A stretch of 64,000 nucleotides of DNA, from sequence record NC_017969.1; one strand, written 5' to 3'. The translations under genes and the position numbers were made by a program. The notes under the pieces were generated by a model. It was not told the origin of the DNA. It did not search any database and worked only from the letters and a program-made list of their open reading frames with translations. Origin of the DNA: Escherichia phage vB_EcoS_AKFV33. Position 1 is the stretch's first letter. Each line of letters opens with the position of its first letter. Of the stretch, positions 1 through 64,000 are shown in pieces.

Positions 1-120
1 CCAGTGGGTTGGGGGAGAATACTTAGTCTGCTAACCGCCACCCCCGTTACTATTAGCAAGGTAATTGTTTCATCCTGCAACCATTTTAATTGCAGGATGA
101 AACTATTTCAACTTTAATTA

Positions 121-855
121 TTACGCAACTTTTAATTTCTCCATGTATTGTTGCGGGCTGCAACTATATTCTGCGCGTTCTTCCTCGGTCATACCTTCCC
201 AACATAATTTCAAACGATCAGCTAGGAATTGATAATCATTATCATCATCGAGGGATTCATCAATAAAGGTTTCACCTATTAATGCCACGCCGATTGATAG
301 AATATCGTTAACGGCTTGTGCGTCCAGTGTTTTAAATCCGTATGACGCTGCCGCTGATAGCACGCCTTTATGATCATCAATCATTGTAAAATCAGCGTTC
401 GGATATAACTGTTTAAATAACTCAAAATAATAAGATTTATACACTGCGTCCTTGCTGTGGTATATTTCGCTAACCTTATCAGCTTTAAAATATTTATGCA
501 GTGTGTCGCGGGAAAACACGCGGATATTGCTTTTATCACGACCACGCAAGCCTTGTTTGCGCAGGAAGTAATAATCTGATTTGCTCATTAGTCGAGCGGT
601 GCAAATAATGTTTAAAGTATTTGAGTCATTCATGCACTGGCGCATGTATTCAACTAATGGTAATAAAGTATCTTGCATTATTAAATGATGTTTGCAGGCT
701 TCATTTTTATACTTATTTAAATCTAAATTACCCTCATTATCAAAGCAAGGCGCTACACGATGGAAAGAATTAATGATAGTGCCGTCTAAATCCCAAATCA
801 TGACGCGGGAAATATGCGGGAAGCTGCGGGAAATATTCATAATAGCTTTATTCAT
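121..855 (-). CDS. dmp: 5'-deoxyribonucleotidase, HAD-family phosphatase (pre-early)
   Basis: 244 aa ORF; N-terminal HAD motif I (WDLDGTII); first gene of leftward pre-early operon as in T5-like phages. Confidence 0.8.
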   Translation of the reverse strand: MNKAIMNISRSFPHISRVMIWDLDGTIINSFHRVAPCFDNEGNLDLNKYKNEACKHHLIMQDTLLPLVEYMRQCMNDSNTLNIICTARLMSKSDYYFLRKQGLRGRDKSNIRVFSRDTLHKYFKADKVSEIYHSKDAVYKSYYFELFKQLYPNADFTMIDDHKGVLSAAASYGFKTLDAQAVNDILSIGVALIGETFIDESLDDDNDYQFLADRLKLCWEGMTEEERAEYSCSPQQYMEKLKVA

Positions 856-941
856 TTGTTACGTTCTCCATTTAAGGGATTAGATTAATTCAATCTAGCC
901 CACTAATTATATTTTATTAGTGGGCTATGTTCAATTAACTA

Positions 942-1343
942 TTAGAACACCAGACCAAAAGCAAGAGCATCAGCGATAAAACTAACATCCTCACCTGATA
1001 CATGGGAACGAATACCCGCGCAGGTATATACTTTTGCACTGATCAATTGATCATCGAGGCAAGCGAGGCAAGGCGCGACAACTGCAAAGGCTAGGCCGGA
1101 TTTTACGGCGTCGATGATAATCGTTTCTTGTTTCACAGTGTCAACATAAACACCTTTTGCTTTAATATGGCTGGTTAGTTTACCTTGCATATATGCAAAG
1201 GTAGTAACCTGCAAGGCGTCGTTAAAGTCCAATAGCTCATCAATAACGTGCCCCGCCTCGACGTGGTAACGTTCGCCATTAGAATAAACCAGAACAATTG
1301 AGGATTGAGCGCGATCGAATGGAATGCGATTAGATTTAGCCAT
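942..1343 (-). CDS. hypothetical pre-early protein
   Basis: 133 aa ORF; conserved AATCCC..GGAG-type leader upstream. Confidence 0.5.
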   Translation of the reverse strand: MAKSNRIPFDRAQSSIVLVYSNGERYHVEAGHVIDELLDFNDALQVTTFAYMQGKLTSHIKAKGVYVDTVKQETIIIDAVKSGLAFAVVAPCLACLDDQLISAKVYTCAGIRSHVSGEDVSFIADALAFGLVF

Positions 1344-1379
1344 GTTTATAACTCCAATTAGTTTAATAAGGGGTTTAAT

Positions 1380-1637
1380 TTATTTGATAATAATCTGCAT
1401 CTGGTACGGCGTTAATTCACCGTTTACGGGTAAGTTATTATCGCTTAGCCACTCATAAAAAGCACCATCATCATCAAAAGGGACAATATCGTTATCACGG
1501 GAATCGACGGAAATAATACCATCCGTATTAGTTTTGGCGGCTAGGATAGGTCCGAAGCTGTAAACTTTATCGGATTCCATTTCATCCGGTGAAATGAATA
1601 CTTTTTCGTCCAATGTTTTGGGTAATGTAACTTTCAT
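1380..1637 (-). CDS. hypothetical pre-early protein
   Basis: 85 aa ORF, acidic, SD upstream. Confidence 0.45.
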   Translation of the reverse strand: MKVTLPKTLDEKVFISPDEMESDKVYSFGPILAAKTNTDGIISVDSRDNDIVPFDDDGAFYEWLSDNNLPVNGELTPYQMQIIIK

Positions 1638-1694
1638 TCTAATTTAGCTCCTATAATAGCGGCTATATTTCAAGCCGCTAGGGTAATAATTTAA

Positions 1695-3359
1695 TTATGC
1701 AAAGAATTTACCGTTTTTAAAGTCAATCAAAGTGCGCTGACCGTTTGCATAGGTAATTAAATGCGTTTGCGTCCAGCTTGACGCGCCAACGTTGTAACCC
1801 ATGTCCAGACTACCAGCTACGCCAGCGGTGTATACGCCACCGTAAATGCTGGCGGTATGAGTGTGTCCAGTGTTCAGTTTACCCAATTTCTTAAACTGTT
1901 TCGGATTGCCACGGCTGCCGTTAATGCCGTTGTGACCGTGTACGCCGCATTCAATGCCTGCAATCTTGAAAGATTGATCAGTAGTCAGGAAAATGGCGTT
2001 AAATTCACAACCTGCAACCTTGCGCAGCGCATAATCTAGCACGTTGAAGGTGTCGTCTTTTTCTGCAATAGCTCCATAAATCGCGGCATTTAGGCGGTGA
2101 TATAGTTCGGCGTTGGCGGGATCGTCTTTGATGTTAGCATTACGATCATCCAGCCAACGGGATAACGCCAGATCATGGTTAGATTCAACAATGATTGTTT
2201 GAGAAAAATCGCGCTCCATTGACTCCAACACGCGCCCCGTATCGATAAGATCATCCAGAACTTTATCACGTCCGGCGGCATACTGTTTTGCTAGGAATAC
2301 ACCGGATGCGCGGTTATGATGATTGCGGGATGTAAAATCATGCACGTCATGCACAAACTGATATTTTGGTTTAAGAATATCAAGCAAGCTATTTTCGCCA
2401 GCCCATGACGCAACGGCACAATCATCATCCAGTTTTTCGGCGTGAATATCGCCATATTGCAAGCCTAAAACATGCCCCGACGTTTCATAGCATCCGGCAG
2501 GAGTAGCGCAAACATTCAGATCATAAAATACCCCGCTTTCATCCATCGTTTCAAGCTGGCGAACAAAAAACTCACCGTCTTCGTCGAACTCGACAACAAG
2601 CGCACCGAAATTATGCAATGCTTCGGCTTTTTGTCCTGCCTTCTGCTGAATGTAGTTTTTGAGCGTTGCCGTTCCAGTTGAATACATACGGCGCACTACT
2701 TCACCTTTTAAAGCTGGCACGCTTTCGGCGGTAATTTTAGCGTGACCAATTGCCAGACCTTCCAGATTAAGCGCCGTTGCAGTTTCAGCGAATCCAGAAA
2801 GCGGATAATCTGCGGTGGGCAAAACGTTAATTTCAGCCATGAAAGCAAAACGGCGGTTATTTAAAAACACGTTTTTGCTGCAAATATATTTATCGAATGC
2901 GGAATCATATTTTATCCCATCCGCGCCCTCGCCATTTTGGAATCCGTTTTTATTATAAATATACTTAGAAACAAGCAAATCAGCACCGATAAATTGGGCA
3001 TATTGCTCCAGACTTGCTAAAAAGTTTTTATGCGGGAAAGTATTATTCTGAATCGATGTAATAATAAAGCGTTTGCCCTGCTTTACTTCCCAGCTTTCCA
3101 CCGTGCTAGAAACAATCCCCGCCGCTTCTGGGCGCTCATCGTTTTTAATGGCTTTTGCTACTTTTGCCGCTTTTGGTTTGACTGGTTTATTTGCTTCCAG
3201 CCAATCACAAATGGCGGTGGAGTGTTTAGTAGTATCGTATACCGCTTTCGAAATATCGTCACAAACTTCCAATTTAGTGGCGCGCAGACGTTTACCGTAG
3301 AAATTGAAGTCAGCGGCCATTTTCAGGATAACGGTTTGTTTTTCTGCGGAAATAATCAT
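1695..3359 (-). CDS. A1: A1-like pre-early protein with C-terminal calcineurin-like metallophosphoesterase domain
   Basis: 554 aa ORF; phosphoesterase motifs (GDIH, HGHNG, GHTH) in C-terminal half; lies between dmp and A2 as in T5. Confidence 0.8.
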   Translation of the reverse strand: MIISAEKQTVILKMAADFNFYGKRLRATKLEVCDDISKAVYDTTKHSTAICDWLEANKPVKPKAAKVAKAIKNDERPEAAGIVSSTVESWEVKQGKRFIITSIQNNTFPHKNFLASLEQYAQFIGADLLVSKYIYNKNGFQNGEGADGIKYDSAFDKYICSKNVFLNNRRFAFMAEINVLPTADYPLSGFAETATALNLEGLAIGHAKITAESVPALKGEVVRRMYSTGTATLKNYIQQKAGQKAEALHNFGALVVEFDEDGEFFVRQLETMDESGVFYDLNVCATPAGCYETSGHVLGLQYGDIHAEKLDDDCAVASWAGENSLLDILKPKYQFVHDVHDFTSRNHHNRASGVFLAKQYAAGRDKVLDDLIDTGRVLESMERDFSQTIIVESNHDLALSRWLDDRNANIKDDPANAELYHRLNAAIYGAIAEKDDTFNVLDYALRKVAGCEFNAIFLTTDQSFKIAGIECGVHGHNGINGSRGNPKQFKKLGKLNTGHTHTASIYGGVYTAGVAGSLDMGYNVGASSWTQTHLITYANGQRTLIDFKNGKFFA

Positions 3360-3449
3360 AGTAATAAAACTCCATTAAAGGGATTAGGTTAATAACGGCA
3401 ATATTGCCAAATATAACGCCTCGAACAATAGGCGTTATAATTTGCAACA

Positions 3450-3647
3450 TTAATTTAAAGGCATAAGGCTAGAACTAACACCACAAGCAACGGCGGCAAT
3501 AAAACAAATCAGACCTAAACGTTTTGCTAATTTAGATTTACGTTTAAAATAATACGAATCTAAATCATTTTGAAAATAAGCGAACAATAACGAGGCCGCC
3601 ATAATAAATAAGCCTAGAATTAAAGATTCAGTAGGGAAGAAAACCAT
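3450..3647 (-). CDS. small membrane protein
   Basis: 65 aa ORF with hydrophobic segments; conserved leader motif upstream. Confidence 0.4.
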   Translation of the reverse strand: MVFFPTESLILGLFIMAASLLFAYFQNDLDSYYFKRKSKLAKRLGLICFIAAVACGVSSSLMPLN

Positions 3648-3738
3648 TTTTTAAAACTCCTGATTTAAGGGAAGAAAATAACTATCGCTAAACAGTTATA
3701 TTATTGCCCCCTCACTAGAAGGGGGCAAGGTATAACTA

Positions 3739-4146
3739 TTATTCCCCTGCGGCTTGTTTTACTTCATCGGCAACGCCTAGCAGTTGCGCTACGGCGTCCA
3801 GCGTTTCAAGTTTTGCACTTTCCAGACTTGCCAGATCATCGGCGTCTTTGATAATGCCGGAATCAATAGCATGTTTAGCGATAACGCGCACATAGTGAGC
3901 TTTACGCACAGAGCTACCGCCGCCAACTTTACGCGGCTTATCGCTTTTTTGATAGGCTTTTGCACTGGTCAATTTTGACCGAACGGATACGGGAGAAGCC
4001 GCGCCTACTGCTTTTGCAATCTCTTTTAAACCGTCGCTATTTGCGAAATCTAAACCGTTTTCATTGATTAACTGCTGGTACATAGAAACAGCTTTCTGAG
4101 TGTTTTCTTCGTTCCATGCGAATTTTGCGGTTTTTGCGTTAGTCAT
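3739..4146 (-). CDS. A2: A2-like pre-early protein
   Basis: 135 aa ORF directly upstream of A1 in operon order; size and position match T5 A2. Confidence 0.65.
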   Translation of the reverse strand: MTNAKTAKFAWNEENTQKAVSMYQQLINENGLDFANSDGLKEIAKAVGAASPVSVRSKLTSAKAYQKSDKPRKVGGGSSVRKAHYVRVIAKHAIDSGIIKDADDLASLESAKLETLDAVAQLLGVADEVKQAAGE

Positions 4147-4247
4147 GATTGTAGCTCCTGTTAGTTTAATTTAAGGGATAAGATTAACATAATGTTAATC
4201 GTTATATACCCCGAACTACTGGGGTATATAAAGTTAACACTATAAAT

Positions 4248-4499
4248 TTATGCTACGGCTTCCCATTTTTCGTTGCGTTGAACAACCTTTACAACGTCGC
4301 CGGATTTAACGCGAACGCTAAAAACGGTTTTGCCGTTGTTACTACGTTCATTTTCAGCGTATACCGCGTCGATTGTATCAAATGGCATAAGCGCCGCGCC
4401 TTTAATGCGTTCGGCCTTTCCGGTTAATTCATCCGTTTTAGTAACGAAAGGAATAAAAACGGATTGACCAATTTTAGGCGCGGTAATAACGTTTTGCAT
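4248..4499 (-). CDS. hypothetical pre-early protein
   Basis: 83 aa ORF; conserved leader motif upstream. Confidence 0.45.
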   Translation of the reverse strand: MQNVITAPKIGQSVFIPFVTKTDELTGKAERIKGAALMPFDTIDAVYAENERSNNGKTVFSVRVKSGDVVKVVQRNEKWEAVA

Positions 4500-4732
4500 A
4501 GTATAAACTCCAGTTATTTAGGGGATTGTTCCGCATTACCTGCTAGAAAAGTAGTGGCAGGTAATAAGTAACAATCCGCTCGCCAATATAATCAATTTAA
4601 AGAACTCCACGCAGGCTGCTATATCCCAGTTAGGGGGCAGGATGATTTATGGGGAATCACCTAACCGTCAAATTTTATCAAGTTATCGCTCTTTTCGAAC
4701 TGGGTACATCTTAAAACCTATCGGCTAGGTTG

Positions 4733-4936
4733 TCAAACGGTTTTTTGCAGTTTTTTATGATTTTCTTTTAGGTCAATCATAATATTTCGCCAGATCATTT
4801 CCAGACCTTGCTGGCGACCTTTCTTGTACTGCGTGAATCGGTATTTTACCGATCTTTGCGCTACTGTCAACAAATTTTTTGTTTTGCTATCTAGTGCCTT
4901 AATAGGCTTGCCAGTGATCAAAAGCGTTTGTTTCAT
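4733..4936 (-). CDS. hypothetical protein
   Basis: 67 aa basic ORF. Confidence 0.3.
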   Translation of the reverse strand: MKQTLLITGKPIKALDSKTKNLLTVAQRSVKYRFTQYKKGRQQGLEMIWRNIMIDLKENHKKLQKTV

Positions 4937-5223
4937 ATCGTCGATTCCTTATAATGAATAAGTTTACCGCCGATAGGCTTTAAGATATACCCAATTTTTA
5001 AAGAGCGTGGCGGTAAACTTCCCGCCGTGTAGTTCGTCATTGCCGCCCTACGAGATAAATAATAGGGGATTCCCGAAAATGGCGCAACCTTATTTTTGTA
5101 AAGAAACGTAAAGACACGATCCACCGAACGGCGTGCGGCGACCTGGGCGCGGCGCATTAAAATTAAAAGAAACGGGCGCGCGAATACCACAAAACAAAGC
5201 AAATAGGCAAGTAATTTTTTCAT
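4933..5223 (-). CDS. hypothetical protein with N-terminal signal/TM segment
   Basis: 96 aa ORF, N-terminus MKKLLAYLLCFVVFA. Confidence 0.35.
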   Translation of the reverse strand: MKKLLAYLLCFVVFARPFLLILMRRAQVAARRSVDRVFTFLYKNKVAPFSGIPYYLSRRAAMTNYTAGSLPPRSLKIGYILKPIGGKLIHYKESTI

Positions 5224-5393
5224 TTATATTTGCTTTCCCCTACTTGACAAAATCTAAAAAGCTCGTGGTAGCGATAAACGGCTTATCCCCTTATGATGGG
5301 ATGGCTAAAAACTTCATCGCGTTCTAGGGCGTTTTAGACGTGTTCTAGCCCTGTTGATAACTTATCCCCAAAAGCAAAAATGAAATTTTCCTA

Positions 5394-5429
5394 GTTATCC
5401 ACTTGACTTTTATTTTCCAGTGGATAACT
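5394..5429. promoter_or_regulatory. inverted pair of DnaA-box-like sites (AGTTATCCAC / GTGGATAACT) with 16-bp spacer
   Basis: perfect 10-bp inverted repeat containing TTATCCAC. Confidence 0.45.
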
Positions 5430-5678
5430 ACTTATTTTATAAAATTAATTAATTGACTTTTATTTGTTAGTATGTATCGGAAAGATAGCAGACTAATAAT
5501 TACTAGAATAATAACCATGCTGGTGGATTGTAACGGCCTAAACTATCAGCAGACTATTAATCACGAAAAATCTCGTTAGCTAACTAACTATTTCATGATG
5601 TATAATATACATATAAATTAATGAGAAATAATAACTATAAGAAACTATCGGCCTAAGTGAGAACCACTATCATTTAAG

Positions 5679-5771
5679 TTATCCACAAGTTTATTAACAG
5701 CACAAAATGATTTGACACGATAGGCGGCGATATAAAGACTTATCCACAGACTTATCCACAGGTTATCCTAC
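5679..5771. promoter_or_regulatory. cluster of DnaA boxes (TTATCCACA x3 plus TTATCCTAC)
   Basis: exact matches to DnaA box consensus at about 5679, 5740, 5752. Confidence 0.5.
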
Positions 5772-5786
5772 TGTATAAATATACAG
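5740..5786. repeat. left arm of inverted repeat (CTTATCCACAG..TTATCCTACTGTATAAATATACAG)
   Basis: reverse-complement copy found at 8876-8911. Confidence 0.5.
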
Positions 5787-6053
5787 GGTAGAAAGGTAGT
5801 GTTAACAACTGCAATCAATTTTAAGCGGCCTAAAACGCTTTCTAACGAGCTAAATGCGGTGGGATAATATTAAAGTAAAGCCTTCACCCGTCGCCCTGGT
5901 GGCTTCGCCGTGGTTTGCTCTTTATTACACCGCTGCGCGGTTAGCATAAAACTAGGCGCTAGGCAAGGAAAATAAAAAGGTAAAATAATATTTGCCCCTA
6001 GAAAGAAAATACCTTTATCATTCACTCACCGATTAACGAGGGAGGCCGAACAA

Positions 6054-7046
6054 ATGAGGCTTTATAAACCTGATAATGCCACCGTTTTAAAAGGTGCATT
6101 GCGTAACCTGCTGGACGGTAGCAGGTCAACCAGCATCAAACATTTTGTTTTCAATATTGAAACTATTCATCGTAATTTTATTGATGATTATGATGCTTAT
6201 AATATGAATAGTTTTCTACCGTTATATAAACAAGGGGCAACGCTTGTTTTATATAATCAGGATTATCAATTGCTTACTAGCAGGGGGTCGGATACTGATT
6301 TCATAATCGTAAAAGGTAGCACAGTAAAAGCCTATGATACCGGGGCGGGCTTAGAAGTTTTCACAATAGAAAACTATGAGGCTAATGATAATGATCTTTA
6401 TGATGTAGAAAATTTTCTCGATTCATTTTGGCGTTATTTATCAGTTGGCTGGAATCGATCAGATTATGACGGGTATCGTTTTGCGGCTGTAATGGCTTTT
6501 GATGATAACGGTAATTTTTTGTTACCGTCGGAATTATGCCCTTATGTATATAATGATCTAATAGAAGAGGCTGGTTTTTCTTTCTGGAAAGATGATGATC
6601 AGCCCATTGACAATACAGAAAAACATGCTGTAAATTCTAACACTCAAAGCGTTAATACTCAAATCACTGAAAACAAAGGAAAAAACACCATGACCAAGAT
6701 CGCTAATATTGTTGCCGCTAATAAATCCGCTGTTGTAAATGCTGCAAAACTGGAAGCGGGTAAAATTGCACTGACTCAAATCACGAAAGTAGCGGCTAAA
6801 AAAGCACCGTTTATTATCAAGGGTTATATTGATACGCCGATTGGTCGGGTAGTGATTGCCAACCTGCTGAGCGTAGCGGTTGACCAGTACGCCCCTAGCA
6901 ACCAAAAAGCGAAAGCGGTAGCGGGCGCAGCTATGGAAGCGGCCATGTTAGAAATGGTGCAATCTTTTAACATTGCTGAGATGATTGATGAAATGGTGAA
7001 AGGTATTGATATTTCTACTTTTACCGTTAACAACGAAAGCGAGTAA
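6054..7046 (+). CDS. hypothetical protein (rightward pre-early cassette)
   Basis: 330 aa ORF with strong SD (GAGGGAGG) 7 nt upstream of ATG; Ala/Lys-rich C-terminal half. Confidence 0.6.
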   Translation: MRLYKPDNATVLKGALRNLLDGSRSTSIKHFVFNIETIHRNFIDDYDAYNMNSFLPLYKQGATLVLYNQDYQLLTSRGSDTDFIIVKGSTVKAYDTGAGLEVFTIENYEANDNDLYDVENFLDSFWRYLSVGWNRSDYDGYRFAAVMAFDDNGNFLLPSELCPYVYNDLIEEAGFSFWKDDDQPIDNTEKHAVNSNTQSVNTQITENKGKNTMTKIANIVAANKSAVVNAAKLEAGKIALTQITKVAAKKAPFIIKGYIDTPIGRVVIANLLSVAVDQYAPSNQKAKAVAGAAMEAAMLEMVQSFNIAEMIDEMVKGIDISTFTVNNESE

Positions 7047-7073
7047 TAGCTAACCTAGTGTAAAGTTTTGTAA

Positions 7074-7100
7074 AGGTCGCCTTTTATGGTGGCCTTTTTT
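7074..7100 (+). terminator. rho-independent terminator candidate
   Basis: hairpin AGGTCGCC/GGTGGCCT (with G-U pairs) followed by TTTTTT. Confidence 0.45.
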
Positions 7101-7162
7101 GTTATAATGCCTTTACACCAAAACGGTGGATTGAAAATTTCCCAAAAAATTGGAGGCTTATA

Positions 7163-7393
7163 ATGGTTGCTTACTCTTCTGCTAGTCATCTGTTCACCGC
7201 TCAAGGCTGGGTATCTAACCGCGTTATTATTCACGAAATGGTGCAAGAATATGGCATTGCTAAAACTTATAACACCATTCAGGAATTATATAACGCTGAT
7301 AAGATTGATCAGCAAACGGCTGGCTTTTTGCTAGATACCCTGAAAGCTGAACATTGCACTAAAAAACAAGCCGCTAAAATTGTTTTAATGTAA
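7163..7393 (+). CDS. hypothetical protein
   Basis: 76 aa ORF, SD GGAGG upstream. Confidence 0.45.
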   Translation: MVAYSSASHLFTAQGWVSNRVIIHEMVQEYGIAKTYNTIQELYNADKIDQQTAGFLLDTLKAEHCTKKQAAKIVLM

Positions 7394-7400
7394 TTAATAA

Positions 7401-7421
7401 CGGGGGATATTATATCCCCCG
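7401..7421 (+). terminator. stem-loop (CGGGGGATAT/TATATCCCCCG), terminator-like
   Basis: perfect 10-bp palindrome just after stop of 7163-7393. Confidence 0.3.
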
Positions 7422-7442
7422 ATAACTAGGAGGCTATCACAA

Positions 7443-7592
7443 ATGGTTATTTTTCGAGCTATTTTAGCGGGTATCTTGGGCGCTATTTTATCTTTGTTTG
7501 CAATAGCTTTCGGCGTTCACGCGGTTATTATCGGCGCGGGTATCGCTGTATTTTCTTATCTGCTGGGCTGCATGACTAGTAAAGGAGAATAA
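7443..7592 (+). CDS. small hydrophobic peptide (49 aa)
   Basis: ATG preceded by SD AGGAGG; product MVIFRAILAGILGAILSLFAIAFGVHAVIIGAGIAVFSYLLGCMTSKGE; below ORF-track size cutoff. Confidence 0.4.
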   Translation: MVIFRAILAGILGAILSLFAIAFGVHAVIIGAGIAVFSYLLGCMTSKGE

Positions 7593-7594
7593 AA

Positions 7595-7807
7595 ATGATC
7601 CGCAACGTTTCTCTTGCACGTTCGAAAGGCTTTAAGCTGGTGGATGCTAACACGTTCGAGCGTCCAGATTGTAAAATCGAATATGTAGCACGTAATAAAA
7701 ATGCCTTTCGTGTTACCGAGAAAAAATTCGACAAGCGCGGCAACGTGATCGCTGAAACGGTTAAACACTTTGCCACCTTTTACGCTGCGTTTCGTGGGGT
7801 ACTATGA
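7595..7807 (+). CDS. hypothetical protein
   Basis: 70 aa ORF, SD AAAGGAG upstream. Confidence 0.45.
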   Translation: MIRNVSLARSKGFKLVDANTFERPDCKIEYVARNKNAFRVTEKKFDKRGNVIAETVKHFATFYAAFRGVL

Positions 7808-7947
7808 AAAGCGTTATTGTTATTATCCTTGCAATGGTTAGCGGTTTTACCGCCACCTTATTTAAAAATGACCCCATTTCGTTGGGGATCTTTATGCTTT
7901 TATCTGGCTATCTGATCGGGAGGCTAACAAATGATTCAGCAAATTAA
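7804..7947 (+). CDS. small membrane peptide (47 aa)
   Basis: ATGA start/stop overlap with upstream gene; hydrophobic product MKSVIVIILAMVSGF... Confidence 0.35.
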   Translation: MKSVIVIILAMVSGFTATLFKNDPISLGIFMLLSGYLIGRLTNDSAN

Positions 7948-8053
7948 AACGGCTTTTCGTTTTTGGGGCGTCCTGCCTTCAATCGGTTTTATTCTGATAA
8001 TCATTAGTCAGCTAATGATTATAGGAGGAACTATTTGGGAGCTATGCAAATGA
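7931..8053 (+). CDS. small membrane peptide (40 aa)
   Basis: ATG with SD GGGAGG upstream; hydrophobic product MIQQIKTAFRFWGVLPSIGFILIII... Confidence 0.3.
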   Translation: MIQQIKTAFRFWGVLPSIGFILIIISQLMIIGGTIWELCK

Positions 8054-8394
8054 TAATTTATGAAGGCAATCGCTTTGTTGCTAATTGCCGTACGGCATTA
8101 CTAGCAAATTACTTAAATCAGCTTTCCCCAGCTTACAAGGGCGTTATTAATATTTATGAGGGCAAGGCGCATTATAAAATCAATGCGGTCGTTGCCCGTG
8201 AACTAGCGTTTCAATTTTTGACCTTTGCATCTTGTGACGTTCAGGTTATGGGTGAGGCATTAATTGCAGAAAATGAAGATGATTTTATTAATATTTTCCG
8301 CAAGATATGCACCGAGCGGCTGATAATGAAAGGCGCATATATTCAATCCACTGCGGATAGCATTGAAACAGCATTTCGAAAGGTGGCGCAGTGA
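8044..8394 (+). CDS. hypothetical protein
   Basis: ORF track 8035-8394 begins at a TTG; ATG at 8044 has SD AGGAGG upstream. Confidence 0.5.
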   Translation: MQMIIYEGNRFVANCRTALLANYLNQLSPAYKGVINIYEGKAHYKINAVVARELAFQFLTFASCDVQVMGEALIAENEDDFINIFRKICTERLIMKGAYIQSTADSIETAFRKVAQ

Positions 8395-8422
8395 GATAAT
8401 CAACTAATAACGGAGCGTTATT

Positions 8423-8617
8423 ATGAGCAATAAAATTATTGTAACCAAAACTAGTACAATGGTTGATATTTTTTACGTGCCCGATACGCCGGAAAACCGA
8501 CAAGCGGTCGAGCGTGGCGAATATGATAAAGTGATTTATGATCACGATGGTTATTATCATTATTTGGTAGATTCCTATGGGGAGGAGGAAAAAATCACGC
8601 ACCGACTACCGGACTAA
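8423..8617 (+). CDS. hypothetical protein
   Basis: 64 aa ORF, SD GGAG upstream. Confidence 0.45.
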   Translation: MSNKIIVTKTSTMVDIFYVPDTPENRQAVERGEYDKVIYDHDGYYHYLVDSYGEEEKITHRLPD

Positions 8618-8658
8618 TAATCACGGGGCGCAACTATCAGGAAGTGCCCCCAATTCTC

Positions 8659-8679
8659 AAATGAGAATGATTCTCATTT
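8659..8679. repeat. perfect palindrome AAATGAGAATGATTCTCATTT
   Basis: operator-like dyad symmetric site. Confidence 0.5.
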
Positions 8680-8875
8680 GACCGCGCTCGCGATGGTTAG
8701 CCTGCTAATGGTTAGGGTGTTACGTGTCGCCTTGTGTGATCGTTAGCGGGCTAACTAATTTTCAAGCCTCCTCCAATTTTGCCCTTGTTTTAGTATCTCC
8801 ACCAAAATTAAACGCGTTAGAATGCGATCTAGGACGTTTTAGCGGTATATTAGAATTATTCACTACATAGGAATA

Positions 8876-8911
8876 CTGTATATTTATACAGTAGGATAAG
8901 CTGTGGATAAG
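8876..8911. repeat. right arm of inverted repeat with DnaA box (CTGTATATTTATACAGTAGGATAAGCTGTGGATAAG)
   Basis: reverse complement of 5740-5786 region. Confidence 0.5.
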
Positions 8912-9002
8912 TCTGTTAATAACGCTTCAAAATGGCTAGGATTCTGTCAAATCAAATCGTGCTGTTAATAAGTCTGAGGATAACTTAAATAATAGTGTTT
9001 CT

Positions 9003-9175
9003 CACTTCCATTCTTAAATGCGAATCATTATCATTCGCATTTCACTATCTAACCGATAATCACTCCACTTTTTAAATGAGAATCATTTCACTTTTTGAAT
9101 AGCTCTCATTTCACTTCTTAAATGAGAATAATTATCATTTGCATTCCACTTCTTAAATGATAATGATTCTCATTC
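9003..9175. repeat. four direct copies of ~22-bp motif CACTTCTTAAATGAGAATCATT (some internally palindromic)
   Basis: copies near 9003, 9063, 9107, 9148. Confidence 0.5.
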
Positions 9176-9180
9176 AAAGT

Positions 9181-9200
9181 CGCAGGGCAATTGCCCTGCG
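9181..9200 (+). other. perfect 20-bp palindrome CGCAGGGCAATTGCCCTGCG (hairpin, terminator-like)
   Basis: followed by CTTTTG. Confidence 0.35.
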
Positions 9201-9205
9201 CTTTT

Positions 9206-9943
9206 GTGCAAATCCGACATTGCTCCACGGGTGTTACGTGCGGGCATGTATGTGCGAATCCGACAATTTTTGGTAGTGTGCAAATCCGACCCGAAAAATT
9301 TTTATAGTGTGCAAATCCGACAATGAATTTTCCCAAAAACTCCAGCAATCCGATGCTGCGCATCAATCCTGTGGAATTAGCTAGAATATGTGCAAATCCG
9401 ACATGGGTTTATTTGTGCGAAACCGACAAGATTTTTGTGACTTCGATTGGAGGGTGTGTGATTGTATGGGTTTGGGGAGAAGATAAGAGAGCGAGAGAAA
9501 TTTGGGAGGCTAGAAGGATGGGGCGCATGTTTGGTGCGGAGCACCTGATTTGCGGGGATTTTGGGGAAGAGTTGAGAAGATTTGGGTTAATTTGAGATAA
9601 GTGCAGAAAAAGTAAAATTTTATTAGCAAAATGGGGCAAAATAGCTTGACAAGTGAAAATTTCTGTGGCTCTAAAAACTCAGGCAATCATGGGCCTTCGG
9701 CCCGAAATAATGCTGCCATTTTCAGGAGATTATGTGTCCATGAAAACTTAGGCAATTGTGCAAATCCGACCAGTTTTTAAACTTATGTCAGTGTGCAAAT
9801 CCGACAGTAATTTCTGTAAATGTGTTTTCAAAAAATGTCTCCTAGAAATAACCGCCCTCCCAATAACCGCCCTGTATAGGAAAACCGGCCTAGGATATTT
9901 ATAGCAGGAGAGAAACTGCCCTATAATATGTGCAAATACGACA
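9206..9943 (+). repeat. array of nine direct 14-bp repeats GTGCAAATCCGACA (iteron-like)
   Basis: copies at about 9206, 9251, 9277, 9308, 9389, 9414, 9767, 9792, 9930, all in the same orientation, 0-2 mismatches. Confidence 0.6.
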
Positions 9944-10281
9944 GGATTTTCCTAGAAACTTAGGAGTCTACTAGAAAGTGTTGTGCCATCCTAGGAAGAG
10001 CGGTGGCAACAAGTGTATCATCTTGAATGTAAATTATGTGGTCAAAAGTTTTACCTTTAATTTAAGTATAAGATCCCCCAAAGATTGGAAGAGATGCTCC
10101 ACCCCTGGGATACGAATTGCGTGAGATGGTACAAAACTTCTTAAGATTTCCCTAGCCCTTCGACAAGCTACGGGGGAAATAGAAGTTTCCCATCCACTAT
10201 CCGTATCCGGGTGGATCTCTTTATTCTATGTTATTTCATAGAGTTATTATAACATGCAGAAATCATAACGTCAAGTAGAGT

Positions 10282-11172
10282 TTATTCATCGAACATGAGA
10301 TTTCCTTTCATCCCCATCTCCGCATACTCCATGAGTTCTTTGATGGATCTCACGGGGTAATCTACTTTACTAAAGTTATCATAGATCTTGCACGAACTCT
10401 CGTACAACTCGTTAGGTATCTGCAATTTGTTATCTGTTAGCTTCTCATAACGTGCAGAAGAATTTGTACCCTCAAATAGAACTGCGATAACTGCGGCGAT
10501 TTGTTTAGTAAGATCATCTGCTCCTAGAATTATTCTATTAATAGCAATCGTTACTTCATGCTTAGGTTTAGCAGGCGGAAGGATAGGTTTGAGATCCTTA
10601 GGTAAAGGTTCTGTTCCTAGGAATCCTTCTTTTGTGCGGAACCAATAATTATCTAGATCAGATATCGTCTTAGACTTATTCCAAATAGTAAAGCAGGGTT
10701 TATTTCCTTCACGATCTCTGTATTCACGAACTGGAAGGTAATGATCAGGGAATGAATTGAGTGCATCATGCATCGGTGAGCCTGTCTTTTTGAAGGACAA
10801 ACCATATAACTCATTATAATTCATAACTTCATCTTCGTAAACATGGAAATCTTTATATGCTGGAAGATTAAACCATTCCTGAAGTGAATGAACTGCAAAA
10901 CGTTGTGCCCAAGCATGCATCACTAGAACTCTGTATTCTTTTACTTCATCTTTTGGAGAAGTACCTTTAGCTGTTCTAGCTGAACGAATACAGAACATCT
11001 CAACAACACGTTTCTCATTTAAAGAGAGTTCAGAATAACAACGTTCATGGCAGCCTTCTAGCATTTCTAGAAGTTCACGTAGTTTCTCTACATCGACCGG
11101 TGGAAAAGGTCTTTCTTCAACTGCGAATTTACCAGTTACACCTTTTGGTTTTCTATTACTATAAAATCCCAT
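10282..11172 (-). CDS. hypothetical protein
   Basis: 296 aa ORF; translationally coupled (ATGA overlap) with upstream ORF. Confidence 0.55.
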   Translation of the reverse strand: MGFYSNRKPKGVTGKFAVEERPFPPVDVEKLRELLEMLEGCHERCYSELSLNEKRVVEMFCIRSARTAKGTSPKDEVKEYRVLVMHAWAQRFAVHSLQEWFNLPAYKDFHVYEDEVMNYNELYGLSFKKTGSPMHDALNSFPDHYLPVREYRDREGNKPCFTIWNKSKTISDLDNYWFRTKEGFLGTEPLPKDLKPILPPAKPKHEVTIAINRIILGADDLTKQIAAVIAVLFEGTNSSARYEKLTDNKLQIPNELYESSCKIYDNFSKVDYPVRSIKELMEYAEMGMKGNLMFDE

Positions 11173-11771
11173 TAATTACCTCTCTTATCTTCATTAATAG
11201 CAGCTCCCAACGCCTCCATAATAGCATCCTCTAAACTTCCATGTTTACTAGGATTATTAAAATGAATAGTACAAACAGAACTCCTAGAAACTCCAGCATC
11301 CACAGGTGCTACGCTTCGCATATCAGATTCAAAAGCTTCTTGAGTATGTTTCAACTGCACAGAAGGGCCGTAATCTTCACCAACTCGATAGGACTGATTA
11401 GATGACAGCGTACCACCACATGGAATATTGTGCAAATCCGATGATTTATTTAGCATTGCGATTGGTCCGGACGGCCATGAATCTCGAATAGTTACTGGAG
11501 CACTAGGACGGTTCACCTCAGTCTTCACGAGTTTATAACCAGCGTCTATTAGTGCATTAATCAGGTTATCAGCCGGGATGCGAGCCGTGCCAAAAATCTT
11601 ACGAGCATCTTCGAGCTTACTTTCAAGATCTTTACAGGCTTTAAGGTCGGTGTGTGCAAATGTTAGCTTCATAGATTTGAATTGTACAGTAGCAGTTAAA
11701 TCTTTAAAGCTATAATCCCATGTGTTCAGTTCATGGTCTGGTACTACTTGAATAGGTTGTTGTGTAAACAT
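11172..11771 (-). CDS. hypothetical protein
   Basis: 199 aa ORF; contains one copy of the GTGCAAATCCGA repeat within the coding sequence. Confidence 0.55.
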   Translation of the reverse strand: MFTQQPIQVVPDHELNTWDYSFKDLTATVQFKSMKLTFAHTDLKACKDLESKLEDARKIFGTARIPADNLINALIDAGYKLVKTEVNRPSAPVTIRDSWPSGPIAMLNKSSDLHNIPCGGTLSSNQSYRVGEDYGPSVQLKHTQEAFESDMRSVAPVDAGVSRSSVCTIHFNNPSKHGSLEDAIMEALGAAINEDKRGN

Positions 11772-11956
11772 TATTTATTCTCCAGTTTGTCTAACAGTTT
11801 ATGGGCTGCTAGATTATATTGTTTGAGTTCACGATTAAGGATTTGGTTCTCACACTTTAGCTCTAGATTCTTATTATTAAGAATGTTGCAGATTAGTAGA
11901 AGTGCTAGTATTAATAATAGAGAACCTACGAGCATTAAAAGAAAAAGAGTTTCCAT
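11771..11956 (-). CDS. small membrane protein
   Basis: 61 aa, single TM segment. Confidence 0.35.
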   Translation of the reverse strand: METLFLLMLVGSLLLILALLLICNILNNKNLELKCENQILNRELKQYNLAAHKLLDKLENK

Positions 11957-12189
11957 TATTTGATTCCCATGTAACGTTTGAGATATACGATGAAGTCTTC
12001 CGCTGTATGCTCTACGCTACCTTGAGCTACGAATAGCTTGAGAGCTTCACGTTGTAGTTTGATAGCAGCCAACTCACCACGCAATTTTATTAGATCTTCT
12101 GCTAGTTCTCTAGCTCTACGCATAATAGCAAAAGATATAAGTACTACGATGAATAACATAACTACTAAAATAATTGCTATGATTTCCAT
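11956..12189 (-). CDS. small membrane protein
   Basis: 77 aa, N-terminal TM segment then coiled coil. Confidence 0.4.
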   Translation of the reverse strand: MEIIAIILVVMLFIVVLISFAIMRRARELAEDLIKLRGELAAIKLQREALKLFVAQGSVEHTAEDFIVYLKRYMGIK

Positions 12190-12467
12190 ATTAACATCCA
12201 GCTTTTATCGCACATTTGGGCATATTCTATCAGTTCATTCATTGATGTATTGTTATCATAAATGCACTCTAGTATATACCTTCTGTCAAATTCGTCAACT
12301 AAATATTCTACGCTATTTATTACTACTTTATACAGATCTGGAACTAGAGGGCATGTATTTGATATTGGGCGACTGCTTAAGTCTATCTCATTATAGCCCC
12401 ATGTTGTTTTAAATAGTTTGTTACTAAGTGCTGCTAATGGATTTGACCATATAATATAGCTACTCAC
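12177..12467 (-). CDS. hypothetical protein
   Basis: 96 aa ORF. Confidence 0.4.
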   Translation of the reverse strand: MSSYIIWSNPLAALSNKLFKTTWGYNEIDLSSRPISNTCPLVPDLYKVVINSVEYLVDEFDRRYILECIYDNNTSMNELIEYAQMCDKSWMLIWKS

Positions 12468-12906
12468 TATTTATCTCCATTCTTAACTTTGAAAACTTAT
12501 TATACCAAACTATATGATTATCGTCAACTACAAATTTATGATAACATGCTGGTACGGTATAAGTTCCATAATCCGTGACACGCTGCACAACCTTGTGTGC
12601 GCACAGTCGACAACCATGCCCCTCTAAATGAGATCTAGCAGTTTGCCAGTAATAACCACCATGGTCCGGGCAGTAGATCTCGACTTGCTGTTGCATTGTT
12701 TTATAATTTACACGCTCATATCCAAAGAAAGCTCCATGAACTGTAACAGCTTTCTTGATAAATATAAGGTTTAGTGCTTCTTGCTGAAAATCGGGATGTA
12801 GCTGCTTAATCTTAGTTCTATTAATAGATCCATCTGATTTGATAAATCTATTTATTGGAAAGTTGTTAGCTTCCTCGATTAATAATTCATTTACTTTCTC
12901 TCTCAT
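12460..12906 (-). CDS. hypothetical protein with Cys/His-rich C-terminal region
   Basis: track ORF 12460-13008 trimmed to internal ATG abutting the upstream gene; CPDHG..HLEGHGCRLCAH motif. Confidence 0.45.
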   Translation of the reverse strand: MREKVNELLIEEANNFPINRFIKSDGSINRTKIKQLHPDFQQEALNLIFIKKAVTVHGAFFGYERVNYKTMQQQVEIYCPDHGGYYWQTARSHLEGHGCRLCAHKVVQRVTDYGTYTVPACYHKFVVDDNHIVWYNKFSKLRMEINSE

Positions 12907-12907
12907 A

Positions 12908-13132
12908 TTAGATATTCTCACAGCTAAGGTAAAAACATTCGTAAGCGTCTCCAGTAAACTCTTTATTTTGTAGTATACACTTAGCCTGGTCTTCTGGTAC
13001 TCCAGCATCTAATAATTGTTGTTTACTTGGCTTTTCAGCGAATACTTTTACAAAATACTCTCCATCCTGATTATACTCATTTATATCTCTAGTAAGGACA
13101 TATACTTGCATTTGAAGTTCCTTGAAACACAA
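12908..13132 (-). CDS. hypothetical protein
   Basis: 74 aa ORF. Confidence 0.4.
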   Translation of the reverse strand: MCFKELQMQVYVLTRDINEYNQDGEYFVKVFAEKPSKQQLLDAGVPEDQAKCILQNKEFTGDAYECFYLSCENI

Positions 13133-13165
13133 AAGGCCAGAACAATTAAGTCCTGGCCTCTAGAA

Positions 13166-13537
13166 TTAGTGGAGTTGTTTACCACTTCTTAAAATAGTGG
13201 CCGTTTCCATAAGATTTAACGTTGTATCACGCTTTTTGATTTGTTTGTCCAGCTCATCGGTACGTTTGCCAATGTAAGCGTTAATAGCCATATTCATAGC
13301 TGAGGCGAGATCTTCTTTGGTTATCTCTTCATTATCTAAAGCTAATTTAGCTAAAGAATCGAAAGTACTAGAAAGTCCTATAAGATCTGAGGTTTCACTG
13401 GCCAAAATAGGATTAATATTATCTACTGTTACTTCTAGCATAGAGTTAACAATATCTTCACCGTCTATTAGGCCAGATTCAATATTACTCTCCCATTCCT
13501 TCATCTGCTCCAGCAATGGATTTTTCTTTTCTGTCAT
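13166..13537 (-). CDS. hypothetical protein
   Basis: track ORF 13166-13603; start uncertain. Confidence 0.4.
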   Translation of the reverse strand: MTEKKNPLLEQMKEWESNIESGLIDGEDIVNSMLEVTVDNINPILASETSDLIGLSSTFDSLAKLALDNEEITKEDLASAMNMAINAYIGKRTDELDKQIKKRDTTLNLMETATILRSGKQLH

Positions 13538-13946
13538 GGTAAAGGTTTCCTGTGTCTGTTGGTAAGAAGGACGATTGAGCTTTAGGTGGATGTTGTTTAG
13601 CAATCCAGTTAAGAATTAGTACACGACTAGGAACAATATCAGTGTTGTACCAGAAATCATGAACCCATTGACGAGCATCCTCAAACTTACCAAATTTATA
13701 CGCTTTCTTAAACAACTCAAACCCAAAACAATCTGGTGTAAAGTCTACTTCACGATACTGAATTACTTTAGAACCAGTTAGGTCTTGGATCGCTGCATTA
13801 ATTTCTGTATGGGAGAATTTTGTTTCGTGAAACTTATTAAAGAATCGGTAGTTGAAGCGTCCGTTCGTTTCGACAAATAACTGGATAAAGAGATCGTTAA
13901 ATTGGTTATCAAACCAGTAATTCTGTAGTTGTTGTAGTGCTGTCAT
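13485..13946 (-). CDS. hypothetical protein
   Basis: 153 aa ORF. Confidence 0.45.
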   Translation of the reverse strand: MTALQQLQNYWFDNQFNDLFIQLFVETNGRFNYRFFNKFHETKFSHTEINAAIQDLTGSKVIQYREVDFTPDCFGFELFKKAYKFGKFEDARQWVHDFWYNTDIVPSRVLILNWIAKQHPPKAQSSFLPTDTGNLYHDRKEKSIAGADEGMGE

Positions 13947-14143
13947 TTACGAACTCCGTTAATTGCCACGATGATGCCTTCGTACATAAAAGGAAGTAGT
14001 TCAGAAGTGTAGAAGATATTCTCCGTTATTCCTAGATGTCGAAAAAGTATATTAAATAACGCTGTTAGAAATACAATCTGAGGCAGTAATACAAAATACT
14101 CAGTTACAATCTTTGGTGCCTGATAAACAAGACGTTTTATCAT
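13943..14143 (-). CDS. small membrane protein
   Basis: 66 aa, hydrophobic. Confidence 0.35.
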   Translation of the reverse strand: MIKRLVYQAPKIVTEYFVLLPQIVFLTALFNILFRHLGITENIFYTSELLPFMYEGIIVAINGVRK

Positions 14144-14242
14144 TGTTTTTAAGTCTCCTTATTACTTTGGCCTGCTCCACAATAATAAAAACTGCAAGCA
14201 CTAATAGTGCTATTAGCCCCGCAGTAATTGGTACTAAATCAA

Positions 14243-14569
14243 TCATGGGAGACGCCATACGTAATTAGCTGTCTGTAGAGTCTTAGCGGTATCATCATGG
14301 TACATTACTACAGACTTTGGTGAATAGCTATCAGCTAGTTCTTTACGAATCATTTCACACTCTTCACCAGTATCAATATTTTTAACTATCACTTTCATAT
14401 TAAGTGGTGTTAATACAGAAAGTGGTTTCCAAGAGTCCTCAATCTCAATTCCTACCTTTTTCTCGATTAACATGAGAACTTCTAACGTATCATCTGGAAT
14501 ACTAATGTTATTATTCACAAACTGTAATATCTCATGTAAGGTATTTAATTCATTAAAATTAAGCTTCAT
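14243..14569 (-). CDS. hypothetical protein
   Basis: 108 aa ORF. Confidence 0.45.
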   Translation of the reverse strand: MKLNFNELNTLHEILQFVNNNISIPDDTLEVLMLIEKKVGIEIEDSWKPLSVLTPLNMKVIVKNIDTGEECEMIRKELADSYSPKSVVMYHDDTAKTLQTANYVWRLP

Positions 14570-14804
14570 CTTTAATAATATCCTCTACCATATCACAAGA
14601 CTGTTGCAATTCATCAGCAATACGTTTAACATTGGTTTTTGTTACTTTACCGATTAGCATTACCAGTAACATAGAGAGGATAATAAAAGGTACTGGAATA
14701 ATAAACAAAGCTACCTTAACAACATTCTTTGGCGTCCATGTGTGGTACTTAGTAACTAGTACACCAACCACAATTAGATAAAACGCTAGAATAAACATCA
14801 TCAT
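14559..14804 (-). CDS. small membrane protein
   Basis: 81 aa, two TM segments. Confidence 0.4.
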   Translation of the reverse strand: MMMFILAFYLIVVGVLVTKYHTWTPKNVVKVALFIIPVPFIILSMLLVMLIGKVTKTNVKRIADELQQSCDMVEDIIKDEA

Positions 14805-15082
14805 TTTTTAATCTCCGTAATTATCTGTGCACGCATTACTTTATTAGGTAATTTTGTATTCCCAGCTATTGCTTCAATATTGTTTAGTTTTTCTTTTAGA
14901 ATATCTGAGCGTCTTTGTGCTAATTCAATATCTTGTTCTTGTTCTATTAAGCGGCAGTGAAGTCCACTATTAGTAATAAGCATACTCTCCATATTTTTTC
15001 GTATGCTTACAATACCAATAACCCCACCAATCGCTGCTAGTGTCATAAGCACTAGCAATCCAATGAGAATTTCAATTAACAT
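14801..15082 (-). CDS. small membrane protein
   Basis: 93 aa, N-terminal TM then coiled coil. Confidence 0.4.
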   Translation of the reverse strand: MLIEILIGLLVLMTLAAIGGVIGIVSIRKNMESMLITNSGLHCRLIEQEQDIELAQRRSDILKEKLNNIEAIAGNTKLPNKVMRAQIITEIKK

Positions 15083-15245
15083 TAAATACCCCTACATTTT
15101 TCGTTATTTGGAGTTACTTTGCAAATCTCTACGTTTAGCTCATGAAGAGACTTGTCTACTTCAGTTAAGCGTATGTTAAGAGAAACCATATTATATATTA
15201 GTATTCCTATAAGGAATGACAGTATTGAAATTGATACTCTTTCCA

Positions 15246-15515
15246 TTATTTCTTACCTTTCAGTTGCTTAACTTCACACTCAAAAGATGCTGCACGGCGT
15301 TCGGCAGTCGCCTGATGCTCTTTAGCAAAACGTGCTTCCTGTTTTGCAAGGTTGAATGCCATAGCATTCTTATTCAGAGAATCATACATCTTTTTCATTG
15401 CTGGAATAGACATCTTCATGAGCTGACCCTCAAAACCCTGCATGTCGAGGAGAATTGCCAGAACGTTAGCCATTTCATTTTTAGTCATGTTTTCCATTAG
15501 AATTTCCTCTCTCAT
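15246..15515 (-). CDS. hypothetical protein
   Basis: 89 aa ORF; early promoter motif upstream. Confidence 0.45.
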   Translation of the reverse strand: MREEILMENMTKNEMANVLAILLDMQGFEGQLMKMSIPAMKKMYDSLNKNAMAFNLAKQEARFAKEHQATAERRAASFECEVKQLKGKK

Positions 15516-15575
15516 TAATTTATGAACTTATTATACAGAATTTTAAGGCTTAAAGCAACTGAATTTTTTAATTAC

Positions 15576-16007
15576 TTACCAATCGTTAACAACGCCGGAG
15601 AACTCAGAAGCAAAAACTTTTTCAAATTTCTCTGCAATTTCAGGATGATCTTTGCAGATCAGCTCAATACAGGCTTCTGGAGTCATTCCTTCATCTTCAG
15701 GATCACCATAGTATTTATCCCAAAGATCATCAGGAATGATATGCTCCGCCAAATCTTGGAAAGAGATTAACTGATAACGTTCTGCCTCCTCAGCGATAAG
15801 AATTTCGCACAGATCTTTATCTATATCGCTACGATAATCCGCAATTAATAGGGCATTGCAAGCATGACATTCCCAGACCATCAAACGTTCAGAGATAGGA
15901 TTAGACTTATCTTGAACGTAAGACTGGAACAAGGTTCGGAAAGTTGCCTTAACTTGTTCAAACTTATCTGCTGCTGCGAAAACTAGAGCTTTATCAACTT
16001 TGTTCAT
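15576..16007 (-). CDS. hypothetical protein
   Basis: 143 aa ORF; early promoter motif upstream. Confidence 0.5.
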   Translation of the reverse strand: MNKVDKALVFAAADKFEQVKATFRTLFQSYVQDKSNPISERLMVWECHACNALLIADYRSDIDKDLCEILIAEEAERYQLISFQDLAEHIIPDDLWDKYYGDPEDEGMTPEACIELICKDHPEIAEKFEKVFASEFSGVVNDW

Positions 16008-16174
16008 TTTGATTCCTTCTCATCAATTTATAAAGTAATTATACAGAAACTTAAGCATTTTAGCAAATAAAACTTTTAATTAAAATGCCTAATCCCGTAC
16101 CAATAGCAATACAAAGGATTATAAGTATTGCTATCGCTTGTATGATTCGTTTAATAATAGCCCCAGCTATATAC

Positions 16175-16765
16175 TCAGACATTTATATCACCACGTAATA
16201 CAGCAGCTACATCTTCCCCTATTTGTAATACTTCGCCGGTAGTACAATTAACTACTCTGTCATAGCTAGTAAACTTACCAGACACAATATCCTCTAGTGG
16301 AACTGGAGTTTTACTCATTTCAAATGAGACATTAATATAACGTGGGTCACGTAAAGAAATAGTATGTACATGTCCGTGAATATTTAATTTGCCACGAAGT
16401 TCATTAGGATGTAAAGGGCAGTGAGATAGCCAAAACTTTTTGCCACCTCCAGTCTGTTTACCTAGAGCCTGAATATCATCATAAACTTCTGCTAAGTCCC
16501 TAATGCTCAGTCCTTGACGTTCCGCATCATGATTACCCATAATAAGTTGGTTAGGAACATTGTGGATAACCGACTTTAATTTGGCCAGACCTTCACGACC
16601 TACTGCAATATCCCCTAGCAAAATAAGTTTTGTTCTTTTACCAATATGCTTGGACAAAGTGTCTAGAATATACTCATCGTGCTCCTTCATGTTCTTAAAC
16701 CACGGACGGAAACGTAACGCTCCAGGGTGGTCTAAGTGCAAGTCTGACCAGAATTTAACTTTCAT
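16175..16765 (-). CDS. metallophosphoesterase (calcineurin-like)
   Basis: 196 aa; motifs DLHLDH, GDIAVG, GNHD, GHVH. Confidence 0.65.
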   Translation of the reverse strand: MKVKFWSDLHLDHPGALRFRPWFKNMKEHDEYILDTLSKHIGKRTKLILLGDIAVGREGLAKLKSVIHNVPNQLIMGNHDAERQGLSIRDLAEVYDDIQALGKQTGGGKKFWLSHCPLHPNELRGKLNIHGHVHTISLRDPRYINVSFEMSKTPVPLEDIVSGKFTSYDRVVNCTTGEVLQIGEDVAAVLRGDINV

Positions 16766-17054
16766 TACTCTTTTCCTTATTCTGTATTAAATTATCAGCC
16801 CAAGAGGTTAACACTTTGGTTTTAAACTCCTCTAGAGTCTCTCCTTCCTTAAGATCTACCTCATTAAGGTAGGTAGTAAGCCTTGTTTCTATCTCTATTT
16901 CAGCAGGAGAATTAAAACAAAAATTGACTGCTATTCCAGAATATATTACTCCGGTATCTCCTTTGACGAAAGCATTAACTAATGCCCTCCAACGAAGGGC
17001 ATCAATATGCATGGATTGTAATTCTTCTCGTACCTCTTTCATTCTATCATTCAT
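16755..17054 (-). CDS. hypothetical protein
   Basis: 99 aa ORF. Confidence 0.45.
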   Translation of the reverse strand: MNDRMKEVREELQSMHIDALRWRALVNAFVKGDTGVIYSGIAVNFCFNSPAEIEIETRLTTYLNEVDLKEGETLEEFKTKVLTSWADNLIQNKEKSNES

Positions 17055-17929
17055 TAAAGAATCCTCTGTACACCGCAGCTATTATTTTTGTCTGTAGTAA
17101 ATGTGGTGATTTTGCCAGTTTCATCGTTAACTTGCGCAACCGTCAGCTGCCCGTTGAAAACACCACCAGTATCAAGATAAACACGGTTTTTATAGAGTAT
17201 TGGGTAAGGAACCCCAGTGTGTCCGTGGAACACAAAATTTACCCCTTTAACTTCGGGCACTTCTACCATGTATTTTTCTTTAAATCCTGCATAACGCTGA
17301 AAATACGGATGTTCCTCACCGTTTTTGGACAAGTAGAAGCCTATTTCTTGGATTACATCTCGATCCCATAAATATGGTTCAATATGGTACCCAGGATGGT
17401 CATGTGGGTCTTCCTTAGCTGCTTCTACTTGTGCAATAAGATTATCCCATACTGGGGTTTCTACCTCATTACCGCATTCTTTGTATGTAAAAGGTACACC
17501 ACCGTGAACAACACCATACTTCTTACCACGATGTCTAACAGTTAGGAATACTGGCATTTTTTCAGCCATATCTTCGGCGATATTTTTAATGGTGTCTGCA
17601 TCCAGCTCTTCCATAGCCCATATACCACCGTTATACATCCAATTAGCCCAATCTCCTGCAATCATAAATTGGTCGTGATTACCACGGACACTGATAAAAT
17701 GTGGATTATACAGGAATTTGGCTAAAACTTGTAGGTTTTGTGTGCCTCGGTCAATTAAGTCACCAACACATACTAAGCAATCTTTCTTGCTATTATACCC
17801 AGCTAATTTCAACGCATCTTCCAGCAAATCATTGCATCCATGAATATCACCGACGAAAAACAAGTCGGCGTCATCCGGCACTACTAGAGTTTTATGTACA
17901 TTAAATTCTTTTTTCATAATTATTCCCAA
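17054..17929 (-). CDS. serine/threonine protein phosphatase (PPP family)
   Basis: 291 aa; motifs GDIHG, GDLIDRG, GNHD. Confidence 0.75.
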   Translation of the reverse strand: MGIIMKKEFNVHKTLVVPDDADLFFVGDIHGCNDLLEDALKLAGYNSKKDCLVCVGDLIDRGTQNLQVLAKFLYNPHFISVRGNHDQFMIAGDWANWMYNGGIWAMEELDADTIKNIAEDMAEKMPVFLTVRHRGKKYGVVHGGVPFTYKECGNEVETPVWDNLIAQVEAAKEDPHDHPGYHIEPYLWDRDVIQEIGFYLSKNGEEHPYFQRYAGFKEKYMVEVPEVKGVNFVFHGHTGVPYPILYKNRVYLDTGGVFNGQLTVAQVNDETGKITTFTTDKNNSCGVQRIL

Positions 17930-18165
17930 ATAACAGTTAAAATAGTTGTGCCATACTCATTAGATAGTTGGAGAGTATAACCCTCTTTATAGATGGCTTT
18001 TATAGCTTCATAACTAATTTCATCACGATTAAACTGTACAAAAGAACCTCCAATCTCCACAGAAGAAACTATTCTCTTTTTAACATACTTATACGTTTTC
18101 TTCTTGCTCTTAAGGAGTGCAGCTCTATTTATCCTGGCTAAACGTTTTGCTTGTTCCGCTAACAT
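17920..18165 (-). CDS. hypothetical protein
   Basis: 81 aa ORF. Confidence 0.4.
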   Translation of the reverse strand: MLAEQAKRLARINRAALLKSKKKTYKYVKKRIVSSVEIGGSFVQFNRDEISYEAIKAIYKEGYTLQLSNEYGTTILTVIWE

Positions 18166-18169
18166 TTAA

Positions 18170-18550
18170 TTATCTCCAGTGGTTAGTATGCTTCTCAGCT
18201 TCCTCATCGTTAGGCTCAAAGACAACATGGCAGTCAACTGCTTCCCAAAAAGCCTCACGGATTAAAGAGTTTTTAGCTGAAATGTCTAATTCTCCCCACT
18301 CTTCTAAAGTCTCTAGGTCTGTATCAACTTCGGTATCACAGCCAACCAGCCCCAAAGAAACAACAATAGTAACGCGATCTTCACGTTGTTCGGGATAAAC
18401 ATCAGCATATTCCCAAGCAGCTTCTTCAACATAATATTGTTGTTCCTTTTCTGGAAGTGACTTATACTTTTCTTCTGTAATACCCATCTCAACGGCGCGA
18501 GTACCACAAACTACATTGTTATTAATAATTAGATATGCATAGTTCATCAT
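18170..18550 (-). CDS. hypothetical acidic protein
   Basis: 126 aa ORF. Confidence 0.45.
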   Translation of the reverse strand: MMNYAYLIINNNVVCGTRAVEMGITEEKYKSLPEKEQQYYVEEAAWEYADVYPEQREDRVTIVVSLGLVGCDTEVDTDLETLEEWGELDISAKNSLIREAFWEAVDCHVVFEPNDEEAEKHTNHWR

Positions 18551-18690
18551 AATACTCCTACTTCTTGAGTGGCAAAGATGGCCATTAATATGACTAAAAT
18601 CCCTACAAAGATAGGAGATGTAAGCATATTAATGGCTCTTCTCTCAAATTTATATAACTATTATACCAAAATTTTTAGCAAAAAGCAAGT

Positions 18691-18721
18691 AAAATAAAAG
18701 CCTGATCAGCTAAGATCAGGC
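18691..18721 (-). terminator. rho-independent terminator candidate
   Basis: hairpin GCCTGATC/GATCAGGC followed by a U-run on minus strand. Confidence 0.45.
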
Positions 18722-18729
18722 TTTGTTTA

Positions 18730-19020
18730 TTAGTCCTCTGGGTTATCATCCAGGAAATTTTTAATAGCTTCGTGCATAGTTTCTTTACGAAGCTGACGTC
18801 CAATCAGAATATGATTAGCTTCTACTCGACCATTAGGTAAGCGATCTGCCAGAACTACTACAGGAACTTGGCGCACACCAAATTTCTGCATTAATTCTGT
18901 ATTATCAGTCTCTTTGTGGACTTCCAAATTATAGTCATTGACTACTTTATCAAATACTGGCTCAAACATTTTGCAAGGGTTGCAGGTGGAACCTTTCAAT
19001 AGATATACTAATTTACTCAT
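18730..19020 (-). CDS. thioredoxin/glutaredoxin-like protein
   Basis: 96 aa; CxxC motif (CNPC) in thioredoxin-fold context. Confidence 0.6.
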   Translation of the reverse strand: MSKLVYLLKGSTCNPCKMFEPVFDKVVNDYNLEVHKETDNTELMQKFGVRQVPVVVLADRLPNGRVEANHILIGRQLRKETMHEAIKNFLDDNPED

Positions 19021-19444
19021 AGTTATTAATGGCCTCTAAGAAGTTTTTCATAGTTTTTACGGTTGCGGTGCTCAGATCAAGATTTACACCCAAACACTCG
19101 GTTAATGCTTCCTGATAAGGAGCCTTTAATCTGCCTTCCGGGACTTCTACCTTCTTATATTCTTTATTTTTGACCTTTTTAATCATAGTCTCTAGTACAA
19201 GAAGCGGTAATTTAGCACCTTCAATATCAGTACCCAAAAGTTCAGTTAAAATTTTATTAAGATCAAGACGAGTTAACTTTTTGCCCTTAGACATAGATGC
19301 ACCTACCTTTGTATCAATAGATTTTTCCGCTTTCTTTTCGAGCTTTTTGTACTCAGGAGAGTCATGATCACGGAGTGCAATGTTTAGCTCGTAATGTGGT
19401 ATACGAAAATGTTCCGCCATTTGAGTATAGAAACGATCAGACAT
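19013..19444 (-). CDS. hypothetical protein
   Basis: 143 aa ORF. Confidence 0.45.
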   Translation of the reverse strand: MSDRFYTQMAEHFRIPHYELNIALRDHDSPEYKKLEKKAEKSIDTKVGASMSKGKKLTRLDLNKILTELLGTDIEGAKLPLLVLETMIKKVKNKEYKKVEVPEGRLKAPYQEALTECLGVNLDLSTATVKTMKNFLEAINNYE

Positions 19445-19519
19445 AATATATACCTCTCTTAACTAATTTATGTATATATTATATAATAACTAGGGCTAAA
19501 AGTCAACTACTTTTTTATC

Positions 19520-19936
19520 TTAATCTACTGCATGTATAAATTTTTTCCTAACTAGATACATAGTTATTGGGTAAATTGAGTACATAAGTATCGGGGAGAA
19601 AAGGGTGAAATACGCTGTAACTCCCCCAGCTAACATCAAAGGTATTAATGCTAGAGTAAGGGCCATAAGAATCATACCGAATGAAACAGCCAAAGCTATG
19701 GATATAGGATTCTCTAGTTCCATCCATAACCAACAATATTTCGTATCTCTATGGCAATTGCATTTACAAACGCCGAATGAACCCATAATTGTATACTCTA
19801 GTCCGTGAATAACCTTTATTAATAAGCTATTTCGGGTAGTTAATGCAATGATAGTAAAGACTATCATTAAAACGAATACTACTAGACTTATTTTCCAGAT
19901 ACCTAGCAGCATCATAGTGAATAGTTCTGCAAACAT
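19520..19936 (-). CDS. integral membrane protein
   Basis: 138 aa, several TM segments. Confidence 0.45.
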   Translation of the reverse strand: MFAELFTMMLLGIWKISLVVFVLMIVFTIIALTTRNSLLIKVIHGLEYTIMGSFGVCKCNCHRDTKYCWLWMELENPISIALAVSFGMILMALTLALIPLMLAGGVTAYFTLFSPILMYSIYPITMYLVRKKFIHAVD

Positions 19937-20013
19937 GGCTTTCTCCTATCTTCAAAAATTATTAAAGCCCCCTTTGCCTAAAAAGGCGGGAGTATTCCCG
20001 CCTAAGTTATTAA

Positions 20014-20427
20014 TTAAACTAGTTCGACATGACCGCCATCATAGGTACCACGTTTTATTTCATCGTGATAGTCTCCCGAAGCATTCCAATCAGCACCAAA
20101 ACGAAGTTTAATGCCTAGTTCTTTACCTGCTTGTTCAAAAGCCTTTTTAACTGCCCAAAATGCTTCTAAGTCATTCCAATCAATTTTGCCATTAATGTAT
20201 GGAGCAAAATCAAGAGCATCCCCAGTAATATGCTTGCTTTTACTAGGATCTTTTAAAAATGAAGTGCCATTAGCAATATTCTGGGCACTTTGTGCTACTG
20301 TACGAATACCCTGTACGATCGTGAAATCATATGGAGATAATTCTAAAGCTCTACGAGCTACTTTTTGTAGCTCTGGCTTAACGGTAGCTAATTGTTTTTC
20401 GCTATTTTTACCAAATTTAAAACTCAT
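20014..20427 (-). CDS. lys: endolysin, L-alanyl-D-glutamate peptidase (M15 family)
   Basis: 137 aa; matches size and sequence character of T5 endolysin; immediately downstream of holin. Confidence 0.8.
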   Translation of the reverse strand: MSFKFGKNSEKQLATVKPELQKVARRALELSPYDFTIVQGIRTVAQSAQNIANGTSFLKDPSKSKHITGDALDFAPYINGKIDWNDLEAFWAVKKAFEQAGKELGIKLRFGADWNASGDYHDEIKRGTYDGGHVELV

Positions 20428-21080
20428 ATTGATCTACCTAAAGATCTCTGTTGTGGTGAACAGAGCTTTGTTAAATATTCCTTAAATTTCTCAGAATCGG
20501 CTGCATCTACAGGATTATCTTTCCAAGCAATACCAATATACCCAGCATAGATATTGTTTAGATTGAAATATGGACAAGTGTATATGTAATTAAAAGTAAC
20601 GTTCTTAAACGCAGGTATATTTAACCCCGTATATTTATTTACTCTTACACTTAAATCCGATGCGTAGTTAAAGCCCTCTAAGTGACGTCTGTATAGCTCA
20701 GACGTTTTATTTACTGCTTTATCGGCCAAGTCAGCCCTATCTAATTGCGCATTGCTTTCCCATGCAATAATGTTAGAATAATCATTAATGGCATCGGGTT
20801 TATACTTGACTACAAAAACAGCATCCGCACCCGTTTGAGAAAAGAGTACCATGCTCTTTTCTCTAGCTACATTAGGAAAGTTATCTATCCTTTGAGTTTG
20901 AACATCCTGTAGAACCGCAGACGTGGAGAAAGTCTTTAAGAATGACATCACCTCGCTAGTATTACTAACAAATAAGAAAATAATGACAGCAACTAAGATA
21001 GTTAGCAGACGTTTAAGAAGCGATGCTGGATCTTTCGCTTCTTGGAGCAGTACCGTTAATAATTGTAAGAACTTTTCCAA
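20424..21080 (-). CDS. hol: holin
   Basis: 218 aa with N-terminal TM segment; ATGA overlap with endolysin gene. Confidence 0.7.
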   Translation of the reverse strand: MEKFLQLLTVLLQEAKDPASLLKRLLTILVAVIIFLFVSNTSEVMSFLKTFSTSAVLQDVQTQRIDNFPNVAREKSMVLFSQTGADAVFVVKYKPDAINDYSNIIAWESNAQLDRADLADKAVNKTSELYRRHLEGFNYASDLSVRVNKYTGLNIPAFKNVTFNYIYTCPYFNLNNIYAGYIGIAWKDNPVDAADSEKFKEYLTKLCSPQQRSLGRSI

Positions 21081-21186
21081 TTGTAACCTCCTCTAACCAG
21101 TACCATTATACTAATTTTTGAGGAAAATTACAATGGGTTTTTAAAGATCACTTCTGGAGCACAAAATTTTGTCGTTGTCAAGAAGA

Positions 21187-21216
21187 ATTTTAGATAAAAG
21201 AAAAGCCAGGGTCGTT
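21187..21216 (-). terminator. rho-independent terminator
   Basis: hairpin GCCAGGG/CCCTGGC with U-run on minus strand, downstream of ClpP-like gene. Confidence 0.5.
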
Positions 21217-21236
21217 AAACCCTGGCTTAAAATTAC

Positions 21237-21833
21237 TTACTCTTCGTTGTGCTCCTCGGATTGAGGTAACTGGGCTTTATTATATTGCTCAGATCGATAT
21301 TTCGCCAAGATTTCAATACGCTTATGGATTTCCTTGCTATCTAGATAGATATTTTTGTTGTCTTTTACCATCTCGTCGATTTCATCTATTGAGAAAAATG
21401 GATAGTAGACATCTAGCATCATATCTTCTACAAACTTGTTGTAAGATTCATAGGCTTTCTTGATTTCCTGACCTTTCTCACAGAACCCACCAGAGAACGT
21501 GTGGCCCATTAGCGTAGCATGTGGATGTACTACCCATCCATGACAGGATAGAAAAATTGTGCAGTAAGCAGAAGCACTAGGACCAACCAGATGTCCTATA
21601 ACTGTTCCACGGCAATTAGCAATTAAGTTAGATAACTGTGCAGCAGTATCAACATAACCACCAGGGCCATTAATCATCAGATTAATTTCGTCGTCCTCAT
21701 TTGCTTGCATAAGTACCATTGATAAATCACGGTATTCATCCGGCGGGCCTAATTCTTCATCAAAGAAAAAGGTATACTCATTAGATTGGCGAATGGAGTG
21801 AAACAGGTTAGTCTTTTCTTCTTTTTTAGTCAT
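21237..21833 (-). CDS. ClpP-like protease subunit
   Basis: 198 aa; ClpP-fold-like sequence (GPGGY, GPSASAY); call from motif recognition only. Confidence 0.55.
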   Translation of the reverse strand: MTKKEEKTNLFHSIRQSNEYTFFFDEELGPPDEYRDLSMVLMQANEDDEINLMINGPGGYVDTAAQLSNLIANCRGTVIGHLVGPSASAYCTIFLSCHGWVVHPHATLMGHTFSGGFCEKGQEIKKAYESYNKFVEDMMLDVYYPFFSIDEIDEMVKDNKNIYLDSKEIHKRIEILAKYRSEQYNKAQLPQSEEHNEE

Positions 21834-21845
21834 AGCGATCCTTGA

Positions 21846-22598
21846 TTATCCAACTAGTGGTTCTAGCTCTAAGTCACAGAAGTTATAAACTTCTAGTTTA
21901 AGGTTATTGATACCATCGAATTTATTAACTAATTCGTGAGTAATATATTTTGCAGGAATACCACTTTCAGATGGATGATCTGATTTAATAGTGAACTTCT
22001 GCTCAGCTGGTACTACATTTACTATCAAAGAATCCATATCTAAATGGTTTGTTTCTCTGAGTAGCTCTCCTTCATTGGGGAATCTAACATCTGTTATTAC
22101 GGCGACATCTGGGTCGTCTTTAGCGATGGATTGCTCCAGAATTATGAGCCAAATGCGTTCATGCACCAGCTGCCTTCCTAGCTCTGTTCCTATGAGCTGT
22201 AACATTTTTCTCGGAGAAATAAATAAGCTATAAAGACCATCTTCTTTATTCTCTGAGATAAGTTGTTGAGGATTAAGATACTTTTCCTCAAAAATAGGCC
22301 AAACGTACGAGAAGTCTTCAAACTTATCGATACCGTACTTAAACCACACATCTCTGGCTCGCTCCAATTGAGATTGTGTGACCGTAAACCATTGGTCAAT
22401 CTCTTTTCCCCTGCGCTCTCCTAGAAACTCTGGAGTTACACCGAGGATTACGGATGCAAGTTCATAAACGGGCTTAGCAAAACTGTAACGACGTGATAAA
22501 CACGTTGGATACGTGTCATTACACCAATCGATAATTAATTTTGCAACGGTATCTTTTCCCGAACCAGCTTCACCATGTAAACCGACTAATACTGACAT
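21846..22598 (-). CDS. dnk: deoxynucleoside monophosphate kinase
   Basis: 250 aa; P-loop GEAGSGKDT. Confidence 0.7.
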   Translation of the reverse strand: MSVLVGLHGEAGSGKDTVAKLIIDWCNDTYPTCLSRRYSFAKPVYELASVILGVTPEFLGERRGKEIDQWFTVTQSQLERARDVWFKYGIDKFEDFSYVWPIFEEKYLNPQQLISENKEDGLYSLFISPRKMLQLIGTELGRQLVHERIWLIILEQSIAKDDPDVAVITDVRFPNEGELLRETNHLDMDSLIVNVVPAEQKFTIKSDHPSESGIPAKYITHELVNKFDGINNLKLEVYNFCDLELEPLVG

Positions 22599-22951
22599 TA
22601 ATCTTTCCTATTTGTAATGGGTGGATAGTAAACTAAGCAACGTTTTTCTTGTAAATCTTGACGATAGAAGCAAACCATACTTGTCAGTCGTGAAATATAT
22701 GAATATTCTGCCTCACGGCATTTTGCCAACATATTCCAATCTTTATATGGTACAACAACTACTACGCCATCTTCCCCATTTGTAGCTAATTTCTTTTCAA
22801 ACTTAAAGTCAAAGCTACAAGGTTGAAGTCCTTTAGGCCAATCTACATGAGCTGTTGGTAGCTCATGTGTGGGTTCTGACTCTATTTCTTGTGCACAGCC
22901 TGTGATTGTGATTGCGGCTGCGAGCAGTACTCCAAGTTTCCAGTTAAACAT
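22598..22951 (-). CDS. lipoprotein (outer-membrane spanin candidate)
   Basis: 117 aa; lipobox LAAAITITGC; 5' end overlaps 3' end of upstream i-spanin-like gene. Confidence 0.45.
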   Translation of the reverse strand: MFNWKLGVLLAAAITITGCAQEIESEPTHELPTAHVDWPKGLQPCSFDFKFEKKLATNGEDGVVVVVPYKDWNMLAKCREAEYSYISRLTSMVCFYRQDLQEKRCLVYYPPITNRKD

Positions 22952-23331
22952 GCTAATCTTTCCTCGAACTCTTTATTCTGCTTTTTAGCAATTAATGTTA
23001 CCAATCCAGGCTTTGCAGCGATAACATCTTGACGACTAAGAGCTTTATCTAGCTGCTTAATCTTTTTGTCTAGATCTGCTTGCGAAATATTATTCATTGT
23101 GAAATACTGGTTCATTCGAGTCTCACGAAGTTCGCTTTCAGCTTTCACCTTATTAAGGGAAGTCTCTAGAGAGGAAATCTTTTTAGTAGCTACCGCAAGA
23201 TCTCCCGCTAAAGTCTCTACTTTATCTACTAAGTGATAAGCACCTAACCCAATGCCTATCGCTAGACCTGCTCCCAGGATATACCACTTACCGTGCCATA
23301 TTCCTGAAAGAAGTTTTTGTATCAAATCCAT
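22882..23331 (-). CDS. inner-membrane spanin-like protein (N-terminal TM, coiled coil)
   Basis: 149 aa; architecture typical of Rz-like i-spanins. Confidence 0.45.
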   Translation of the reverse strand: MDLIQKLLSGIWHGKWYILGAGLAIGIGLGAYHLVDKVETLAGDLAVATKKISSLETSLNKVKAESELRETRMNQYFTMNNISQADLDKKIKQLDKALSRQDVIAAKPGLVTLIAKKQNKEFEERLACLTGNLEYCSQPQSQSQAVHKK

Positions 23332-23986
23332 GCGCTGCTAACCTATCTTTATCTGATACTTTAATCATATCAGGCTCACCAGTTCCTAGTACACCAAAGA
23401 TATACTGTTCGAGAACTTGGTGTAAACGGTATAAGTTACTTTCAATTTCCTGCCACGGAATACCTGACTGATGGAAACGAATGTTAGTCTGAATCACGAA
23501 GTTACGAACATCATCGTTATCGTTCTTTTTAATACCTTTCACATATGCAATCGGTACACGCAGTTCGGATAAGATACGTTCTGCTTTAGGTTTTGCTTCA
23601 GCGAGCAAATCACGCATTGTTTCACGAACATCTCCACGACTCTTATCCATTAAGTAAGAGCGAGCATGCAATCCCATCTCTTCCATTTTATCGAACATAG
23701 TGTCGAGGTTGAACGTTTTGAAGCTAAACGCTGGATGCCAGCAGTACAGCTCGTGTAACCAGTAAACTTCACCTGCAACAAATAGTGGGTTTACAAAATA
23801 TTCGAAATCACCACGAAAAGATAGCGAACCATCACGAAATACCTGGCGAGTATGCACAATGTTCTTTTCTGCATCATCGGTTACTTTAACCAGTAACTCC
23901 TCAGTTTTACGTTCCCACACACGATCTGGGTCGAACAAACTGTTCTGCAAATCATACACATCGGCGAACTTAGAAATAATCCTCAT
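23288..23986 (-). CDS. hypothetical protein
   Basis: 232 aa ORF; early promoter motif upstream. Confidence 0.5.
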   Translation of the reverse strand: MRIISKFADVYDLQNSLFDPDRVWERKTEELLVKVTDDAEKNIVHTRQVFRDGSLSFRGDFEYFVNPLFVAGEVYWLHELYCWHPAFSFKTFNLDTMFDKMEEMGLHARSYLMDKSRGDVRETMRDLLAEAKPKAERILSELRVPIAYVKGIKKNDNDDVRNFVIQTNIRFHQSGIPWQEIESNLYRLHQVLEQYIFGVLGTGEPDMIKVSDKDRLAAHGFDTKTSFRNMAR

Positions 23987-24061
23987 ATTTAATCCTCTTG
24001 CCTCAATCTATAAACATATTATACAAAAGTTTGGGCATCTAAGCAACTAAAATTTTATTAT

Positions 24062-24096
24062 AAAAATAGCCCAGTCGCAAAAGTGCAGGCTGGGCT
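24062..24096 (-). terminator. bidirectional terminator-like hairpin
   Basis: AGCCCAG/CTGGGCT stem flanked by A-run and T-run. Confidence 0.45.
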
Positions 24097-24140
24097 TTGT
24101 CATTATTTGCTTTTGCTAGTAAGTTGACTTAGTGTCAATC

Positions 24141-24521
24141 TTATGTAATATTAGTTTTTCTAGCTTTGTACAGTACCCCTGCATTTCTCCACAATTTGAT
24201 GTCAGCAACTGTTTCCTTATATGGAACAATGGTAGGACCAATTGGGCCAGCAACTAATAGTCCAAAGAACCCTACAATACGCATATAGAACAAACATTCT
24301 TTGGCTGTCATATTATTTACTGCTTTTTTCTGTCTTTCATCTTTAAACTTCTGTTCTTGATCATCAATACGCAGATACTTAACAAACCATTCAGCAGAAT
24401 ATTCATCCAAATGTCTAATAATAGCTATCGCATATCCAGCACCGATTAAAAACCAGGTTGTAACAAGAATTAGTAATATAGTCATATTATCTCCAGTTAG
24501 GGCTAGCAGCCACCTCACCAC
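24141..24521 (-). CDS. membrane protein
   Basis: 126 aa, TM segments. Confidence 0.45.
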   Translation of the reverse strand: MVRWLLALTGDNMTILLILVTTWFLIGAGYAIAIIRHLDEYSAEWFVKYLRIDDQEQKFKDERQKKAVNNMTAKECLFYMRIVGFFGLLVAGPIGPTIVPYKETVADIKLWRNAGVLYKARKTNIT

Positions 24522-24595
24522 TTACCGCACTAAGGGGCACGACTCCCTTATCCGTAACAGTTGCAGGTGACGCAACTCGGTCCTACGCGAGTTCT

Positions 24596-24880
24596 TTAGG
24601 TATTCTGCATTTCAGCTTTAAATTTTTTCATATTACGAGTTTTTCTATAAAAGAAGAATACAGATGCTGGGCCTAGCAGAATATCCACAATAAATATCAT
24701 AGATCTAGCACATCTGAGTAATGTTTTATCATCAAGAGGTGGCAGATCTAACTGTCGAGTTTTATGTATAACGTATAATATTACATCTTTATTCTTAGAA
24801 ATATACAGATCATCAACCAAGCTGTAAATAGCAACCACAGACCCAATGACGAACCAAAGAGCAAACGGAGAAATAATCAT
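24596..24880 (-). CDS. membrane protein
   Basis: 94 aa, TM segments. Confidence 0.4.
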   Translation of the reverse strand: MIISPFALWFVIGSVVAIYSLVDDLYISKNKDVILYVIHKTRQLDLPPLDDKTLLRCARSMIFIVDILLGPASVFFFYRKTRNMKKFKAEMQNT

Positions 24881-25173
24881 TTCAGATCCTTTTCATTAAT
24901 TAGAATATTAGTAAACAGTGGAGTAACTCCTAGACTCATAGTGGGTCCAAACGTATTCATGGCTACCCACAATTGCATAGTAATCATCCCATCTTTAATC
25001 TCTGGATCTTTATATTCTTCGATACGTTTCTTGGCAAAAGAAACTATGCCTGGATTATTTTTATTTTCCTGAATATAGTCATGCCAAAATTGGGTATTCT
25101 CACTACGTAGGAATGTTAAAACATCCTTAGTTGCTGGAATCTGCACTGTGCTATTGATGTTTAGTCTTTTCAC
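24877..25173 (-). CDS. hypothetical protein
   Basis: 98 aa ORF. Confidence 0.4.
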   Translation of the reverse strand: MKRLNINSTVQIPATKDVLTFLRSENTQFWHDYIQENKNNPGIVSFAKKRIEEYKDPEIKDGMITMQLWVAMNTFGPTMSLGVTPLFTNILINEKDLK

Positions 25174-25570
25174 GTTCTTCTCTCCTACGTTTACTTTCTT
25201 TCATCATATGAGCTGCTACAACTTCATGGTAGTAGTCATTAATGTTACCTTCTGGCAAGAAATGTTTAATAGTCTCTAACTGACAAATAACTCGATGGAG
25301 ATGGTTATTTGGTAGACACAATTTTATACCTGCGACAAATCCTGAGAAGCCTGGAACACTGAACATGGGTTGGGCCTCTACCCTACCTTCAGAGTTGATA
25401 TTAAGCTCAATTGAGATACCCATTTTCATGCTATAAAGCTGGCAATATTCTCCATTACCAGACCTTGACCAAACAGTAAAATCCTCATCAATTTGATCTT
25501 GGATTTCTGTAATTGCAAATTTAATTCTAGGGTCTAAATTATTCATCTTCACCTTCAAAGTCGCAATCAT
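25151..25570 (-). CDS. hypothetical protein
   Basis: 139 aa ORF. Confidence 0.45.
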   Translation of the reverse strand: MIATLKVKMNNLDPRIKFAITEIQDQIDEDFTVWSRSGNGEYCQLYSMKMGISIELNINSEGRVEAQPMFSVPGFSGFVAGIKLCLPNNHLHRVICQLETIKHFLPEGNINDYYHEVVAAHMMKESKRRREEREKTKHQ

Positions 25571-25841
25571 AACGACAAGTAAAAGAATCAGAACTATTAG
25601 TACGTTGAGTGGTTATTTCACCGCGTTTGCTAATAGTAACGGCTGGAGTAGAGAAATTTTTATTAGTATATATTTCTACTTTACCATTACGTTCCTTAAC
25701 ATCACGAACTTTACCATACTCGGTAATAATGCCGTTCTGTTGAACTTTAACATTACCATTTTTCATAGAAACTTTGGTAGATGCCAGAGAGCCGAAACTA
25801 ACTGCGGAGATCATCAGTGCAATAATAAACTTATTCATCTT
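25539..25841 (-). CDS. secreted/periplasmic protein
   Basis: track ORF trimmed to internal Met giving signal peptide MKMNKFIIALMISAVSFGSLAS. Confidence 0.4.
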   Translation of the reverse strand, partial: KMNKFIIALMISAVSFGSLASTKVSMKNGNVKVQQNGIITEYGKVRDVKERNGKVEIYTNKNFSTPAVTISKRGEITTQRTNSSDSFTCRYDCDFEGEDE

Positions 25842-26112
25842 CATCCTCCCCACTACAATCACGACATACATCATAATCATTGAAAGAGTGTTCGTGAGCT
25901 TCGCACCACCAAGAACAAGAATCGCAGAGGAACATTTCGGTTTTCTCAATTGCTTGGCCTAAAAGATCATCAGCTTCCTCAGCAGTAATCTTCAATCCGC
26001 ACACATCTGCCACACGTTCTTTAATTAAACGACCTGCTTCATGGTAAGACATACAGGTTCCAGCAACATCATGTTCAAGAACATGAATGGCACAGTCTAG
26101 GCGATTTTTCAT
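25831..26112 (-). CDS. Cys-rich hypothetical protein
   Basis: 93 aa; early promoter and SD upstream. Confidence 0.45.
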   Translation of the reverse strand: MKNRLDCAIHVLEHDVAGTCMSYHEAGRLIKERVADVCGLKITAEEADDLLGQAIEKTEMFLCDSCSWWCEAHEHSFNDYDVCRDCSGEDEDE

Positions 26113-26142
26113 TTCAAACCTCTCTCATCAATTTATAAATAT

Positions 26143-26172
26143 ATTATAGCAAGAAAAGAGAGGTTTAGCAAA
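26143..26172 (-). promoter_or_regulatory. sigma70-type early promoter (-35 TTTGCT, extended -10 TGCTATAAT)
   Basis: reverse complement shows TTTGCT-n17-TATAAT with A-tract upstream; member of a family repeated more than 20 times. Confidence 0.55.
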
Positions 26173-26188
26173 TGAATTATTTCAGAAT

Positions 26189-26536
26189 TTAGTCATAGCA
26201 CCACCATAATCCACGCTTACGCATGTCATGATCGCGATTATAGTCATAATTTTCTGGATCTTTCATCACGCGGTGGAGTTCTTGACGATTCCCTTGACGA
26301 ACCATTTTATTAGAATGCCACTTAACATTCTTACTAATAGAATTCCAGCTATAACCATCCTTTTTCTCATTACGAATGGTTGCTTCCTTCATTTCCTGTT
26401 CTACATCATCCCAGGATTTAGCATAAATAACACGAATCCAGTAGCCATTTTCTTTGAGGAAAGAATATTCTTGAGAGAATTGTTCTTTAGATTTCCACCA
26501 CTGATCACCAGATTGTTTACGATAAGTACGGCTCAT
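26189..26536 (-). CDS. hypothetical protein
   Basis: 115 aa ORF. Confidence 0.45.
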   Translation of the reverse strand: MSRTYRKQSGDQWWKSKEQFSQEYSFLKENGYWIRVIYAKSWDDVEQEMKEATIRNEKKDGYSWNSISKNVKWHSNKMVRQGNRQELHRVMKDPENYDYNRDHDMRKRGLWWCYD

Positions 26537-26613
26537 ATTACCTCCATTAAGTCTTTTAAATTAACCTAATGTGGATGAATTTTATTATACATATATTATG
26601 TACCTTTATACAG

Positions 26614-26646
26614 AAAAACCCCAGACTACTTATTCAATAGCTGGGG
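26614..26646 (-). terminator. rho-independent terminator
   Basis: CCCCAG/CTGGGG hairpin with U-run on minus strand. Confidence 0.45.
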
Positions 26647-26657
26647 TTTGTTATTAA

Positions 26658-26972
26658 TTACAGATCGGGGCGTTCATCTTCGAAACAGCCTGAGCTGATT
26701 CCTTCTCCGAATCCTACAAAGCCATCAAATTCATCATTTGAGGTGCTCATAATCATTGCTTCCATTTTCCGGATCTCCGAGGTTTTCATGCCTGCTTTAC
26801 TATTCTTATAGTACTTGTGAGGGTTCCCACACATCCAACAAGAACAGATGCAAGGAGTAGTAGTGATGATACCTAACCGCTTAGGGCTTTCTTCATGTGG
26901 AAAGACTGTCCAGTACTTCTTGCGGTTGTTCTTCACACGTTGCCGGTGATGACGTCTTAATGCTCGATCCAC
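26658..26972 (-). CDS. Cys-rich hypothetical protein
   Basis: 104 aa; CICSCWMCGNPH cluster. Confidence 0.45.
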   Translation of the reverse strand: MDRALRRHHRQRVKNNRKKYWTVFPHEESPKRLGIITTTPCICSCWMCGNPHKYYKNSKAGMKTSEIRKMEAMIMSTSNDEFDGFVGFGEGISSGCFEDERPDL

Positions 26973-27053
26973 ACATTTCTCCTAAAACTTGGGAGATAAA
27001 CGGAGTTTGCTCGACTACCTTGCGTAGCTGGGAGAAATCGTATCCAAACCCCA

Positions 27054-27422
27054 TTACATCGCCTGAGTAAATGTACGACTAATAACGTCGTTCTGTTGTT
27101 CACGAGTCAGTGCATTAAATCGAACAGCGTAGCCAGAGACACGGATGGTCAACTGAGGATATTTTTCAGGATGTTTCTGCGCATCCAAAAGCTGGTCACG
27201 GCTTAATACATTAACATTTAGGTGCTGACCACCTTCGATTTGAGGGGCGATTTCCACTTTGACCTCACGGAAGGCTTCGGGATCGAATTGTGGTGTGATA
27301 CCTTCTAGATCTTCAACTAGAACTTTCTGTTTAAGTTCACCGTTATCGGAGTATAGCTGAATGATCTGATTTTCATGAACGAGGTTGATTACGCCAGATT
27401 TAAGATTTTGATAAGCTTTCAT
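27054..27422 (-). CDS. grcA: autonomous glycyl-radical cofactor protein (GrcA/YfiD-like)
   Basis: 122 aa; C-terminal [31 protein letters not shown] glycyl-radical signature. Confidence 0.7.
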
Positions 27423-27607
27423 TAGATCTCCCTGATGTTAGAATTTGGCTCAGCTTTTTGTTAACCCAGAAGCAAGATAAAAACTGGAAGGCAGGCTGTT
27501 TATTAAGTGAATACCCGATAATCGCTCGTAGTCCGGCTTGTGGATTGATAGTCCCATTCAGCTTAATAAACATAGAGATCAGGCACAAAGGCCTGATATT
27601 TTATTCT

Positions 27608-27802
27608 TTATACTTTTCCATAGTATACGGAAACTGTCTTACCAGTTTGGTTCATGACATATGCTACTTCATCTTCTTTTAAAAAGATGGCTTGGTCTAC
27701 TCCAACTATAGCCAATCTTTTATTTCTAGGATTAAAGCTTACACTTTTTCCTGTATGAATCTGCTCCCCATTCTTGGCTGACATTATTTTAATTGTTAAC
27801 AT
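27608..27802 (-). CDS. hypothetical protein
   Basis: 64 aa ORF. Confidence 0.4.
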   Translation of the reverse strand: MLTIKIMSAKNGEQIHTGKSVSFNPRNKRLAIVGVDQAIFLKEDEVAYVMNQTGKTVSVYYGKV

Positions 27803-27839
27803 AGCTGCTCCTAAATTTAGCTATCTCTAGCTATTTTAA

Positions 27840-27915
27840 TGGTAATTAGTAGTGGATTTGAACCACTGTAGTCGCTCCGTATGAAGGAGGTGCATAACCA
27901 CTCTGCCAACTAACT
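27840..27915 (-). tRNA. tRNA-Met or Ile2 (anticodon CAT)
   Basis: hand-folded cloverleaf; T-arm AGTGG-TTCAAAT-CCACT; anticodon loop TTCATAC; CCA encoded. Confidence 0.7.
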
Positions 27916-28011
27916 GTTATGTTTTACTAGACTAAGTAAGTATTCTTTATACTCTTTAGACCAATTAGCTTTTTTAAACTTTCCTGGACGCATAGTCTTA
28001 ATTCCTAAATT

Positions 28012-28088
28012 TGGTACTCCGGGAGGGATTTAAACCCCCGATCTCTCGGTTATCAGCCGAGTGCTTTAGATCGCTAAGCTACCGAAGC
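28012..28088 (-). tRNA. tRNA-Ile (anticodon GAT)
   Basis: anticodon stem CTCGG/CCGAG, loop CTGATAA; CCA encoded. Confidence 0.75.
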
Positions 28089-28089
28089 A

Positions 28090-28317
28090 TTAACATTTCA
28101 CAGCAGAACGTTTGCCATTTCTAGGTGCACCTGGAAGTCGTGCACGTTCTGCCATTCTTCGCTTAATCTTTGAGATATTTTCTAGTGTTTGTTCTTCAGG
28201 CTTAATACCTGAAACACTACACCACTGATTACCGTCCCATGCGGTAATGATCATAACACCATTACTCATGATCTTTTCTGTAAAAGTAATCCTCATTATA
28301 GCAACTCGTCTAAGCAA
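28090..28317 (-). CDS. hypothetical protein
   Basis: 75 aa ORF. Confidence 0.4.
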   Translation of the reverse strand: MLRRVAIMRITFTEKIMSNGVMIITAWDGNQWCSVSGIKPEEQTLENISKIKRRMAERARLPGAPRNGKRSAVKC

Positions 28318-28589
28318 GAGGTATATTTAAGTTTACCATCTTTATCTACTTTGATTTCGACTTCCGCCCGTGGTACTTGACGAACTACACCATGAATCAT
28401 CTTATAGCGAATGCCTTTAGCTAATTCATGATCTTTTGGAAAGACTTGCTTAACCGTTACTACCTTGTACCCATCACGCGGTGTTAATACAACTACTTGA
28501 TCACCTTCTTTGATTTTCCAAGAGCCAGGAAATTCGTAAGTATAGCGTTGACCACCAGTTTGGAACACAACAGAAAGATAACGTTTCAT
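28296..28589 (-). CDS. hypothetical protein
   Basis: 97 aa ORF; early promoter upstream. Confidence 0.45.
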   Translation of the reverse strand: MKRYLSVVFQTGGQRYTYEFPGSWKIKEGDQVVVLTPRDGYKVVTVKQVFPKDHELAKGIRYKMIHGVVRQVPRAEVEIKVDKDGKLKYTSCLDELL

Positions 28590-28619
28590 TTGGCTTCCCT
28601 CTCATTAATTTATATAAAT

Positions 28620-28649
28620 ATTATAACAATAAATAAGAGAGAAAGCAAA
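28620..28649 (-). promoter_or_regulatory. sigma70-type early promoter
   Basis: conserved ATTATAACA..AGCAAA (reverse complement TTTGCT-n17-TATAAT). Confidence 0.5.
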
Positions 28650-28663
28650 TGAATTTTTAAATT

Positions 28664-28738
28664 TGGTGCTCCCACCAGGAATCGAACCCGGTTCAGATGC
28701 TTACAAGGCAACTGCATCGCCAACAATGCTTTAGGAGC
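28664..28738 (-). tRNA. tRNA-Thr (anticodon TGT)
   Basis: T-arm with TTCGATT loop; anticodon loop CTTGTAA; CCA encoded. Confidence 0.7.
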
Positions 28739-28747
28739 GATAGCCCG

Positions 28748-28912
28748 TTATTTCAACGGGATTTCTTTTTCAATAACAGGAGACTTATCAGTCATGACTG
28801 TCATTGCCATTTGTTGTAGAAATTCAAAGGTGAAGGCTACACGTTCTTCACCAATCTCTACTTCGACACGTTTCTTTTGTTTATCGATCTTGACTTTTAG
28901 GTTATCAGCCAT
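28748..28912 (-). CDS. small hypothetical protein (54 aa)
   Basis: unlisted ORF MADNLKVKIDKQKK... between tRNAs. Confidence 0.3.
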   Translation of the reverse strand: MADNLKVKIDKQKKRVEVEIGEERVAFTFEFLQQMAMTVMTDKSPVIEKEIPLK

Positions 28913-28928
28913 CTTCGGGTTCTCGTTG

Positions 28929-29126
28929 CTACGCTACTTCTAGCCAGTCTGGTAGAAGAAACTTTGTACGAAATTCTTCGTAAGTTTCTTTGGGATAAAA
29001 GCTAAAACCTCCTTTCTCGTCATTCAGGATAACAGAGCCGTCAGTTTGTTCGTATGCTCGGTATGTTTCTCCAATAACAATAACTCGTTTATCGGTACTT
29101 TTATTACGAAATTCAAAAACGTGCAT
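28929..29126 (-). CDS. hypothetical protein
   Basis: 65 aa ORF. Confidence 0.4.
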   Translation of the reverse strand: MHVFEFRNKSTDKRVIVIGETYRAYEQTDGSVILNDEKGGFSFYPKETYEEFRTKFLLPDWLEVA

Positions 29127-29142
29127 AACATTTCCTTAAAGT

Positions 29143-29218
29143 TGGAGCGGCTAGAGGGAATCGAACCCTACTCGGCGAGGCTTGGAAGGCCTGCGACACA
29201 ACCCGTGTGCTTAACCGC
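29143..29218 (-). tRNA. tRNA-Gly (anticodon TCC)
   Basis: anticodon loop CTTCCAA; T-loop TTCGATT; CCA encoded. Confidence 0.7.
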
Positions 29219-29226
29219 TTATTGTT

Positions 29227-29302
29227 TGGCTGGAGAAGGAGGAATCGAACCTACCATTAACGGAGTCAAAGGCCGTTGTGCTAACCGTTACACTACTCTC
29301 CA
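29227..29302 (-). tRNA. tRNA-Gln (anticodon TTG)
   Basis: anticodon loop CTTTGAC; CCA encoded. Confidence 0.7.
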
Positions 29303-29308
29303 ATTATT

Positions 29309-29384
29309 TGGCTGGAGTGCCTGGGATCGAACCAGGAACCTTCGGAGTCAGAGGCCGACGATCTGCCAATTGATCTACACTCCA
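29309..29384 (-). tRNA. tRNA-Gln (anticodon CTG)
   Basis: tandem paralog of previous; anticodon loop CTCTGAC; CCA encoded. Confidence 0.7.
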
Positions 29385-29396
29385 ATAATTTTTATT

Positions 29397-29591
29397 CTAC
29401 GGAAAAATTGTTGTTGGCTCAGATTCTTCTAAACGTTTGCCTTCATGATCTACTCGAATAACTCCGCATCCTTCGCAAATCACAACTGCACCATAACCTT
29501 CTTTGACCTCAGCTTCTGTAATCAAACCAGAAAGATCACCAGTATCTCTGCCCCACATATCAATGGAGCATTGTTTGCAGAAATCAGCCAT
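29397..29591 (-). CDS. small zinc-ribbon-like protein
   Basis: 64 aa; CKQC...CEGC. Confidence 0.4.
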   Translation of the reverse strand: MADFCKQCSIDMWGRDTGDLSGLITEAEVKEGYGAVVICEGCGVIRVDHEGKRLEESEPTTIFP

Positions 29592-29616
29592 ATTTTATTT
29601 CCTATTTAAGTTAATT

Positions 29617-29693
29617 TGGGGTGGCTAGTGGAATTCGAATCCACATAGGCCTGATTCACAATCAGGATCATTAACCAATTATGATATAGCCAC
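29617..29693 (-). tRNA. tRNA-His (anticodon GTG)
   Basis: anticodon stem CCTGA/TCAGG, loop TTGTGAA; C73 discriminator; no G at position -1 encoded. Confidence 0.75.
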
Positions 29694-29922
29694 AATTGAA
29701 AACTCGCAGGGTTAGCGAAACCTTCCTCAATTAGCATGTTCTAGAATACTAATCAAGTTATCTCCTATTGCACGCAGCTCAAGACGAGTACGAATTTTCA
29801 ATTGTGGCGGCTCTCAGAAACTCTTCTACTCTAGCCTTAGCAGCTTACTCCCGAACGCATGTCGGGGAAGTCTTACTAAGAGCTTCGAATAGCACCGTTA
29901 CACTTTGAGCCATAGATGTATC

Positions 29923-30054
29923 AAGAAGTAGAAGGACTTGAACCTTCACGAGATAGACCATTTATCTCAGCCGCTTTATGAGGTATGTTGCGGGGAGTGG
30001 ATGTTCCCCATAAACCTTTTAGGCAGCCCCGTCTACCAATTCCGGCATACTTCA
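29923..30054 (-). ncRNA. atypical tRNA-like element (T-arm-like hairpin with extra hairpins)
   Basis: T-arm GAAGG-ACTTGAA-CCTTC, 6/7 complementary acceptor-like ends ~130 nt apart; no canonical anticodon loop found. Confidence 0.25.
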
Positions 30055-30059
30055 AGATT

Positions 30060-30154
30060 TGGAGGTAGGTAAGGGGATCGAACCCTTACACCGTATCACT
30101 ACGATCAACCGATTTCAAGTCGGAGTCCAGCGCCAGCCATTGGATTGACCTACC
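30060..30154 (-). tRNA. tRNA-Ser (anticodon TGA), class II
   Basis: long variable arm; anticodon loop CTTGAAA; CCA encoded. Confidence 0.7.
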
Positions 30155-30165
30155 ATTAAGTTATT

Positions 30166-30256
30166 TGGCGGAAGAGGAGAGATTTGAACTCTCAAGCCGT
30201 TTTACCAGTCAGCCACTTTCCAAGTGGTTTTCGTCGCCAATTCGATTTGCTCTTCC
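30166..30256 (-). tRNA. tRNA-Ser (anticodon GGA), class II
   Basis: perfect 7-bp acceptor stem; anticodon loop TTGGAAA; long variable arm. Confidence 0.65.
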
Positions 30257-30292
30257 AATAATAAGATGATGCCTCTATCACACCAGGCAGTT

Positions 30293-30367
30293 ACGCCTCG
30301 CTGGGATTCGAACCCATTAAAACAGCTCAACCGAGATAGTAGGTTTAATTTACTCTGACCATCAAAT
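30293..30367 (-). ncRNA. tRNA-like fragment (T-arm and 3' acceptor half without matching 5' half)
   Basis: TTCGAAT T-loop with flanking stem, but no complementary acceptor 5' strand. Confidence 0.25.
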
Positions 30368-30368
30368 T

Positions 30369-30445
30369 TGGTGCGTGACAAGGGATTCGAACCCTCAAAA
30401 CCCGACTTCTAAGGACGGTATGTATGCCCATTCCATCAATCACGC
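30369..30445 (-). tRNA. tRNA with anticodon TAG (Leu-type anticodon, class-I architecture)
   Basis: anticodon loop CTTAGAA; short variable loop; A73 discriminator; CCA encoded. Confidence 0.6.
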
Positions 30446-30450
30446 GTATT

Positions 30451-30529
30451 TGGTGGAGAATAACGGAATCGAACCGTTCTGATGTCCTCGGTGCAAGCGA
30501 GGTGTCCACTCCATGCAGACCCATTCCCC
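30451..30529 (-). tRNA. tRNA-Ala (anticodon TGC)
   Basis: anticodon stem CCTCG/CGAGG, loop CTTGCAC; G3:U70 identity pair present. Confidence 0.75.
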
Positions 30530-30767
30530 AAATTCTTTAGTTTACTAAGGCTATTAGCTCGGCGTAACTACAGCACCTTCGCTTAGAGCGGAAGGAACTA
30601 CGTCATCTCGCAAACCCAATACACTATTCAGTTGCCGCTGAATCTAGTGGACCAATCTAGAACTTCTCCCGAATCGTAGGGATCGTGCTTTTTGGCAGCC
30701 AGTCCTAGGTCGAGCTAATACCTTAGTGAACTATGATGAGGATTTCTCCTCATCAATTTATATAAAT

Positions 30768-30797
30768 ATTATAACAAGAAATTAAGCATCAAGCAAG
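30768..30797 (-). promoter_or_regulatory. sigma70-type early promoter facing a non-coding island
   Basis: conserved promoter motif; only a 12-codon ORF, then ~200 nt of GC-richer non-coding sequence downstream. Confidence 0.45.
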
Positions 30798-31142
30798 TAC
30801 ATTTTTGCAGACTTCTTGTATTTCCTTAACATCGCTAATGAAAAGGTAATCGGAACTTCCAGAGTGCATACTAGACATTAGTACACCACTATCTGGTGCA
30901 TCTTCTTTTAACGTAATGCCTAACCAGAACTCGGCAAAACTAGGTGTTACCTCACCTTGACTTGCCTTGAATACATCGGCTTCTGTGATCTCCTGACCAG
31001 TAGAAAGTCCCATGTACGGTACGTTCAGATCAATATCTTTGTAGAACTCAGCTAAATCTTGTTCGAAGTCCCAACCTTTAGAGATAGCGAACTCCATTGT
31101 CACATGACCGAAATAACCTTGAATCTTGCTTGATAATTGCAT
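30789..31142 (-). CDS. hypothetical protein
   Basis: track ORF starts at a TTG (31148); first ATG at 31142. Confidence 0.45.
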   Translation of the reverse strand: MQLSSKIQGYFGHVTMEFAISKGWDFEQDLAEFYKDIDLNVPYMGLSTGQEITEADVFKASQGEVTPSFAEFWLGITLKEDAPDSGVLMSSMHSGSSDYLFISDVKEIQEVCKNVLA

Positions 31143-31167
31143 TTGCAATTCCTTATTTTGAGTTAAT

Positions 31168-31241
31168 TGGTACCCGGTGATAGAATCGAACTATCTCAAC
31201 CGCCATGTAAAGACGGGGTTCTCCCATTAAACTAACCGAGC
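31168..31241 (-). tRNA. tRNA-Val (anticodon TAC)
   Basis: anticodon loop TTTACAT; CCA encoded. Confidence 0.65.
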
Positions 31242-31245
31242 AAAT

Positions 31246-31324
31246 TGGTAGATCGCCTGGGACTTGAACCCAGAACCTTCCGATTAAAAGTCGGATGCTA
31301 CTAAACCTATTGAGCTAGCGATCT
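31246..31324 (-). tRNA. tRNA-Lys (anticodon TTT)
   Basis: perfect anticodon stem TCCGA/TCGGA, loop CTTTTAA; CCA encoded. Confidence 0.75.
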
Positions 31325-31513
31325 ATTAGTAACCATTGTATACTTCTTTAATAGAGTGAACTTTCAAGTAAGGGTGATTAGTACTAAACTCTGCCATTAC
31401 TTCATCCCAATTTCTACCATAATGAGCAAGTAAGGATTTTGATGTATTCTTACCTAAGCGTTTGTCACTTACTACTAATCGAAATACTTTCATTTCGAAA
31501 TCCTCTATTAAAA

Positions 31514-31591
31514 TGGAAGCGGGTGCAGGAATCGAACCTACCTCTTTCTAGCTTATGAGACTAGCGATCTCTACCAGAGATCTAACCCGCA
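31514..31591 (-). tRNA. tRNA-Met (anticodon CAT)
   Basis: anticodon loop CTCATAA; position 1:72 mismatch; CCA encoded. Confidence 0.7.
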
Positions 31592-31597
31592 ATTGTT

Positions 31598-31675
31598 TGG
31601 TCTCCGTGGGAGGATTTGAACCCCCGACCCTATCGCCCCAAACGAAACGCTCTGGCCAAACTGAGCTACACGGAG
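31598..31675 (-). tRNA. tRNA-Pro (anticodon TGG)
   Basis: perfect acceptor stem; anticodon loop TTTGGGG; CCA encoded. Confidence 0.75.
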
Positions 31676-31679
31676 AATA

Positions 31680-31838
31680 TTATTTCTTCAACCACAACAA
31701 AGATAAGCCAAGCATACTAAAGCCACTAACTAATCCGATACATTTTTCTTCTATAGTAAAAGTATCTAGATTAAATGCTGTTATAGCTATTGGCATACAC
31801 CATAATGCCATAAAAACTTGAGCTATCTTGTGTTTCAT
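31680..31838 (-). CDS. small membrane protein (52 aa)
   Basis: unlisted ORF MKHKIAQVFMALWCMPIAITAF... directly downstream of early promoter. Confidence 0.3.
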   Translation of the reverse strand: MKHKIAQVFMALWCMPIAITAFNLDTFTIEEKCIGLVSGFSMLGLSLLWLKK

Positions 31839-31870
31839 TTTGCTTTCCTTCTCTTCACTTTATAAAATAT

Positions 31871-31900
31871 ATTATACAGATAGTTAAGCAGAATAGCAAA
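31871..31900 (-). promoter_or_regulatory. sigma70-type early promoter
   Basis: ATTATACAG..AGCAAATGAATTTTT motif. Confidence 0.5.
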
Positions 31901-32048
31901 TGAATTTTTAATAAATTTACTTATTGTGTAGGCCACCTGGAGGCTACCAACCCCACGGCTGACAAAGAAGTTTGCGAGACCTCTCTTAAATGCCAGAATA
32001 GACCCGCCGATCTATCGGAACCTACATAATAAGTAAACTTTATAGTGT

Positions 32049-32169
32049 CATTCTAGACAGGACTCGAACCTGTTATCACTTGTGCGGACTTACGAGAACC
32101 ATTCTTTCACTCGAATCGAACGAGCTTCTGCCCTCGCCAAGCTGGTTTCCCCACCAACCACGCTAGAAT
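32049..32169 (-). ncRNA. long tRNA-like RNA (~121 nt): perfect 7-bp acceptor-like stem, D-arm, T-arm and an extra internal TTCGATT hairpin
   Basis: ATTCTAG/CTAGAAT ends, T-arm ACAGG-TTCGAGT-CCTGT; no canonical anticodon loop. Confidence 0.35.
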
Positions 32170-32291
32170 GTTTGATTGTTTTCAGTGCAAGAGTCCGAGT
32201 CTTGGACACGACCGCTTTGCAAGTACATAGGCAGCTTATCATGAGTCAGCACTTCCGAATTGCTAGCTCCGTGTTCTGCACTGAAATTTTA

Positions 32292-32639
32292 TTAGTTTAA
32301 CCTTAAAGTATTATCTACTTCACCATTAATTGTTCGGCATTCCTCTGGAATTGCTGGAGTAGCCTTGTATTCCCACCACTCAGCTCCATCATATTCCCCA
32401 CGTTCTAGCCAGGTTCCATCGGCAAACCATACATTACCATAAAGTAGTTGTCCACCATAACCAGAATCATACTCAAAGTCTAGGTTATTAAGAAAATCCC
32501 CAATATCTTCTTCTGTATACCCCAGAGGTAATACCCAAACTTTTTTGTCCCCATAATACCCGAATTCTATTTTAATACACTTAACTTCAGAATTAGTATT
32601 TTTTAAGGCAAGTAACAACTCTTCTTTAGCATTACGCAT
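32292..32639 (-). CDS. hypothetical protein
   Basis: 115 aa ORF. Confidence 0.45.
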   Translation of the reverse strand: MRNAKEELLLALKNTNSEVKCIKIEFGYYGDKKVWVLPLGYTEEDIGDFLNNLDFEYDSGYGGQLLYGNVWFADGTWLERGEYDGAEWWEYKATPAIPEECRTINGEVDNTLRLN

Positions 32640-32665
32640 AGTATATTTCTCGTGCTAGTTTAGTT

Positions 32666-32741
32666 TGGTACACCCACTAGGACTTGAACCTAGAACCCTC
32701 CGCTTAAGAGGCGGTAGCTCTAACCATTGAGCTATGGATGT
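32666..32741 (-). tRNA. tRNA-Lys (anticodon CTT)
   Basis: anticodon loop CTCTTAA; CCA encoded. Confidence 0.65.
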
Positions 32742-32918
32742 ATTAAATTACTTTTTCCAGTTCATCAGCTATGGCTTTGATTTTTTCAAAGTTTACATCA
32801 CTAATAATGATACCTTCTAGTGACAGAGATATTCTAGCATTTTTCGTAGCAGATTCTTTTATCTGCTCTATCTCTTCTGGAGTAAACTCTCTACGTTCCA
32901 TAGCTAACCTACCTTATT

Positions 32919-32995
32919 TGGCGCGACCGATGGGATTTGAACCCACATTCCCTCCCGTGACAGGGGAGTACCATTACCAAGCCAGCCCCGGTCGC
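32919..32995 (-). tRNA. tRNA-Asp (anticodon GTC)
   Basis: perfect acceptor and anticodon stems; loop CTGTCAC; position cross-checked against ORF-track frame. Confidence 0.8.
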
Positions 32996-33004
32996 ATAAT
33001 TCAT

Positions 33005-33190
33005 TTACTCAGCTTTGAGTTTTTCAATAGCTGCATTAAGTTCTTTAAGAAACTCTTTTCGTACATTAAGACGGTTGAGACTTACTAGTATATCATGTTT
33101 AAGTTCTTCGATGTATTTCTTCTCAACTTCAATATTGTTGATAGTGCTATCACGATGAACTTCTAGCTGCGCAATTACATTCTTGGACAT
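33005..33190 (-). CDS. hypothetical coiled-coil protein
   Basis: 61 aa ORF. Confidence 0.4.
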   Translation of the reverse strand: MSKNVIAQLEVHRDSTINNIEVEKKYIEELKHDILVSLNRLNVRKEFLKELNAAIEKLKAE

Positions 33191-33292
33191 GCTTGTTTCC
33201 TCAGTTATTAATGAAAATGGTATCTGTGGCTGAATTCGATGTCAGCAATGATAGCTGGTTGGCTACCGGTTTACTTAACTCTACACAGAATT

Positions 33293-33375
33293 TGGCGGGC
33301 CGTGTAGGATTCGAACCTACGTTGTCTTTCGACATGGATTAACAGTCCACCGCCAAACCGCTTGGCTAACGACCC
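33293..33375 (-). tRNA. tRNA-Asn (anticodon GTT) with extended variable region
   Basis: D-stem GCCA/TGGC, anticodon loop CTGTTAA; 83 nt. Confidence 0.6.
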
Positions 33376-33381
33376 TGAATT

Positions 33382-33456
33382 TGGAGCACCCTGCTGGAAT
33401 TGAACCAACCTAGACGATTTTGCAGACCGTCACCTAAGCCACTCGGACAAGGATGC
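33382..33456 (-). tRNA. tRNA-Cys (anticodon GCA)
   Basis: anticodon loop CTGCAAA; CCA encoded. Confidence 0.65.
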
Positions 33457-33458
33457 AA

Positions 33459-33647
33459 TTATTCTTTATCTTCCGGCCATGAAAAGTGGATTAGATTTGC
33501 TGGCCCAAGAGTCCTGCAATAATATCCATCACCATGATCATAACCACATGTTCCACATTCACACATCTTAAATTCACCAAACTTAGTGAATAAGATTTCT
33601 GTGTCACAACAGTCGAACTTAACTAATTTAGCTTTTGGCTTCTTCAT
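33459..33647 (-). CDS. Cys-rich small protein
   Basis: 62 aa; CCDTE..CECGTCGYDHGDGYYC. Confidence 0.4.
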   Translation of the reverse strand: MKKPKAKLVKFDCCDTEILFTKFGEFKMCECGTCGYDHGDGYYCRTLGPANLIHFSWPEDKE

Positions 33648-33886
33648 TTAACACGCTCCGGTAGATCTTCGAGGTTATATTCCGTTGCTACACCAGCAGC
33701 ATCTAATAGTAAACCCATATGTTTAAGGATTTTAGTGATAGATTCACCTTCTGCTTCTTCTACAAAAGAACGTAGATGAACAAAGTCAATACCCCCATCC
33801 ATACCAGAGAAAATGTTTAGTAAGCGGAGCATTACCAGCTTACGTTCATTCAATTCTTGTTCTGTCATGTTGCTTCTCCAGTTCAA
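33644..33886 (-). CDS. hypothetical protein
   Basis: 80 aa ORF; early promoter upstream. Confidence 0.4.
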   Translation of the reverse strand: MNWRSNMTEQELNERKLVMLRLLNIFSGMDGGIDFVHLRSFVEEAEGESITKILKHMGLLLDAAGVATEYNLEDLPERVK

Positions 33887-33918
33887 TTTATGTAATTATT
33901 ATACAGAACTTTTGGAAA

Positions 33919-34206
33919 CTAAGCAACTACATTTTTTAAGAATTTGATACCTTTCTTTTTCTTCTTATATTTCCACGTTAATGGATTCTGTCGATTGTGA
34001 ACGCTTGAGATCTTTGTCTCGTCAAAGTTCTTCAATATCATGTAATCACAGGATAATTGTTCTAATGGAATGTGATTACCGTCAAAAGCATATACATAAG
34101 GCTGTTGACTAGCACGATAATGATAGACTTTGTTAATTCTACGTTTCAGCGACTTATCCGCGCAGTAAATAAAGAAGTTTTCAGGATGCATCAGCAGCTC
34201 CTTCAA
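33919..34206 (-). CDS. hypothetical protein
   Basis: 95 aa ORF (TTG start in track). Confidence 0.4.
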   Translation of the reverse strand: MKELLMHPENFFIYCADKSLKRRINKVYHYRASQQPYVYAFDGNHIPLEQLSCDYMILKNFDETKISSVHNRQNPLTWKYKKKKKGIKFLKNVVA

Positions 34207-34208
34207 TT

Positions 34209-34284
34209 TGGTGCACCCTGTTCGTATCGAACGAACCTCTCAAGCTCTTCAGGCAAGCGCTAATCCATCTCAGCTAAAGGTGCA
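34209..34284 (-). tRNA. tRNA-Phe (anticodon GAA), tentative
   Basis: anticodon loop CTGAAGA with weak stem; T-stem GTTCG/CGAAC. Confidence 0.5.
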
Positions 34285-34289
34285 AATTT

Positions 34290-34366
34290 TGGCAAACCTA
34301 CTAGGACTCGAACCTAGACCGTACGGTTTTGGAGACCGACATGCTGTCCAGTAACACTCTAGGAAT
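34290..34366 (-). tRNA. tRNA-Trp (anticodon CCA)
   Basis: anticodon loop CTCCAAA; two mismatches in acceptor stem. Confidence 0.7.
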
Positions 34367-34374
34367 GCAGAAAT

Positions 34375-34451
34375 TGGCGTCCTGTGCGGGGATCGAACCC
34401 GCAAATCCTACCTTGAAAGGGTAGTGACTTTACCAGTTTGTCTAACAGGGC
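34375..34451 (-). tRNA. tRNA-Glu (anticodon TTC)
   Basis: perfect anticodon stem CTACC/GGTAG, loop CTTTCAA. Confidence 0.75.
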
Positions 34452-34458
34452 TTAAATT

Positions 34459-34549
34459 TGGTGTTGGATGATGGAGTCGAACCACCCGAGACCCTTCCGA
34501 GTCGGCAGATTTACAGTCTGCTTCGCTACCTCTACGATACTAATCCAAC
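34459..34549 (-). tRNA. tRNA-Tyr (anticodon GTA), class II
   Basis: perfect acceptor and anticodon stems (GCAGA/TCTGC), loop CTGTAAA, long variable arm. Confidence 0.8.
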
Positions 34550-34677
34550 ATATTTAAAAATACTAAAATACTAGTTTAAACACTTTTAAATATGTTTCCA
34601 AATTAGATAACTATTATACCAAGTTTTAAGGCACTGAGCAAGTCAAATTTTAAAGAACTTGCTCAGTGCTGTATTAG

Positions 34678-34953
34678 TTAGTCGAACTTAGGAGTGACAG
34701 CTAAGGAGAATGGAAGTTCGAAAACTTCTTCACCCTCATCACTAACAGTAATTACACGGCCTTTAAGTTCAGACATTGAAATATCAATATCAGCTTTTGC
34801 ATCTGGAGCCATTCCAGCTTCAACACATTTAGCTTTAACTTCCGGCAGAAGTTCTACATCGTAGAAATAAAGCCATTCAATCTCACCTTCCCAGCCTTCC
34901 CAGGATTTACAGATTGCACTTTCAATACCAGTTGCTATAACACGATTTTGCAT
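34678..34953 (-). CDS. hypothetical protein
   Basis: 91 aa ORF. Confidence 0.45.
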   Translation of the reverse strand: MQNRVIATGIESAICKSWEGWEGEIEWLYFYDVELLPEVKAKCVEAGMAPDAKADIDISMSELKGRVITVSDEGEEVFELPFSLAVTPKFD

Positions 34954-35043
34954 TAGTTAACTCCTTCATCAATTTATATAACTATTATATCAGAAATTTA
35001 AAGCAAAAGGCAAGTACATTTTTAAAAATTCTATTTGGAGGAG

Positions 35044-35250
35044 CTAAACTCCAGATTCTTCAGCCAAGTCTAGACTAATAAGAGATATAGCCATAATTGC
35101 TGCTGTGTGCTCTTTTTCTCCAGTCTCTTTAGCTAGAGTTATAATATCAAGAATTTGCTTATGAAAGTCTGCAACCTCTTGAGTCATACCTGCTTCAGCA
35201 ATCATGCCTTTAAGCATGAAACGTTGTGCGGTAATTTCAGGATTAGCCAT
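35044..35250 (-). CDS. hypothetical protein
   Basis: 68 aa ORF. Confidence 0.4.
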   Translation of the reverse strand: MANPEITAQRFMLKGMIAEAGMTQEVADFHKQILDIITLAKETGEKEHTAAIMAISLISLDLAEESGV

Positions 35251-35425
35251 GTTGTTTCTCCAGTTTCATCTTTAATAGTCTACAAATAAAATCAATGTCT
35301 TCATCCGTGCCTAAATCTCTATCTTCAAGAGTTGCCTTGAAGTTTTTAGTCAATTCCATGAGGATAACTTCTCTAGAACGACGTGTTGGCGGAGGTGGAG
35401 GTCTATACATCTTATTTCCTTAATT

Positions 35426-35502
35426 TGGTAGGGGTGGTGGGATTCGAACCCACAAAACCTGAATTTTAAGTCCAGTACCTATGCCAATTCGATTACACCC
35501 CC
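35426..35502 (-). tRNA. tRNA with anticodon TAA (Leu-type anticodon, class-I architecture)
   Basis: anticodon stem CTGGA/TTCAG, loop CTTAAAA; A73; CCA encoded. Confidence 0.6.
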
Positions 35503-35603
35503 GTGTAATCAGTTTATTAGTTGATACATATTATAGCCTAGTGAAAATCCTACTACTAGTCCCACAAACCAACCAATATAATAATCTTTTAGTTTCACAG
35601 ATA

Positions 35604-35789
35604 TTACCCTCTTTCAATATCTAGAGAAATACCACAGTTAGGATTAATACCTGTACCATTGCAATTTGGGCAAACCCAGATATTGCAAAAAGTATCTCCT
35701 GCTTCTGCATCAGAACTTTCACCAATTCCCCTACACTCAGGGCAGGCACATTCTTCTAGCTCTTGCTTGAGTTCTTGAAACTTGGACAT
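35604..35789 (-). CDS. DnaJ-type zinc-finger small protein
   Basis: 61 aa; CPECRGIG and CPNCNGTG repeats. Confidence 0.45.
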   Translation of the reverse strand: MSKFQELKQELEECACPECRGIGESSDAEAGDTFCNIWVCPNCNGTGINPNCGISLDIERG

Positions 35790-35798
35790 ATAGTCTCC

Positions 35799-35987
35799 TT
35801 AGTCAATTACTTTTGAGGCCTCAAGGTAGTCGATATAGTGTACGTTTTCTACCGTAATCATATAATCTGCCACTTTATCCATAGCTTGGGCTTCAGAGGT
35901 AGCTCTGGCTAACCTATATCCTTTTTTATATTCATCAGGGTATTCTCTATCTTGAATAAACACAACATAAACTATGTATAATTCCAC
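35799..35987 (-). CDS. small hypothetical protein
   Basis: track ORF 35799-36134 reads through a tRNA gene; trimmed to GTG with SD AGGGGA. Confidence 0.35.
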   Translation of the reverse strand: MELYIVYVVFIQDREYPDEYKKGYRLARATSEAQAMDKVADYMITVENVHYIDYLEASKVID

Positions 35988-36007
35988 TTGTAATCCCCTA
36001 ATTAAGT

Positions 36008-36085
36008 TGGTGGCTCCCCGAGGATTCGAACCTACGTACCTTCCAGTTATGAGCTGGGTGCTCATACCATATGAGCTTGAGAACC
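36008..36085 (-). tRNA. tRNA-Met or Ile2 (anticodon CAT)
   Basis: D-stem GCTC/GAGC, anticodon loop CTCATAA; position cross-checked against ORF-track frame. Confidence 0.65.
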
Positions 36086-36091
36086 AGAATT

Positions 36092-36180
36092 TGGCGGAAG
36101 AAGTGGGAATCGAACCCACAAGGCTATATTTCAAACCGACAGATTAGCAATCTGCTGCAATACCGTTATGCTATTCTTCC
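36092..36180 (-). tRNA. tRNA-Ser (anticodon GCT), class II
   Basis: perfect 7-bp acceptor stem; anticodon loop TTGCTAA; long variable arm. Confidence 0.75.
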
Positions 36181-36201
36181 GAATTTATAAGATATATTAT
36201 A

Positions 36202-36720
36202 TTAGAAATTTAGCTTCATAGCAAGAAAATTTTTCAAGTTTTCGGTAGACATCTCATCCACATCTACAGGAGAAACAAAGCCGTTTAATTTTCTAGCAAA
36301 TTTTTCACCCGCAGGATCGTTATTCCCGACAGCTACCAATTTAAAAGGTAATAATTTCAGTTGCTTTAATAACGCTTTTCCTGGAGAAGAACCCAACATT
36401 GCTAGGGCTGGATAACCAGCGTTATGTAACGCAACTGCCTTAAATACAGATTCAGCGATCAATACTACTTTTTCATCTCCATTGAGAGTTTCTAATCCCC
36501 ATACACACTGGGTAGTAGAATAGGTAAAATATTTAGCTTCAAAGGGACACTTACCATGACCTTTTGGAGCAGAAGGATTATAAGTTTGATAGCCTCTCAA
36601 CATCCCAGAGAAATCATACAACGGGACTGTTAGCCATCCTTCCGGACTTAACCAGCAATGATATTTATCTGCATCAAATCCTCTAGATAGAAGATGTTGT
36701 GTTAATTCATCAACACCCAT
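36202..36720 (-). CDS. small TOPRIM-like domain protein
   Basis: 172 aa; VVLIAESVFKA..YPALAMLGSS..LVAVGNNDPAGEKFARKL resembles the TOPRIM acidic motif arrangement; call is low-certainty. Confidence 0.5.
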   Translation of the reverse strand: MGVDELTQHLLSRGFDADKYHCWLSPEGWLTVPLYDFSGMLRGYQTYNPSAPKGHGKCPFEAKYFTYSTTQCVWGLETLNGDEKVVLIAESVFKAVALHNAGYPALAMLGSSPGKALLKQLKLLPFKLVAVGNNDPAGEKFARKLNGFVSPVDVDEMSTENLKNFLAMKLNF

Positions 36721-36816
36721 GTTTAATCTCCTAGTTAGTTTTATAATTACATTATATAGAAAAGCCCTGCGCTCTCCAGGAAACGCAGGGCTTACTTTAG
36801 ATGTTACATGCGGGTA

Positions 36817-37764
36817 TTATTTATTACGCATATCCATGATCATTTGGCCATCATAACCAGTACCAACTACCGTCTGTGGTACACCACCTTGATACTTCTG
36901 AGCACGGATCATTTCAACTTCCAGTTGCTTCCAGCGAATCATCTCAGGAGTAATGGTACGTTGCAATGCGGCGTTAGCTTCAGCTTCTTTCTTAGCTGCG
37001 TACAGTTTAGCATCTGCGTCACGTTCATTAGCAATAGCTTGGTTGTTGCGAGCTTCACGATCTGCTTCTGCTTGTTTAACTTTTTGCTGTGCTTCCTGTT
37101 CAACACGAGCTAATTCAGCTTTAGCAGCATTAACCTGTTCTTCACGAACTTTGGTATTCTGTACCTGTTCCATGATTACCGGTGGCAAAGTAATATCCTG
37201 AAGGAACACCTGCTTAACTGTGTAACCATATGGGCGTGCATACTCTTCAACTTCCTGTTGAATTGCAGTTTGCAATTGAGCCTGAATTTTAGCATCAAAT
37301 AAATCTTGTGCTTTAGGTACAGACTTACCAAACTCACGAATAGTAGACAGTAATTTTTCAGTTACATATTTGTCTAACGCTTGATCCTGAGTACCTGCAT
37401 TAATACGGTTAATCGGTGCTTTAGAACCATCAAACTGCAACATAACAGTCAGGTCAACAGTGGATTTAAACTTATCCTGACTAGGAACCTGAAGTTTATC
37501 TAATTTTAGAGCAATATCTTTAGTACTAAAAGTATCAAAAGAAGCAAAAGGATTTACAATATGGAAACCAGGTAATACTGGATTAGGATCAACTTTACCC
37601 AAGAAAGTCTGGGTCTTAACAGTACCGTCTTGAACAACGGTATAGGAGTTAAGAGCTAGAACTAAACCTGCTAAACCAACTACAGCACCAATCCCCCAAC
37701 GTTTAATAGTACGAATTACTTTCTGCTCAGAAGTCAGTTCTTTCATATTTTTAGTATTAAACAT
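36817..37764 (-). CDS. SPFH/band-7 family membrane protein (prohibitin/HflC-like)
   Basis: 315 aa; N-terminal TM segment, SPFH-like core, C-terminal Ala/Glu/Gln-rich coiled coil. Confidence 0.65.
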   Translation of the reverse strand: MFNTKNMKELTSEQKVIRTIKRWGIGAVVGLAGLVLALNSYTVVQDGTVKTQTFLGKVDPNPVLPGFHIVNPFASFDTFSTKDIALKLDKLQVPSQDKFKSTVDLTVMLQFDGSKAPINRINAGTQDQALDKYVTEKLLSTIREFGKSVPKAQDLFDAKIQAQLQTAIQQEVEEYARPYGYTVKQVFLQDITLPPVIMEQVQNTKVREEQVNAAKAELARVEQEAQQKVKQAEADREARNNQAIANERDADAKLYAAKKEAEANAALQRTITPEMIRWKQLEVEMIRAQKYQGGVPQTVVGTGYDGQMIMDMRNK

Positions 37765-37798
37765 ATATTTCCTTTGTTTTAGTTACAGTTAATAAAAT

Positions 37799-37873
37799 TG
37801 GCCGAGGTGACAGGATTCGAACCTGCATAAAGGAATTTAGAAGACTCCTGCCTCTCCCTTAGACTACACCCCG
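37799..37873 (-). tRNA. tRNA-Arg (anticodon TCT)
   Basis: anticodon loop CTTCTAA; CCA encoded. Confidence 0.7.
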
Positions 37874-38375
37874 TTTAAGTATTTTTAAGAACTCTCGTAA
37901 AAACTCTTAAAAATACAGACGATACCGGGAGAGTCATAAGTCTCACTCATTAAGTATTTCAAGACAAAATACAGTAACGTCTATTATTTTCCAGTTTAAG
38001 TCAGGGTGACTTAGTGGTTATGTCCTGCGGTATATTGAGGACTCGGTTAGGCTTGGGGTCATGACTTCCCGCCTTTTGCTGCTACTCAACAGGAATTATC
38101 GCGAATTACCTGTGCTATTGTGCACCATTAGTGACATCTCTCATGTCAGCATTTCCCACTTTGTGGATAGCTTGAAAAACTACTCCGATGTGGAGAAAGA
38201 ACTTCACTATCCTAGAATACCTTCTAAAGTTCTTCTTTAGCCTGGACATAGTTAAACCGTAATAAAACTATTCAGCAGACTGGTTGGTTAGTCTGGAACC
38301 AACTACCGCGTGGTTTAGGCAGTGCGCAACTAACCTCGGAAGCTTTTACGTTAAAAGCATCAGTTATCCAGTTCT

Positions 38376-38447
38376 TACCGACCGTAGGATTCGAACCTAC
38401 ATCTTCCACCAGTTACGGCTTGATAATACCAATTATACTAGGACGGC
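38376..38447 (-). ncRNA. tRNA-like element with canonical T-arm but no resolvable anticodon arm
   Basis: T-arm GTAGG-TTCGAAT-CCTAC; acceptor pairing 6/7. Confidence 0.3.
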
Positions 38448-38525
38448 AGTGTTACTACATAAGTGATTTCCACACCCCACTATTTATAAATTAGATGCCT
38501 AATTATCATCTAATTTATGAATATA

Positions 38526-38554
38526 TTATATAGAATTTATAAGCATTTAGCAAA
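38526..38554 (-). promoter_or_regulatory. sigma70-type early promoter reading into the tRNA cluster
   Basis: ATTATATAG..AGCAAATGAATTTTT motif. Confidence 0.5.
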
Positions 38555-38561
38555 TGAATTT

Positions 38562-38996
38562 TTAGAAAAATTCGCTAGCAATCAAAGCAGTTGTTTTACC
38601 TTCATAACGCCCTGGAAACTCTGCCTTAATGGTTTTCATTAAGAGAGCTTTGGTAATGCCGGGGTTTAGCTTAACCAGTTCTGCAAAGTATTTACGAATT
38701 TCAGTTTCAGTCAGTTGACTTGGCTGATACTCTTGCAGCATGGAATAAAGCAGTTGCTCATAGTCTACATCAGTAGGAACTTTCGTACCAACTTTAATAG
38801 CGCGCTGCTTTGCATTTTCTAGAGCCTTAATCTGAGCTTTCAGATAGGCTACGAACTCGGTTCGAGTAACAATATCTTTATCAATACGTTGCAGGTCGCC
38901 AATCATGGTCTGAAGATTAAGCGCCCGCTCTTTATCACCGTGAGTACGTGCTAGACTAAGCAGTCCACGAAGGGTCATTAGGATATTTTCACCCAT
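38562..38996 (-). CDS. hypothetical protein
   Basis: 144 aa ORF. Confidence 0.45.
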   Translation of the reverse strand: MGENILMTLRGLLSLARTHGDKERALNLQTMIGDLQRIDKDIVTRTEFVAYLKAQIKALENAKQRAIKVGTKVPTDVDYEQLLYSMLQEYQPSQLTETEIRKYFAELVKLNPGITKALLMKTIKAEFPGRYEGKTTALIASEFF

Positions 38997-39234
38997 TATT
39001 TCATCCCCAGTGCTTGGTTAAAAGATTGCTCTGTCATAACTGCTGAGACTTTGGCGAAATCAAACTTTTTAGGGTTCGTAGTGATTTCAGCAACGTTAGA
39101 AGTTTTAACAGTTTTCGTAGTACGAATACCGCGAGTGTTAACACCAATAATTACAACTGATTTCATATTTCGCTTCCTCTCATTAATTTATGAAAGTATT
39201 ATACAGAAATTTAAGTAGTTAAGCAAGTAACTTT

Positions 39235-39702
39235 TTAAGTTTTAGTGACAACAGGTTTATAGAATGTATGTCCCTTAATCTTAGTTGTTTTCTTAAATTT
39301 CTTTGTCCAGTAAGGTTTATCTTTACCACTATGGAAGTATAGTGCTCCATGTGTAGGATCTTGTGGTAAATCAACGTAGTATATCACTCTAGCTAAATTC
39401 TTAGCGGTTTGCCAAGCCTCATCAGTTTTATCAACTTTTGGTCTCTTAGATACCCAAGAGAACTGGTTAGACTGATATACTACTTTACAGTAGGAATCTG
39501 GGAATTTACCGGAGTTTACACGGTTTTTAGTAACATGTGCAATTGCCGTCATTCCCTTTATGCCCTCACCACGACTCTCGAAATAGATATTTTTAGCAAT
39601 GCAATCTATTTCTTTTGCATCGTGCGATGCCTGACTACTAAAGCTGAAGGTAAGGGCAGCTACTAAAAGCAAAGCTGCCTTCATTCTTTTTACTCCTGCC
39701 AA
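39235..39702 (-). CDS. cell-wall hydrolase, SleB/Hydrolase_2-like, with signal peptide
   Basis: 155 aa; signal peptide; NIYFESRGEG..VTKNRV..QFSWV motif. Confidence 0.6.
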   Translation of the reverse strand: MAGVKRMKAALLLVAALTFSFSSQASHDAKEIDCIAKNIYFESRGEGIKGMTAIAHVTKNRVNSGKFPDSYCKVVYQSNQFSWVSKRPKVDKTDEAWQTAKNLARVIYYVDLPQDPTHGALYFHSGKDKPYWTKKFKKTTKIKGHTFYKPVVTKT

Positions 39703-40007
39703 TCATATTCAACACGATTGGGATTTTCTTTATACCCTAAGTCAAGCAAATCATTACGCATATTTTGCTTAGCTACTGGGTTCGAGGTTACTAGTACCAC
39801 TTTCTTTGGTCTCTGCCCAAATTCTAAGAGTAAACGAAGAATTTGATAACCTTCCATACCATCTACAGCCAAGTCATTATCCATATAAACGAAATGGCCG
39901 GTGGTATCAGTTTTATTCAGAAACTCTACAGCGGCTTCTGGGGTTCGAATGATAATGTCCATTCCGTGAAGATTACGCACATCATCAATCAAAATATGAA
40001 AAGTCAT
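39690..40007 (-). CDS. receiver (REC)-like domain protein, tentative
   Basis: 105 aa; acidic pocket LIDD, central D, LVTSN. Confidence 0.35.
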   Translation of the reverse strand: MTFHILIDDVRNLHGMDIIIRTPEAAVEFLNKTDTTGHFVYMDNDLAVDGMEGYQILRLLLEFGQRPKKVVLVTSNPVAKQNMRNDLLDLGYKENPNRVEYDWQE

Positions 40008-40449
40008 AATAGCCTCGTTTCATCAATTTAAAAATATATTATACATATAATTTAGTAGATTAGCAAATACATTTTTAAATTGTGAAACTAGTAAACCGAT
40101 AAACAGCCTAGAGGCGCCACAGGCCATATCTTATGAGCCATGTACCTTTGATCTAGGGTTTGAATCATCAACGAATACTTTGCATCTTTTAGCTTTAGAA
40201 GTTTAGAAGTTTGAGTTCTTTAAACTTTTCAGCTTTCATACTTAAATGTTGATCTTTGAAGTTGTGTCGGTAATATCAACGACGCTTTGTTCTTACGTGT
40301 CAGCTTAAAAGGCTGGTGTAATAAACATAATCTCCAATAGATTATACTTTATAGTATGGTCAGCGGTCTTATTTAACCTCGTATTTCAACCGCTGCTGCG
40401 AGGTAAGATGCTTGGGCTTTCGTCTACCGATTTACTAGCTTTTAAATTA

Positions 40450-41088
40450 TTACTCTACTTCAATGAAGGTAGAAGCGTTAGACTCGGACAGAACAAAGTC
40501 AACATTTGTTGCAAAGTCCTGATATTCCTCGTCATGCTGCTTAATCAGCTTTTCCAGTTCCAGCGGATCAATCAAGAATGGAGTATTCTTGAGTTCCAGC
40601 AGGTTGAGCTGCATTTTAACTTCATCTTCGGAAGTTTTCTTATCGCGGGTAGCCATGCTATCCTGCAAACGCTCATATTTAGCATCAAACTGTGCTTTCT
40701 GCGTATTAAACTTAACCGTAGCGGCATGGAACTGCTTACGCATGTTAGCCAGTAGTTGGGCTTTAAGTTCCATAGAACGCTTAGCTTCAATTGCTTCCGC
40801 AACAGTCATCTTACGAGAGCCAATCTCAACGATTGTTTCCGCATTGCTTTTAATCAGAGCAGCTTTGATACGATCACGCTGGGACATCATATCCAGCAGA
40901 GACTGGAAATCAGTCTTAATACGAGTAGACAGATCAGCTACTTCGATTGCAGCGCCAACTACAACTTGGTTTTTATCCTTACCTTCACCAACAGCGATCA
41001 GAAGCTGCTGTTCAGTAGCTTTACGGATTTTAGCTTCCAGAGATTTGATAGTTGCCAGAGCGCGAGTTTTAGAAATACGAGTAGTCAT
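40450..41088 (-). CDS. coiled-coil protein
   Basis: 212 aa ORF. Confidence 0.5.
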   Translation of the reverse strand: MTTRISKTRALATIKSLEAKIRKATEQQLLIAVGEGKDKNQVVVGAAIEVADLSTRIKTDFQSLLDMMSQRDRIKAALIKSNAETIVEIGSRKMTVAEAIEAKRSMELKAQLLANMRKQFHAATVKFNTQKAQFDAKYERLQDSMATRDKKTSEDEVKMQLNLLELKNTPFLIDPLELEKLIKQHDEEYQDFATNVDFVLSESNASTFIEVE

Positions 41089-41141
41089 TATTTGCTTCCT
41101 TATATGAAGTTTGAGATTTGAATTTGTTTAAAGTTGGTCTA

Positions 41142-41324
41142 TTACAGACCAATTGCCAGCAGAGTGCGTAGAACAGTATCATTACTGTTATCAATTTTAG
41201 GATTAGCACGATTTAGCAGATCAAAGATTTTCTGGATACCTGATTGACGTTCAGCCATACGACGGATACCCAGATTACGAGTAGCTTTCTTACCATTTTT
41301 ACGAACATTTTTAGATACTGGCAT
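41142..41324 (-). CDS. small basic protein
   Basis: 60 aa ORF. Confidence 0.35.
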   Translation of the reverse strand: MPVSKNVRKNGKKATRNLGIRRMAERQSGIQKIFDLLNRANPKIDNSNDTVLRTLLAIGL

Positions 41325-41394
41325 ATATGTTTTCCTTTTATTGTTTTCTCAAATTTATGAATATATTATACAGAATTTTGGGGCCGGAAGCAAA

Positions 41395-42096
41395 TCAAAT
41401 TTTCATTTTTTCGATCATAGCTGCAACACAATAGCTTTCAACTAAGGCATCAAATGCAGGATCATGCTTAACCGGATAGATCCCATAACGAATAGTGTCC
41501 ATCTTCTCCATTTTAGCTATTGCCCAGCTAATACCTTCGGTCTCTAGAGCCTTATAACTGTATCCAGCTTGCATCCAGAGATTACGAAGAGATCGAACAT
41601 TGCCCAAATTCCAGAATTTCCACGGAACTACCTCTTCATTGGTTCCAGCATGGAACGTGTTTGCAGAGTAGATAGTCATATCAAACTCTGGGCCATTGCC
41701 ATAATACAAAGCATTTTCACCTAGAGCCAACTCCATAATATTTTGAGCCATAGAGAAGGCAGCATAGTTTGAGCCTAATTTATTAGTGCAATGATGTTTA
41801 CCATTTTGGAAGGCAATCAGTTTTGGATTACGTTCCTTCATGGCTTCCATAATGTGGATAGCAGACGGGCTATTTTTAGCTTGATCCATCCAGAATGCTA
41901 GAGTAGATGCTGTAACTTTGGCACCAGAATTAAGCTGATCCTGCACATCCAAAGTAGCAAATACTAAGTCAGGGTCTTTATCAATCCCATGCATAGCCAC
42001 AAAAGCGAAAGAAGGCATTGCGATATGAGTAGTACCACAATCTCCTGGAGTTCCTAGAGATTCAATATCTAGCATACCAAATGGTTTTACTTTCAT
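41395..42096 (-). CDS. DEDDh-type 3'-5' exonuclease (DnaQ/RNase T-like), tentative
   Basis: 233 aa; Exo I-like LDIES and Exo III-like HDPAFDAL motifs. Confidence 0.5.
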   Translation of the reverse strand: MKVKPFGMLDIESLGTPGDCGTTHIAMPSFAFVAMHGIDKDPDLVFATLDVQDQLNSGAKVTASTLAFWMDQAKNSPSAIHIMEAMKERNPKLIAFQNGKHHCTNKLGSNYAAFSMAQNIMELALGENALYYGNGPEFDMTIYSANTFHAGTNEEVVPWKFWNLGNVRSLRNLWMQAGYSYKALETEGISWAIAKMEKMDTIRYGIYPVKHDPAFDALVESYCVAAMIEKMKI

Positions 42097-42124
42097 AACT
42101 TATCCTTTATTGTGTAGAAAACTA

Positions 42125-42361
42125 TTAAAGAGCTGTCTCTTTAATAGACTCCCACTTCTTGGGGTCTTTAAAACCAGGAAGCATATCCTCACTGACATCC
42201 CAGTTCTCTTCCATAGAGAAGTCGGGCCAGTCATTCCAGCTACCTTCCAGCTCTTCATAACAGGTATCCATTACTTCATGACTAGAAAGTCGTATATAAT
42301 CCCTAGCTGACTTATGGGTGCTAGCACGGTTAAAATCATTCTTTGCTACAAAATTACGCAT
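42125..42361 (-). CDS. hypothetical protein
   Basis: 78 aa ORF. Confidence 0.4.
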   Translation of the reverse strand: MRNFVAKNDFNRASTHKSARDYIRLSSHEVMDTCYEELEGSWNDWPDFSMEENWDVSEDMLPGFKDPKKWESIKETAL

Positions 42362-42402
42362 AGTTTCTCCAAATAAGAGGGGCTTTCGCCCCCTGATTTA
42401 AA

Positions 42403-42618
42403 TCACTTGCCCAGCAGTTTAAGGATATTTTCCATAATAGTTTGGGCAGATTTTTCGCTCTTGTTGGTTTCAGCCAACTTTAAAGCGAGTTCTTCCTGCT
42501 GTTTCTGAATATCCGCAGCAATTTTTTGATCAGCCTCAATACGAGCTTGAAGCTCATCAGTGATAGTGGTAAAGGAAGCAACGATTTCAGTAACGGAACG
42601 TGGTTTCTTAGAGAACAT
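42403..42618 (-). CDS. hypothetical coiled-coil protein
   Basis: 71 aa ORF. Confidence 0.4.
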   Translation of the reverse strand: MFSKKPRSVTEIVASFTTITDELQARIEADQKIAADIQKQQEELALKLAETNKSEKSAQTIMENILKLLGK

Positions 42619-42681
42619 AAAAATATCCTTGATTAGTTAGAGAATTAGTAGATTGTAGGGGCTTCTGCCCCTATTTATCTA

Positions 42682-43197
42682 TTACTTCGCTTTACGCTTG
42701 CGAGCTGGTTTAGCAGATTTACGAGCAGAATCACCCGTGAACTTAATGCCTACACCGTAACACAGAGCACGAACATTATCTTTACTATACTCTACGCCAA
42801 AGATATTTGGCTTAACAGAACCAAACTGTCCACGAGTATCACGCAATACATCTGCTGTTGGTTTACGCTTCTGGTTAACTGCCTTCTCATAGTCTTTCAT
42901 AGACATACCATTACGAGAGAACAATTCAGCCCCAGCGTTGAAGCTCAGGGAAACTGGGACAGATTTGTGGCCGTAATTTTCTACATACATAACCATTTTG
43001 TAGGATTTACGGGTGGCATTTTTAGCTTTAGGCTTCTTACGAATCGGAGCCGGATTATTCAGTGCTTGCGCAGCCTGAGCATCGGTAGGATGCTTACGCA
43101 GGTGGCGTTCCAGACGAGCTTTGCGATTAGCCTCGGTCTGCGGGAAAGTTTTAACTGCCGGAGCTGCTTGAGTTTTTGCGTTTTTCTGCTTAGCCAT
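42682..43197 (-). CDS. basic (putative nucleic-acid-binding) protein
   Basis: 171 aa; Lys/Arg-rich termini. Confidence 0.45.
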   Translation of the reverse strand: MAKQKNAKTQAAPAVKTFPQTEANRKARLERHLRKHPTDAQAAQALNNPAPIRKKPKAKNATRKSYKMVMYVENYGHKSVPVSLSFNAGAELFSRNGMSMKDYEKAVNQKRKPTADVLRDTRGQFGSVKPNIFGVEYSKDNVRALCYGVGIKFTGDSARKSAKPARKRKAK

Positions 43198-43280
43198 TAT
43201 TTGTTTTCCTTTTTGTTTATCAATTTATGAAGTATATTATACGAGAATTTGAAGCGTTTAGCAAATGAATTTTTTAAAAA

Positions 43281-43559
43281 TTATCTACCAACCATCTTAG
43301 CTTGTTCGGCATCTGAGACATATTGATACGCTCCTTTATTATACGCTGGAGCAGTACACATTTTCTTACGCTCAATCTCTTCTTGAGCTTTTCTTTCGCG
43401 TTCAGCTAATTCTTCATCCAGGTAAACTAAACGTTGCTCTGGAGGAGGTGGGAGACGTGTTTCTGGCTCACCAATATTAGCCTTTCTTATTTGACGAGGT
43501 GATTGTGCACGTTTTCTCAATGGCTTAAATCCTAATGAATTTGAGTTATAAATCCGCAT
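43281..43559 (-). CDS. hypothetical protein
   Basis: 92 aa ORF. Confidence 0.4.
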   Translation of the reverse strand: MRIYNSNSLGFKPLRKRAQSPRQIRKANIGEPETRLPPPPEQRLVYLDEELAERERKAQEEIERKKMCTAPAYNKGAYQYVSDAEQAKMVGR

Positions 43560-43635
43560 AAAGCCCTCCTCACTTTCAATACGAATATTATACTAAATTA
43601 GAGGGCTTTAAGCAAGAAAATTTTTAATTTATTTA

Positions 43636-44112
43636 TTACATCTCGGCAAGTTCTTGCTCGGTAATAACTGTGTTACACAATGCATCTACAGCTTCATTAC
43701 CACTAATACCAGAATGACCTTTAACCTTAATAAAGGTAGGGTTAGTATTATGAAAGTTGATATACTGCTGTGTTAATTTAAATGCTTCCTGCCAAAGTTC
43801 TAGATTAAGAGGGACTTCACCATCTGCTTTCTTCCAGCCTTTCCTTTGCCAAGAAAACATCCAACTTTCCATACCATTTTTGCAATAAGCAGAGTCAGTA
43901 TAGATAGCAATTGGTCTATTATCTTTTTTAACAGACCAACGTAGAGCTTCTACAATAGCTGTGAGTTCCATCTCATTATTTGTAGTTTTAGGATTATAAC
44001 CAGATTTAGAACCCAAACGATCGTCGTTATCATCATAGACAATAAAACCCCAAGCACCTGGACCTGGGTTAGACTTACAAGCACCATCTGTGTAAATGTG
44101 GAAAACCGACAT
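43636..44112 (-). CDS. rnh: ribonuclease H
   Basis: 158 aa; RNase H1 motifs (YTDGAC..GPG, TNNEMEL, HSG). Confidence 0.75.
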   Translation of the reverse strand: MSVFHIYTDGACKSNPGPGAWGFIVYDDNDDRLGSKSGYNPKTTNNEMELTAIVEALRWSVKKDNRPIAIYTDSAYCKNGMESWMFSWQRKGWKKADGEVPLNLELWQEAFKLTQQYINFHNTNPTFIKVKGHSGISGNEAVDALCNTVITEQELAEM

Positions 44113-44375
44113 TATTTTTCACCTTCTGTTACAACTCTAGTTTTTGGCGGAATTGGAGGCATTGGTGGAACTCTTGGGTACTCTCTTTGTGGACCATTTG
44201 ATGCTAAAGACGGCTCAGGAGGCTTAGGTTTTATAGCCTCTAATTCCCTATCCAAGAATTCCTCTATTGCTCTATCTACAAAGTAGTCATAAGGTAAATG
44301 ATAGTATTCTGATAGAGTAAGAAGTTTGTGTTCTTGCCTTTCTGTTAAATAAATTTTCTTTCTAAAGAGTCCCAT
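44112..44375 (-). CDS. hypothetical Pro-rich protein
   Basis: 87 aa ORF. Confidence 0.4.
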   Translation of the reverse strand: MGLFRKKIYLTERQEHKLLTLSEYYHLPYDYFVDRAIEEFLDRELEAIKPKPPEPSLASNGPQREYPRVPPMPPIPPKTRVVTEGEK

Positions 44376-44469
44376 ATGTATACCTCCAATTTATAAAATA
44401 TATTATATTTAAATTTCACTAAATAAGCAAATGAAATTTAAATATAATAGCCCCGAAGGGCTATTTGAG

Positions 44470-44823
44470 TTAAATTATAATCAAGATTATGAGAGCATAG
44501 GTTAAGTAATGGAGTAACTGATCAAATCCTAAAGCTATCCAAAACTTGGAATCACTTATATCGTATTTACAGCGTTGTGCTTTCCAGTAATCTATGATAA
44601 AGTGTAGGATTAATTCCATTATAGCTAAAGTTATAGCCATTCCTAGTGATGTGAACATAGTAAGAATTATAAAGGTTAGTCCAGCATGTACTAGAGAATG
44701 GGTTAGTAATGGAAGTTTCCATCCTATTTTGTGAGTCTTCCTTAACATGTATGGAGTTTGGAGGGGATAATCAGCCATAAAATGTTTCAGGAAGAATATA
44801 ACAAATAATAATATTGTAAACAT
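44470..44823 (-). CDS. membrane protein
   Basis: 117 aa, multiple TM segments. Confidence 0.45.
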   Translation of the reverse strand: MFTILLFVIFFLKHFMADYPLQTPYMLRKTHKIGWKLPLLTHSLVHAGLTFIILTMFTSLGMAITLAIMELILHFIIDYWKAQRCKYDISDSKFWIALGFDQLLHYLTYALIILIII

Positions 44824-44826
44824 ATA

Positions 44827-45681
44827 TTATACCGTAAAGGGGTATGCAATAGCAGGATGGTGTTTGTAACCACGAACAGTAAAATCATCCTTACTTACCC
44901 AGGTCAATACATCCTCCAGAGTTCGGATATTTGGATTGATTTCTAGAGTAGGATGTGCAAAAGGTTCACGATCGAATTGCTTATGCTCCATCAAAACATT
45001 ATACTGATCCTCATAGATATGAAGATTGATAATCTTCTGGCGTGCAATTCCTGGTTTAAGGCCTGTAATCTGTGCCATTAATGCTAGAAGCGTATAGCAC
45101 TGAACCATGTTAAATACTTGGCCTAACAGGAAGTCATTAGATCTCTGAAAAGAGTTCAGGTATAATGTATCTCCCAAAATAGAGAACTGATGAGTGTGCA
45201 TACATGGACGTAAGCAACCTTTCGAGAACTCTCCAGGATTCCAGAAGGTTAGAATTTCCCCACGATCATCAATGCCCTTCTTCAGGTTATGATAAATCTT
45301 GGCTAGTTGGTCAAACATAAGACCATCGGAATTAGTCCACTGACGTCCTTGAACACCATAGACTCGTCCCATATCATCCTCACCTTTGCGATATGGATTG
45401 TCTAGCCAAGCTAAGTTTTCATTTGCATTAGCATTCCATGTGTTAACACCAATAGCGCGGAATTGTGCTGCTGAATCATACCCACGCAGATACCCAATCA
45501 TTTCCATTATTGCTTGTTTTGCAAACGCCTTACGAGTAGTAATAAGGGGGAATTCCCCTGCACCTACGTTAAAAGTAAAGTCTGCGTCAATAATGGTGAG
45601 GCAACGAACCCCCGTTCTAGGATTCGTTACCCACTGACCCTCTGATAGAATATGTTTTCCAACTTCGATATACTGATCCAT
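44827..45681 (-). CDS. thyA: thymidylate synthase
   Basis: 284 aa; catalytic-region motif RPCMHTHQF and overall ThyA pattern. Confidence 0.85.
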
Positions 45682-46214
45682 TAATAGGTAACCAATTCCT
45701 GTACAAATCGCAGGCTGTTATCACTGTTTGCGCCAGTTGCGTAAACTAAACGAGTAGATTCATAGTTGTAATCTAGAATCGTATTATCCAGATGTACATC
45801 TGCCTCTAGTTTTTGATCACTAAAGATTGTGGATACGAAAGCACTTTCAATATGACCATGAATATACATTTCGTACAGTAATGTTGCGCCACCTAAAACC
45901 ACTGTCTGTTGATCTTTTAAGAATGTAGGCAATGTATCCCCAATCTTAGAAATTGGAATGTAAATATCATGCGTAATATCGTCTGGCAGTGGACGATCAG
46001 CACGAATAAATAGATCAGAAGCCCCAATCATACGTTCCCTAACGGCGTATGGAAGAGCTAAATAAGTACCAGCACCAATGATGATGTTATCTGGATTCAA
46101 CACGTCCAGTTGAGAATAGAAAGCATCTAGTTCTTCTTTGAAGGAACCCCATGGAAGTTTACCGTGGAGGCCGAACTCCCCATTCGGCCCAACTGCATAC
46201 ATTGCTGTAATCAT
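45681..46214 (-). CDS. frd: dihydrofolate reductase
   Basis: 177 aa; DHFR-like N-terminus; adjacent to thyA; ATGA overlap with nrdB stop. Confidence 0.7.
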
Positions 46215-47356
46215 AAGAAATCTCCAAATTCATTACCCAGATCTTTCAGAGTATCAGTAGAGGTTTCGGTGACTTGACCTACACGATATGCTGCACCAAT
46301 CTGGATTTCTTGTGGAGCAGGCTGTAAAGAAGTGGTATCCAACCAGTTCATGATCCACGGAATAGGGTTTTTGGTGATTACTGGTAAATGACTAGGCCAT
46401 TCTACACCGATGTGCATAAATGCATTACGTCCCACAAAATACAGATATTCTTCTAGAAGTTCTGCATTTAAACCAATCAGACTACGACCTTTGAAAATGA
46501 AATGACCCCATTCAATTTCAGTTTTCAGAGTTTTCAGAAGCTGTGCGGGTGCTTTAGCCAATGCTTCATCCACCAGATCTTTGTCAAACTGCTGGAACAT
46601 AATCTGGATGATTGCTTTAGACATCTGAGTGTGTAGAGCTTCATCTTTAGCGATTAGTTGTAGGTTTTTAGCAATACCTTGCAGAATATCGTTCTCTGCT
46701 AATGCAAAGGTACATGCAAAGGATGCGTAAAACTGCATTGCTTCCAGACCGTAGATTGCAAAGTAAGCGTCTAATAGCTTAGCCTGAGTTTCACGTTTAA
46801 CTTCAGGGAACTCAGTTTCTGGATACGTATTGTCGCCACGATGATCGCGTACTGCGATGAAATACTGACCTAACTGATATAGCTCATCAAATAGCTCAAC
46901 AGAATCAGCGATGCGTGCGAATGCTTCCTGGTTTTTGGTTACAGAATCAATAAATTCTGCTGGATCAGTCAGCACATTACGAATAATATTGCTATAAGCA
47001 CGACTATGCAGATCTTCAAAATAGCTCCACTGCTTGAGCATACCTTCCAATTCTGGGCGACTTACAAGTGGCATAATAGCTGCTTCAGGGGCACGACTGA
47101 TAAAGGAGTCAGTTTGAGTTTGCCATGCTAAGTTCAGGAGTGTAATTTCCTGAATTTCACGCGGGAGATTACCCCACTGCTTTTTATCAGCTTCAAGACT
47201 AATTTCAGTTTCAGTCCAGAACTGGGAACGCTGCAACAGAGCTAATCGCTCTAGTTCGGGGTGTGCCACACGCACATAATCTGCGATACCCAAAGAATCA
47301 CCTAGGAAAAGATCAGCGTTAGTATGGTCCCATTCTAAGTTAAGTAAAGTAGTCAT
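46211..47356 (-). CDS. nrdB: ribonucleotide reductase class Ia beta subunit
   Basis: 381 aa; di-iron ligand motifs, C-terminal tail. Confidence 0.85.
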   Translation of the reverse strand: MTTLLNLEWDHTNADLFLGDSLGIADYVRVAHPELERLALLQRSQFWTETEISLEADKKQWGNLPREIQEITLLNLAWQTQTDSFISRAPEAAIMPLVSRPELEGMLKQWSYFEDLHSRAYSNIIRNVLTDPAEFIDSVTKNQEAFARIADSVELFDELYQLGQYFIAVRDHRGDNTYPETEFPEVKRETQAKLLDAYFAIYGLEAMQFYASFACTFALAENDILQGIAKNLQLIAKDEALHTQMSKAIIQIMFQQFDKDLVDEALAKAPAQLLKTLKTEIEWGHFIFKGRSLIGLNAELLEEYLYFVGRNAFMHIGVEWPSHLPVITKNPIPWIMNWLDTTSLQPAPQEIQIGAAYRVGQVTETSTDTLKDLGNEFGDFL

Positions 47357-47850
47357 TTAGCTTCTCCGTTGTTTGCAAAGTCCCCATGAAGTTCTAGTAG
47401 TTTGATGTCTCTCCATTCTATAGCTTCTTCTAGGGTTTTAAAAGTTTTTGTGTAAGATTTGCCGTCTTTGCCTATCCTAACCTGAAATGAAGTGCCTTTT
47501 ACACGAATATTTTTCATTCCAAGCTGGTTATCCGCTCTTGCACACGAGTTCATAGAATTTTGAGAACTCGTGGCTTCACGGAGATTATCCCAGGCACAGT
47601 TGGACGGATTAGTATCTTTATGGTCGATTTTTCCTTCTGGTATTTCTCCAGTCATATACAAGAAGGCTAGGCGATGAGCTAAATATTGAACTCCTTCAAC
47701 TTTTATACGAAGATACCCTAATTTATCGTAGGTTCCTGCTTTAGCGTTCCATAAATGCTTTGCTAAAGTTTTTCTTGGGAGCCAGGTAAATTCGCCAGTT
47801 TCAGGGTCATAGGAGATTAGCTCTTTTAATCTACTCTGTGTTAATTTCAT
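47353..47850 (-). CDS. HNH homing endonuclease-like protein between nrdA and nrdB
   Basis: 165 aa; HNH-type motif (YLRIKVEGVQYLAHRLAF..IDHKD..N) plus C-terminal AP2-like region. Confidence 0.7.
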   Translation of the reverse strand: MKLTQSRLKELISYDPETGEFTWLPRKTLAKHLWNAKAGTYDKLGYLRIKVEGVQYLAHRLAFLYMTGEIPEGKIDHKDTNPSNCAWDNLREATSSQNSMNSCARADNQLGMKNIRVKGTSFQVRIGKDGKSYTKTFKTLEEAIEWRDIKLLELHGDFANNGEAK

Positions 47851-47896
47851 ATAGATATTATAGCAAATCTGGTAGCGATTAGCAAGTAAAATTTCA

Positions 47897-47930
47897 AAGA
47901 AAAAGGAGACCCGAAGATCTCCTTGTTTTT
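47897..47930 (-). terminator. bidirectional terminator hairpin
   Basis: AGGAGA/TCTCCT stem flanked by A-run and T-run, downstream of nrdA. Confidence 0.45.
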
Positions 47931-47931
47931 A

Positions 47932-50262
47932 TTAAATAGTACAACCACCGGATGCACAACCGGCTGCTTCTTCTCCAGCACCTCCACCATTTGCGGTATT
48001 GAAGTTAGCGTAATACCAAGTTTTCCACCCATACTTAACAGCAGTCATGAAATCACGAACTACTACTGGGCCAGGAATGATTTCATTCTCAAACTTGGTG
48101 TAGTCATAGTACATATTCGTACTGATAGACTGACTGAAGAATTTCTGCATAGTTGCTACCCATTTGATCCACTCGATACGATCTACATCATAAGCCAGTT
48201 TATAGCTCATTAACGTTTCCCAATCGGTTGCACCTGGAGCAATTGCAATTACTTTATTTACTGCACTACCTTTAATAGATACAATCTTACGAGGCGGTTC
48301 GATAGAGTTAGTAACTCCTAGCAGAACAGAAGAACTTTCTCCTGGCATCTGAGCAGTCAGAACAGAGTTACGCATACCATATTTCAGAATATCTGCACGC
48401 AGAGACTCCCAATCCATTTCTAGACCTACGGATACCAGTTCATCAACAGTTTTCTTGTACGTGTCGATTACCAGAATTCCTTTAGATGGTTTAGTGCGAT
48501 CAAACCACTCGCATGCACCCTGTTCTTTAGCTAGGCGTACAGAGGCTTTATGCAGGAAGTAAGACAGTTTTTCAGCCTCACGGTGAATCCAGTTACGGGC
48601 TTCAATACCTTCATAAGCCAGACCTTCTGCTGCCATTGCACCTGCTGCGTTCATTAGTCCAATACCAACATTACGACGTTTCTTAGCCGTATATTCCATA
48701 GTTGGGAACGGATAATCCTGAATTTCAATAATTGTATCAACGAATTTCAGAAGGATGTAGCAAGTTTTTTCCCACTCAGCCAGAGATTCCATGCGCCCAA
48801 GTACAACACCACCTAAGTTACACAGAGATACTTCACCAATATCCTCCGGCTTCATTTGATCAAGCTGCTCTTTTGTCTTATACAGCTCTGTGATATGATG
48901 GAACGGGCGTGTAGGCTGAGTAATTTCAACACAAAGGTTTGTCATACGGATCGGATCAAGGAAGTTACCGTGACGATTAGATTCCCCGATGTGATGAGCA
49001 TACATACGTCCTGTTTCCATTCGGATACGTAGCCAAGTATCTAGGATTTCTTTTGCAGAGACTTTAGGAGCTGCAGGAACTGTTTTTCCTTCGTGGTCGA
49101 TCTTTGTAAGAGATGCCACACGTTTCTCCGCTGCCACGTAGATTTCTTCAAATTTAGCCTCGTCATCACTATAAAACGCTTCATGAACTTCTGGAGCATA
49201 GAAGTATGACATTAGCGTAATATCTTCGTTTTTAAGATAACGTTTTAACAAAAGATTGTTAAAGCTCAGAGAATAATCCATCTTATCGATTTTATTCTCA
49301 TCTGTAGCACGTTGTTGCTTAACCTGCATCAATTGAATGATTTCAGGGTCGAAGTATGGATAAGACACTGTAGCAGAACCACCACGAGTTTGCTGAGTAT
49401 TGGCCTTTACTGAGCGGTCAATGTGTCGATAATATGGTAGTTTTCCGGAATGCGGGAATGCCCCATTTCGCACCGGATCAGCAATTGATCGGCTTTCAAG
49501 ATGATACCCGATTCCCGCTCTGGCTGCGACCATTTTGAAGACGATGTGCTCGGCGGTGTCGATTGAATCCAACGTGTCAGTGGAATCCACGAGGCAGCAA
49601 CTAGCAAATCCACGGTCACTAGAGCGCAGACCAACCAGTGGCGGCGTAGGAACGTTGATTTTGTGGAGTGACATTGCGTTGTAGAGGTCGATTGCATCTA
49701 GAATTGTCCAGTTAGGTTGAGATAACATCGCCATTGCCATACCCATGTAGGCAAACTGCGGAGTTTCATAAATTTCACCAGTGGCTATGTTACGACGGGA
49801 ATACTTATCAAAGAACTGCTTCAGTCCACCACTAGTAAAAAGACGGTCACGATCATGGTCGATAACCTGATTCAGAGCTTCAAATTGCTCATCGGTAATC
49901 CATGCACTCATGTCTTCCCATGCACCTACGCTAACCATGTGGTCATGGAAGAAGCGCAGAGAAGGCGGTTCGAAGGAATCATAAAGGCGTTTACGCATTT
50001 GCGCAAGACGTAATTCCTTTGCTGGCACATCATATGCTGGATTATCTTTAATAAGACTTTCAGCAGCTTTAATTAATGCATCCATCAGAGTGTCGGAATC
50101 TACAACCCCTTTAGGCAGAGTTTTTTGAGCAGCCATAGTAATGGCTGACCAACTTACATCAACTGTTTTGCAACCATACTCTGCCCAACCATTTAGTTTT
50201 TCAGGAGCAAAGTCTTCTACAGTACCGTCACGTTTAATTACTTTTTCAATGCGATGGCTCAT
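47932..50262 (-). CDS. nrdA: ribonucleotide reductase class Ia alpha subunit
   Basis: ATP-cone N-terminus (MSHRIEKVIKRDGT); track ORF extends to 50367 but ATG at 50262 has SD AAAGGAAAG. Confidence 0.85.
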   Translation of the reverse strand: MSHRIEKVIKRDGTVEDFAPEKLNGWAEYGCKTVDVSWSAITMAAQKTLPKGVVDSDTLMDALIKAAESLIKDNPAYDVPAKELRLAQMRKRLYDSFEPPSLRFFHDHMVSVGAWEDMSAWITDEQFEALNQVIDHDRDRLFTSGGLKQFFDKYSRRNIATGEIYETPQFAYMGMAMAMLSQPNWTILDAIDLYNAMSLHKINVPTPPLVGLRSSDRGFASCCLVDSTDTLDSIDTAEHIVFKMVAARAGIGYHLESRSIADPVRNGAFPHSGKLPYYRHIDRSVKANTQQTRGGSATVSYPYFDPEIIQLMQVKQQRATDENKIDKMDYSLSFNNLLLKRYLKNEDITLMSYFYAPEVHEAFYSDDEAKFEEIYVAAEKRVASLTKIDHEGKTVPAAPKVSAKEILDTWLRIRMETGRMYAHHIGESNRHGNFLDPIRMTNLCVEITQPTRPFHHITELYKTKEQLDQMKPEDIGEVSLCNLGGVVLGRMESLAEWEKTCYILLKFVDTIIEIQDYPFPTMEYTAKKRRNVGIGLMNAAGAMAAEGLAYEGIEARNWIHREAEKLSYFLHKASVRLAKEQGACEWFDRTKPSKGILVIDTYKKTVDELVSVGLEMDWESLRADILKYGMRNSVLTAQMPGESSSVLLGVTNSIEPPRKIVSIKGSAVNKVIAIAPGATDWETLMSYKLAYDVDRIEWIKWVATMQKFFSQSISTNMYYDYTKFENEIIPGPVVVRDFMTAVKYGWKTWYYANFNTANGGGAGEEAAGCASGGCTI

Positions 50263-50404
50263 TTGGCTTTCCTTTTTATAGTTATCAGGATTTAAGGAAT
50301 ATTCTACTTTATTATCGGTCATTAGGCAAATAAAATTTTCTGATAGAAAAGGCCCGAGTATTTTCATACCCAGGCCCTGTATATTACCAGTCTAGCTTTT
50401 TAGC

Positions 50405-50626
50405 TTATTCAATTACTTTAGCTCTAGCTACTTCTTTTAATAGAATATCTATGGAGGTGCTCAGCTCGTTATAATTGAATGGTTTATTTGGATTTGAGGT
50501 TACAATTTTCCACGCTAGGGTTGTCTTAGGACTTTCTTCCCCTTCCTTACGTGTAATCATATTAGCAGCACTCAGTGAAGTACGATGTATTTTAGTTTTA
50601 CGGCTCAGATGAACGACGTTTCCCAT
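50405..50626 (-). CDS. hypothetical protein
   Basis: track ORF trimmed to ATG abutting phoH stop. Confidence 0.4.
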   Translation of the reverse strand: MGNVVHLSRKTKIHRTSLSAANMITRKEGEESPKTTLAWKIVTSNPNKPFNYNELSTSIDILLKEVARAKVIE

Positions 50627-50627
50627 A

Positions 50628-51380
50628 TTACACCTTCCCCATGTCTTTAAAGATGTCATAGAATGCTTTAGACTCAACAGAACGAACGTTATCAATCAAT
50701 TCGATCATTGAGAATGGGGCATTTTCGTATTTCTCATAGACTTCCATAAGGAGTGCTAGACCTGAGTCACCTTTAATGTCTTTCTGAGCTATATCTCCGC
50801 AGATAATTAAACGGCAGTCTTGTCCTACACGAGTTAGAAGACAAATCATTGCCTCAACGGAAATATTCTGAGCTTCATCGACAATTACATAGGAGTTGTT
50901 GAAAGTTCTGCCACGAGCATGTTCGACAGCCAAAAATTTAATTTTCTGACGTTCGACATATCCCTTATAGGCATGATCGCCGATGGCCCATTTCATACCA
51001 TCAGCTATTGGCTCCAACCAAGGCTCTAGCTTTTCTGCTAGATCACCAGGAAGCATACCAAGAGACTTACCTAGAGGTTCATTAGGACGTACGAGGATAA
51101 CTTGCTCAATATCTGAGTGAATGTCTACGAGTTCCTGAGCTGCAAGAACGGACGGAATAAAGGTTTTACCAGTACCTGGCTCACCGATACCCACAGTCAC
51201 TGTGTTGTTCTTGATCATATTGATATATGATTTTTGCTCGCGGTTTTTACCTACTAGGGATTTAGCAACTGGGTTAGCGTAATCATTAGAAAAATCAGCC
51301 TGAATTACGTTATTCTCATACTTGTTGCCACGCTTTCTTGAACCATTGCGGTTCTCTCTTTTTTGACGTGCTTTTCCCAT
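50628..51380 (-). CDS. phoH: PhoH-like ATPase
   Basis: Walker A GEPGTGKTF; ATG at 51380 has SD AGGAG upstream (track starts at a GTG). Confidence 0.8.
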   Translation of the reverse strand: MGKARQKRENRNGSRKRGNKYENNVIQADFSNDYANPVAKSLVGKNREQKSYINMIKNNTVTVGIGEPGTGKTFIPSVLAAQELVDIHSDIEQVILVRPNEPLGKSLGMLPGDLAEKLEPWLEPIADGMKWAIGDHAYKGYVERQKIKFLAVEHARGRTFNNSYVIVDEAQNISVEAMICLLTRVGQDCRLIICGDIAQKDIKGDSGLALLMEVYEKYENAPFSMIELIDNVRSVESKAFYDIFKDMGKV

Positions 51381-51682
51381 AAATAACACTCCTATAGTGT
51401 ACTTCGCTAACAGAGGATCAACAAAAAGATCTTGTTTATCAACTTACAAATATATTATACCAATATATACAGTAAAAAGCAACTACAATTTTAAATAAGC
51501 CTATGATATTGCATTTAAATAAAAAATTTGCTTGCTTTTAACGTGAGATGTGTGATACTAGATAATCATTTTATATCGCGTACACGAGTGCGTGATTATA
51601 CAATCTTTAATAGAAATTGGCAAATAAAATTTTTTCAAAAATTGATTAAAGTCAAGTTATTTAAGAATGCTAAAAAATTTTA

Positions 51683-51712
51683 TTGACATAGTGGTATTTT
51701 TATATTATACTA
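51683..51712 (+). promoter_or_regulatory. sigma70 promoter (-35 TTGACA) for rightward genes
   Basis: consensus TTGACA followed by TATATTATAC, about 25 nt upstream of the SD for gene 51735. Confidence 0.5.
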
Positions 51713-51734
51713 TGTACTAAATAGGAGAAATAAA

Positions 51735-52403
51735 ATGCCAAAGAAATTGAGTACGGAAGAAGTCAATAATAGACTTTTAGATAGAGGAATTGTCTTAGTT
51801 GGGGAGTATATAAATGCTAATACTAAGGCTAGTTTTAGATGTTCAGTGGGGCATGTATGGGAAACAAAACCATCAGTGTTACTTAACATGGGATTTGGAT
51901 GTCCATATTGCAGTGGGAAAGCTAAACTAACTCCTGAAGTAATAAACCAGGAATTAAGTAATAAAGGAATACAAATAGTAGGCAAATATGTAAATAATAG
52001 AACTCCGACCCTTTTTAGGTGTGAAAATGGCCATGAGTGGAATACTACTATTAATGCAGTGAAAAATTTAGACAGTAATTGCCCGATATGTAAAAAAGAA
52101 GGCAGGTCTAAAACAAAACTATATGTTATGTATAGTGAATCTTTAGGTACTAAGATTGGTATCTCTAATAAACCGGGAACTAGATTAGGAAAAATTAGCA
52201 GAAATGCTAATATACCAGATCTTAAATTATTTAAAGTATTTGATATCTTAGATTATACTAAGTGCCGTAAAATTGAGAAAGCAGCACATGAGCATTTTAA
52301 AGAATGGAACTGCTATTATAAGGATTTTGATGGTGCTACAGAGTTTTTTGATATTGAACCAGATACAGCAGTAAAATTTATTGAGGAAAATATTAATGAC
52401 TGA
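51735..52403 (+). CDS. T5orf172-domain protein (GIY-YIG-like superfamily) with N-terminal zinc-ribbon repeats; homing-endonuclease-like
   Basis: 222 aa; repeated FRCSVGHVW..CPYC and FRCENGHEW..CPIC units; call from domain recollection. Confidence 0.55.
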   Translation: MPKKLSTEEVNNRLLDRGIVLVGEYINANTKASFRCSVGHVWETKPSVLLNMGFGCPYCSGKAKLTPEVINQELSNKGIQIVGKYVNNRTPTLFRCENGHEWNTTINAVKNLDSNCPICKKEGRSKTKLYVMYSESLGTKIGISNKPGTRLGKISRNANIPDLKLFKVFDILDYTKCRKIEKAAHEHFKEWNCYYKDFDGATEFFDIEPDTAVKFIEENIND

Positions 52404-54243
52404 AGCTGAATTATTCGATAATATCTATGGTATTACAGATGGCTTTGCAGACTCTACCCTAAAGCATAATAATGCTAATAAACCCTCTGAGCGTTTTCCT
52501 ACTCAGCGGGATATGATTGCAGGTGAACTAAGTAAATTTTTAACCTTGCAAGAAATGCCCGTACAGATCAGGACAGCACACTCAATCGGAGATATTCATT
52601 TCCATGACTTGGATTATTCCCTTTTGGGCATGACTAACTGTTGTCTAGTAGCTCTGGAAGATATGCTAAAAAATGGTATGAAGGTTGGTAATGCTGAAAT
52701 TAGCACTCCAAACTCTATCACTACTGCGGCGGCTATTACTGCTCAGATTATCACTCAGGTTAGCTCCCATCAGTATGGTGGTACTTCTGTAGATCGCCTT
52801 GATGAAGTATTAGCCCCTTATGTTCGTAAATCCTATGACAAAAATCATGCGTTTGCAAAACGTTGGACTAAGGATGAAGCCAAAGCATCAGTAATGGCTA
52901 CGGAGATGACTGAAAAAGAAGTCTATGACGCTTGTCAGGGTTTAGAATATGAAATCAATACCATGTTCAACTCTAATGGTCAGAGTCCATTTATTACCTT
53001 TGGTTTTGGTCTAGGAACTTCCTGGGAAGCACGTCTAGTACAGAAAGCAGTACTGAAAGTACGCATGGATGGTTTAGGTATCAATAAACGTACAGCTATC
53101 TTCCCGAAACTGGTATTTGTACTTCGCGATGGCGTAAATATGAAACCAGGAGATGTTAATTATGACATCAAGAAGTTAGCTATGAAATGTACTGCTGAAC
53201 GTATGTATCCAGATTATATCAGCTATGACAAGGTTGTAGAAGTTACTGGAGACTATAAAGTTTCTATGGGCTGCCGTTCATTCCTAGCTGCTGCAGAAGA
53301 TGGTGAAACTGCTGGCCGTAATAACTTAGGTGTTGTTTCTGTAAACTTGCCTAGAATTGCTATCGAAGCTGAAGGAAATATTGATCTATTCTTTGATTTG
53401 CTTGAGCTACGTGTGGATACAGCGTTAAAAGCATTGGAGTGGAGAGTTGATCGCTTAAAATACATCCAAGCTAAAGCTGCACCCATCCTCTATATGTCAG
53501 GAGCCTTTGGGTTACGCTTGGAGCCTGATGAATATGTATTCGATCATTTCTATAACCGTGCTTCTGTATCTCTAGGGTATATTGGTTGCCATGAAATGCT
53601 ACAGTTCATGTTCGGCAAAGATGTAGACACAATGTCAGAGACCTGCATCAAGTTTGTTCAGCGTGTATTGCAGTACATGCGAGATAGAGTCGATCAGAAG
53701 AAGGAAGAGACTAAGTTAGGTTATAGCCTGTATGCTACACCGTCAGAGTCCCTATGTGATAGGTTTTGCCGTTTAGACCGTGAATATTTCCCAGAGCATG
53801 AAGATATTCTGTCTAAAGGATACTACACTAACTCGCACCACCTTGATGTAGAGCGTAAAGTTGCTCCTAACGTGAAATTTGATTATGAATCTAACTTTAC
53901 GCCTATTGCTTCTGGTGGGTGCATTTCCTATGTAGAACTACCGGATATGAAACGATTCCCAGATGCACTGGAATGGGTTATTAATTATGCTGCTAGTAAG
54001 GTTCATTACTTCGGTATTAATACCCCAGTGGATTCTTGTGGTAAATGTGGATTCTTAGGTGAAACAATAGCATCCGAAGATGGATTCAAGTGCCCTATCT
54101 GTGGTAATCATGACCCCGAAACTCTTGAAGTAACTCGTCGAGTTTGTGGGTATCTTGGAAATCCAGGTGCTCGTCCGTTTAACCCAGGAAAACAACATGA
54201 GGTTATGGGCAGGGTGAAACATCAGGATATTCGAGCTAAGTAA
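52396..54243 (+). CDS. nrdD: anaerobic ribonucleoside-triphosphate reductase (class III)
   Basis: C-terminal glycyl-radical motif RVCGYLG and Cys-rich zinc site; ATG at 52396 with SD GAGG (track starts at a TTG). Confidence 0.85.
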   Translation: MTEAELFDNIYGITDGFADSTLKHNNANKPSERFPTQRDMIAGELSKFLTLQEMPVQIRTAHSIGDIHFHDLDYSLLGMTNCCLVALEDMLKNGMKVGNAEISTPNSITTAAAITAQIITQVSSHQYGGTSVDRLDEVLAPYVRKSYDKNHAFAKRWTKDEAKASVMATEMTEKEVYDACQGLEYEINTMFNSNGQSPFITFGFGLGTSWEARLVQKAVLKVRMDGLGINKRTAIFPKLVFVLRDGVNMKPGDVNYDIKKLAMKCTAERMYPDYISYDKVVEVTGDYKVSMGCRSFLAAAEDGETAGRNNLGVVSVNLPRIAIEAEGNIDLFFDLLELRVDTALKALEWRVDRLKYIQAKAAPILYMSGAFGLRLEPDEYVFDHFYNRASVSLGYIGCHEMLQFMFGKDVDTMSETCIKFVQRVLQYMRDRVDQKKEETKLGYSLYATPSESLCDRFCRLDREYFPEHEDILSKGYYTNSHHLDVERKVAPNVKFDYESNFTPIASGGCISYVELPDMKRFPDALEWVINYAASKVHYFGINTPVDSCGKCGFLGETIASEDGFKCPICGNHDPETLEVTRRVCGYLGNPGARPFNPGKQHEVMGRVKHQDIRAK

Positions 54244-54250
54244 GCTAATC

Positions 54251-54285
54251 AGCCGGGTTGCTAGTCGACCTGGCTTTTATTTTAT
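54251..54285 (+). terminator. rho-independent terminator after nrdD
   Basis: AGCCGGG/CCTGGCT hairpin followed by TTTTATTTTATTT. Confidence 0.5.
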
Positions 54286-54314
54286 TTGCTTTCAGCCAAA
54301 AATTTATATATAAT
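54286..54314 (+). promoter_or_regulatory. sigma70-type early promoter (TTGCTT-n17-TATAAT)
   Basis: A-tract, -35 TTGCTT, -10 TATAAT upstream of gene 54344. Confidence 0.55.
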
Positions 54315-54343
54315 AGATTTATAAATTTGAGGAGGTAGGAATT

Positions 54344-54724
54344 ATGACTTTAAAACCGTATATAGTGGAGTCTACGTGTGGCAGTTTCCACCTGGGTGTG
54401 GATGATATTGCTGAGGCTGTCTTTGCTGCCACAGGTGATTACTCTCATATAGGGGGTGCTGGGTACCCCACCGTTATTGGCGATTGGGTGGAAACAAATC
54501 TAGATGTGTCGCCTTATAACCCGTATTGCTTGTTTGATGAAGACAGAGATGAGGTAAAGTGTAATCTTGAATTTGTGTATAATAGAGTATTAAAAGTATA
54601 CCAACGTAGTCCCGAGGGGTACGAAGATATTACTTGTAGTATTAAACAGTATCTTAAAGATGTATACTCTAGTTTTTCTGACGAAGGCCTAGAAACAGTT
54701 GCAGTGGAGTTTAATAATGACTAA
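54344..54724 (+). CDS. hypothetical protein
   Basis: 126 aa ORF with SD GGAGG. Confidence 0.45.
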   Translation: MTLKPYIVESTCGSFHLGVDDIAEAVFAATGDYSHIGGAGYPTVIGDWVETNLDVSPYNPYCLFDEDRDEVKCNLEFVYNRVLKVYQRSPEGYEDITCSIKQYLKDVYSSFSDEGLETVAVEFNND

Positions 54725-54923
54725 GAATGTGAAACACCTTAAATATCGCTTAATCTATAACGGACGTATGGAAACAGAAGATCTGGCCCAATTAGCTATT
54801 AATTCTAATGAGGTTATGGTGCGTGCGCTAGCAATTGAAAAGTTGCGTGCTTCTTATGAAAATCATGTTATGGAACTAGAGGAGAAACTGTATGGACTTC
54901 TTGAATCAGAGTCTAAAAAGTAA
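54717..54923 (+). CDS. hypothetical protein
   Basis: ATG overlapping upstream stop. Confidence 0.4.
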   Translation: MTKNVKHLKYRLIYNGRMETEDLAQLAINSNEVMVRALAIEKLRASYENHVMELEEKLYGLLESESKK

Positions 54924-55086
54924 TCCAGAAAACATGCTTATTGAGCAATGGAACTTTGGTTATAATGCCGGTATAGCTACTTGTATTGCTAGATTGGATA
55001 TGCTTATTAAGCAAGAAAAGGTACGCCCGGAGGAAGCAATTTTACTCCGAAATATTATCGAAGGATTTAAGCAAGGAATCGTATAG
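54892..55086 (+). CDS. hypothetical protein
   Basis: 64 aa ORF with SD GAGGAG. Confidence 0.4.
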   Translation: MDFLNQSLKSNPENMLIEQWNFGYNAGIATCIARLDMLIKQEKVRPEEAILLRNIIEGFKQGIV

Positions 55087-55904
55087 TGCGTAGATTAATT
55101 ATTATTAGCGGTGCAGGTTTGAGTGTTGAAAGTGGTGTACGAGCTTTTCGTACTGATACTGCTAGTGGTAAAGCACTGTGGGATGATTATGATCTAGAAG
55201 AAGTATGTAATATTCATGCCTTTCGTGGTAATTTTTATCATAAAACCCATATGTTTTACAACAAGCGTCGTGAAGAGCTAAAAACTGTTGAACCCAATCT
55301 TGCACACTTGCGTATTGGTGAATGGTATAAACAATATCCAGGTCAAGTAGTAAACTTGACTACCAACGTTGATGACCTTATTGAGCGTGCTGGCGTTCCA
55401 CATAGTGACATTCTGCACATTCACGGATATTTAAAAGAGGTTGTTGTAGCTGATAGCTACAATAGTAGCAATAAACGGATTATTGATGTAGGGTATAATT
55501 CTATTGATCCAGATGATTATAAATGGGTTAAACCTAATGTTATCTTCTTTGGTGAGGTTGCTCCTGCCTATAAAACAATGTATGAGGTTTTTGATGGTAT
55601 CACCAGTCATGATATGATCATCATTGTTGGGTGCTCTAACCAAGTAATTAACTTCTACTGGGAGCTATTTCCTATTCTGAATCTTACTGCTGCAAAACTT
55701 ATGGTAGTTAACTATTACGATAGTGCAGTAGCTATGGAACCAGGCTATCAGGGCATGACTCGTAGTGAAATGTATCAGTTAGAAGAACGTGGTATTCCTT
55801 ACTGGAGTAAAGGTGCTGTGGATGCCTTTAGTGATCCCGATTTTATTGCTCGTGTGGAAGCTCATCTAGAAGGTAAACCCTATGTCCAACAAAAGCATGT
55901 GTGA
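55086..55904 (+). CDS. Sir2-like NAD-binding protein (sirtuin family) without zinc-ribbon cysteines
   Basis: 272 aa, GTG start; motifs GAGLSVESGVRAFR, TTNVDDLIERAG, HIHG, KPNVIFFGE, IIVGCS. Confidence 0.7.
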   Translation: MRRLIIISGAGLSVESGVRAFRTDTASGKALWDDYDLEEVCNIHAFRGNFYHKTHMFYNKRREELKTVEPNLAHLRIGEWYKQYPGQVVNLTTNVDDLIERAGVPHSDILHIHGYLKEVVVADSYNSSNKRIIDVGYNSIDPDDYKWVKPNVIFFGEVAPAYKTMYEVFDGITSHDMIIIVGCSNQVINFYWELFPILNLTAAKLMVVNYYDSAVAMEPGYQGMTRSEMYQLEERGIPYWSKGAVDAFSDPDFIARVEAHLEGKPYVQQKHV

Positions 55905-56044
55905 TCTTTTAGTGTGGCCGGACGGTAGTTGGTGCTACCGTTTCGAATTTGCTACCGATGATTTCTCATGGAAGAGTGATGATTTCTGTGTTATCTATGA
56001 AGATACAGCAGAATGGAAAGAGTTCCTTATTAAGGAGGGAGAAT

Positions 56045-56230
56045 ATGGTGAAGAAGATTTTTAAGGGTATCTGGAAAGGTCTAGTATGGTTTGTCAACCT
56101 AATCGGTATGATTACCATTTATTCTCTGTTCCTATCTGTTATGTGGGGTAAAGGTGAATTGAAGGTTCCAGTTCCTTTTACTGATGAAGTTAAAGTCTGG
56201 ACGTGGGATGCTACTGGTGGAAATAAGTAA
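56045..56230 (+). CDS. small membrane protein
   Basis: ATG with SD AGGAGGGAG; hydrophobic product MVKKIFKGIWKGLVWFVNLIGMITIYSLF... Confidence 0.35.
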   Translation: MVKKIFKGIWKGLVWFVNLIGMITIYSLFLSVMWGKGELKVPVPFTDEVKVWTWDATGGNK

Positions 56231-56723
56231 TACTCCTGTGATTTTCCTGGATATTGATGGGGTGCTCAATTCGAGCATCTCCCACCATCATGCACCTGAT
56301 GATGAAAAGATTTTCTTTGGGAGTGACTGGGTTTTCAAACCGCTTCTCAAGGCTTTTCAAGATTTTATTCGTCCTTCCTCGATAATGATTGTTGGGGTAT
56401 CCTCATGGTTCTCTGTCAGGAATGAGATGGAGAACGTTCAGATTATGACCGGATTAGGTCTTATCGATCGTTTTCTTGGTACAACGGATTTTACTGGTGG
56501 TGGATTATCTAGGGGTAATTCTGTTCTTCGCTTCGTTGAAAAGCATAAGCTCAAACATTGGTGTGTACTGGATGACGCTGGTGCTATGATGTATCAGTAT
56601 CCAACGGTTATAGTCAATGGTAGAACTGGAATAAATCTTCAAGATTTAAAAGCTGTTAGCTATATGCTAGAATTTAGCCCAGATCTTGAAATGTGTAAAT
56701 CCTTACAACAATTTAAGGTGTAA
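56184..56723 (+). CDS. HAD-like hydrolase (phosphatase)
   Basis: 179 aa; HAD motif I VIFLDIDGVLN. Confidence 0.5.
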   Translation: MKLKSGRGMLLVEISNTPVIFLDIDGVLNSSISHHHAPDDEKIFFGSDWVFKPLLKAFQDFIRPSSIMIVGVSSWFSVRNEMENVQIMTGLGLIDRFLGTTDFTGGGLSRGNSVLRFVEKHKLKHWCVLDDAGAMMYQYPTVIVNGRTGINLQDLKAVSYMLEFSPDLEMCKSLQQFKV

Positions 56724-56725
56724 AT

Positions 56726-57154
56726 ATGTTCAATAATGTATTCTCTAAAGAAGCTAACCCAATTTTGGTTAACTTTTGGCGTACTCTCCCAGCTAGCCTG
56801 TATAATGAGGCTATTAACTCTTTGAAAATATGGTGTGAGAATAACGAAATCTCCTTTGCTTTTAAAGATGATATTGATGAGGCTCCCTGTATTGGTTTAA
56901 TTGTGCAGGTAGAGGAGGGTCTTGAAGAGATTGTGGGCTGGAAAGAGTTAGACGAAATGGGCTTAGTTTTTGCGTTAAATTATAAACTGTTTATGCCTGC
57001 TAAGCATCGCCTTGTTGTTAACTATAAAACTAGTGAATCTCCTGGTTTTCAGGTTAATGAACGTTATGGTTGGTCTTACTCACCGGAAGAAGTAAATGAG
57101 GGGATTCAGAAACTTCGACGTTTCGGGTATATGATCCCGGGTTTAACTGCTTAA
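56726..57154 (+). CDS. hypothetical protein, paralog A
   Basis: 142 aa; shares DDPCIG..ALN..LF.P and C-terminal G-x-x-I/V-PGL with the next ORF. Confidence 0.5.
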   Translation: MFNNVFSKEANPILVNFWRTLPASLYNEAINSLKIWCENNEISFAFKDDIDEAPCIGLIVQVEEGLEEIVGWKELDEMGLVFALNYKLFMPAKHRLVVNYKTSESPGFQVNERYGWSYSPEEVNEGIQKLRRFGYMIPGLTA

Positions 57155-57163
57155 GGAGGCAGG

Positions 57164-57556
57164 ATGGAACAAGTATATTGGCGTCAGATTGACCCTAGTT
57201 TGGTGAAACGTGCGGAGAAGCTGCTACAACGTTGGTTGGGGGTAAGGCAAGCCTCCTTCTCTTTTCCGGAGCAGCAAACGGATGATCCATGCATTGGCGT
57301 TTTCCTGTCTGGATATGCCGGGGAATGGGAGATGGATTGGAATGAATTGTCCGCTATGAGTTTAATTGTTGCCCTAAATTTCTCTTTGTTCCATCCACGT
57401 GGTTTGGCCATATGTCGTGTGCCTGATGACGGTTGTTCGCCCCATCTTTTACAGGTGGAAGATGATATTTGGGAGTACACTCCAGATATTCTCAAAGAAG
57501 CTAAAGAACAATTAAACCGTGTTGGGATTTATGTTCCAGGCCTAAATGATGAATGA
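57164..57556 (+). CDS. hypothetical protein, paralog B
   Basis: 130 aa; tandem paralog of the previous ORF. Confidence 0.5.
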   Translation: MEQVYWRQIDPSLVKRAEKLLQRWLGVRQASFSFPEQQTDDPCIGVFLSGYAGEWEMDWNELSAMSLIVALNFSLFHPRGLAICRVPDDGCSPHLLQVEDDIWEYTPDILKEAKEQLNRVGIYVPGLNDE

Positions 57557-57695
57557 TTTTTATTAGCTGAAATTTGTAATCCGGGCTATTAGTGCTCGGA
57601 TTATTACATAATCTTTCCAGTCGATTGACAGTCAAAATAAATTGTCGTTGACAATTTGGATGGATTATGTAATAATATATGTATTGGAGGTGAGG

Positions 57696-58148
57696 ATGTC
57701 ATTCACACAGCAAGAACTTTTAGATAACTTCCGATATGAAGATGGTAAGTTATTTAGAACTACAGGAAGAAATGCAGGGAAAGAATGTTGTGTTTCTACG
57801 GGTAACGGATATTATCGTATATCTCTAGGGAATAGGACTATGCTTCGGCATAGAGCAATATTTTTAATGCATCATGGATACTTACCTGATTTAGTAGATC
57901 ATGTGAATACTATAAAAGGTGATGATCGTATTGAAAATCTTAGAGAGCAGACAGTGTCCGGTAATCTAAGAAATATCAAATATAAGAAAGGAATGCATGT
58001 TTACCCTTCTGGTAGTAAGAACTGGCAAGTAGTATTTACTATTAACCGTAAACGTATAGTTAAAGGAACATATGACAACTATGAGGTTGCATGTTCTATG
58101 GCCAAGATGTTTAGAGGTCAATTATACGGTAGGGAATCAATCCAGTAA
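57696..58148 (+). CDS. HNH homing endonuclease-like protein
   Basis: ATG at 57696 with SD GGAGGTGAGG; HNH-type motif (YYRISLGNRTMLRHRAIF..DHVN..N) with AP2-like C-terminus. Confidence 0.65.
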   Translation: MSFTQQELLDNFRYEDGKLFRTTGRNAGKECCVSTGNGYYRISLGNRTMLRHRAIFLMHHGYLPDLVDHVNTIKGDDRIENLREQTVSGNLRNIKYKKGMHVYPSGSKNWQVVFTINRKRIVKGTYDNYEVACSMAKMFRGQLYGRESIQ

Positions 58149-58155
58149 AATTTCA

Positions 58156-58186
58156 TTTGCAAGGGAGTATTATTTTATAGTATAAT
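58156..58186 (+). promoter_or_regulatory. sigma70-type early promoter (TTTGCA-n19-TATAAT) at the start of a ~0.5 kb leader
   Basis: -35 and -10 hexamers with A/T-rich upstream region. Confidence 0.45.
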
Positions 58187-58681
58187 ATTCCCATAAATGA
58201 GAGACATTAGTAAAAATTGATTTTGCTAATTTTTCTTGTTTACAATCCGCGATACGGAACAGTTAGGCTGCCCCATTAAGGGTTGTTTTAACTATTACTA
58301 GTGTTTATATTGCATTAGTTAATCTTCAATTAAGTGATCTGTGTACCCTGAATTCGGAAAGGTAAATCCAAACCGTGCATATTTAGCTCGTTATATAGGC
58401 AGAGCTTTATATGGGGGTGCGAACGAAAAGAGCAGCGAATGGCGGCACGTACAGTAGTCACCTACCAATAGGATAGTGAGGACAAATAGAATCGGCTTAG
58501 CGGCCAATGACCTAGGTTCTATTCTGTATATGAGCGAAGAGAGCACAGCACTGAGATATGATAACTTATTCATATTGTTTGATGATAATTGATGTTTACG
58601 TAAATAGTAGTAATAGTTGTTCTATTCTTTCTGAATAGTCCTAAAGAAAAGATTTCTATTAATCAACACAGGAGTATTGTT

Positions 58682-61471
58682 GTGTTTTCTATCCTCCAAG
58701 GTCACGCCGGGTTTTCTCGTGATTTAGCAACAGGTATTTGGCGAGAAATCAAAGCGGAAGATTATACCTTTGCCAAACGATTCTCGAAAGAGCATCCAGA
58801 AGGTAAACCAGCTTCTATGCCCTTCAAATTTGATGTAATAGAAGAGCACGACCCACAAAGCCTTGCCGAAATGTTACCACTTATGAGACGTTTAACGTCT
58901 GACCCTCATATCGTTGCGGTACGAGGTCGATGTCTTGCACCTAAAAATAATGTGCGACGTAAGAAAGGTAACTTTAATGTATCCAACCCTAGCAATATTA
59001 TTGCTATGGACGTGGATGGTATCCTAGATACCGGTGGGTATGACAAGTTTAATCTTGTAGGTATGGCTCGACATATTATTAGGATGTTAAATAGTATTAG
59101 TGAGGATATGTTTCCTCTTGATGCAGGGTTTATCGCTCATGCATCGTCTTCGGCTGGGCTAAAACCAGGTATCCGAATGCACTTAATACTAGAATCTAAT
59201 GTTAAGGTAACTCAGGGTCAAATCAAATTCTTATTTACATCTATCAACGAAAGTAGTAGACAAAAGTATGGCTTTGATATTGCCGACTTAGCTTATTACT
59301 CTTCCGTACAGCTCCATTATTTTGCAGATCCGTTATTTACCGATGGTATAGTAGATCCGTTTAAAGCGGAGAGTAAGCCACGTCTGGTATATGTTAAAGG
59401 TTCGAAGGTAAATTTGCCCAATAATCTGGTTGACTATGAAACAACTAGAGGGGAATTTAAGGAAGAGTTTTATTCTTTACTTGATCAAATTAAAGGCAAA
59501 AAGATTGCTTCTGATAAAGTAGAAGAAACCATCAGCGAATTGGAAGAAGCCGAGGATGGGGTGTACTTGCGTATTATCCCCAAACTCTACCATAGAGCAT
59601 TAGAGGATGGTGTTGATTTCGCATGGCTAGAACGTGAGATTAAACCCGCTTTATCTGAATATATTGCAACTAAAGATAACAGTCGTAATATTCAAGATTA
59701 CTTTAATAACGGTCGTAAGCAGGCTCTCAAAGCGTTTGTTAATAATTCTAAACGTGAGATCCCATTAAATCTGAAGGGTGTTCCACTCAAGAAATTAGAA
59801 GTGGATTCTCCACCAGAAGTTCCGTACCTGAAGATTAACATTGTGCCTCCAAAAGGCCATATAACATTTGTTAAGGCAAGTCTTGGTACTGGTAAGACTA
59901 CGGCAGTAACTAAATGGCTGGACGCAGGTGTTCTTCCTGGCAACTTTTTAGCAGTTACAAATACTAGAGCACTGGTATCTTCAAACGCTAAGAAATTTAG
60001 CGCAGGACAATATGATAAGTCTGTAGATATGCTCAACTTTAAACGTGGAGCTATTGATCGTATGTCTACAACTATCCACTCTTTGCATAAGTTCAAAAGT
60101 TTTATTGGTCAAATAGATACCATTTTTATTGATGAATGTGATGCTGTAATGAATGATCTATTATTCGCACCTGTTGTTAAGCAACGTCGCGAATGTATTC
60201 AAGTTCTACGTGACATCCTCATGACAGCTAAAACTGTAATTCTATCTGATGGGGATATTAGTGCAGAAACAATTGAAGCATATGGTTCTCTAATTGATTT
60301 TGATAAACCAGTAGCATTTTATAATCATCACCGTAAGATGCTGTCAAAAGCTCATGCTTATGAGTTCCCGGATGAATCCAGTATTTGGGTTGCACTTCAG
60401 ACCTCTCTAGAGATGGGTGAGAAATCTATCCTAGTATCTGATTGTGGGCCGGATGAACTGAATGAGAAGGGCATGGCGTTGCGTCGTAATACGGGTGCGT
60501 TAGTTAAGGAAATCCACTCAAACTCTACGTCTGATGTAGATATTCGACGTATTCTGGATTACACAACTAATGAGCTAATTGACCAACAAATTGATTGCTT
60601 ATTATGTAGTCCATCCGTAACTAGTGGTGTTGACTTCAACTATTTTGATAACGTATTCGTTATTACTAGAACCAGCAACCAAGCGCCAAACATGCGTTTC
60701 CAAGCAATCAGGCGCGACCGTGGTGCTCAGAACATTTATTATTTTATTGATAAATCTACGAGTGGATTCTCCGCAGGTTCTGAACAATATAATATTGATG
60801 AGGGTTGGCTGGAGTTAGCACAGCAATTATACGCACGTCGTAGGGAGCTGGAATCTAGGAATTATACTAGTACCTTACGTTATTACTTGCTTGATCAGGG
60901 TGCAACTATTGATATTTTCAGTGAAAGCTGGGGAACTATCGAAGGTGCAGGCAAAGAGTATACAGAAGAGCGAATCAAAGCCATTTTGTATTCAACTCCT
61001 GATTATTGCGCTCCACGTCATGCGGATGCGTATGAAGCTAAACTACTTCTTGTTCGCTACTATCATCTTGAGTCTATTAAAGATGTAACAGTTGAGCATG
61101 TTGAACAATATATCAAGGATAAACCTAATGATCGGGCTGCATTCTTCCATAAAATGCACGAGATGTTCTGGGAAGATATTAAGAAGTGTTCAAATGTCAC
61201 TATCAAACCATTCATAGAAGCTCTGAAAGGTAAGAAGAAAGATTTCTTCCTTAAAACAGGTCAGAGTGCTAACCCAAAATATGCCAGAATGTATCTTGGT
61301 ATGATGGGTATTGGTAAAGATATGAACACGGAGAATATTGTAGACTGGTACAGAACTTATTGTAAAATCGAGTGTATGCCAATCCCATATAAGTTTATGA
61401 CTGATGAGGAGAAACATATGCATGATGAAGCAATGGCAGAGCTAGGTGCTAGAAATGACAGTGAAGAATAA
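58682..61471 (+). CDS. large SF2-type helicase/ATPase; putative replication origin-binding/initiator helicase
   Basis: 929 aa, GTG start with SD AGGAG; Walker A ASLGTGKTT and DExD-type FIDECD. Confidence 0.7.
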   Translation: MFSILQGHAGFSRDLATGIWREIKAEDYTFAKRFSKEHPEGKPASMPFKFDVIEEHDPQSLAEMLPLMRRLTSDPHIVAVRGRCLAPKNNVRRKKGNFNVSNPSNIIAMDVDGILDTGGYDKFNLVGMARHIIRMLNSISEDMFPLDAGFIAHASSSAGLKPGIRMHLILESNVKVTQGQIKFLFTSINESSRQKYGFDIADLAYYSSVQLHYFADPLFTDGIVDPFKAESKPRLVYVKGSKVNLPNNLVDYETTRGEFKEEFYSLLDQIKGKKIASDKVEETISELEEAEDGVYLRIIPKLYHRALEDGVDFAWLEREIKPALSEYIATKDNSRNIQDYFNNGRKQALKAFVNNSKREIPLNLKGVPLKKLEVDSPPEVPYLKINIVPPKGHITFVKASLGTGKTTAVTKWLDAGVLPGNFLAVTNTRALVSSNAKKFSAGQYDKSVDMLNFKRGAIDRMSTTIHSLHKFKSFIGQIDTIFIDECDAVMNDLLFAPVVKQRRECIQVLRDILMTAKTVILSDGDISAETIEAYGSLIDFDKPVAFYNHHRKMLSKAHAYEFPDESSIWVALQTSLEMGEKSILVSDCGPDELNEKGMALRRNTGALVKEIHSNSTSDVDIRRILDYTTNELIDQQIDCLLCSPSVTSGVDFNYFDNVFVITRTSNQAPNMRFQAIRRDRGAQNIYYFIDKSTSGFSAGSEQYNIDEGWLELAQQLYARRRELESRNYTSTLRYYLLDQGATIDIFSESWGTIEGAGKEYTEERIKAILYSTPDYCAPRHADAYEAKLLLVRYYHLESIKDVTVEHVEQYIKDKPNDRAAFFHKMHEMFWEDIKKCSNVTIKPFIEALKGKKKDFFLKTGQSANPKYARMYLGMMGIGKDMNTENIVDWYRTYCKIECMPIPYKFMTDEEKHMHDEAMAELGARNDSEE

Positions 61472-61688
61472 AAAATGGGAAACAAGGAAGTTCCCAGTAA
61501 AAGAACGTAAAGTTCCTGTTTACGACACTTCGGAAAAGCTATGTAGGGTGGTACCGCCCAGATTAGCTGGCATCCCTAACATATCCGAATGGTTACTTAA
61601 ACAACGGAAAACCAACGTGTCTCTTCGCATCGGCTTTGAGTTAGATAAAGTCTATGCTGAACTTGCTTCTTTGCTCAAGGAATCGTAA
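61455..61688 (+). CDS. hypothetical protein
   Basis: track ORF 61446-61688; overlaps helicase 3' end. Confidence 0.4.
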   Translation: MTVKNKKWETRKFPVKERKVPVYDTSEKLCRVVPPRLAGIPNISEWLLKQRKTNVSLRIGFELDKVYAELASLLKES

Positions 61689-61696
61689 AAATTTAT

Positions 61697-61725
61697 TTGC
61701 TTTCAGGAAAATTTTTCTGTATAAT
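61697..61725 (+). promoter_or_regulatory. sigma70-type early promoter (TTGCTT-n17-TATAAT)
   Basis: upstream of gene 61757. Confidence 0.55.
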
Positions 61726-61756
61726 AGATTCATAAATTTGAGAGAGGAGTTTAAAT

Positions 61757-62461
61757 ATGGCCGGTTCTCGCAGAAAGAAACATATCCATGAAATCCCGGA
61801 TGAAGTCTTCAAAAAAGTTATAGAGCATCTAGAGAACGGTGGTACTAAGAAAGCAGCATGTGAAATGCTTGGCGTATCATCCAATCCAACTATGGAAAGG
61901 ATGATTGAAGAATGGCAAGACCGCCAGATTCAAGTTGCCGAAATGAAGAAAAAGAAACGTGGCACACTCATTGAAGGCATTGAGTTAGCTAACGTTATTG
62001 AGCAGTATTTATCTGGTGATTCTTTTGAAGAGATTGCCGATCGTAATTATCGATCTGTAGCAATGGTTAAATCTGTTCTGGAACGCTATGGTGCTTTGCT
62101 TCGTTTGAACGATATTGTAGACCCATTGAATCCTCCAATTATTCCTGATGATGCTGTAGCAGAAGAATTTGCAGTTGGTGAGCTTGTTTGGGTTCCTGGA
62201 TACCAGTGTATCGGTGAAATCAAAAAAGCAATGGATAATCCTGTTGGTTGTTACCGTGTATGGCTTCTATCAGAAGGCAAACAACAGAACGTTCATTATA
62301 TGAATTACGAGCTGGCTTCTGTTAAACATCTGGAAAAGCTAGGGGTTGATGTAAAATCTCTGGGATACAAGTGGACTCGTGAAGAAGTAATTTCGTTGAT
62401 TAACGAAGCTGTTAAGGCTGCCCTGAAACTTGATAAAGAAAAAGGAAAACGCCGTGAGTAA
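61757..62461 (+). CDS. putative HTH DNA-binding protein
   Basis: 234 aa; N-terminal helix-turn-helix-like segment (GGTKKAACEMLGVSSNPTMERMI). Confidence 0.5.
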   Translation: MAGSRRKKHIHEIPDEVFKKVIEHLENGGTKKAACEMLGVSSNPTMERMIEEWQDRQIQVAEMKKKKRGTLIEGIELANVIEQYLSGDSFEEIADRNYRSVAMVKSVLERYGALLRLNDIVDPLNPPIIPDDAVAEEFAVGELVWVPGYQCIGEIKKAMDNPVGCYRVWLLSEGKQQNVHYMNYELASVKHLEKLGVDVKSLGYKWTREEVISLINEAVKAALKLDKEKGKRRE

Positions 62462-62705
62462 ACTAACAGATTTGCTTAAAGATGGGGAAGTAAAAACTCT
62501 GTATCGTAGAAGCTGGGATAATGACAATAATGGCTTAGTGTTACTAACTTTAGACGCTGACTCAGATGTAGTTACCCAACATACCTGGGTAGCTGGTAGT
62601 TATCCCTATAGTGAGGTTGTTACGTTAACAGTATGCGAAGCTATTGCTGACGATTGGGAGATTGCCAGCATTGATGATATGCTTGCTGTTGGCCTGGTGG
62701 AGTAA
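62454..62705 (+). CDS. hypothetical protein
   Basis: GTG start with SD AAGGA; track ORF begins at an upstream TTG. Confidence 0.4.
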   Translation: MSKLTDLLKDGEVKTLYRRSWDNDNNGLVLLTLDADSDVVTQHTWVAGSYPYSEVVTLTVCEAIADDWEIASIDDMLAVGLVE

Positions 62706-62722
62706 CTACAGAAAAATTTCAG

Positions 62723-62751
62723 TTGCTTAATCCTATAATTCTTGATATAAT
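62723..62751 (+). promoter_or_regulatory. sigma70-type early promoter (TTGCTT-n17-TATAAT)
   Basis: upstream of gene 62809. Confidence 0.55.
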
Positions 62752-62808
62752 ATTCTCATAGTTTGAAAGAACTATTCTGTTTAATTCTTAATTAAGGAAA
62801 TATAAAAT

Positions 62809-63219
62809 ATGACTACTCCAACTCAGTGGACTGATGAACTGTTCGAAAAAATGTCTTCCGAATACGTTGCTCGTATGGAGCAATTCCCAGAGGATGAACG
62901 TCCGGGTGTTAGCATGGAAATTGTTAGCGAAATTGCCCAGGAAAATGGTGTAACTCCGAACGGTTTTCGTATGAAGCTGACTAAAGCAGGTTTGTATATC
63001 AAGAAAGCTGCTGGCTCTGCTTCTAAATCTAGCGCATCTACTGGAGAAAAAGCTTCCGGTGGTTCTCGTACCTCCAAAGCCCAAGCTCACGCCGATCTTC
63101 GCTCAGCATTCTCTGATGCTGGCCTAGCACCAGATTTTCTGGATGATGCAATTATCGACAAACTGACCGGTAAAGCGGCTGCTCATCTGGCAGAAGCAAT
63201 CCGAGCTATCACTAAGTAA
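62809..63219 (+). CDS. hypothetical protein
   Basis: 136 aa ORF with SD AAGGA. Confidence 0.45.
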   Translation: MTTPTQWTDELFEKMSSEYVARMEQFPEDERPGVSMEIVSEIAQENGVTPNGFRMKLTKAGLYIKKAAGSASKSSASTGEKASGGSRTSKAQAHADLRSAFSDAGLAPDFLDDAIIDKLTGKAAAHLAEAIRAITK

Positions 63220-63255
63220 TTTTTAGATAAATCCACCAACAAAAGGAACACAGTT

Positions 63256-63552
63256 ATGACCAAAGCTGAAATTATCGCACAATGTGAAAAATTTGGTGAG
63301 TTTTATCTTCATTACGAGAAACTTCGTCAGAAAGGAACCACGTACCTTCAGGGTACGATGGAATTTGATCCAGCCCAAGATAAATATCTAGCTGAGCGTA
63401 TTAAACGTGAACGTATTCGTAAAGCGAAAGATGATGAGATCCTTGTCTTCTCTCGTACTAATGATAGCTTCCGTTTTATTCCTGTCGAGAAAGTCCGTCG
63501 TGTGACCAGCCTCCAATCAGAGTTAGATCGTGCTTCTCCAGTAGGCCGATAA
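63256..63552 (+). CDS. hypothetical protein
   Basis: 98 aa ORF with SD AAGGA. Confidence 0.45.
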   Translation: MTKAEIIAQCEKFGEFYLHYEKLRQKGTTYLQGTMEFDPAQDKYLAERIKRERIRKAKDDEILVFSRTNDSFRFIPVEKVRRVTSLQSELDRASPVGR

Positions 63553-63562
63553 GAAACCAATT

Positions 63563-63586
63563 AGCCCCTATATGGGGCTTTTTGTG
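63563..63586 (+). terminator. rho-independent terminator
   Basis: AGCCCC/GGGGCT hairpin followed by TTTTT. Confidence 0.5.
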
Positions 63587-63602
63587 TATTTGGGATATGT
63601 AA

Positions 63603-63911
63603 ATGAGCGAACAGGTAAATCAAAACTATGAAGGACACGTTGATGACCAGTCCATCATACTTTGGGAGAAGGAGGGGGAACAAGTAAGATTAACAGTATC
63701 TGAATTTCGTGGGAATCTATACATGGGTATTCGTTACTGGCTTCTTGATATTAATGATGAATGGTTTCCAACGAAATCTGGCTTCTCTTTTCCTTACACC
63801 CTAGAAACAACATCACAGCTTTTCTATGCGTTTACACAGATTCTTAGCGAATCTGAGGTTTTACATGAAGTACAGAAACGAGCTGAAGAACTCAAAGCCA
63901 AGAATGCCTAG
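63603..63911 (+). CDS. hypothetical protein
   Basis: 102 aa ORF. Confidence 0.45.
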   Translation: MSEQVNQNYEGHVDDQSIILWEKEGEQVRLTVSEFRGNLYMGIRYWLLDINDEWFPTKSGFSFPYTLETTSQLFYAFTQILSESEVLHEVQKRAEELKAKNA

Positions 63912-63938
63912 TTCTTGGCTTTTTCTTTATAAATGTAC

Positions 63939-63967
63939 TTGCTTTCAACTCAGTTTTGTTATATAAT
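63939..63967 (+). promoter_or_regulatory. sigma70-type early promoter (TTGCTT-n17-TATAAT)
   Basis: at window edge; drives a gene beyond position 64000. Confidence 0.5.
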
Positions 63968-64000
63968 ATTTATATAAATTAACGAGAGATATAAATAAAT

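What the first reader, a model, noticed from the sequence alone, without database searches (positions are those of the whole stretch)
27054..27422. GrcA/YfiD-like glycyl-radical spare-part protein; nrdD present without a recognisable nrdG
The 122-aa ORF ends with the glycyl-radical signature (..[10 protein letters not shown]..) of GrcA/PFL C-termini. The phage also encodes class III reductase NrdD (52396-54243), but no radical-SAM activase (CxxxCxxC) ORF was seen in the window. The phage may rely on host activases and supply a glycyl-radical domain to rescue oxygen-damaged PFL or modulate anaerobic metabolism.
Basis: partly seen in the sequence, partly recalled or inferred. Interest (0 to 1): 0.5.

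Follow-up and report, generated by a model that had tools for sequence, protein, structure and literature searches.

The report
Phage copy of GrcA spare-part protein
This T5-like phage carries a small, well-conserved copy of the bacterial "spare part" protein that repairs oxygen-damaged pyruvate formate-lyase, plus an anaerobic ribonucleotide reductase without its own activating enzyme; both facts are real but already known from T4 biochemistry, existing GenBank annotation and a 2013 survey.

Summary
A 122-aa ORF at 27054-27422 (minus strand) has a C-terminal PFL-type glycyl-radical domain containing the exact PFL-AE substrate heptamer RVSGYAV. It is 80% identical to E. coli PflB 700-760 and 73% identical to GrcA. 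NrdD (52381/52396-54243) is also real. No radical-SAM activase is present in the window or in the remaining ~58 kb of a close relative.

The window is the left 64 kb of a Tequintavirus (T5-like phage). The gene is full-length phrog_1209, the same family as T4 Vs.6/Y06I. Y06I was shown in 2001 to be activated by host PFL-AE and to restore oxygen-cleaved PFL. Near-identical GenBank copies are already annotated "autonomous glycyl radical cofactor" or "pyruvate formate-lyase". nrdD-only phages were reported by Dwivedi et al. 2013.

Both halves of the gene are under purifying selection (dN/dS 0.11 and 0.017).

The most likely mechanism is that host PflA activates the phage protein, which then rescues host PFL after T5 shuts off host gene expression. 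Host NrdG would activate the phage NrdD. One untested extension is that rescued PFL supplies the formate that this NrdD, which has the E. coli-type catalytic residues, uses as reductant.

Verdict: correct, ordinary and already known. Interest is low.

The parts
27054..27422 (-). GrcA/YfiD-like autonomous glycyl-radical 'spare part' gene (122 aa plus stop); phage family phrog_1209, which also contains T4 Vs.6/Y06I
   Evidence: ORF. Pfam Gly_radical 66.5 bits. NCBIfam GrcA 120.6 bits. phrog_1209 full length, 162 bits. 98-99% identical copies in T5-like phages are annotated GrcA or pyruvate formate-lyase. Intact in 30 of 30 T5-like loci; dN/dS 0.069.
27057..27239 (-). Codons 62-122: the PFL-type glycyl-radical domain (helix, beta-hairpin with Gly97 at the tip, helix)
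   Evidence: 80% identical to E. coli PflB 700-760 and 73% to GrcA 54-127. AF2 secondary structure H75-83, E91-95, E98-101, H107-117. Foldseek top hits are 6OWR YfiD and PFL 2PFL/1CM5/1MZO. dN/dS 0.017.
27123..27143 (-). Codons 94-100, RVSGYAV: the radical-bearing loop (Gly97), identical to the minimal PFL-AE substrate peptide
   Evidence: Sequence read (reverse complement CGT GTC TCT GGC TAC GCT GTT). The peptide RVSGYAV is a competent PFL-AE substrate (PDB 3CB8), per PMC10665898.
27240..27422 (-). Codons 1-61: divergent N-terminal half, phage-type (starts MKAYQ as in T4 Vs.6). In E. coli YfiD the corresponding half mediates binding to cleaved PFL.
   Evidence: Alignments A1/A2 show Q5, R52 and P60 near-invariant across phage and bacterial GrcAs. 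No significant pairwise BLAST hit when searched alone. dN/dS 0.11. AF2 predicts a 4-strand beta meander with pLDDT about 81. Role of the YfiD N-terminus: PMC8683613.
27429..27433 (-). Shine-Dalgarno-like GGGAG, 6 nt upstream of the ATG
   Evidence: Read directly from the sequence (GGGAGATCTAATG on the minus strand).
27435..27464 (-). Weak sigma-70-like promoter match (TTAACA-18-TAACAT) just upstream of the gene; low confidence
   Evidence: 9 of 12 matches; the number of such sites in the region is no higher than in shuffles.
27578..27597 (-). Terminator-like hairpin between the upstream 64-aa ORF and the GrcA-like gene; low confidence
52381..54243 (+). nrdD, class III (anaerobic) ribonucleotide reductase without an ATP-cone and with no nrdG next to it. 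The ATG at 52396 is the alternative start.
   Evidence: Pfam NRDD 572 bits plus Gly_radical 80.8 bits. 54% identical to E. coli NrdD. Keeps C87, M296, C298 and G590 (E. coli C175, M382, C384, G681) and 4 Zn-ribbon Cys. The downstream ORF 54344-54724 has no Pfam hit and no Cys motif.

Best explanation
The ORF is a phage-resident member of the GrcA/YfiD 'spare part' family and the T5-lineage counterpart of T4 Vs.6/Y06I.

Proposed mechanism for the small protein:
(1) It is expressed from the early region, at the 3' end of the tRNA cluster.
(2) Its C-terminal domain, which copies the last ~60 residues of pyruvate formate-lyase including RVSGYAV, is a substrate for the host radical-SAM activase PflA (PFL-AE), which installs a radical on Gly97.
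(3) The protein docks onto host PFL that oxygen has cleaved at Gly734, or onto radical-less PFL, and replaces the lost C-terminal radical domain. This restores pyruvate to acetyl-CoA plus formate under micro-oxic conditions.

Why a phage copy is useful: T5-type phages destroy host DNA and shut off host expression (established T5 biology, from my own knowledge), so the host's stress-inducible grcA can no longer be made.

Proposed mechanism for NrdD: it has no phage activase and is most likely activated by pre-existing host NrdG.

Shown here: sequence and fold membership, the exact activase-recognition peptide, purifying selection, and absence of any activase gene. Inferred: activation by host PflA and NrdG, and PFL rescue in vivo.
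For: Family membership: Pfam, NCBIfam and PHROG hits; PDB sequence hits to YfiD 6OWR and PFL; fold match to YfiD and the PFL C-terminus.

PFL-type domain: 33-34 of 41 identities around the radical Gly with PflB/GrcA, against 7 of 41 with NrdD.

Activase recognition: the exact RVSGYAV heptamer is a competent PFL-AE substrate (PMC10665898).

Precedent: full-length homology (about 53%) to T4 Vs.6, including the shared MKAYQ start. Y06I was experimentally shown to be activated by PFL-AE and to restore cleaved PFL (PMC8683613 citing Wagner 2001).

Maintenance: intact in 30 of 30 T5-like loci, with dN/dS 0.11 (N-half) and 0.017 (C-half). About 434 phage records carry a copy at 80% identity or more.

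No activase: plus the annotation of the relative's remaining genome.

NrdD region: from the Zn-ribbon to the Gly loop it is 58% identical to E. coli's, against 48% for T4 NrdD, which carries its own NrdG.
Against: No experiment exists for the T5-lineage protein. No paper in the searchable library discusses it.

The score is below the NCBIfam GrcA equivalog cutoff (120.6 against 170 bits), because the N-terminal half is divergent. In E. coli YfiD that half is needed for binding cleaved PFL, so target recognition could differ.

AF2 predicts the N-half as folded, whereas YfiD's is disordered.

The 58% against 48% difference in NrdD is modest and does not prove that host NrdG cross-activates it.

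Only one relative's remaining genome was searched for an activase; the unseen remainder of this phage's own genome cannot be checked.
Confidence: 0.78

Rival explanations
1. The small protein is a spare part or accessory for the phage's own (or the host's) class III reductase NrdD, replacing its oxygen-cleaved glycyl-radical tail.
For: Both genes occur in the same phage, and both carry Pfam Gly_radical matches. An early T4-like genome paper speculated that vs.6 might act in nucleotide metabolism (PMC1524935).
Against: Around the radical Gly only 7 of 41 residues match either NrdD, against 33-34 of 41 for PflB/GrcA. No BLAST alignment to NrdD is better than E=2.8. The motif is RVSGYAV (PFL type), not RRVCGYLG (NrdD type). 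There is no Zn-ribbon. T4 Y06I restores PFL.
Confidence: 0.02
2. The protein is a decoy or modulator rather than a repair part. It soaks up host PFL-AE activity, or occupies PFL, to re-route host fermentation (for example by limiting or re-timing formate and acetyl-CoA production), and its divergent N-terminal half gives it a different binding behaviour.
For: The N-terminal half differs from host GrcA (no significant BLAST hit), scores below the equivalog cutoff and is predicted folded. In YfiD this half controls PFL binding.
Against: The catalytic-domain residues are almost invariant (dN/dS 0.017), down to the parts that sit in the PFL active site. That is more than a pure activase decoy would need. 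T4 Y06I also has a phage-type N-half yet restores PFL activity.
Confidence: 0.08
3. It is a non-functional relic: a captured 3' fragment of host pflB or grcA carried passively.
For: The C-terminal module is very similar to the host genes. T4 vs.6 shows evidence of very recent exchange with host grcA.
Against: The gene has its own ATG and SD. It is intact in 30 of 30 loci, with strong purifying selection on both halves despite dS of about 0.38. Third-codon-position identity to host genes is only 48-57%, so the residency is old. It is conserved across T5-like, T4-like and roughly 350-kb jumbo phages.
Confidence: 0.01

Closest known systems
Bacteriophage T4 Vs.6 / Y06I (autonomous glycyl radical cofactor; Wagner et al. 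2001)
   Same: Small stand-alone phage protein (120 against 122 aa). Aligns over its full length at about 53% identity. Same MKAYQ start and same PFL-type glycyl-radical domain with RVSGYAV. Same PHROG family (phrog_1209). Encoded by a virulent enterobacterial phage that also carries nrdD.
   Different: T4's C-terminal module is 98% nucleotide-identical to E. coli grcA, indicating recent exchange. The T5-like module is old (72-77% nt) and slightly closer to PflB, ending ..TFTQAM against PflB ..TFTQSM. T4 encodes its own NrdG; this phage lineage does not.
E. coli GrcA (YfiD), PDB 6OWR; NCBIfam TIGR04365 / InterPro IPR011140
   Same: Size, two-part architecture, and a C-terminal domain 73% identical over 74 residues. 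Best PDB sequence hit and best fold hit.
   Different: The N-terminal ~55 residues are not significantly similar pairwise and are only alignable in a multiple alignment. The score is below the equivalog cutoff. The N-half is predicted to be beta-structured, while YfiD 1-60 is disordered by NMR (PMC8683613).
C-terminal glycyl-radical domain of pyruvate formate-lyase PflB (residues ~700-760)
   Same: 80% identity over 61 residues, and the identical segment [19 protein letters not shown] around the radical Gly. Model rmsd 2.6 A over about 51 residues to 2PFL.
   Different: It lacks the ~700-residue catalytic barrel and the Cys418/Cys419 site, so it cannot be a formate-lyase on its own. The GenBank labels 'pyruvate formate-lyase' and 'formate acetyltransferase' on its orthologs are over-annotations.
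nrdD-only phages (class Ia nrdAB plus nrdD without nrdG), Dwivedi et al. 2013
   Same: The same gene complement, with phoH between class I and class III genes as described for T5, SPC35 and EPS7.
   Different: Nothing material; this window is another example.

Membership tests
GrcA/YfiD autonomous glycyl radical cofactor (TIGR04365, IPR011140) | Small (about 120-130 aa) stand-alone protein, not the tail of a large glycyl-radical enzyme | tested here: met
   122-aa ORF with its own ATG, SD and stop, flanked by unrelated small ORFs.
GrcA/YfiD autonomous glycyl radical cofactor (TIGR04365, IPR011140) | C-terminal PFL-type glycyl-radical domain with the RVSGYAV loop | tested here: met
   Pfam PF01228 66.5 bits (cutoff 22.2). 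Exact heptamer at residues 94-100. 33-34 of 41 identities to PflB/GrcA around the Gly.
GrcA/YfiD autonomous glycyl radical cofactor (TIGR04365, IPR011140) | Whole-protein score above the curated equivalog cutoff | tested here: not met
   120.6 bits against a cutoff of 170; only residues 51-122 align to the model. GrcA2 and GrcA3 are also below their cutoffs.
GrcA/YfiD autonomous glycyl radical cofactor (TIGR04365, IPR011140) | N-terminal half homologous to that of GrcA | tested here: inconclusive
   No significant pairwise hit. However, multiple alignments of 17 and 64 sequences give near-invariant Q5 and R52 (P60 in the 17-sequence one), and Vibrio GrcAs align over 86% of the length.
GrcA/YfiD autonomous glycyl radical cofactor (TIGR04365, IPR011140) | Fold of the structured domain matches YfiD and the PFL C-terminus | tested here: met
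   AF2 model with mean pLDDT 72.7. Foldseek: 6OWR E=6e-6, TM(target) 0.75; 2PFL, 1CM5 and 1MZO rmsd 2.6 A.
GrcA/YfiD autonomous glycyl radical cofactor (TIGR04365, IPR011140) | Glycyl radical installed by PFL-AE, and activity restored to O2-cleaved PFL | not testable with these tools
   Biochemical property. Shown only for E. coli YfiD and T4 Y06I (PMC8683613).
Phage Vs.6/Y06I family (phrog_1209) | Full-length match to the phage family profile | tested here: met
   phrog_1209 E=1.2e-47, residues 1-122 on profile positions 1-121 of 121. tblastn to T4 covers 100% at 52.7% identity.
Class III ribonucleotide reductase NrdD, E. coli/T4 formate-using type | NRDD domain; thiyl-loop Cys, the Met-x-Cys pair, C-terminal RVCGY glycine, Zn-ribbon | tested here: met
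   Pfam 572 bits. C87, M296, C298, G590 and 4 Zn Cys align with E. coli C175, M382, C384, G681, C644/647/662/665. Reading the Met as a marker of formate use rests on my knowledge of Wei et al. 2014; formate use by characterised NrdDs is per PMC4493059.
Class III ribonucleotide reductase system (NrdD plus NrdG) | A cognate radical-SAM activase NrdG encoded with nrdD | tested here: not met
   No tblastn hit better than E=2 in the window or the relative's remaining genome. No coding-frame CxxxCxxC other than an unrelated 104-aa ORF. None annotated.
Glycyl-radical activating enzymes (radical SAM: PflA/NrdG), considered for ORF 26658-26972 | CxxxCxxC cluster motif within a radical-SAM fold of about 150-250 aa | tested here: not met
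   The motif CICSCWMC is present, but the protein is only 104 aa, has no Pfam hit even at E<=10, has no similarity to NrdG or PflA, and belongs to phrog_4499 of unknown function.

The most novel reading that the evidence does not exclude
The spare part and NrdD form one functional module that runs entirely on host activases. By keeping host PFL alive after host shut-off, the phage protein would secure formate, which is the reductant of E. coli-type NrdD. The phage's own class III reductase could then keep making dNTPs in micro-oxic or anaerobic gut conditions. This would explain why GrcA-like genes turn up in several unrelated nrdD-carrying phage lineages: T5-like, T4-like and roughly 350-kb jumbo phages. 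The folded, phage-specific N-terminal half might additionally retarget or accelerate docking compared with host GrcA.
Probability: 0.3. Interest if true: 0.45.

Novelty: already known. Interest (0 to 1): 0.15.

Why it matters
It matters mainly for annotation hygiene and for phage physiology in the gut. Orthologs are labelled inconsistently: pyruvate formate-lyase, 2-ketobutyrate formate-lyase, acetyltransferase, ribonucleotide reductase subunit, hypothetical protein, and 'unknown function' in PHROGs. The correct label is autonomous glycyl radical cofactor (Vs.6/Y06I family). Biologically, it shows that T5-like phages, which are widely used as therapeutic and biocontrol candidates against Salmonella and E. 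coli, invest in anaerobic or micro-oxic metabolism (a PFL rescue part plus class III RNR). They would depend on host PflA and NrdG for it. That dependence predicts oxygen-dependent and host-genotype-dependent differences in burst size, which are easy to test.

Tried and rejected
(1) A large protein-database search with the N-terminal 61 residues alone gave only 3 candidates, all short fragments, and was uninformative.

(2) I considered the adjacent Cys-rich ORF 26658-26972 as a cryptic activase and rejected it. It is too short, has no Pfam or radical-SAM similarity, and is syntenic only within T5-like phages; it is absent next to T4, Phi1 and other GrcA-like genes.

(3) I considered the 126-aa ORF directly downstream of nrdD, in the position nrdG occupies in E. 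coli. It has no Pfam hit, no Cys motif, and belongs to phrog_11748 of unknown function.

(4) I tried to find a Demerecviridae member with nrdG through Aeromonas phage PhAER-4. Its record has no taxonomy, so this was inconclusive.

(5) Literature searches for T5 plus nrdG/nrdD and for T5-like plus formate-lyase returned nothing. Wei 2014 (PMC4246965) and Vey 2008 (PMC2571006) are not held, so the Met382 interpretation rests on my own knowledge, and the RVSGYAV point is cited from PMC10665898 instead.

(6) Promoter and terminator scans around the gene are no better than shuffled sequence, so I make no claim about the transcription unit.

(7) The NrdD-spare-part and pseudogene rivals were tested and rejected.

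Full report
WHAT IS THERE

It runs 27054..27422 on the minus strand, has an ATG start and encodes 122 aa. GGGAG lies 6 nt upstream of the ATG. [10 protein letters not shown] is residues 94-103, and the radical glycine would be Gly97.

The matches are far beyond chance:
- Pfam Gly_radical: 66.5 bits, E=3.5e-18.
- NCBIfam GrcA TIGR04365: 120.6 bits, E=4.8e-35.
- PDB 6OWR (E. coli YfiD): E=1.9e-30. PFL structures: E about 5e-27. All other glycyl-radical enzymes score 50 bits or less.

NrdD is also real: Pfam NRDD 572 bits, 52381 (TTG) or 52396 (ATG) to 54243.

CONTEXT

The window is the left ~64 kb of a T5-like phage (Demerecviridae, Tequintavirus). The closest relatives are about 95-96% identical. 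The A1 DNA-transfer gene is at the left end. The GrcA-like gene sits at the 3' end of a 23-gene tRNA cluster on the minus strand.

Close relatives already annotate this gene as 'grcA, autonomous glycyl radical cofactor', or less accurately as 'pyruvate formate-lyase', 'acetyltransferase-related' or 'ribonucleotide reductase subunit'.

THE ACTIVASE QUESTION

- Across all six frames (stop-to-stop segments of 40 aa or more), the only CxxxCxxC in the window lies in a 104-aa ORF immediately downstream (26658-26972). That ORF has no Pfam hit even at E<=10 and belongs to phrog_4499 of unknown function.
- tblastn with E. coli NrdG, T4 NrdG and E. coli PflA found nothing better than E=2, either in the window or in positions 60,000-118,118 of the close relative NBEco002.
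- That relative's remaining genome is replication, recombination and structural genes with no annotated activase. Its only CxxxCxxC is in a non-coding frame.
- NrdG homologs are easy to detect where they exist: 2,273 phage records match, including T4.
- Dwivedi et al. [quoted passage not shown] They describe the phoH gene between the RNR genes of T5, SPC35 and EPS7 (PMC3653736), and that arrangement is also seen here.

WHAT THE PROTEIN IS

The C-terminal 61 residues are 80% identical to E. coli PflB 700-760 and 73% identical (over 74 residues) to GrcA. In a 41-residue window centred on the radical Gly, 33-34 positions match PflB/GrcA and only 7 match either NrdD. It is therefore a PFL-type part, not an NrdD-type part.

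The heptamer RVSGYAV is present exactly. That peptide alone is a competent substrate of PFL-AE and was co-crystallised with it (PDB 3CB8; PMC10665898).

The whole protein matches phrog_1209 end to end. It aligns over its full length at about 53% identity with T4 Vs.6, sharing the MKAYQ start.

In multiple alignments of 17 and 64 sequences the N-terminal halves of phage and bacterial GrcAs are alignable, with near-invariant Q5 and R52 (and P60 in the 17-sequence alignment). Pairwise, the N-half is not significantly similar to E. coli GrcA. This is why the protein scores below the NCBIfam equivalog cutoff.

An AlphaFold2 model (mean pLDDT 72.7) reproduces the helix, beta-hairpin with Gly97, helix pattern of the radical domain. 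Foldseek ranks YfiD (6OWR) and E. coli PFL first. The model predicts a four-stranded beta meander for residues 1-40 at pLDDT about 81. YfiD residues 1-60 are disordered in solution yet needed for binding cleaved PFL (PMC8683613).

IS IT MAINTAINED?

Thirty T5-like copies (28 distinct DNA sequences) are all intact. Pooled Nei-Gojobori dN/dS values are:
- N-half: 0.11.
- C-half: 0.017.
- Overall dS: about 0.38.

Third-codon-position identity to host grcA and pflB is only 48-57%, so this is an old phage gene, not a fresh capture. Related proteins occur in about 1,580 phage records: T5-like, T4-like, roughly 350-kb jumbo phages and a Vibrio phage. A different Demerecviridae genus (Priunavirus PSTCR5) carries the same module on a 173-aa protein.

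MECHANISM

The best-supported reading is the established one. Knappe's group showed that E. coli YfiD and T4 Y06I are activated by PFL-AE and restore activity to oxygen-cleaved PFL. These remain the only two validated spare parts (PMC8683613; the GRE review PMC13450708).

By homology, the T5-lineage protein would be radical-activated by host PflA and would replace the lost C-terminal domain of host PFL. A phage copy makes sense because T5-type infection shuts off host expression (established T5 biology, from my own knowledge), which would block induction of host grcA.

The phage NrdD lacks an ATP-cone but keeps Cys87, Met296, Cys298, Gly590 and the Zn-ribbon. Its region from the Zn-ribbon to the Gly loop is somewhat more E. 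coli-like than T4's (58% against 48% identity). This is consistent with activation by host NrdG but does not prove it.

Formate is the reductant of the characterised E. coli-type NrdDs (PMC4493059 citing Mulliez 1995), and PFL is the source of formate. A functional coupling of spare part, PFL, formate and NrdD is therefore plausible. It is an inference I could not test.

RIVALS

- Spare part for NrdD: rejected on sequence.
- Decaying fragment of a captured host gene: rejected by selection and conservation.
- Decoy or modulator role exploiting the divergent N-half: cannot be excluded, but it is disfavoured by the near-invariance of the catalytic-site-facing domain and by the T4 precedent.

NOVELTY

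Already known. The gene is annotated as GrcA in near-identical GenBank genomes. Its T4 homolog was characterised biochemically in 2001. vs.6 conservation and its Gly_radical match were noted in 2006 (PMC1524935). nrdD-only phages were described in 2013. I found no paper specifically on the T5-lineage protein, so direct experiments would be new but confirmatory.

Interest is low.

Noticed in passing
window 26658-26972 (-): A 104-aa ORF with a basic N-terminus and a CxCxCxxC cluster (CICSCWMCGNPHKYY). It has no Pfam hit even at E<=10 and belongs to phrog_4499 of unknown function. It always lies 85 nt downstream of the GrcA-like gene in 29 of 29 T5-like loci, but is absent next to GrcA-like genes of T4, Phi1 and other lineages. 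It is probably a small metal-binding protein; its function is unknown.
   Followed up: partly
L009 5551-5910 (-) (T4 vs.6) against L007 3067-3450 (E. coli grcA): The last 61 codons of T4 vs.6 are 98% identical at the nucleotide level to E. coli K-12 grcA (97% at third positions), while the N-terminal half is phage-type. This looks like a very recent recombination or gene conversion between T4 and its host's grcA.
   Followed up: partly
window 27240-27422 (-), residues 1-61: AlphaFold2 predicts the N-terminal 40 residues as a four-stranded beta meander (pLDDT about 81), with no significant PDB fold match. The corresponding half of E. coli YfiD is disordered by NMR. This could be a fold adopted only on binding, or a real difference of the phage lineage.
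   Followed up: partly
window 51735-52403 (+): A 222-aa ORF with DUF4379 treble-clef zinc-finger, CapR and T5orf172/MUG113 domains (homing-endonuclease-like). It abuts and overlaps the start of nrdD by 8-23 nt. nrdD is a frequent target of mobile endonucleases and introns in T4-like phages.
   Followed up: no
window 52381-54243 (+): The phage NrdD lacks the ~90-residue N-terminal ATP-cone of E. coli NrdD, as does T4 NrdD, so it presumably lacks overall dATP/ATP activity regulation.
   Followed up: partly
window 55086-55904 (+): A 272-aa SIR2-family (sirtuin-like) ORF (Pfam 87 bits) lies about 840 nt downstream of the end of nrdD.
   Followed up: no
window 27840-37873 (-): A cluster of 23 tRNA genes, all on the minus strand, interspersed with small ORFs. 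The GrcA-like gene lies at its downstream end.
   Followed up: no
L044 1168-1689 (+) (Providencia phage PSTCR5, Priunavirus): A 173-aa protein carries the same PFL-type glycyl-radical module behind a longer N-terminal region that looks unrelated by eye (not tested). This suggests N-terminal modules are swapped among Demerecviridae spare-part proteins.
   Followed up: no
window 26189-26536 (-): A 115-aa ORF matching Pfam DUF7295 over its full length (183 bits). It is conserved two genes downstream of the GrcA-like gene in T5-like loci, and some relatives have a 53-59% identical variant of about 136 aa.
   Followed up: no

What the first reader, a model, noticed from the sequence alone, without database searches (positions are those of the whole stretch)
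27840..38447. tRNA cluster of 27 canonical tRNAs covering all 20 amino acids, interleaved with small ORFs
Hand folding of minus-strand T-arm signatures gives tRNAs with anticodons for Met/Ile (CAT x3), Ile, Thr, Gly, Gln (x2), His, Ser (x3), Ala, Val, Lys (TTT and CTT), Pro, Asp, Asn, Cys, Phe, Trp, Glu, Tyr, Arg and two Leu-type anticodons. Most encode the 3' CCA. Large phage tRNA sets can also shield translation from host anticodon nucleases, so isoacceptor variants such as Lys-TTT are worth inspecting.
Basis: partly seen in the sequence, partly recalled or inferred. Interest (0 to 1): 0.5.

Follow-up and report, generated by a model that had tools for sequence, protein, structure and literature searches.

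The report
T5-type phage tRNA gene array
This is the well-known tRNA-rich "anti-defence" region of a T5-like phage of E. coli and Salmonella: 27 tRNA genes for all 20 amino acids that keep phage translation running when the host's own tRNAs are cut by defence nucleases. It is real, but already described and tested in near-identical phages.

Summary
All tRNA signals in the 64-kb window lie at 27840-38448 on the minus strand.

- **Count:** ARAGORN default finds 23 and Rfam finds 24; together they give 24 canonical tRNAs. Gly-UCC, Ser-UGA and Ser-GGA appear only at relaxed thresholds, but homology and compensatory base changes support them. The total is 27 tRNAs, all with an encoded CCA, covering 20 amino acids.
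- **Extra element:** the one ending at 38447 is a CCA-less tRNA-like relic, not a decoder.
- **Source:** the region is 96% identical to Escherichia phage IME178 and collinear with the T5 and SP15 tRNA-rich regions. T5's promoters and stable RNAs are present.
- **Published tests apply:** the Tyr and Asn genes are 100% identical to SP15's, and Lys-UUU is 97% identical. SP15 tRNA-Tyr defeats retron-Eco7 and SP15 tRNA-Lys defeats PrrC170. The 172-aa ORF is 98% identical to the anti-retron protein Rad.
the shielding idea is right, and already published.
- **New detail:** 11 tRNAs are deeply divergent alleles of T5's (44-73% identity) in a 90-100% identical backbone. Lys, Thr, Asn and Tyr have host-identical anticodon loops; their differences lie in stems, the D-loop or the variable arm. 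This Lys-UUU allele keeps two of three mapped PARIS determinants.

Low novelty.

The parts
27840..27915 (-). tRNA-Met (CAT), elongator type; corresponds to T5 tRNAM
   Evidence: ARAGORN; Rfam 48.5 bits; 99% identical to T5; CCA encoded
28012..28088 (-). tRNA-Ile (GAT)
   Evidence: 64.7 bits; 99% to T5
28664..28738 (-). tRNA-Thr (TGT), the T5 allele. Its U36AAGCA lacks the AriB UAAUC motif
   Evidence: (97% to T5); PMC12409363
29143..29218 (-). tRNA-Gly (TCC); found only at relaxed thresholds
   Evidence: ARAGORN -ps; Rfam clan hit 30.4 bits; 99% identical to T5 tRNA-Gly1 (suppressor note in the T5 record)
29227..29302 (-). tRNA-Gln (TTG); non-T5 allele (59% to T5)
29309..29384 (-). tRNA-Gln (CTG); non-T5 allele (46% to T5)
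29617..29693 (-). tRNA-His (GTG); no G at position -1 (the base there is T)
   Evidence: (100% to T5)
29695..30056 (-). Homologues of T5 stable RNAs: RNAIII (29695-29800), RNAI (29805-29911, acceptor-like stem plus GCCA end) and tRNA-like RNA1 (29912-30056)
   Evidence: blastn to AY543070 features, 99/90/85% identity; folds
30060..30154 (-). tRNA-Ser (TGA), class II; non-T5 allele; relaxed threshold
   Evidence: Rfam clan hit 37.6 bits; compensatory pairs
30166..30256 (-). tRNA-Ser (GGA), class II; non-T5 allele; relaxed threshold
   Evidence: ARAGORN -ps90; Rfam clan hit 20.7 bits; compensatory pairs; annotated as tRNA-Ser in T5_ev212
30369..30445 (-). tRNA-Leu (TAG), 77 nt, short variable loop; non-T5 allele
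30451..30529 (-). tRNA-Ala (TGC) with G3-U70; non-T5 allele
   Evidence: ARAGORN (missed by Rfam); structure
30549..30720 (-). Homologue of T5 stable RNA2H
   Evidence: 96.5% to T5
31168..31241 (-). tRNA-Val (TAC)
   Evidence: 93% to T5
31246..31324 (-). tRNA-Lys (TTT), 79 nt; SP15-type allele with U16, U39, G41
   Evidence: 60.9 bits; 70% to T5; 169 phage records; 97% to SP15
31514..31591 (-). Initiator-like tRNA (CAT), with a U1-U72 mismatch and U73
   Evidence: 100% identical to T5 tRNAfM
31598..31675 (-). tRNA-Pro (TGG); non-T5 allele (73% to T5)
31925..32170 (-). Homologues of T5 stable RNAIV (31925-32027) and tRNA-like RNA2 (32046-32170). ARAGORN's 'Arg-GCG' 32101-32168 is a piece of RNA2, not a tRNA
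32666..32741 (-). tRNA-Lys (CTT). Absent from T5, and E. coli K-12 has no such isoacceptor among those fetched. Carries G39
   Evidence: 64.8 bits; 10 of 31 related loci
32919..32995 (-). tRNA-Asp (GTC)
   Evidence: 99% to T5
33218..33290 (-). Homologue of T5 RNA3: a tRNA-like RNA with a 7-bp acceptor-like stem and an ACCA end
   Evidence: 100% to T5; fold; present in 27 of 32 related loci
33293..33375 (-). tRNA-Asn (GTT), 83 nt with a 12-nt variable loop; SP15 allele; its anticodon stem-loop is nearly identical to the host's
   Evidence: 44% to T5; 100% to SP15
33382..33456 (-). tRNA-Cys (GCA); rare allele (2 of 26 related loci)
34209..34283 (-). tRNA-Phe (GAA)
   Evidence: 97% to T5
34290..34366 (-). 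tRNA-Trp (CCA), with two U-U mismatches in the acceptor stem
   Evidence: 36.3 bits; 53% to T5
34375..34451 (-). tRNA-Glu (TTC)
   Evidence: 96% to T5
34459..34549 (-). tRNA-Tyr (GTA), class II; SP15 allele. Its anticodon stem-loop is identical to E. coli's but its variable arm differs
   Evidence: (100% to SP15); PMC11555353, PMC13096335
35426..35502 (-). tRNA-Leu (TAA), 77 nt, short variable loop; absent from T5
   Evidence: 57.4 bits; 21 related loci
36008..36085 (-). tRNA (CAT), annotated Ile2 in T5
   Evidence: Rfam 38.2 bits; ARAGORN -ps; 100% identical to T5 tRNAI2; compensatory A-U to G-C change between alleles
36092..36180 (-). tRNA-Ser (GCT), class II
   Evidence: 60.5 bits; 100% to T5
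36202..36720 (-). Toprim-like 172-aa protein; homologue of SP15 ORF75 'Rad' (retron anti-defence) and of T5.076
   Evidence: 98% identity; Pfam Toprim_2 weak hit; PHROG 849; bioRxiv 10.1101/2023.03.15.532788, PMC11555353
34678..35410 (-). Three small ORFs (91, 68 and 55 aa) homologous to SP15 ORF71/72/73. The SP15 fragment carrying these rescued phage from retron Ec83 in the preprint
   Evidence: tblastn 95/74/92%; bioRxiv 10.1101/2023.03.15.532788
37799..37873 (-). tRNA-Arg (TCT), the only Arg decoder in the array
   Evidence: (100% to T5)
37874..38495 (-). Homologue of T5 stable 'RNAX'. It contains the CCA-less tRNA-like element 38375-38448
   Evidence: (35.5 bits)
26557..38570 (-). Span holding homologues of nine T5 early promoters: P10a 26557-26630, P11 28595-28668, P13b 30742-30796, P13a 31844-31918, P14b 33872-33946, P14a 34590-34659, P15c 34958-35032, P15b 36169-36244, P16-17 38509-38570. 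A strong hairpin terminator lies at 36762-36793
   Evidence: blastn 89-99% to AY543070 promoter features; TTGCTA-17-TATAAT matches and a 13-bp terminator stem

Best explanation
This is the tRNA-rich region (also called the anti-defence island) of a Tequintavirus, that is, a T5-like phage.

What the sequence shows:
- There are 27 tRNA genes, all on one strand and all with an encoded CCA.
- Most sit in tight groups separated by 4-12 nt.
- They are interleaved with small ORFs and with tRNA-derived stable RNAs.
- The array lies downstream of conserved T5 early sigma-70 promoters.

Inferred from T5 biology and host tRNA processing:
- The array is transcribed early as polycistronic precursors.
- Host RNase P and 3' endo- and exonucleases trim these precursors. 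The A/U-rich 'AAUU' trailers after CCA fit this.

Shown in near-identical phages and inferred here: the products form an almost self-sufficient decoder set, 57 of 61 sense codons if U34 reads whole four-codon boxes; only CGN Arg is missing. This set keeps phage protein synthesis going when host tRNAs are cleaved by abortive-infection nucleases such as PARIS AriB, PrrC, retron-Eco7/Septu PtuAB and OLD. Rescue works in two ways. Some phage tRNAs are poor nuclease substrates because of changes in the anticodon stem, D-loop or variable arm. Others are simply made in large amounts from strong promoters.

At least one neighbouring ORF (Rad) is a protein anti-defence factor, so tRNAs and ORFs together form a counter-defence island. 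Adaptation to the codon usage of an AT-rich genome is a likely secondary benefit.
For: - **Identity of the locus:** 96% nucleotide identity to phage IME178 and 613 matching phage records, nearly all T5-like. The region is collinear with the T5, T5_ev212, IME178 and SP15 annotations.
- **T5 features present:** all eight T5 stable RNAs and nine T5 promoters are found. The best consensus promoters are TTGCTA-17-TATAAT on the tRNA strand.
- **tRNA calls:**
- **Decoding capacity:** 45 of 61 codons under strict wobble (78.2% of 12,469 phage codons), or 57 of 61 (96.6%) with U34 four-way reading.
- **Function shown in relatives:**
  - T5 Lys, Thr and Asn against PARIS.
  - SP15 Tyr against retron-Eco7 and SP15 Lys against PrrC170.
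  - Thr against OLD.
  - The Tyr variable loop as the cleavage target.
- **Link to this window:** the Tyr and Asn genes are 100% identical to SP15's, and Lys-UUU is 97% identical with the same anticodon stem-loop. Thr is 97% identical to T5's. The Rad homologue is 98% identical.
- **Distance from host tRNAs:** window tRNAs are only 57-77% identical to their E. coli K-12 cognates.
Against: - Nothing was measured for this phage itself. Expression, processing, charging and resistance to any nuclease are all inferred.
- Several alleles look host-like at the sites that matter.
  - Lys-UUU keeps U16 and U39 and changes only A41 to G. T5's resistant allele has C16, A39 and C41.
  - Asn keeps the U36AAUCC motif found in the E. 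coli target.
  - Tyr has a host-identical anticodon stem-loop.
  - This haplotype may therefore not resist PARIS.
- Amino-acid identity is uncertain for the short-arm Leu tRNAs and for His without G-1.
- T5 mutants that lack most of the array grow on laboratory hosts, so the region is dispensable without defences.
- A bacterial Schlafen nuclease also cuts T5-encoded tRNAs, so the shield is not universal.
Confidence: 0.88

Rival explanations
1. Codon-usage compensation is the main function. The AT-rich phage (39% G+C) brings tRNAs for codons the host reads poorly, boosting late-gene translation, and defence evasion is incidental.
For: - The window is 39% G+C, and phage ORFs favour A/U-ending codons: AAA 69%, UUA 26% of Leu, AGA+AGG 22% of Arg, AUA 14% of Ile.
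- The array carries U34 tRNAs for every four-codon box, plus Arg-UCU, Leu-UAA and an Ile2-type CAT, which read codons that are rare in E. coli.
Against: - The set covers all 20 amino acids, not just rare codons. It includes tRNAs for codons the host reads well, such as Lys-UUU, Asp, Glu, Phe and Trp.
- It lacks a decoder for CGN, which makes up 77% of phage Arg codons.
- The PARIS paper states that codon-frequency data do not directly support this hypothesis.
- Single tRNAs rescue phages from specific nucleases.
- The two functions are not mutually exclusive.
Confidence: 0.3
2. The array replaces a decaying host tRNA pool. T5-type phages degrade host DNA early, so no new host tRNA is made, and the phage array simply maintains tRNA supply through the infection cycle.
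For: - A near-complete decoder set (57 of 61 codons) and strong early promoters fit a general supply role.
- E. coli tRNA-Tyr driven by the phage promoter rescues as well as the phage tRNA does, so quantity matters.
- Degradation of host DNA by the T5 A1 nuclease is mentioned.
Against: - tRNAs are stable on the time scale of a lytic cycle (general knowledge, not tested here).
- Deletion mutants grow normally on defence-free hosts.
- A pure supply role does not explain deep allele diversity within otherwise conserved flanks.
Confidence: 0.2
3. Many of the genes are non-functional relics or selfish cassettes, spread by recombination or homing endonucleases and carried without benefit.
For: - The array contains clear tRNA relics: RNA1, RNA2, RNA3 and the element at 38375-38448.
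- Several tRNAs have structural defects.
- T5 has three HNH endonuclease genes inside its array.
- The whole region is a recombination mosaic.
Against: - All 27 keep CCA, intact anticodon loops and paired stems.
- Within an allele class they are 98-100% conserved across dozens of phages, more than the neighbouring ORFs.
- Stems change by compensatory substitutions.
- Identity elements are kept: Ala G3-U70, Gln U1-A72/G73, Pro C1-G72, Cys U73, Gly U73.
- This window has no homologue of the T5 heg genes and no HNH Pfam hit among its ORFs.
Confidence: 0.04

Closest known systems
Bacteriophage T5 tRNA gene region (AY543070, about 28.0-41.6 kb)
   Same: - Same position, strand and gene order.
- 15 tRNAs (Met, Ile, Thr, Gly, His, Val, fMet-like, Asp, Phe, Glu, Ile2-CAT, Ser-GCT and Arg among them) are 93-100% identical.
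- Same stable RNAs (RNAI, III, IV, 1, 2, 2H, 3, X), promoters and flanking ORFs (GrcA-like, SPFH, cell-wall hydrolase).
   Different: - 11 slots carry a different allele, 44-73% identical: Gln x2, Ser-UGA, Ser-GGA, Leu-UAG, Ala, Lys-UUU, Pro, Asn, Trp and Tyr. Cys is also a different allele (68%).
- The window adds Lys-CUU and Leu-UAA.
- It lacks the HNH endonuclease genes hegA, hegC and hegD, and T5.069 and T5.077-079.
- T5's PARIS-resistant Lys allele (C16/A39/C41) is replaced by a U16/U39/G41 allele.
Escherichia phage SP15 tRNA-rich region / anti-defence island (NC_048627; Azam et al. 2024)
   Same: - Tyr, Asn, Trp, Phe, Leu-UAA, His, Gln-UUG, Arg and the fMet-like tRNA are 100% identical; Lys-UUU is 97%.
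- Rad (ORF75) is 98% identical, and ORF71-73 homologues are present.
- These are the alleles that were tested experimentally.
   Different: - SP15 has different Ser-UGA, Pro and Cys alleles.
- SP15 has no Lys-CUU.
- SP15 has extra plus-strand genes between Rad and the SPFH gene.
Escherichia phage IME178 (MZ398246), nearest database relative
   Same: 96% identity over 96% of the 12-kb query. It also carries Lys-CUU, Leu-UAA and the same Lys-UUU allele at 100%.
   Different: It has different Thr, Cys, Trp, Glu and Tyr alleles. Its annotation lists only about 21 tRNAs.
T4-type phage tRNA cluster with the SegB homing endonuclease
   Same: Clustered phage tRNA genes that counter tRNA-cleaving defences. 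One example is T6 tRNA-Tyr against Septu.
   Different: The T4 cluster has far fewer tRNA genes (as I recall, eight; not checked here), sits in a different phage family, and is tied to a homing endonuclease that is absent from this array.
Mycobacteriophage tRNA arrays with anticodon-loop mutations (van den Berg et al. 2023, PMC10264068)
   Same: The same proposed logic: phage tRNAs evade host tRNA nucleases.
   Different: That model rests on anticodon-loop substitutions. Here 12 of 26 comparable loops are identical to the host's, including all four experimentally implicated tRNAs.

Membership tests
tRNA (Rfam RF00005 / cloverleaf decoder) | Scores at or above the family gathering score, or is called by a dedicated tRNA finder at default settings | tested here: met
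   24 of the 27 genes are called by ARAGORN default and/or Rfam at or above 29 bits. Gly-TCC, Ser-TGA and Ser-GGA are found only with relaxed settings.
tRNA (Rfam RF00005 / cloverleaf decoder) | Seven-nt anticodon loop with U33 and a purine at position 37, four paired arms, and a 3' CCA (encoded or added) | tested here: met
   All 27 genes have this layout and an encoded CCA. The 28th element (38375-38448) fails: no CCA, and a 3-bp stem with a 6-nt loop.
tRNA (Rfam RF00005 / cloverleaf decoder) | Helices maintained by compensatory substitutions among homologues | tested here: met
   Ser-UGA has 10 of 28 pairs and Ser-GGA 11 of 21 pairs with changes on both sides. The Ile2-CAT anticodon stem switches A-U to G-C between alleles. 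This was not tested for monomorphic genes.
tRNA (Rfam RF00005 / cloverleaf decoder) | Expressed, processed and aminoacylated with the amino acid implied by the anticodon | not testable with these tools
   The T5 GenBank notes record suppressor activity for some identical genes, such as Gly1 and Ile2. Charging of the short-arm Leu tRNAs and of His without G-1 is uncertain.
Tequintavirus tRNA-rich region / anti-defence island | High nucleotide identity and collinearity with the T5 or SP15 region, between the GrcA-like gene and the cell-wall hydrolase gene | tested here: met
   The flanking genes are identified by Pfam.
Tequintavirus tRNA-rich region / anti-defence island | T5 stable RNAs and early promoters interspersed with the tRNA genes | tested here: met
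   Eight of eight stable RNAs at 85-100% identity. Nine promoters at 89-99% identity.
Tequintavirus tRNA-rich region / anti-defence island | Presence of the anti-retron protein Rad (SP15 ORF75) | tested here: met
   98% identity over 172 aa.
Tequintavirus tRNA-rich region / anti-defence island | The region is dispensable on defence-free hosts but required on hosts with tRNA-cleaving defences | not testable with these tools
   Shown for T5 and SP15 deletion mutants, not for this phage.
Nuclease-resistant phage tRNA variants (PARIS-resistant T5 tRNA-Lys type) | Substitutions at the mapped AriB determinants: U16 to C, U39 to A, A41 to C | tested here: not met
   The window Lys-UUU has U16, U39 and G41, so only position 41 differs from the E. 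coli target. The allele is 70% identical to T5's. Resistance cannot be assumed. Distal determinants exist, so sensitivity cannot be assumed either.
Nuclease-resistant phage tRNA variants (anticodon-loop mutation model) | The anticodon loop (positions 32-38) differs from the host cognate | tested here: inconclusive
   14 of 26 comparable loops differ, mostly at position 32 or 38, and 12 are identical. The identical ones include Lys-UUU, Thr, Asn and Tyr.

The most novel reading that the evidence does not exclude
The array is not a fixed gene set. It is a pool of exchangeable single-gene cassettes. Each anticodon slot holds up to seven deeply divergent allele classes: below 88% identity between classes and typically 45-75%, but 98-100% within a class. 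These classes reassort almost freely, even between genes 11 nt apart. This would be expected if diverse tRNA-cleaving defences keep several alleles in circulation.

On this reading each haplotype has its own evasion spectrum. This window's haplotype carries SP15-type Lys-UUU, Asn and Tyr, T5-type Thr, and an extra Lys-CUU with G39. It would be predicted to resist PrrC and retron-Eco7, but to be more exposed to PARIS than T5 is. The Lys-CUU would then act as a partial backup for AAG codons.
Probability: 0.35. Interest if true: 0.5.

Novelty: already known. Interest (0 to 1): 0.25.

Why it matters
As a discovery it matters little. The T5 tRNA region has been known for a long time (the T5 record already annotates its tRNAs, stable RNAs and promoters). 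Since 2023-2026 it has also been a textbook case of phage tRNAs cancelling tRNA-cleaving immunity.

The useful content is at the allele level. The experimentally characterised T5 tRNA-Lys is a minority allele: it appears in 2 of 26 sampled genes, both from T5 itself. The allele in this window is the common one, found in 20 of 26 sampled genes and 169 phage records. It has been tested only against PrrC170, not against PARIS. Knowing which allele classes resist which nucleases would help predict host range and defence sensitivity of T5-like phages, many of which are being developed for Salmonella and E. coli biocontrol.

Tried and rejected
1. **ARAGORN 'tRNA-Arg(GCG)' at 32101-32168 (-ps90).** Rejected. 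It has no CCA and broken stems, and it lies inside the homologue of T5 tRNA-like RNA2.
2. **Element 38375-38448 as a 'Ser-ACT' decoder.** Rejected as a tRNA. It has A33 in ARAGORN's register, or a 6-nt loop by RNAfold, and no CCA.
3. **Spurious relaxed-threshold calls in related loci.** A 92-nt 'Gly-TCC', a 97-nt 'Gln-TTG' and a 68-nt 'Ser-GCT' were excluded from the allele counts.
4. **HNH homing endonucleases as drivers within this window.** There are no blastn hits to T5 hegA, hegC or hegD, and no HNH Pfam hits among 29 ORFs.
5. **Using Bas34 (SelmaRatti) to infer PARIS sensitivity.** Bas34 is PARIS-sensitive even though it encodes tRNA-Lys. However, it carries a third Lys allele (G39, 82% identical to T5's), so nothing transfers to this window.
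6. **The idea that mosaicism is confined to tRNA genes.** Rejected. Neighbouring ORFs are also mosaic; for example ORF68 has a median 80% identity and ORF119 has only 1 of 12 hits at 90% or above. What is specific to the tRNAs is the bimodal pattern: near-identity within a class and deep divergence between classes.
7. **PDB sequence search with the Rad homologue.** It gave no meaningful hit.
8. **Consensus promoter scan.** Overall it is no richer than shuffled sequence (31 found against 32.3 expected). Only the four 10-of-12 minus-strand matches that coincide with T5-annotated promoters were used.

Full report

Yes. ARAGORN at default settings finds 23 tRNA genes, all on the minus strand between 27840 and 37873, and none elsewhere in the 64-kb window. 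Rfam's tRNA model at its gathering score finds 24, with E-values from 8e-12 to 6e-3. It adds a CAT tRNA at 36011-36085 and an odd element at 38376-38447, and it misses Ala at 30451-30529.

At default thresholds the union is 24 canonical tRNAs covering 19 amino acids. Three more genes appear only when ARAGORN's threshold is lowered: Gly-UCC (29143-29218), Ser-UGA (30060-30154) and Ser-GGA (30166-30256). They also show as sub-threshold Rfam clan hits of 30.4, 37.6 and 20.7 bits. I accept all three for the following reasons.
- Gly is 99% identical to T5 tRNA-Gly1. The T5 GenBank record annotates that gene as an effective suppressor after anticodon replacement.
- The two Ser genes keep a class II cloverleaf through compensatory changes across alleles and the E. 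coli cognates. Ten of 28 and 11 of 21 predicted pairs have changes on both sides.
- Both Ser genes are annotated as tRNA-Ser in a relative.

All 27 encode CCA.

It has no CCA, and its anticodon arm is a 3-bp stem with a 6-nt loop.

**2. What is it?**

The 12 kb around the cluster is 96% identical to Escherichia phage IME178. It matches 613 phage records, almost all T5-like phages of Salmonella, Escherichia and Klebsiella. The region is collinear with the annotated tRNA regions of T5 (AY543070), T5_ev212, IME178 and SP15.

Other T5 features are present:
- Every stable RNA annotated in the T5 record has a homologue, at 85-100% identity.

| T5 stable RNA | Window coordinates |
|---|---|
| RNAIII | 29695-29800 |
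| RNAI | 29805-29911 |
| RNA1 | 29912-30056 |
| RNA2H | 30549-30720 |
| RNAIV | 31925-32027 |
| RNA2 | 32046-32170 |
| RNA3 | 33218-33290 |
| RNAX | 37874-38495 |

- Nine T5 early promoters are conserved at 89-99% identity. Four of them are the best sigma-70 consensus matches on the tRNA strand, reading TTGCTA-17-TATAAT.
- The flanks encode a GrcA-like glycyl-radical protein, an SPFH/Band-7 protein, a YqeY-like protein, a SleB-like hydrolase and a cREC_REC-domain protein.

About 22 small minus-strand ORFs fill the gaps between tRNA groups. Most belong to phage-only families of unknown function, but some have known roles:
- The 172-aa Toprim-like ORF (36202-36720) is 98% identical to SP15 ORF75. 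That protein is the determinant letting SP15 evade retrons Eco2 and Eco7. The preprint names it Rad and reports that it reduces retron ncRNA.
- ORFs at 34678-35410 are homologues of SP15 ORF71-73. The preprint implicates these against retron Ec83.

**3. Anatomy of the array**

Most genes sit in tight groups with 4-12-nt spacers:
- Ser-GCU / CAT
- Tyr / Glu / Trp / Phe
- Cys / Asn
- Pro / fMet-like
- Lys-UUU / Val
- Ala / Leu-UAG
- Ser-GGA / Ser-UGA
- Gln-CUG / Gln-UUG / Gly

Nearly every CCA is followed by an A/U-rich trailer, typically AAUU. That fits endonucleolytic 3' processing of polycistronic precursors, but this step is inferred.

The anticodon set has one U34 tRNA for each four-codon box, plus G34 or C34 tRNAs for the split boxes. 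Using 58 ORFs and 12,469 codons from the window:
- Under strict wobble it reads 45 of 61 sense codons, or 78.2% of phage codons.
- If U34 reads whole boxes it reads 57 of 61, or 96.6%.
- The only family with no phage decoder is CGN, which is 77% of phage Arg codons.

Classical identity elements are kept: Ala G3-U70, Gln U1-A72/G73, Pro C1-G72/A73, Cys and Gly U73, and Leu and Tyr A73.

Several genes are unorthodox:
- Both Leu tRNAs are 77 nt with a GUUUU variable loop, but a Leu-type D-arm.
- Asn has a 12-nt variable loop.
- Lys-UUU has an 11-nt D-loop.
- Trp has two U-U mismatches in the acceptor stem.
- The initiator-like CAT has U1-U72 and U73 and lacks the three G-C pairs in its anticodon stem.
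- His has T rather than G at position -1.

**4. How it most likely works**

The defence-evasion role is shown in near-identical phages and inferred here.
- **PARIS.** Its nuclease AriB cuts E. coli tRNA-Lys(UUU) between positions 40 and 41. T5 tRNA-Lys is not cut and rescues infection. Full rescue also needs T5 Thr(UGU) and Asn(GUU).
- **Retron-Eco7 and PrrC170.** SP15 tRNA-Tyr rescues from retron-Eco7. This depends partly on the strong phage promoter, because E. coli tRNA-Tyr under that promoter also rescues. SP15 tRNA-Lys rescues T1 and T7 from PrrC170, while E. coli tRNA-Lys does so poorly.
[quoted passage not shown] - **Limits.** A bacterial Schlafen nuclease cuts both host and T5 tRNAs.

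The window's Tyr and Asn genes are 100% identical to SP15's. Lys-UUU is 97% identical with the same anticodon stem-loop, and Thr is 97% identical to T5's. The published results for Tyr (retron-Eco7), Lys (PrrC170) and Thr therefore carry over with little extrapolation.

**5.

I fetched the E. coli K-12 cognate for every anticodon and compared them with the window genes. Overall identity is 57-77%. Twelve of 26 anticodon loops are identical to the host's, including Lys-UUU, Thr, Asn and Tyr. Loop inspection alone would have missed all four proven cases.

Mapped PARIS determinants:

| tRNA-Lys(UUU) | Position 16 | Position 39 | Position 41 |
|---|---|---|---|
| E. coli | U | U | A |
| T5 | C | A | C |
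| This window | U | U | G |

- In E. coli tRNA-Lys, U39 to A abolishes cleavage, A41 to C reduces it, and U16 to C impairs it.
- The window's Asn keeps U36AAUCC, as in the E. coli target. T5's Asn does not.
- The window's Thr (U36AAGCA) lacks the motif.
- Tyr has a 17-of-17 host-identical anticodon stem-loop but a different variable arm.
- The extra Lys-CUU (32666-32741), absent from T5, has G39.

Restoring the E. coli cleavage site in T5 tRNA-Lys did not make it cleavable. Distal features therefore matter, and I cannot predict how this allele behaves with PARIS.

**6. Allele mosaic**

Against T5, individual tRNA genes are replaced within a conserved backbone.

| Divergent gene | Identity to T5 | Conserved neighbours |
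|---|---|---|
| Lys-UUU | 70% | Val 93%, downstream ORF 90% |
| Pro | 73% | fMet-like tRNA 100% |
| Trp | 53% | Phe 97%, Glu 96% |
| Tyr | 67% | Glu 96% |
| Asn | 44% | RNA3 100% |

I collected 39 related loci from IMG/VR and ran ARAGORN on them and on the GenBank loci. I then clustered genes by anticodon at 88% identity across 31 T5-like loci.
- Several slots have many allele classes: Leu-UAG 7, Ala 6, Tyr 5, and Lys-UUU, Pro, Glu and Gln-UUG 4 each.
- His, Val, Phe, Trp and Leu-UAA each form a single class; Arg-UCU has one outlier gene among 30.
- The window-type Lys-UUU is the common allele: 20 of 26 sampled genes, and 169 phage records by megablast. T5's allele appears only in T5 itself.
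- Over nine slots, 23 complete loci give 20 different haplotypes. All four combinations occur for Ser-GGA and Ser-UGA, which lie 11 nt apart.

The neighbouring ORFs are also mosaic, so recombination is a property of the whole region. What stands out for the tRNAs is the bimodal pattern: 98-100% identity within a class and deep divergence between classes. In four full-text searches I did not find this allele-class picture described, although the presence and absence of tRNAs across 250 T5-like phages has been tabulated. I therefore offer it only as the 'novel case'.

**7. Verdict**

The finding is correct and its interpretation is sound, but it is a known feature of a known phage genus with near-identical sequences in public databases. 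It is of low interest as a discovery. It has modest value as a worked example of allele-level variation in a counter-defence tRNA array.

Noticed in passing
window 36202-36720 (-): This Toprim-like 172-aa ORF sits directly upstream of tRNA-Ser(GCU). It is 98% identical to SP15 ORF75, 'Rad', a retron anti-defence protein reported to deplete retron ncRNA. So at least one of the 'small ORFs' is a known protein counter-defence gene. The alignment to SP15 continues upstream to 36759, so the true start may lie before the ATG at 36720.
   Followed up: yes
window 39690-40007 (-): A 105-aa protein with a confident Pfam cREC_REC hit (cyclic-phosphate processing receiver domain, 56.8 bits against a cutoff of 27), homologous to T5.084. 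As I recall, this domain has been linked to RNA-repair systems acting on 2',3'-cyclic phosphate ends (not checked here). It lies just beside a tRNA array that counters tRNA nucleases.
   Followed up: partly
window 38562-38996 (-): A 144-aa protein with a weak YqeY/GatB-like hit (18.4 bits, below the cutoff) and a strong PHROG 'tRNA amidotransferase' match. It may be a tRNA-binding protein at the edge of the array.
   Followed up: partly
window 29695-30056, 30549-30720, 31925-32170, 33218-33290, 37874-38495 (-): Homologues of the T5 'stable RNAs of unknown function' are present.
- RNAI and RNA3 end in an acceptor-like stem followed by GCCA or ACCA.
- RNA1, RNA2 and RNAX contain T-arm-like hairpins (GGUUCAAGUCC, GGUUCGAGUCC).
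- RNA1 has a tRNA-Leu-type D-loop.
- None matches an Rfam family.
- They are among the most constant elements of the region. RNA3 has a median 100% identity in 27 of 32 related loci, and RNA2 98% in 27 loci.
   Followed up: partly
window 29617-29694 (-): tRNA-His has T, not G, at position -1, while keeping C73. It is 100% identical to T5's, and the T5 record annotates the gene one nucleotide longer at the 5' end. As I recall, E. coli HisRS relies on G-1 for recognition (not checked here), so how this tRNA is charged is unclear.
   Followed up: partly
window 30369-30445 and 35426-35502 (-): Both Leu tRNAs are 77 nt, with a 5-nt variable loop (GUUUU) instead of the long arm of bacterial tRNA-Leu. 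They still have a Leu-type 3-bp D-stem, an 11-nt D-loop and A73. In related phages the Leu-UAG slot alternates between this short form (17 of 27 genes) and long-arm forms of 81-87 nt.
   Followed up: partly
window 27840-37873 (-), 3' flanks of tRNAs: About 20 of the 27 CCA ends are followed directly by AAU(U/A) or AAC. This recurring A/U-rich trailer may be a processing signal.
   Followed up: no
L028:15015-15091 (+) (IMGVR_UViG_2974654585): One T5-like genome carries the Trp tRNA of this window with a single change, anticodon CCA to CTA. That makes it a potential amber-suppressor tRNA in the Trp slot.
   Followed up: partly
L026, L032, L039, L053 and others (related loci): Some relatives carry extra tRNAs absent here: Arg-ACG, Gly-GCC and Thr-CGT. 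Arg-ACG would fill this phage's only decoding gap, the CGN codons.
   Followed up: no
window 36762-36793 (both strands): A 13-bp G+C-rich hairpin terminator lies between the Rad-like gene and the SPFH gene. It matches the position of T5's 'efficient bidirectional terminator'. The plus-strand genes it serves in T5 and SP15 (T5.077-079) are missing here.
   Followed up: partly
window 27054-27422 (-) and 36817-37764 (-): A GrcA-like glycyl-radical cofactor protein (Pfam Gly_radical, 66.5 bits) and a 315-aa SPFH/Band-7 membrane protein bracket or interrupt the array. Both are conserved across T5-like phages.
   Followed up: no
window 32666-32741 (-) and related loci: tRNA-Lys(CUU) occurs in 10 of 31 sampled T5-like loci. 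It never occurs together with the T5-type (A39) Lys-UUU allele or the GCGGA/UCCGU-stem allele. Nine of the ten cases pair with a window-type Lys-UUU allele, and the tenth pairs with a singleton C39 allele. The numbers are too small to test.
   Followed up: partly
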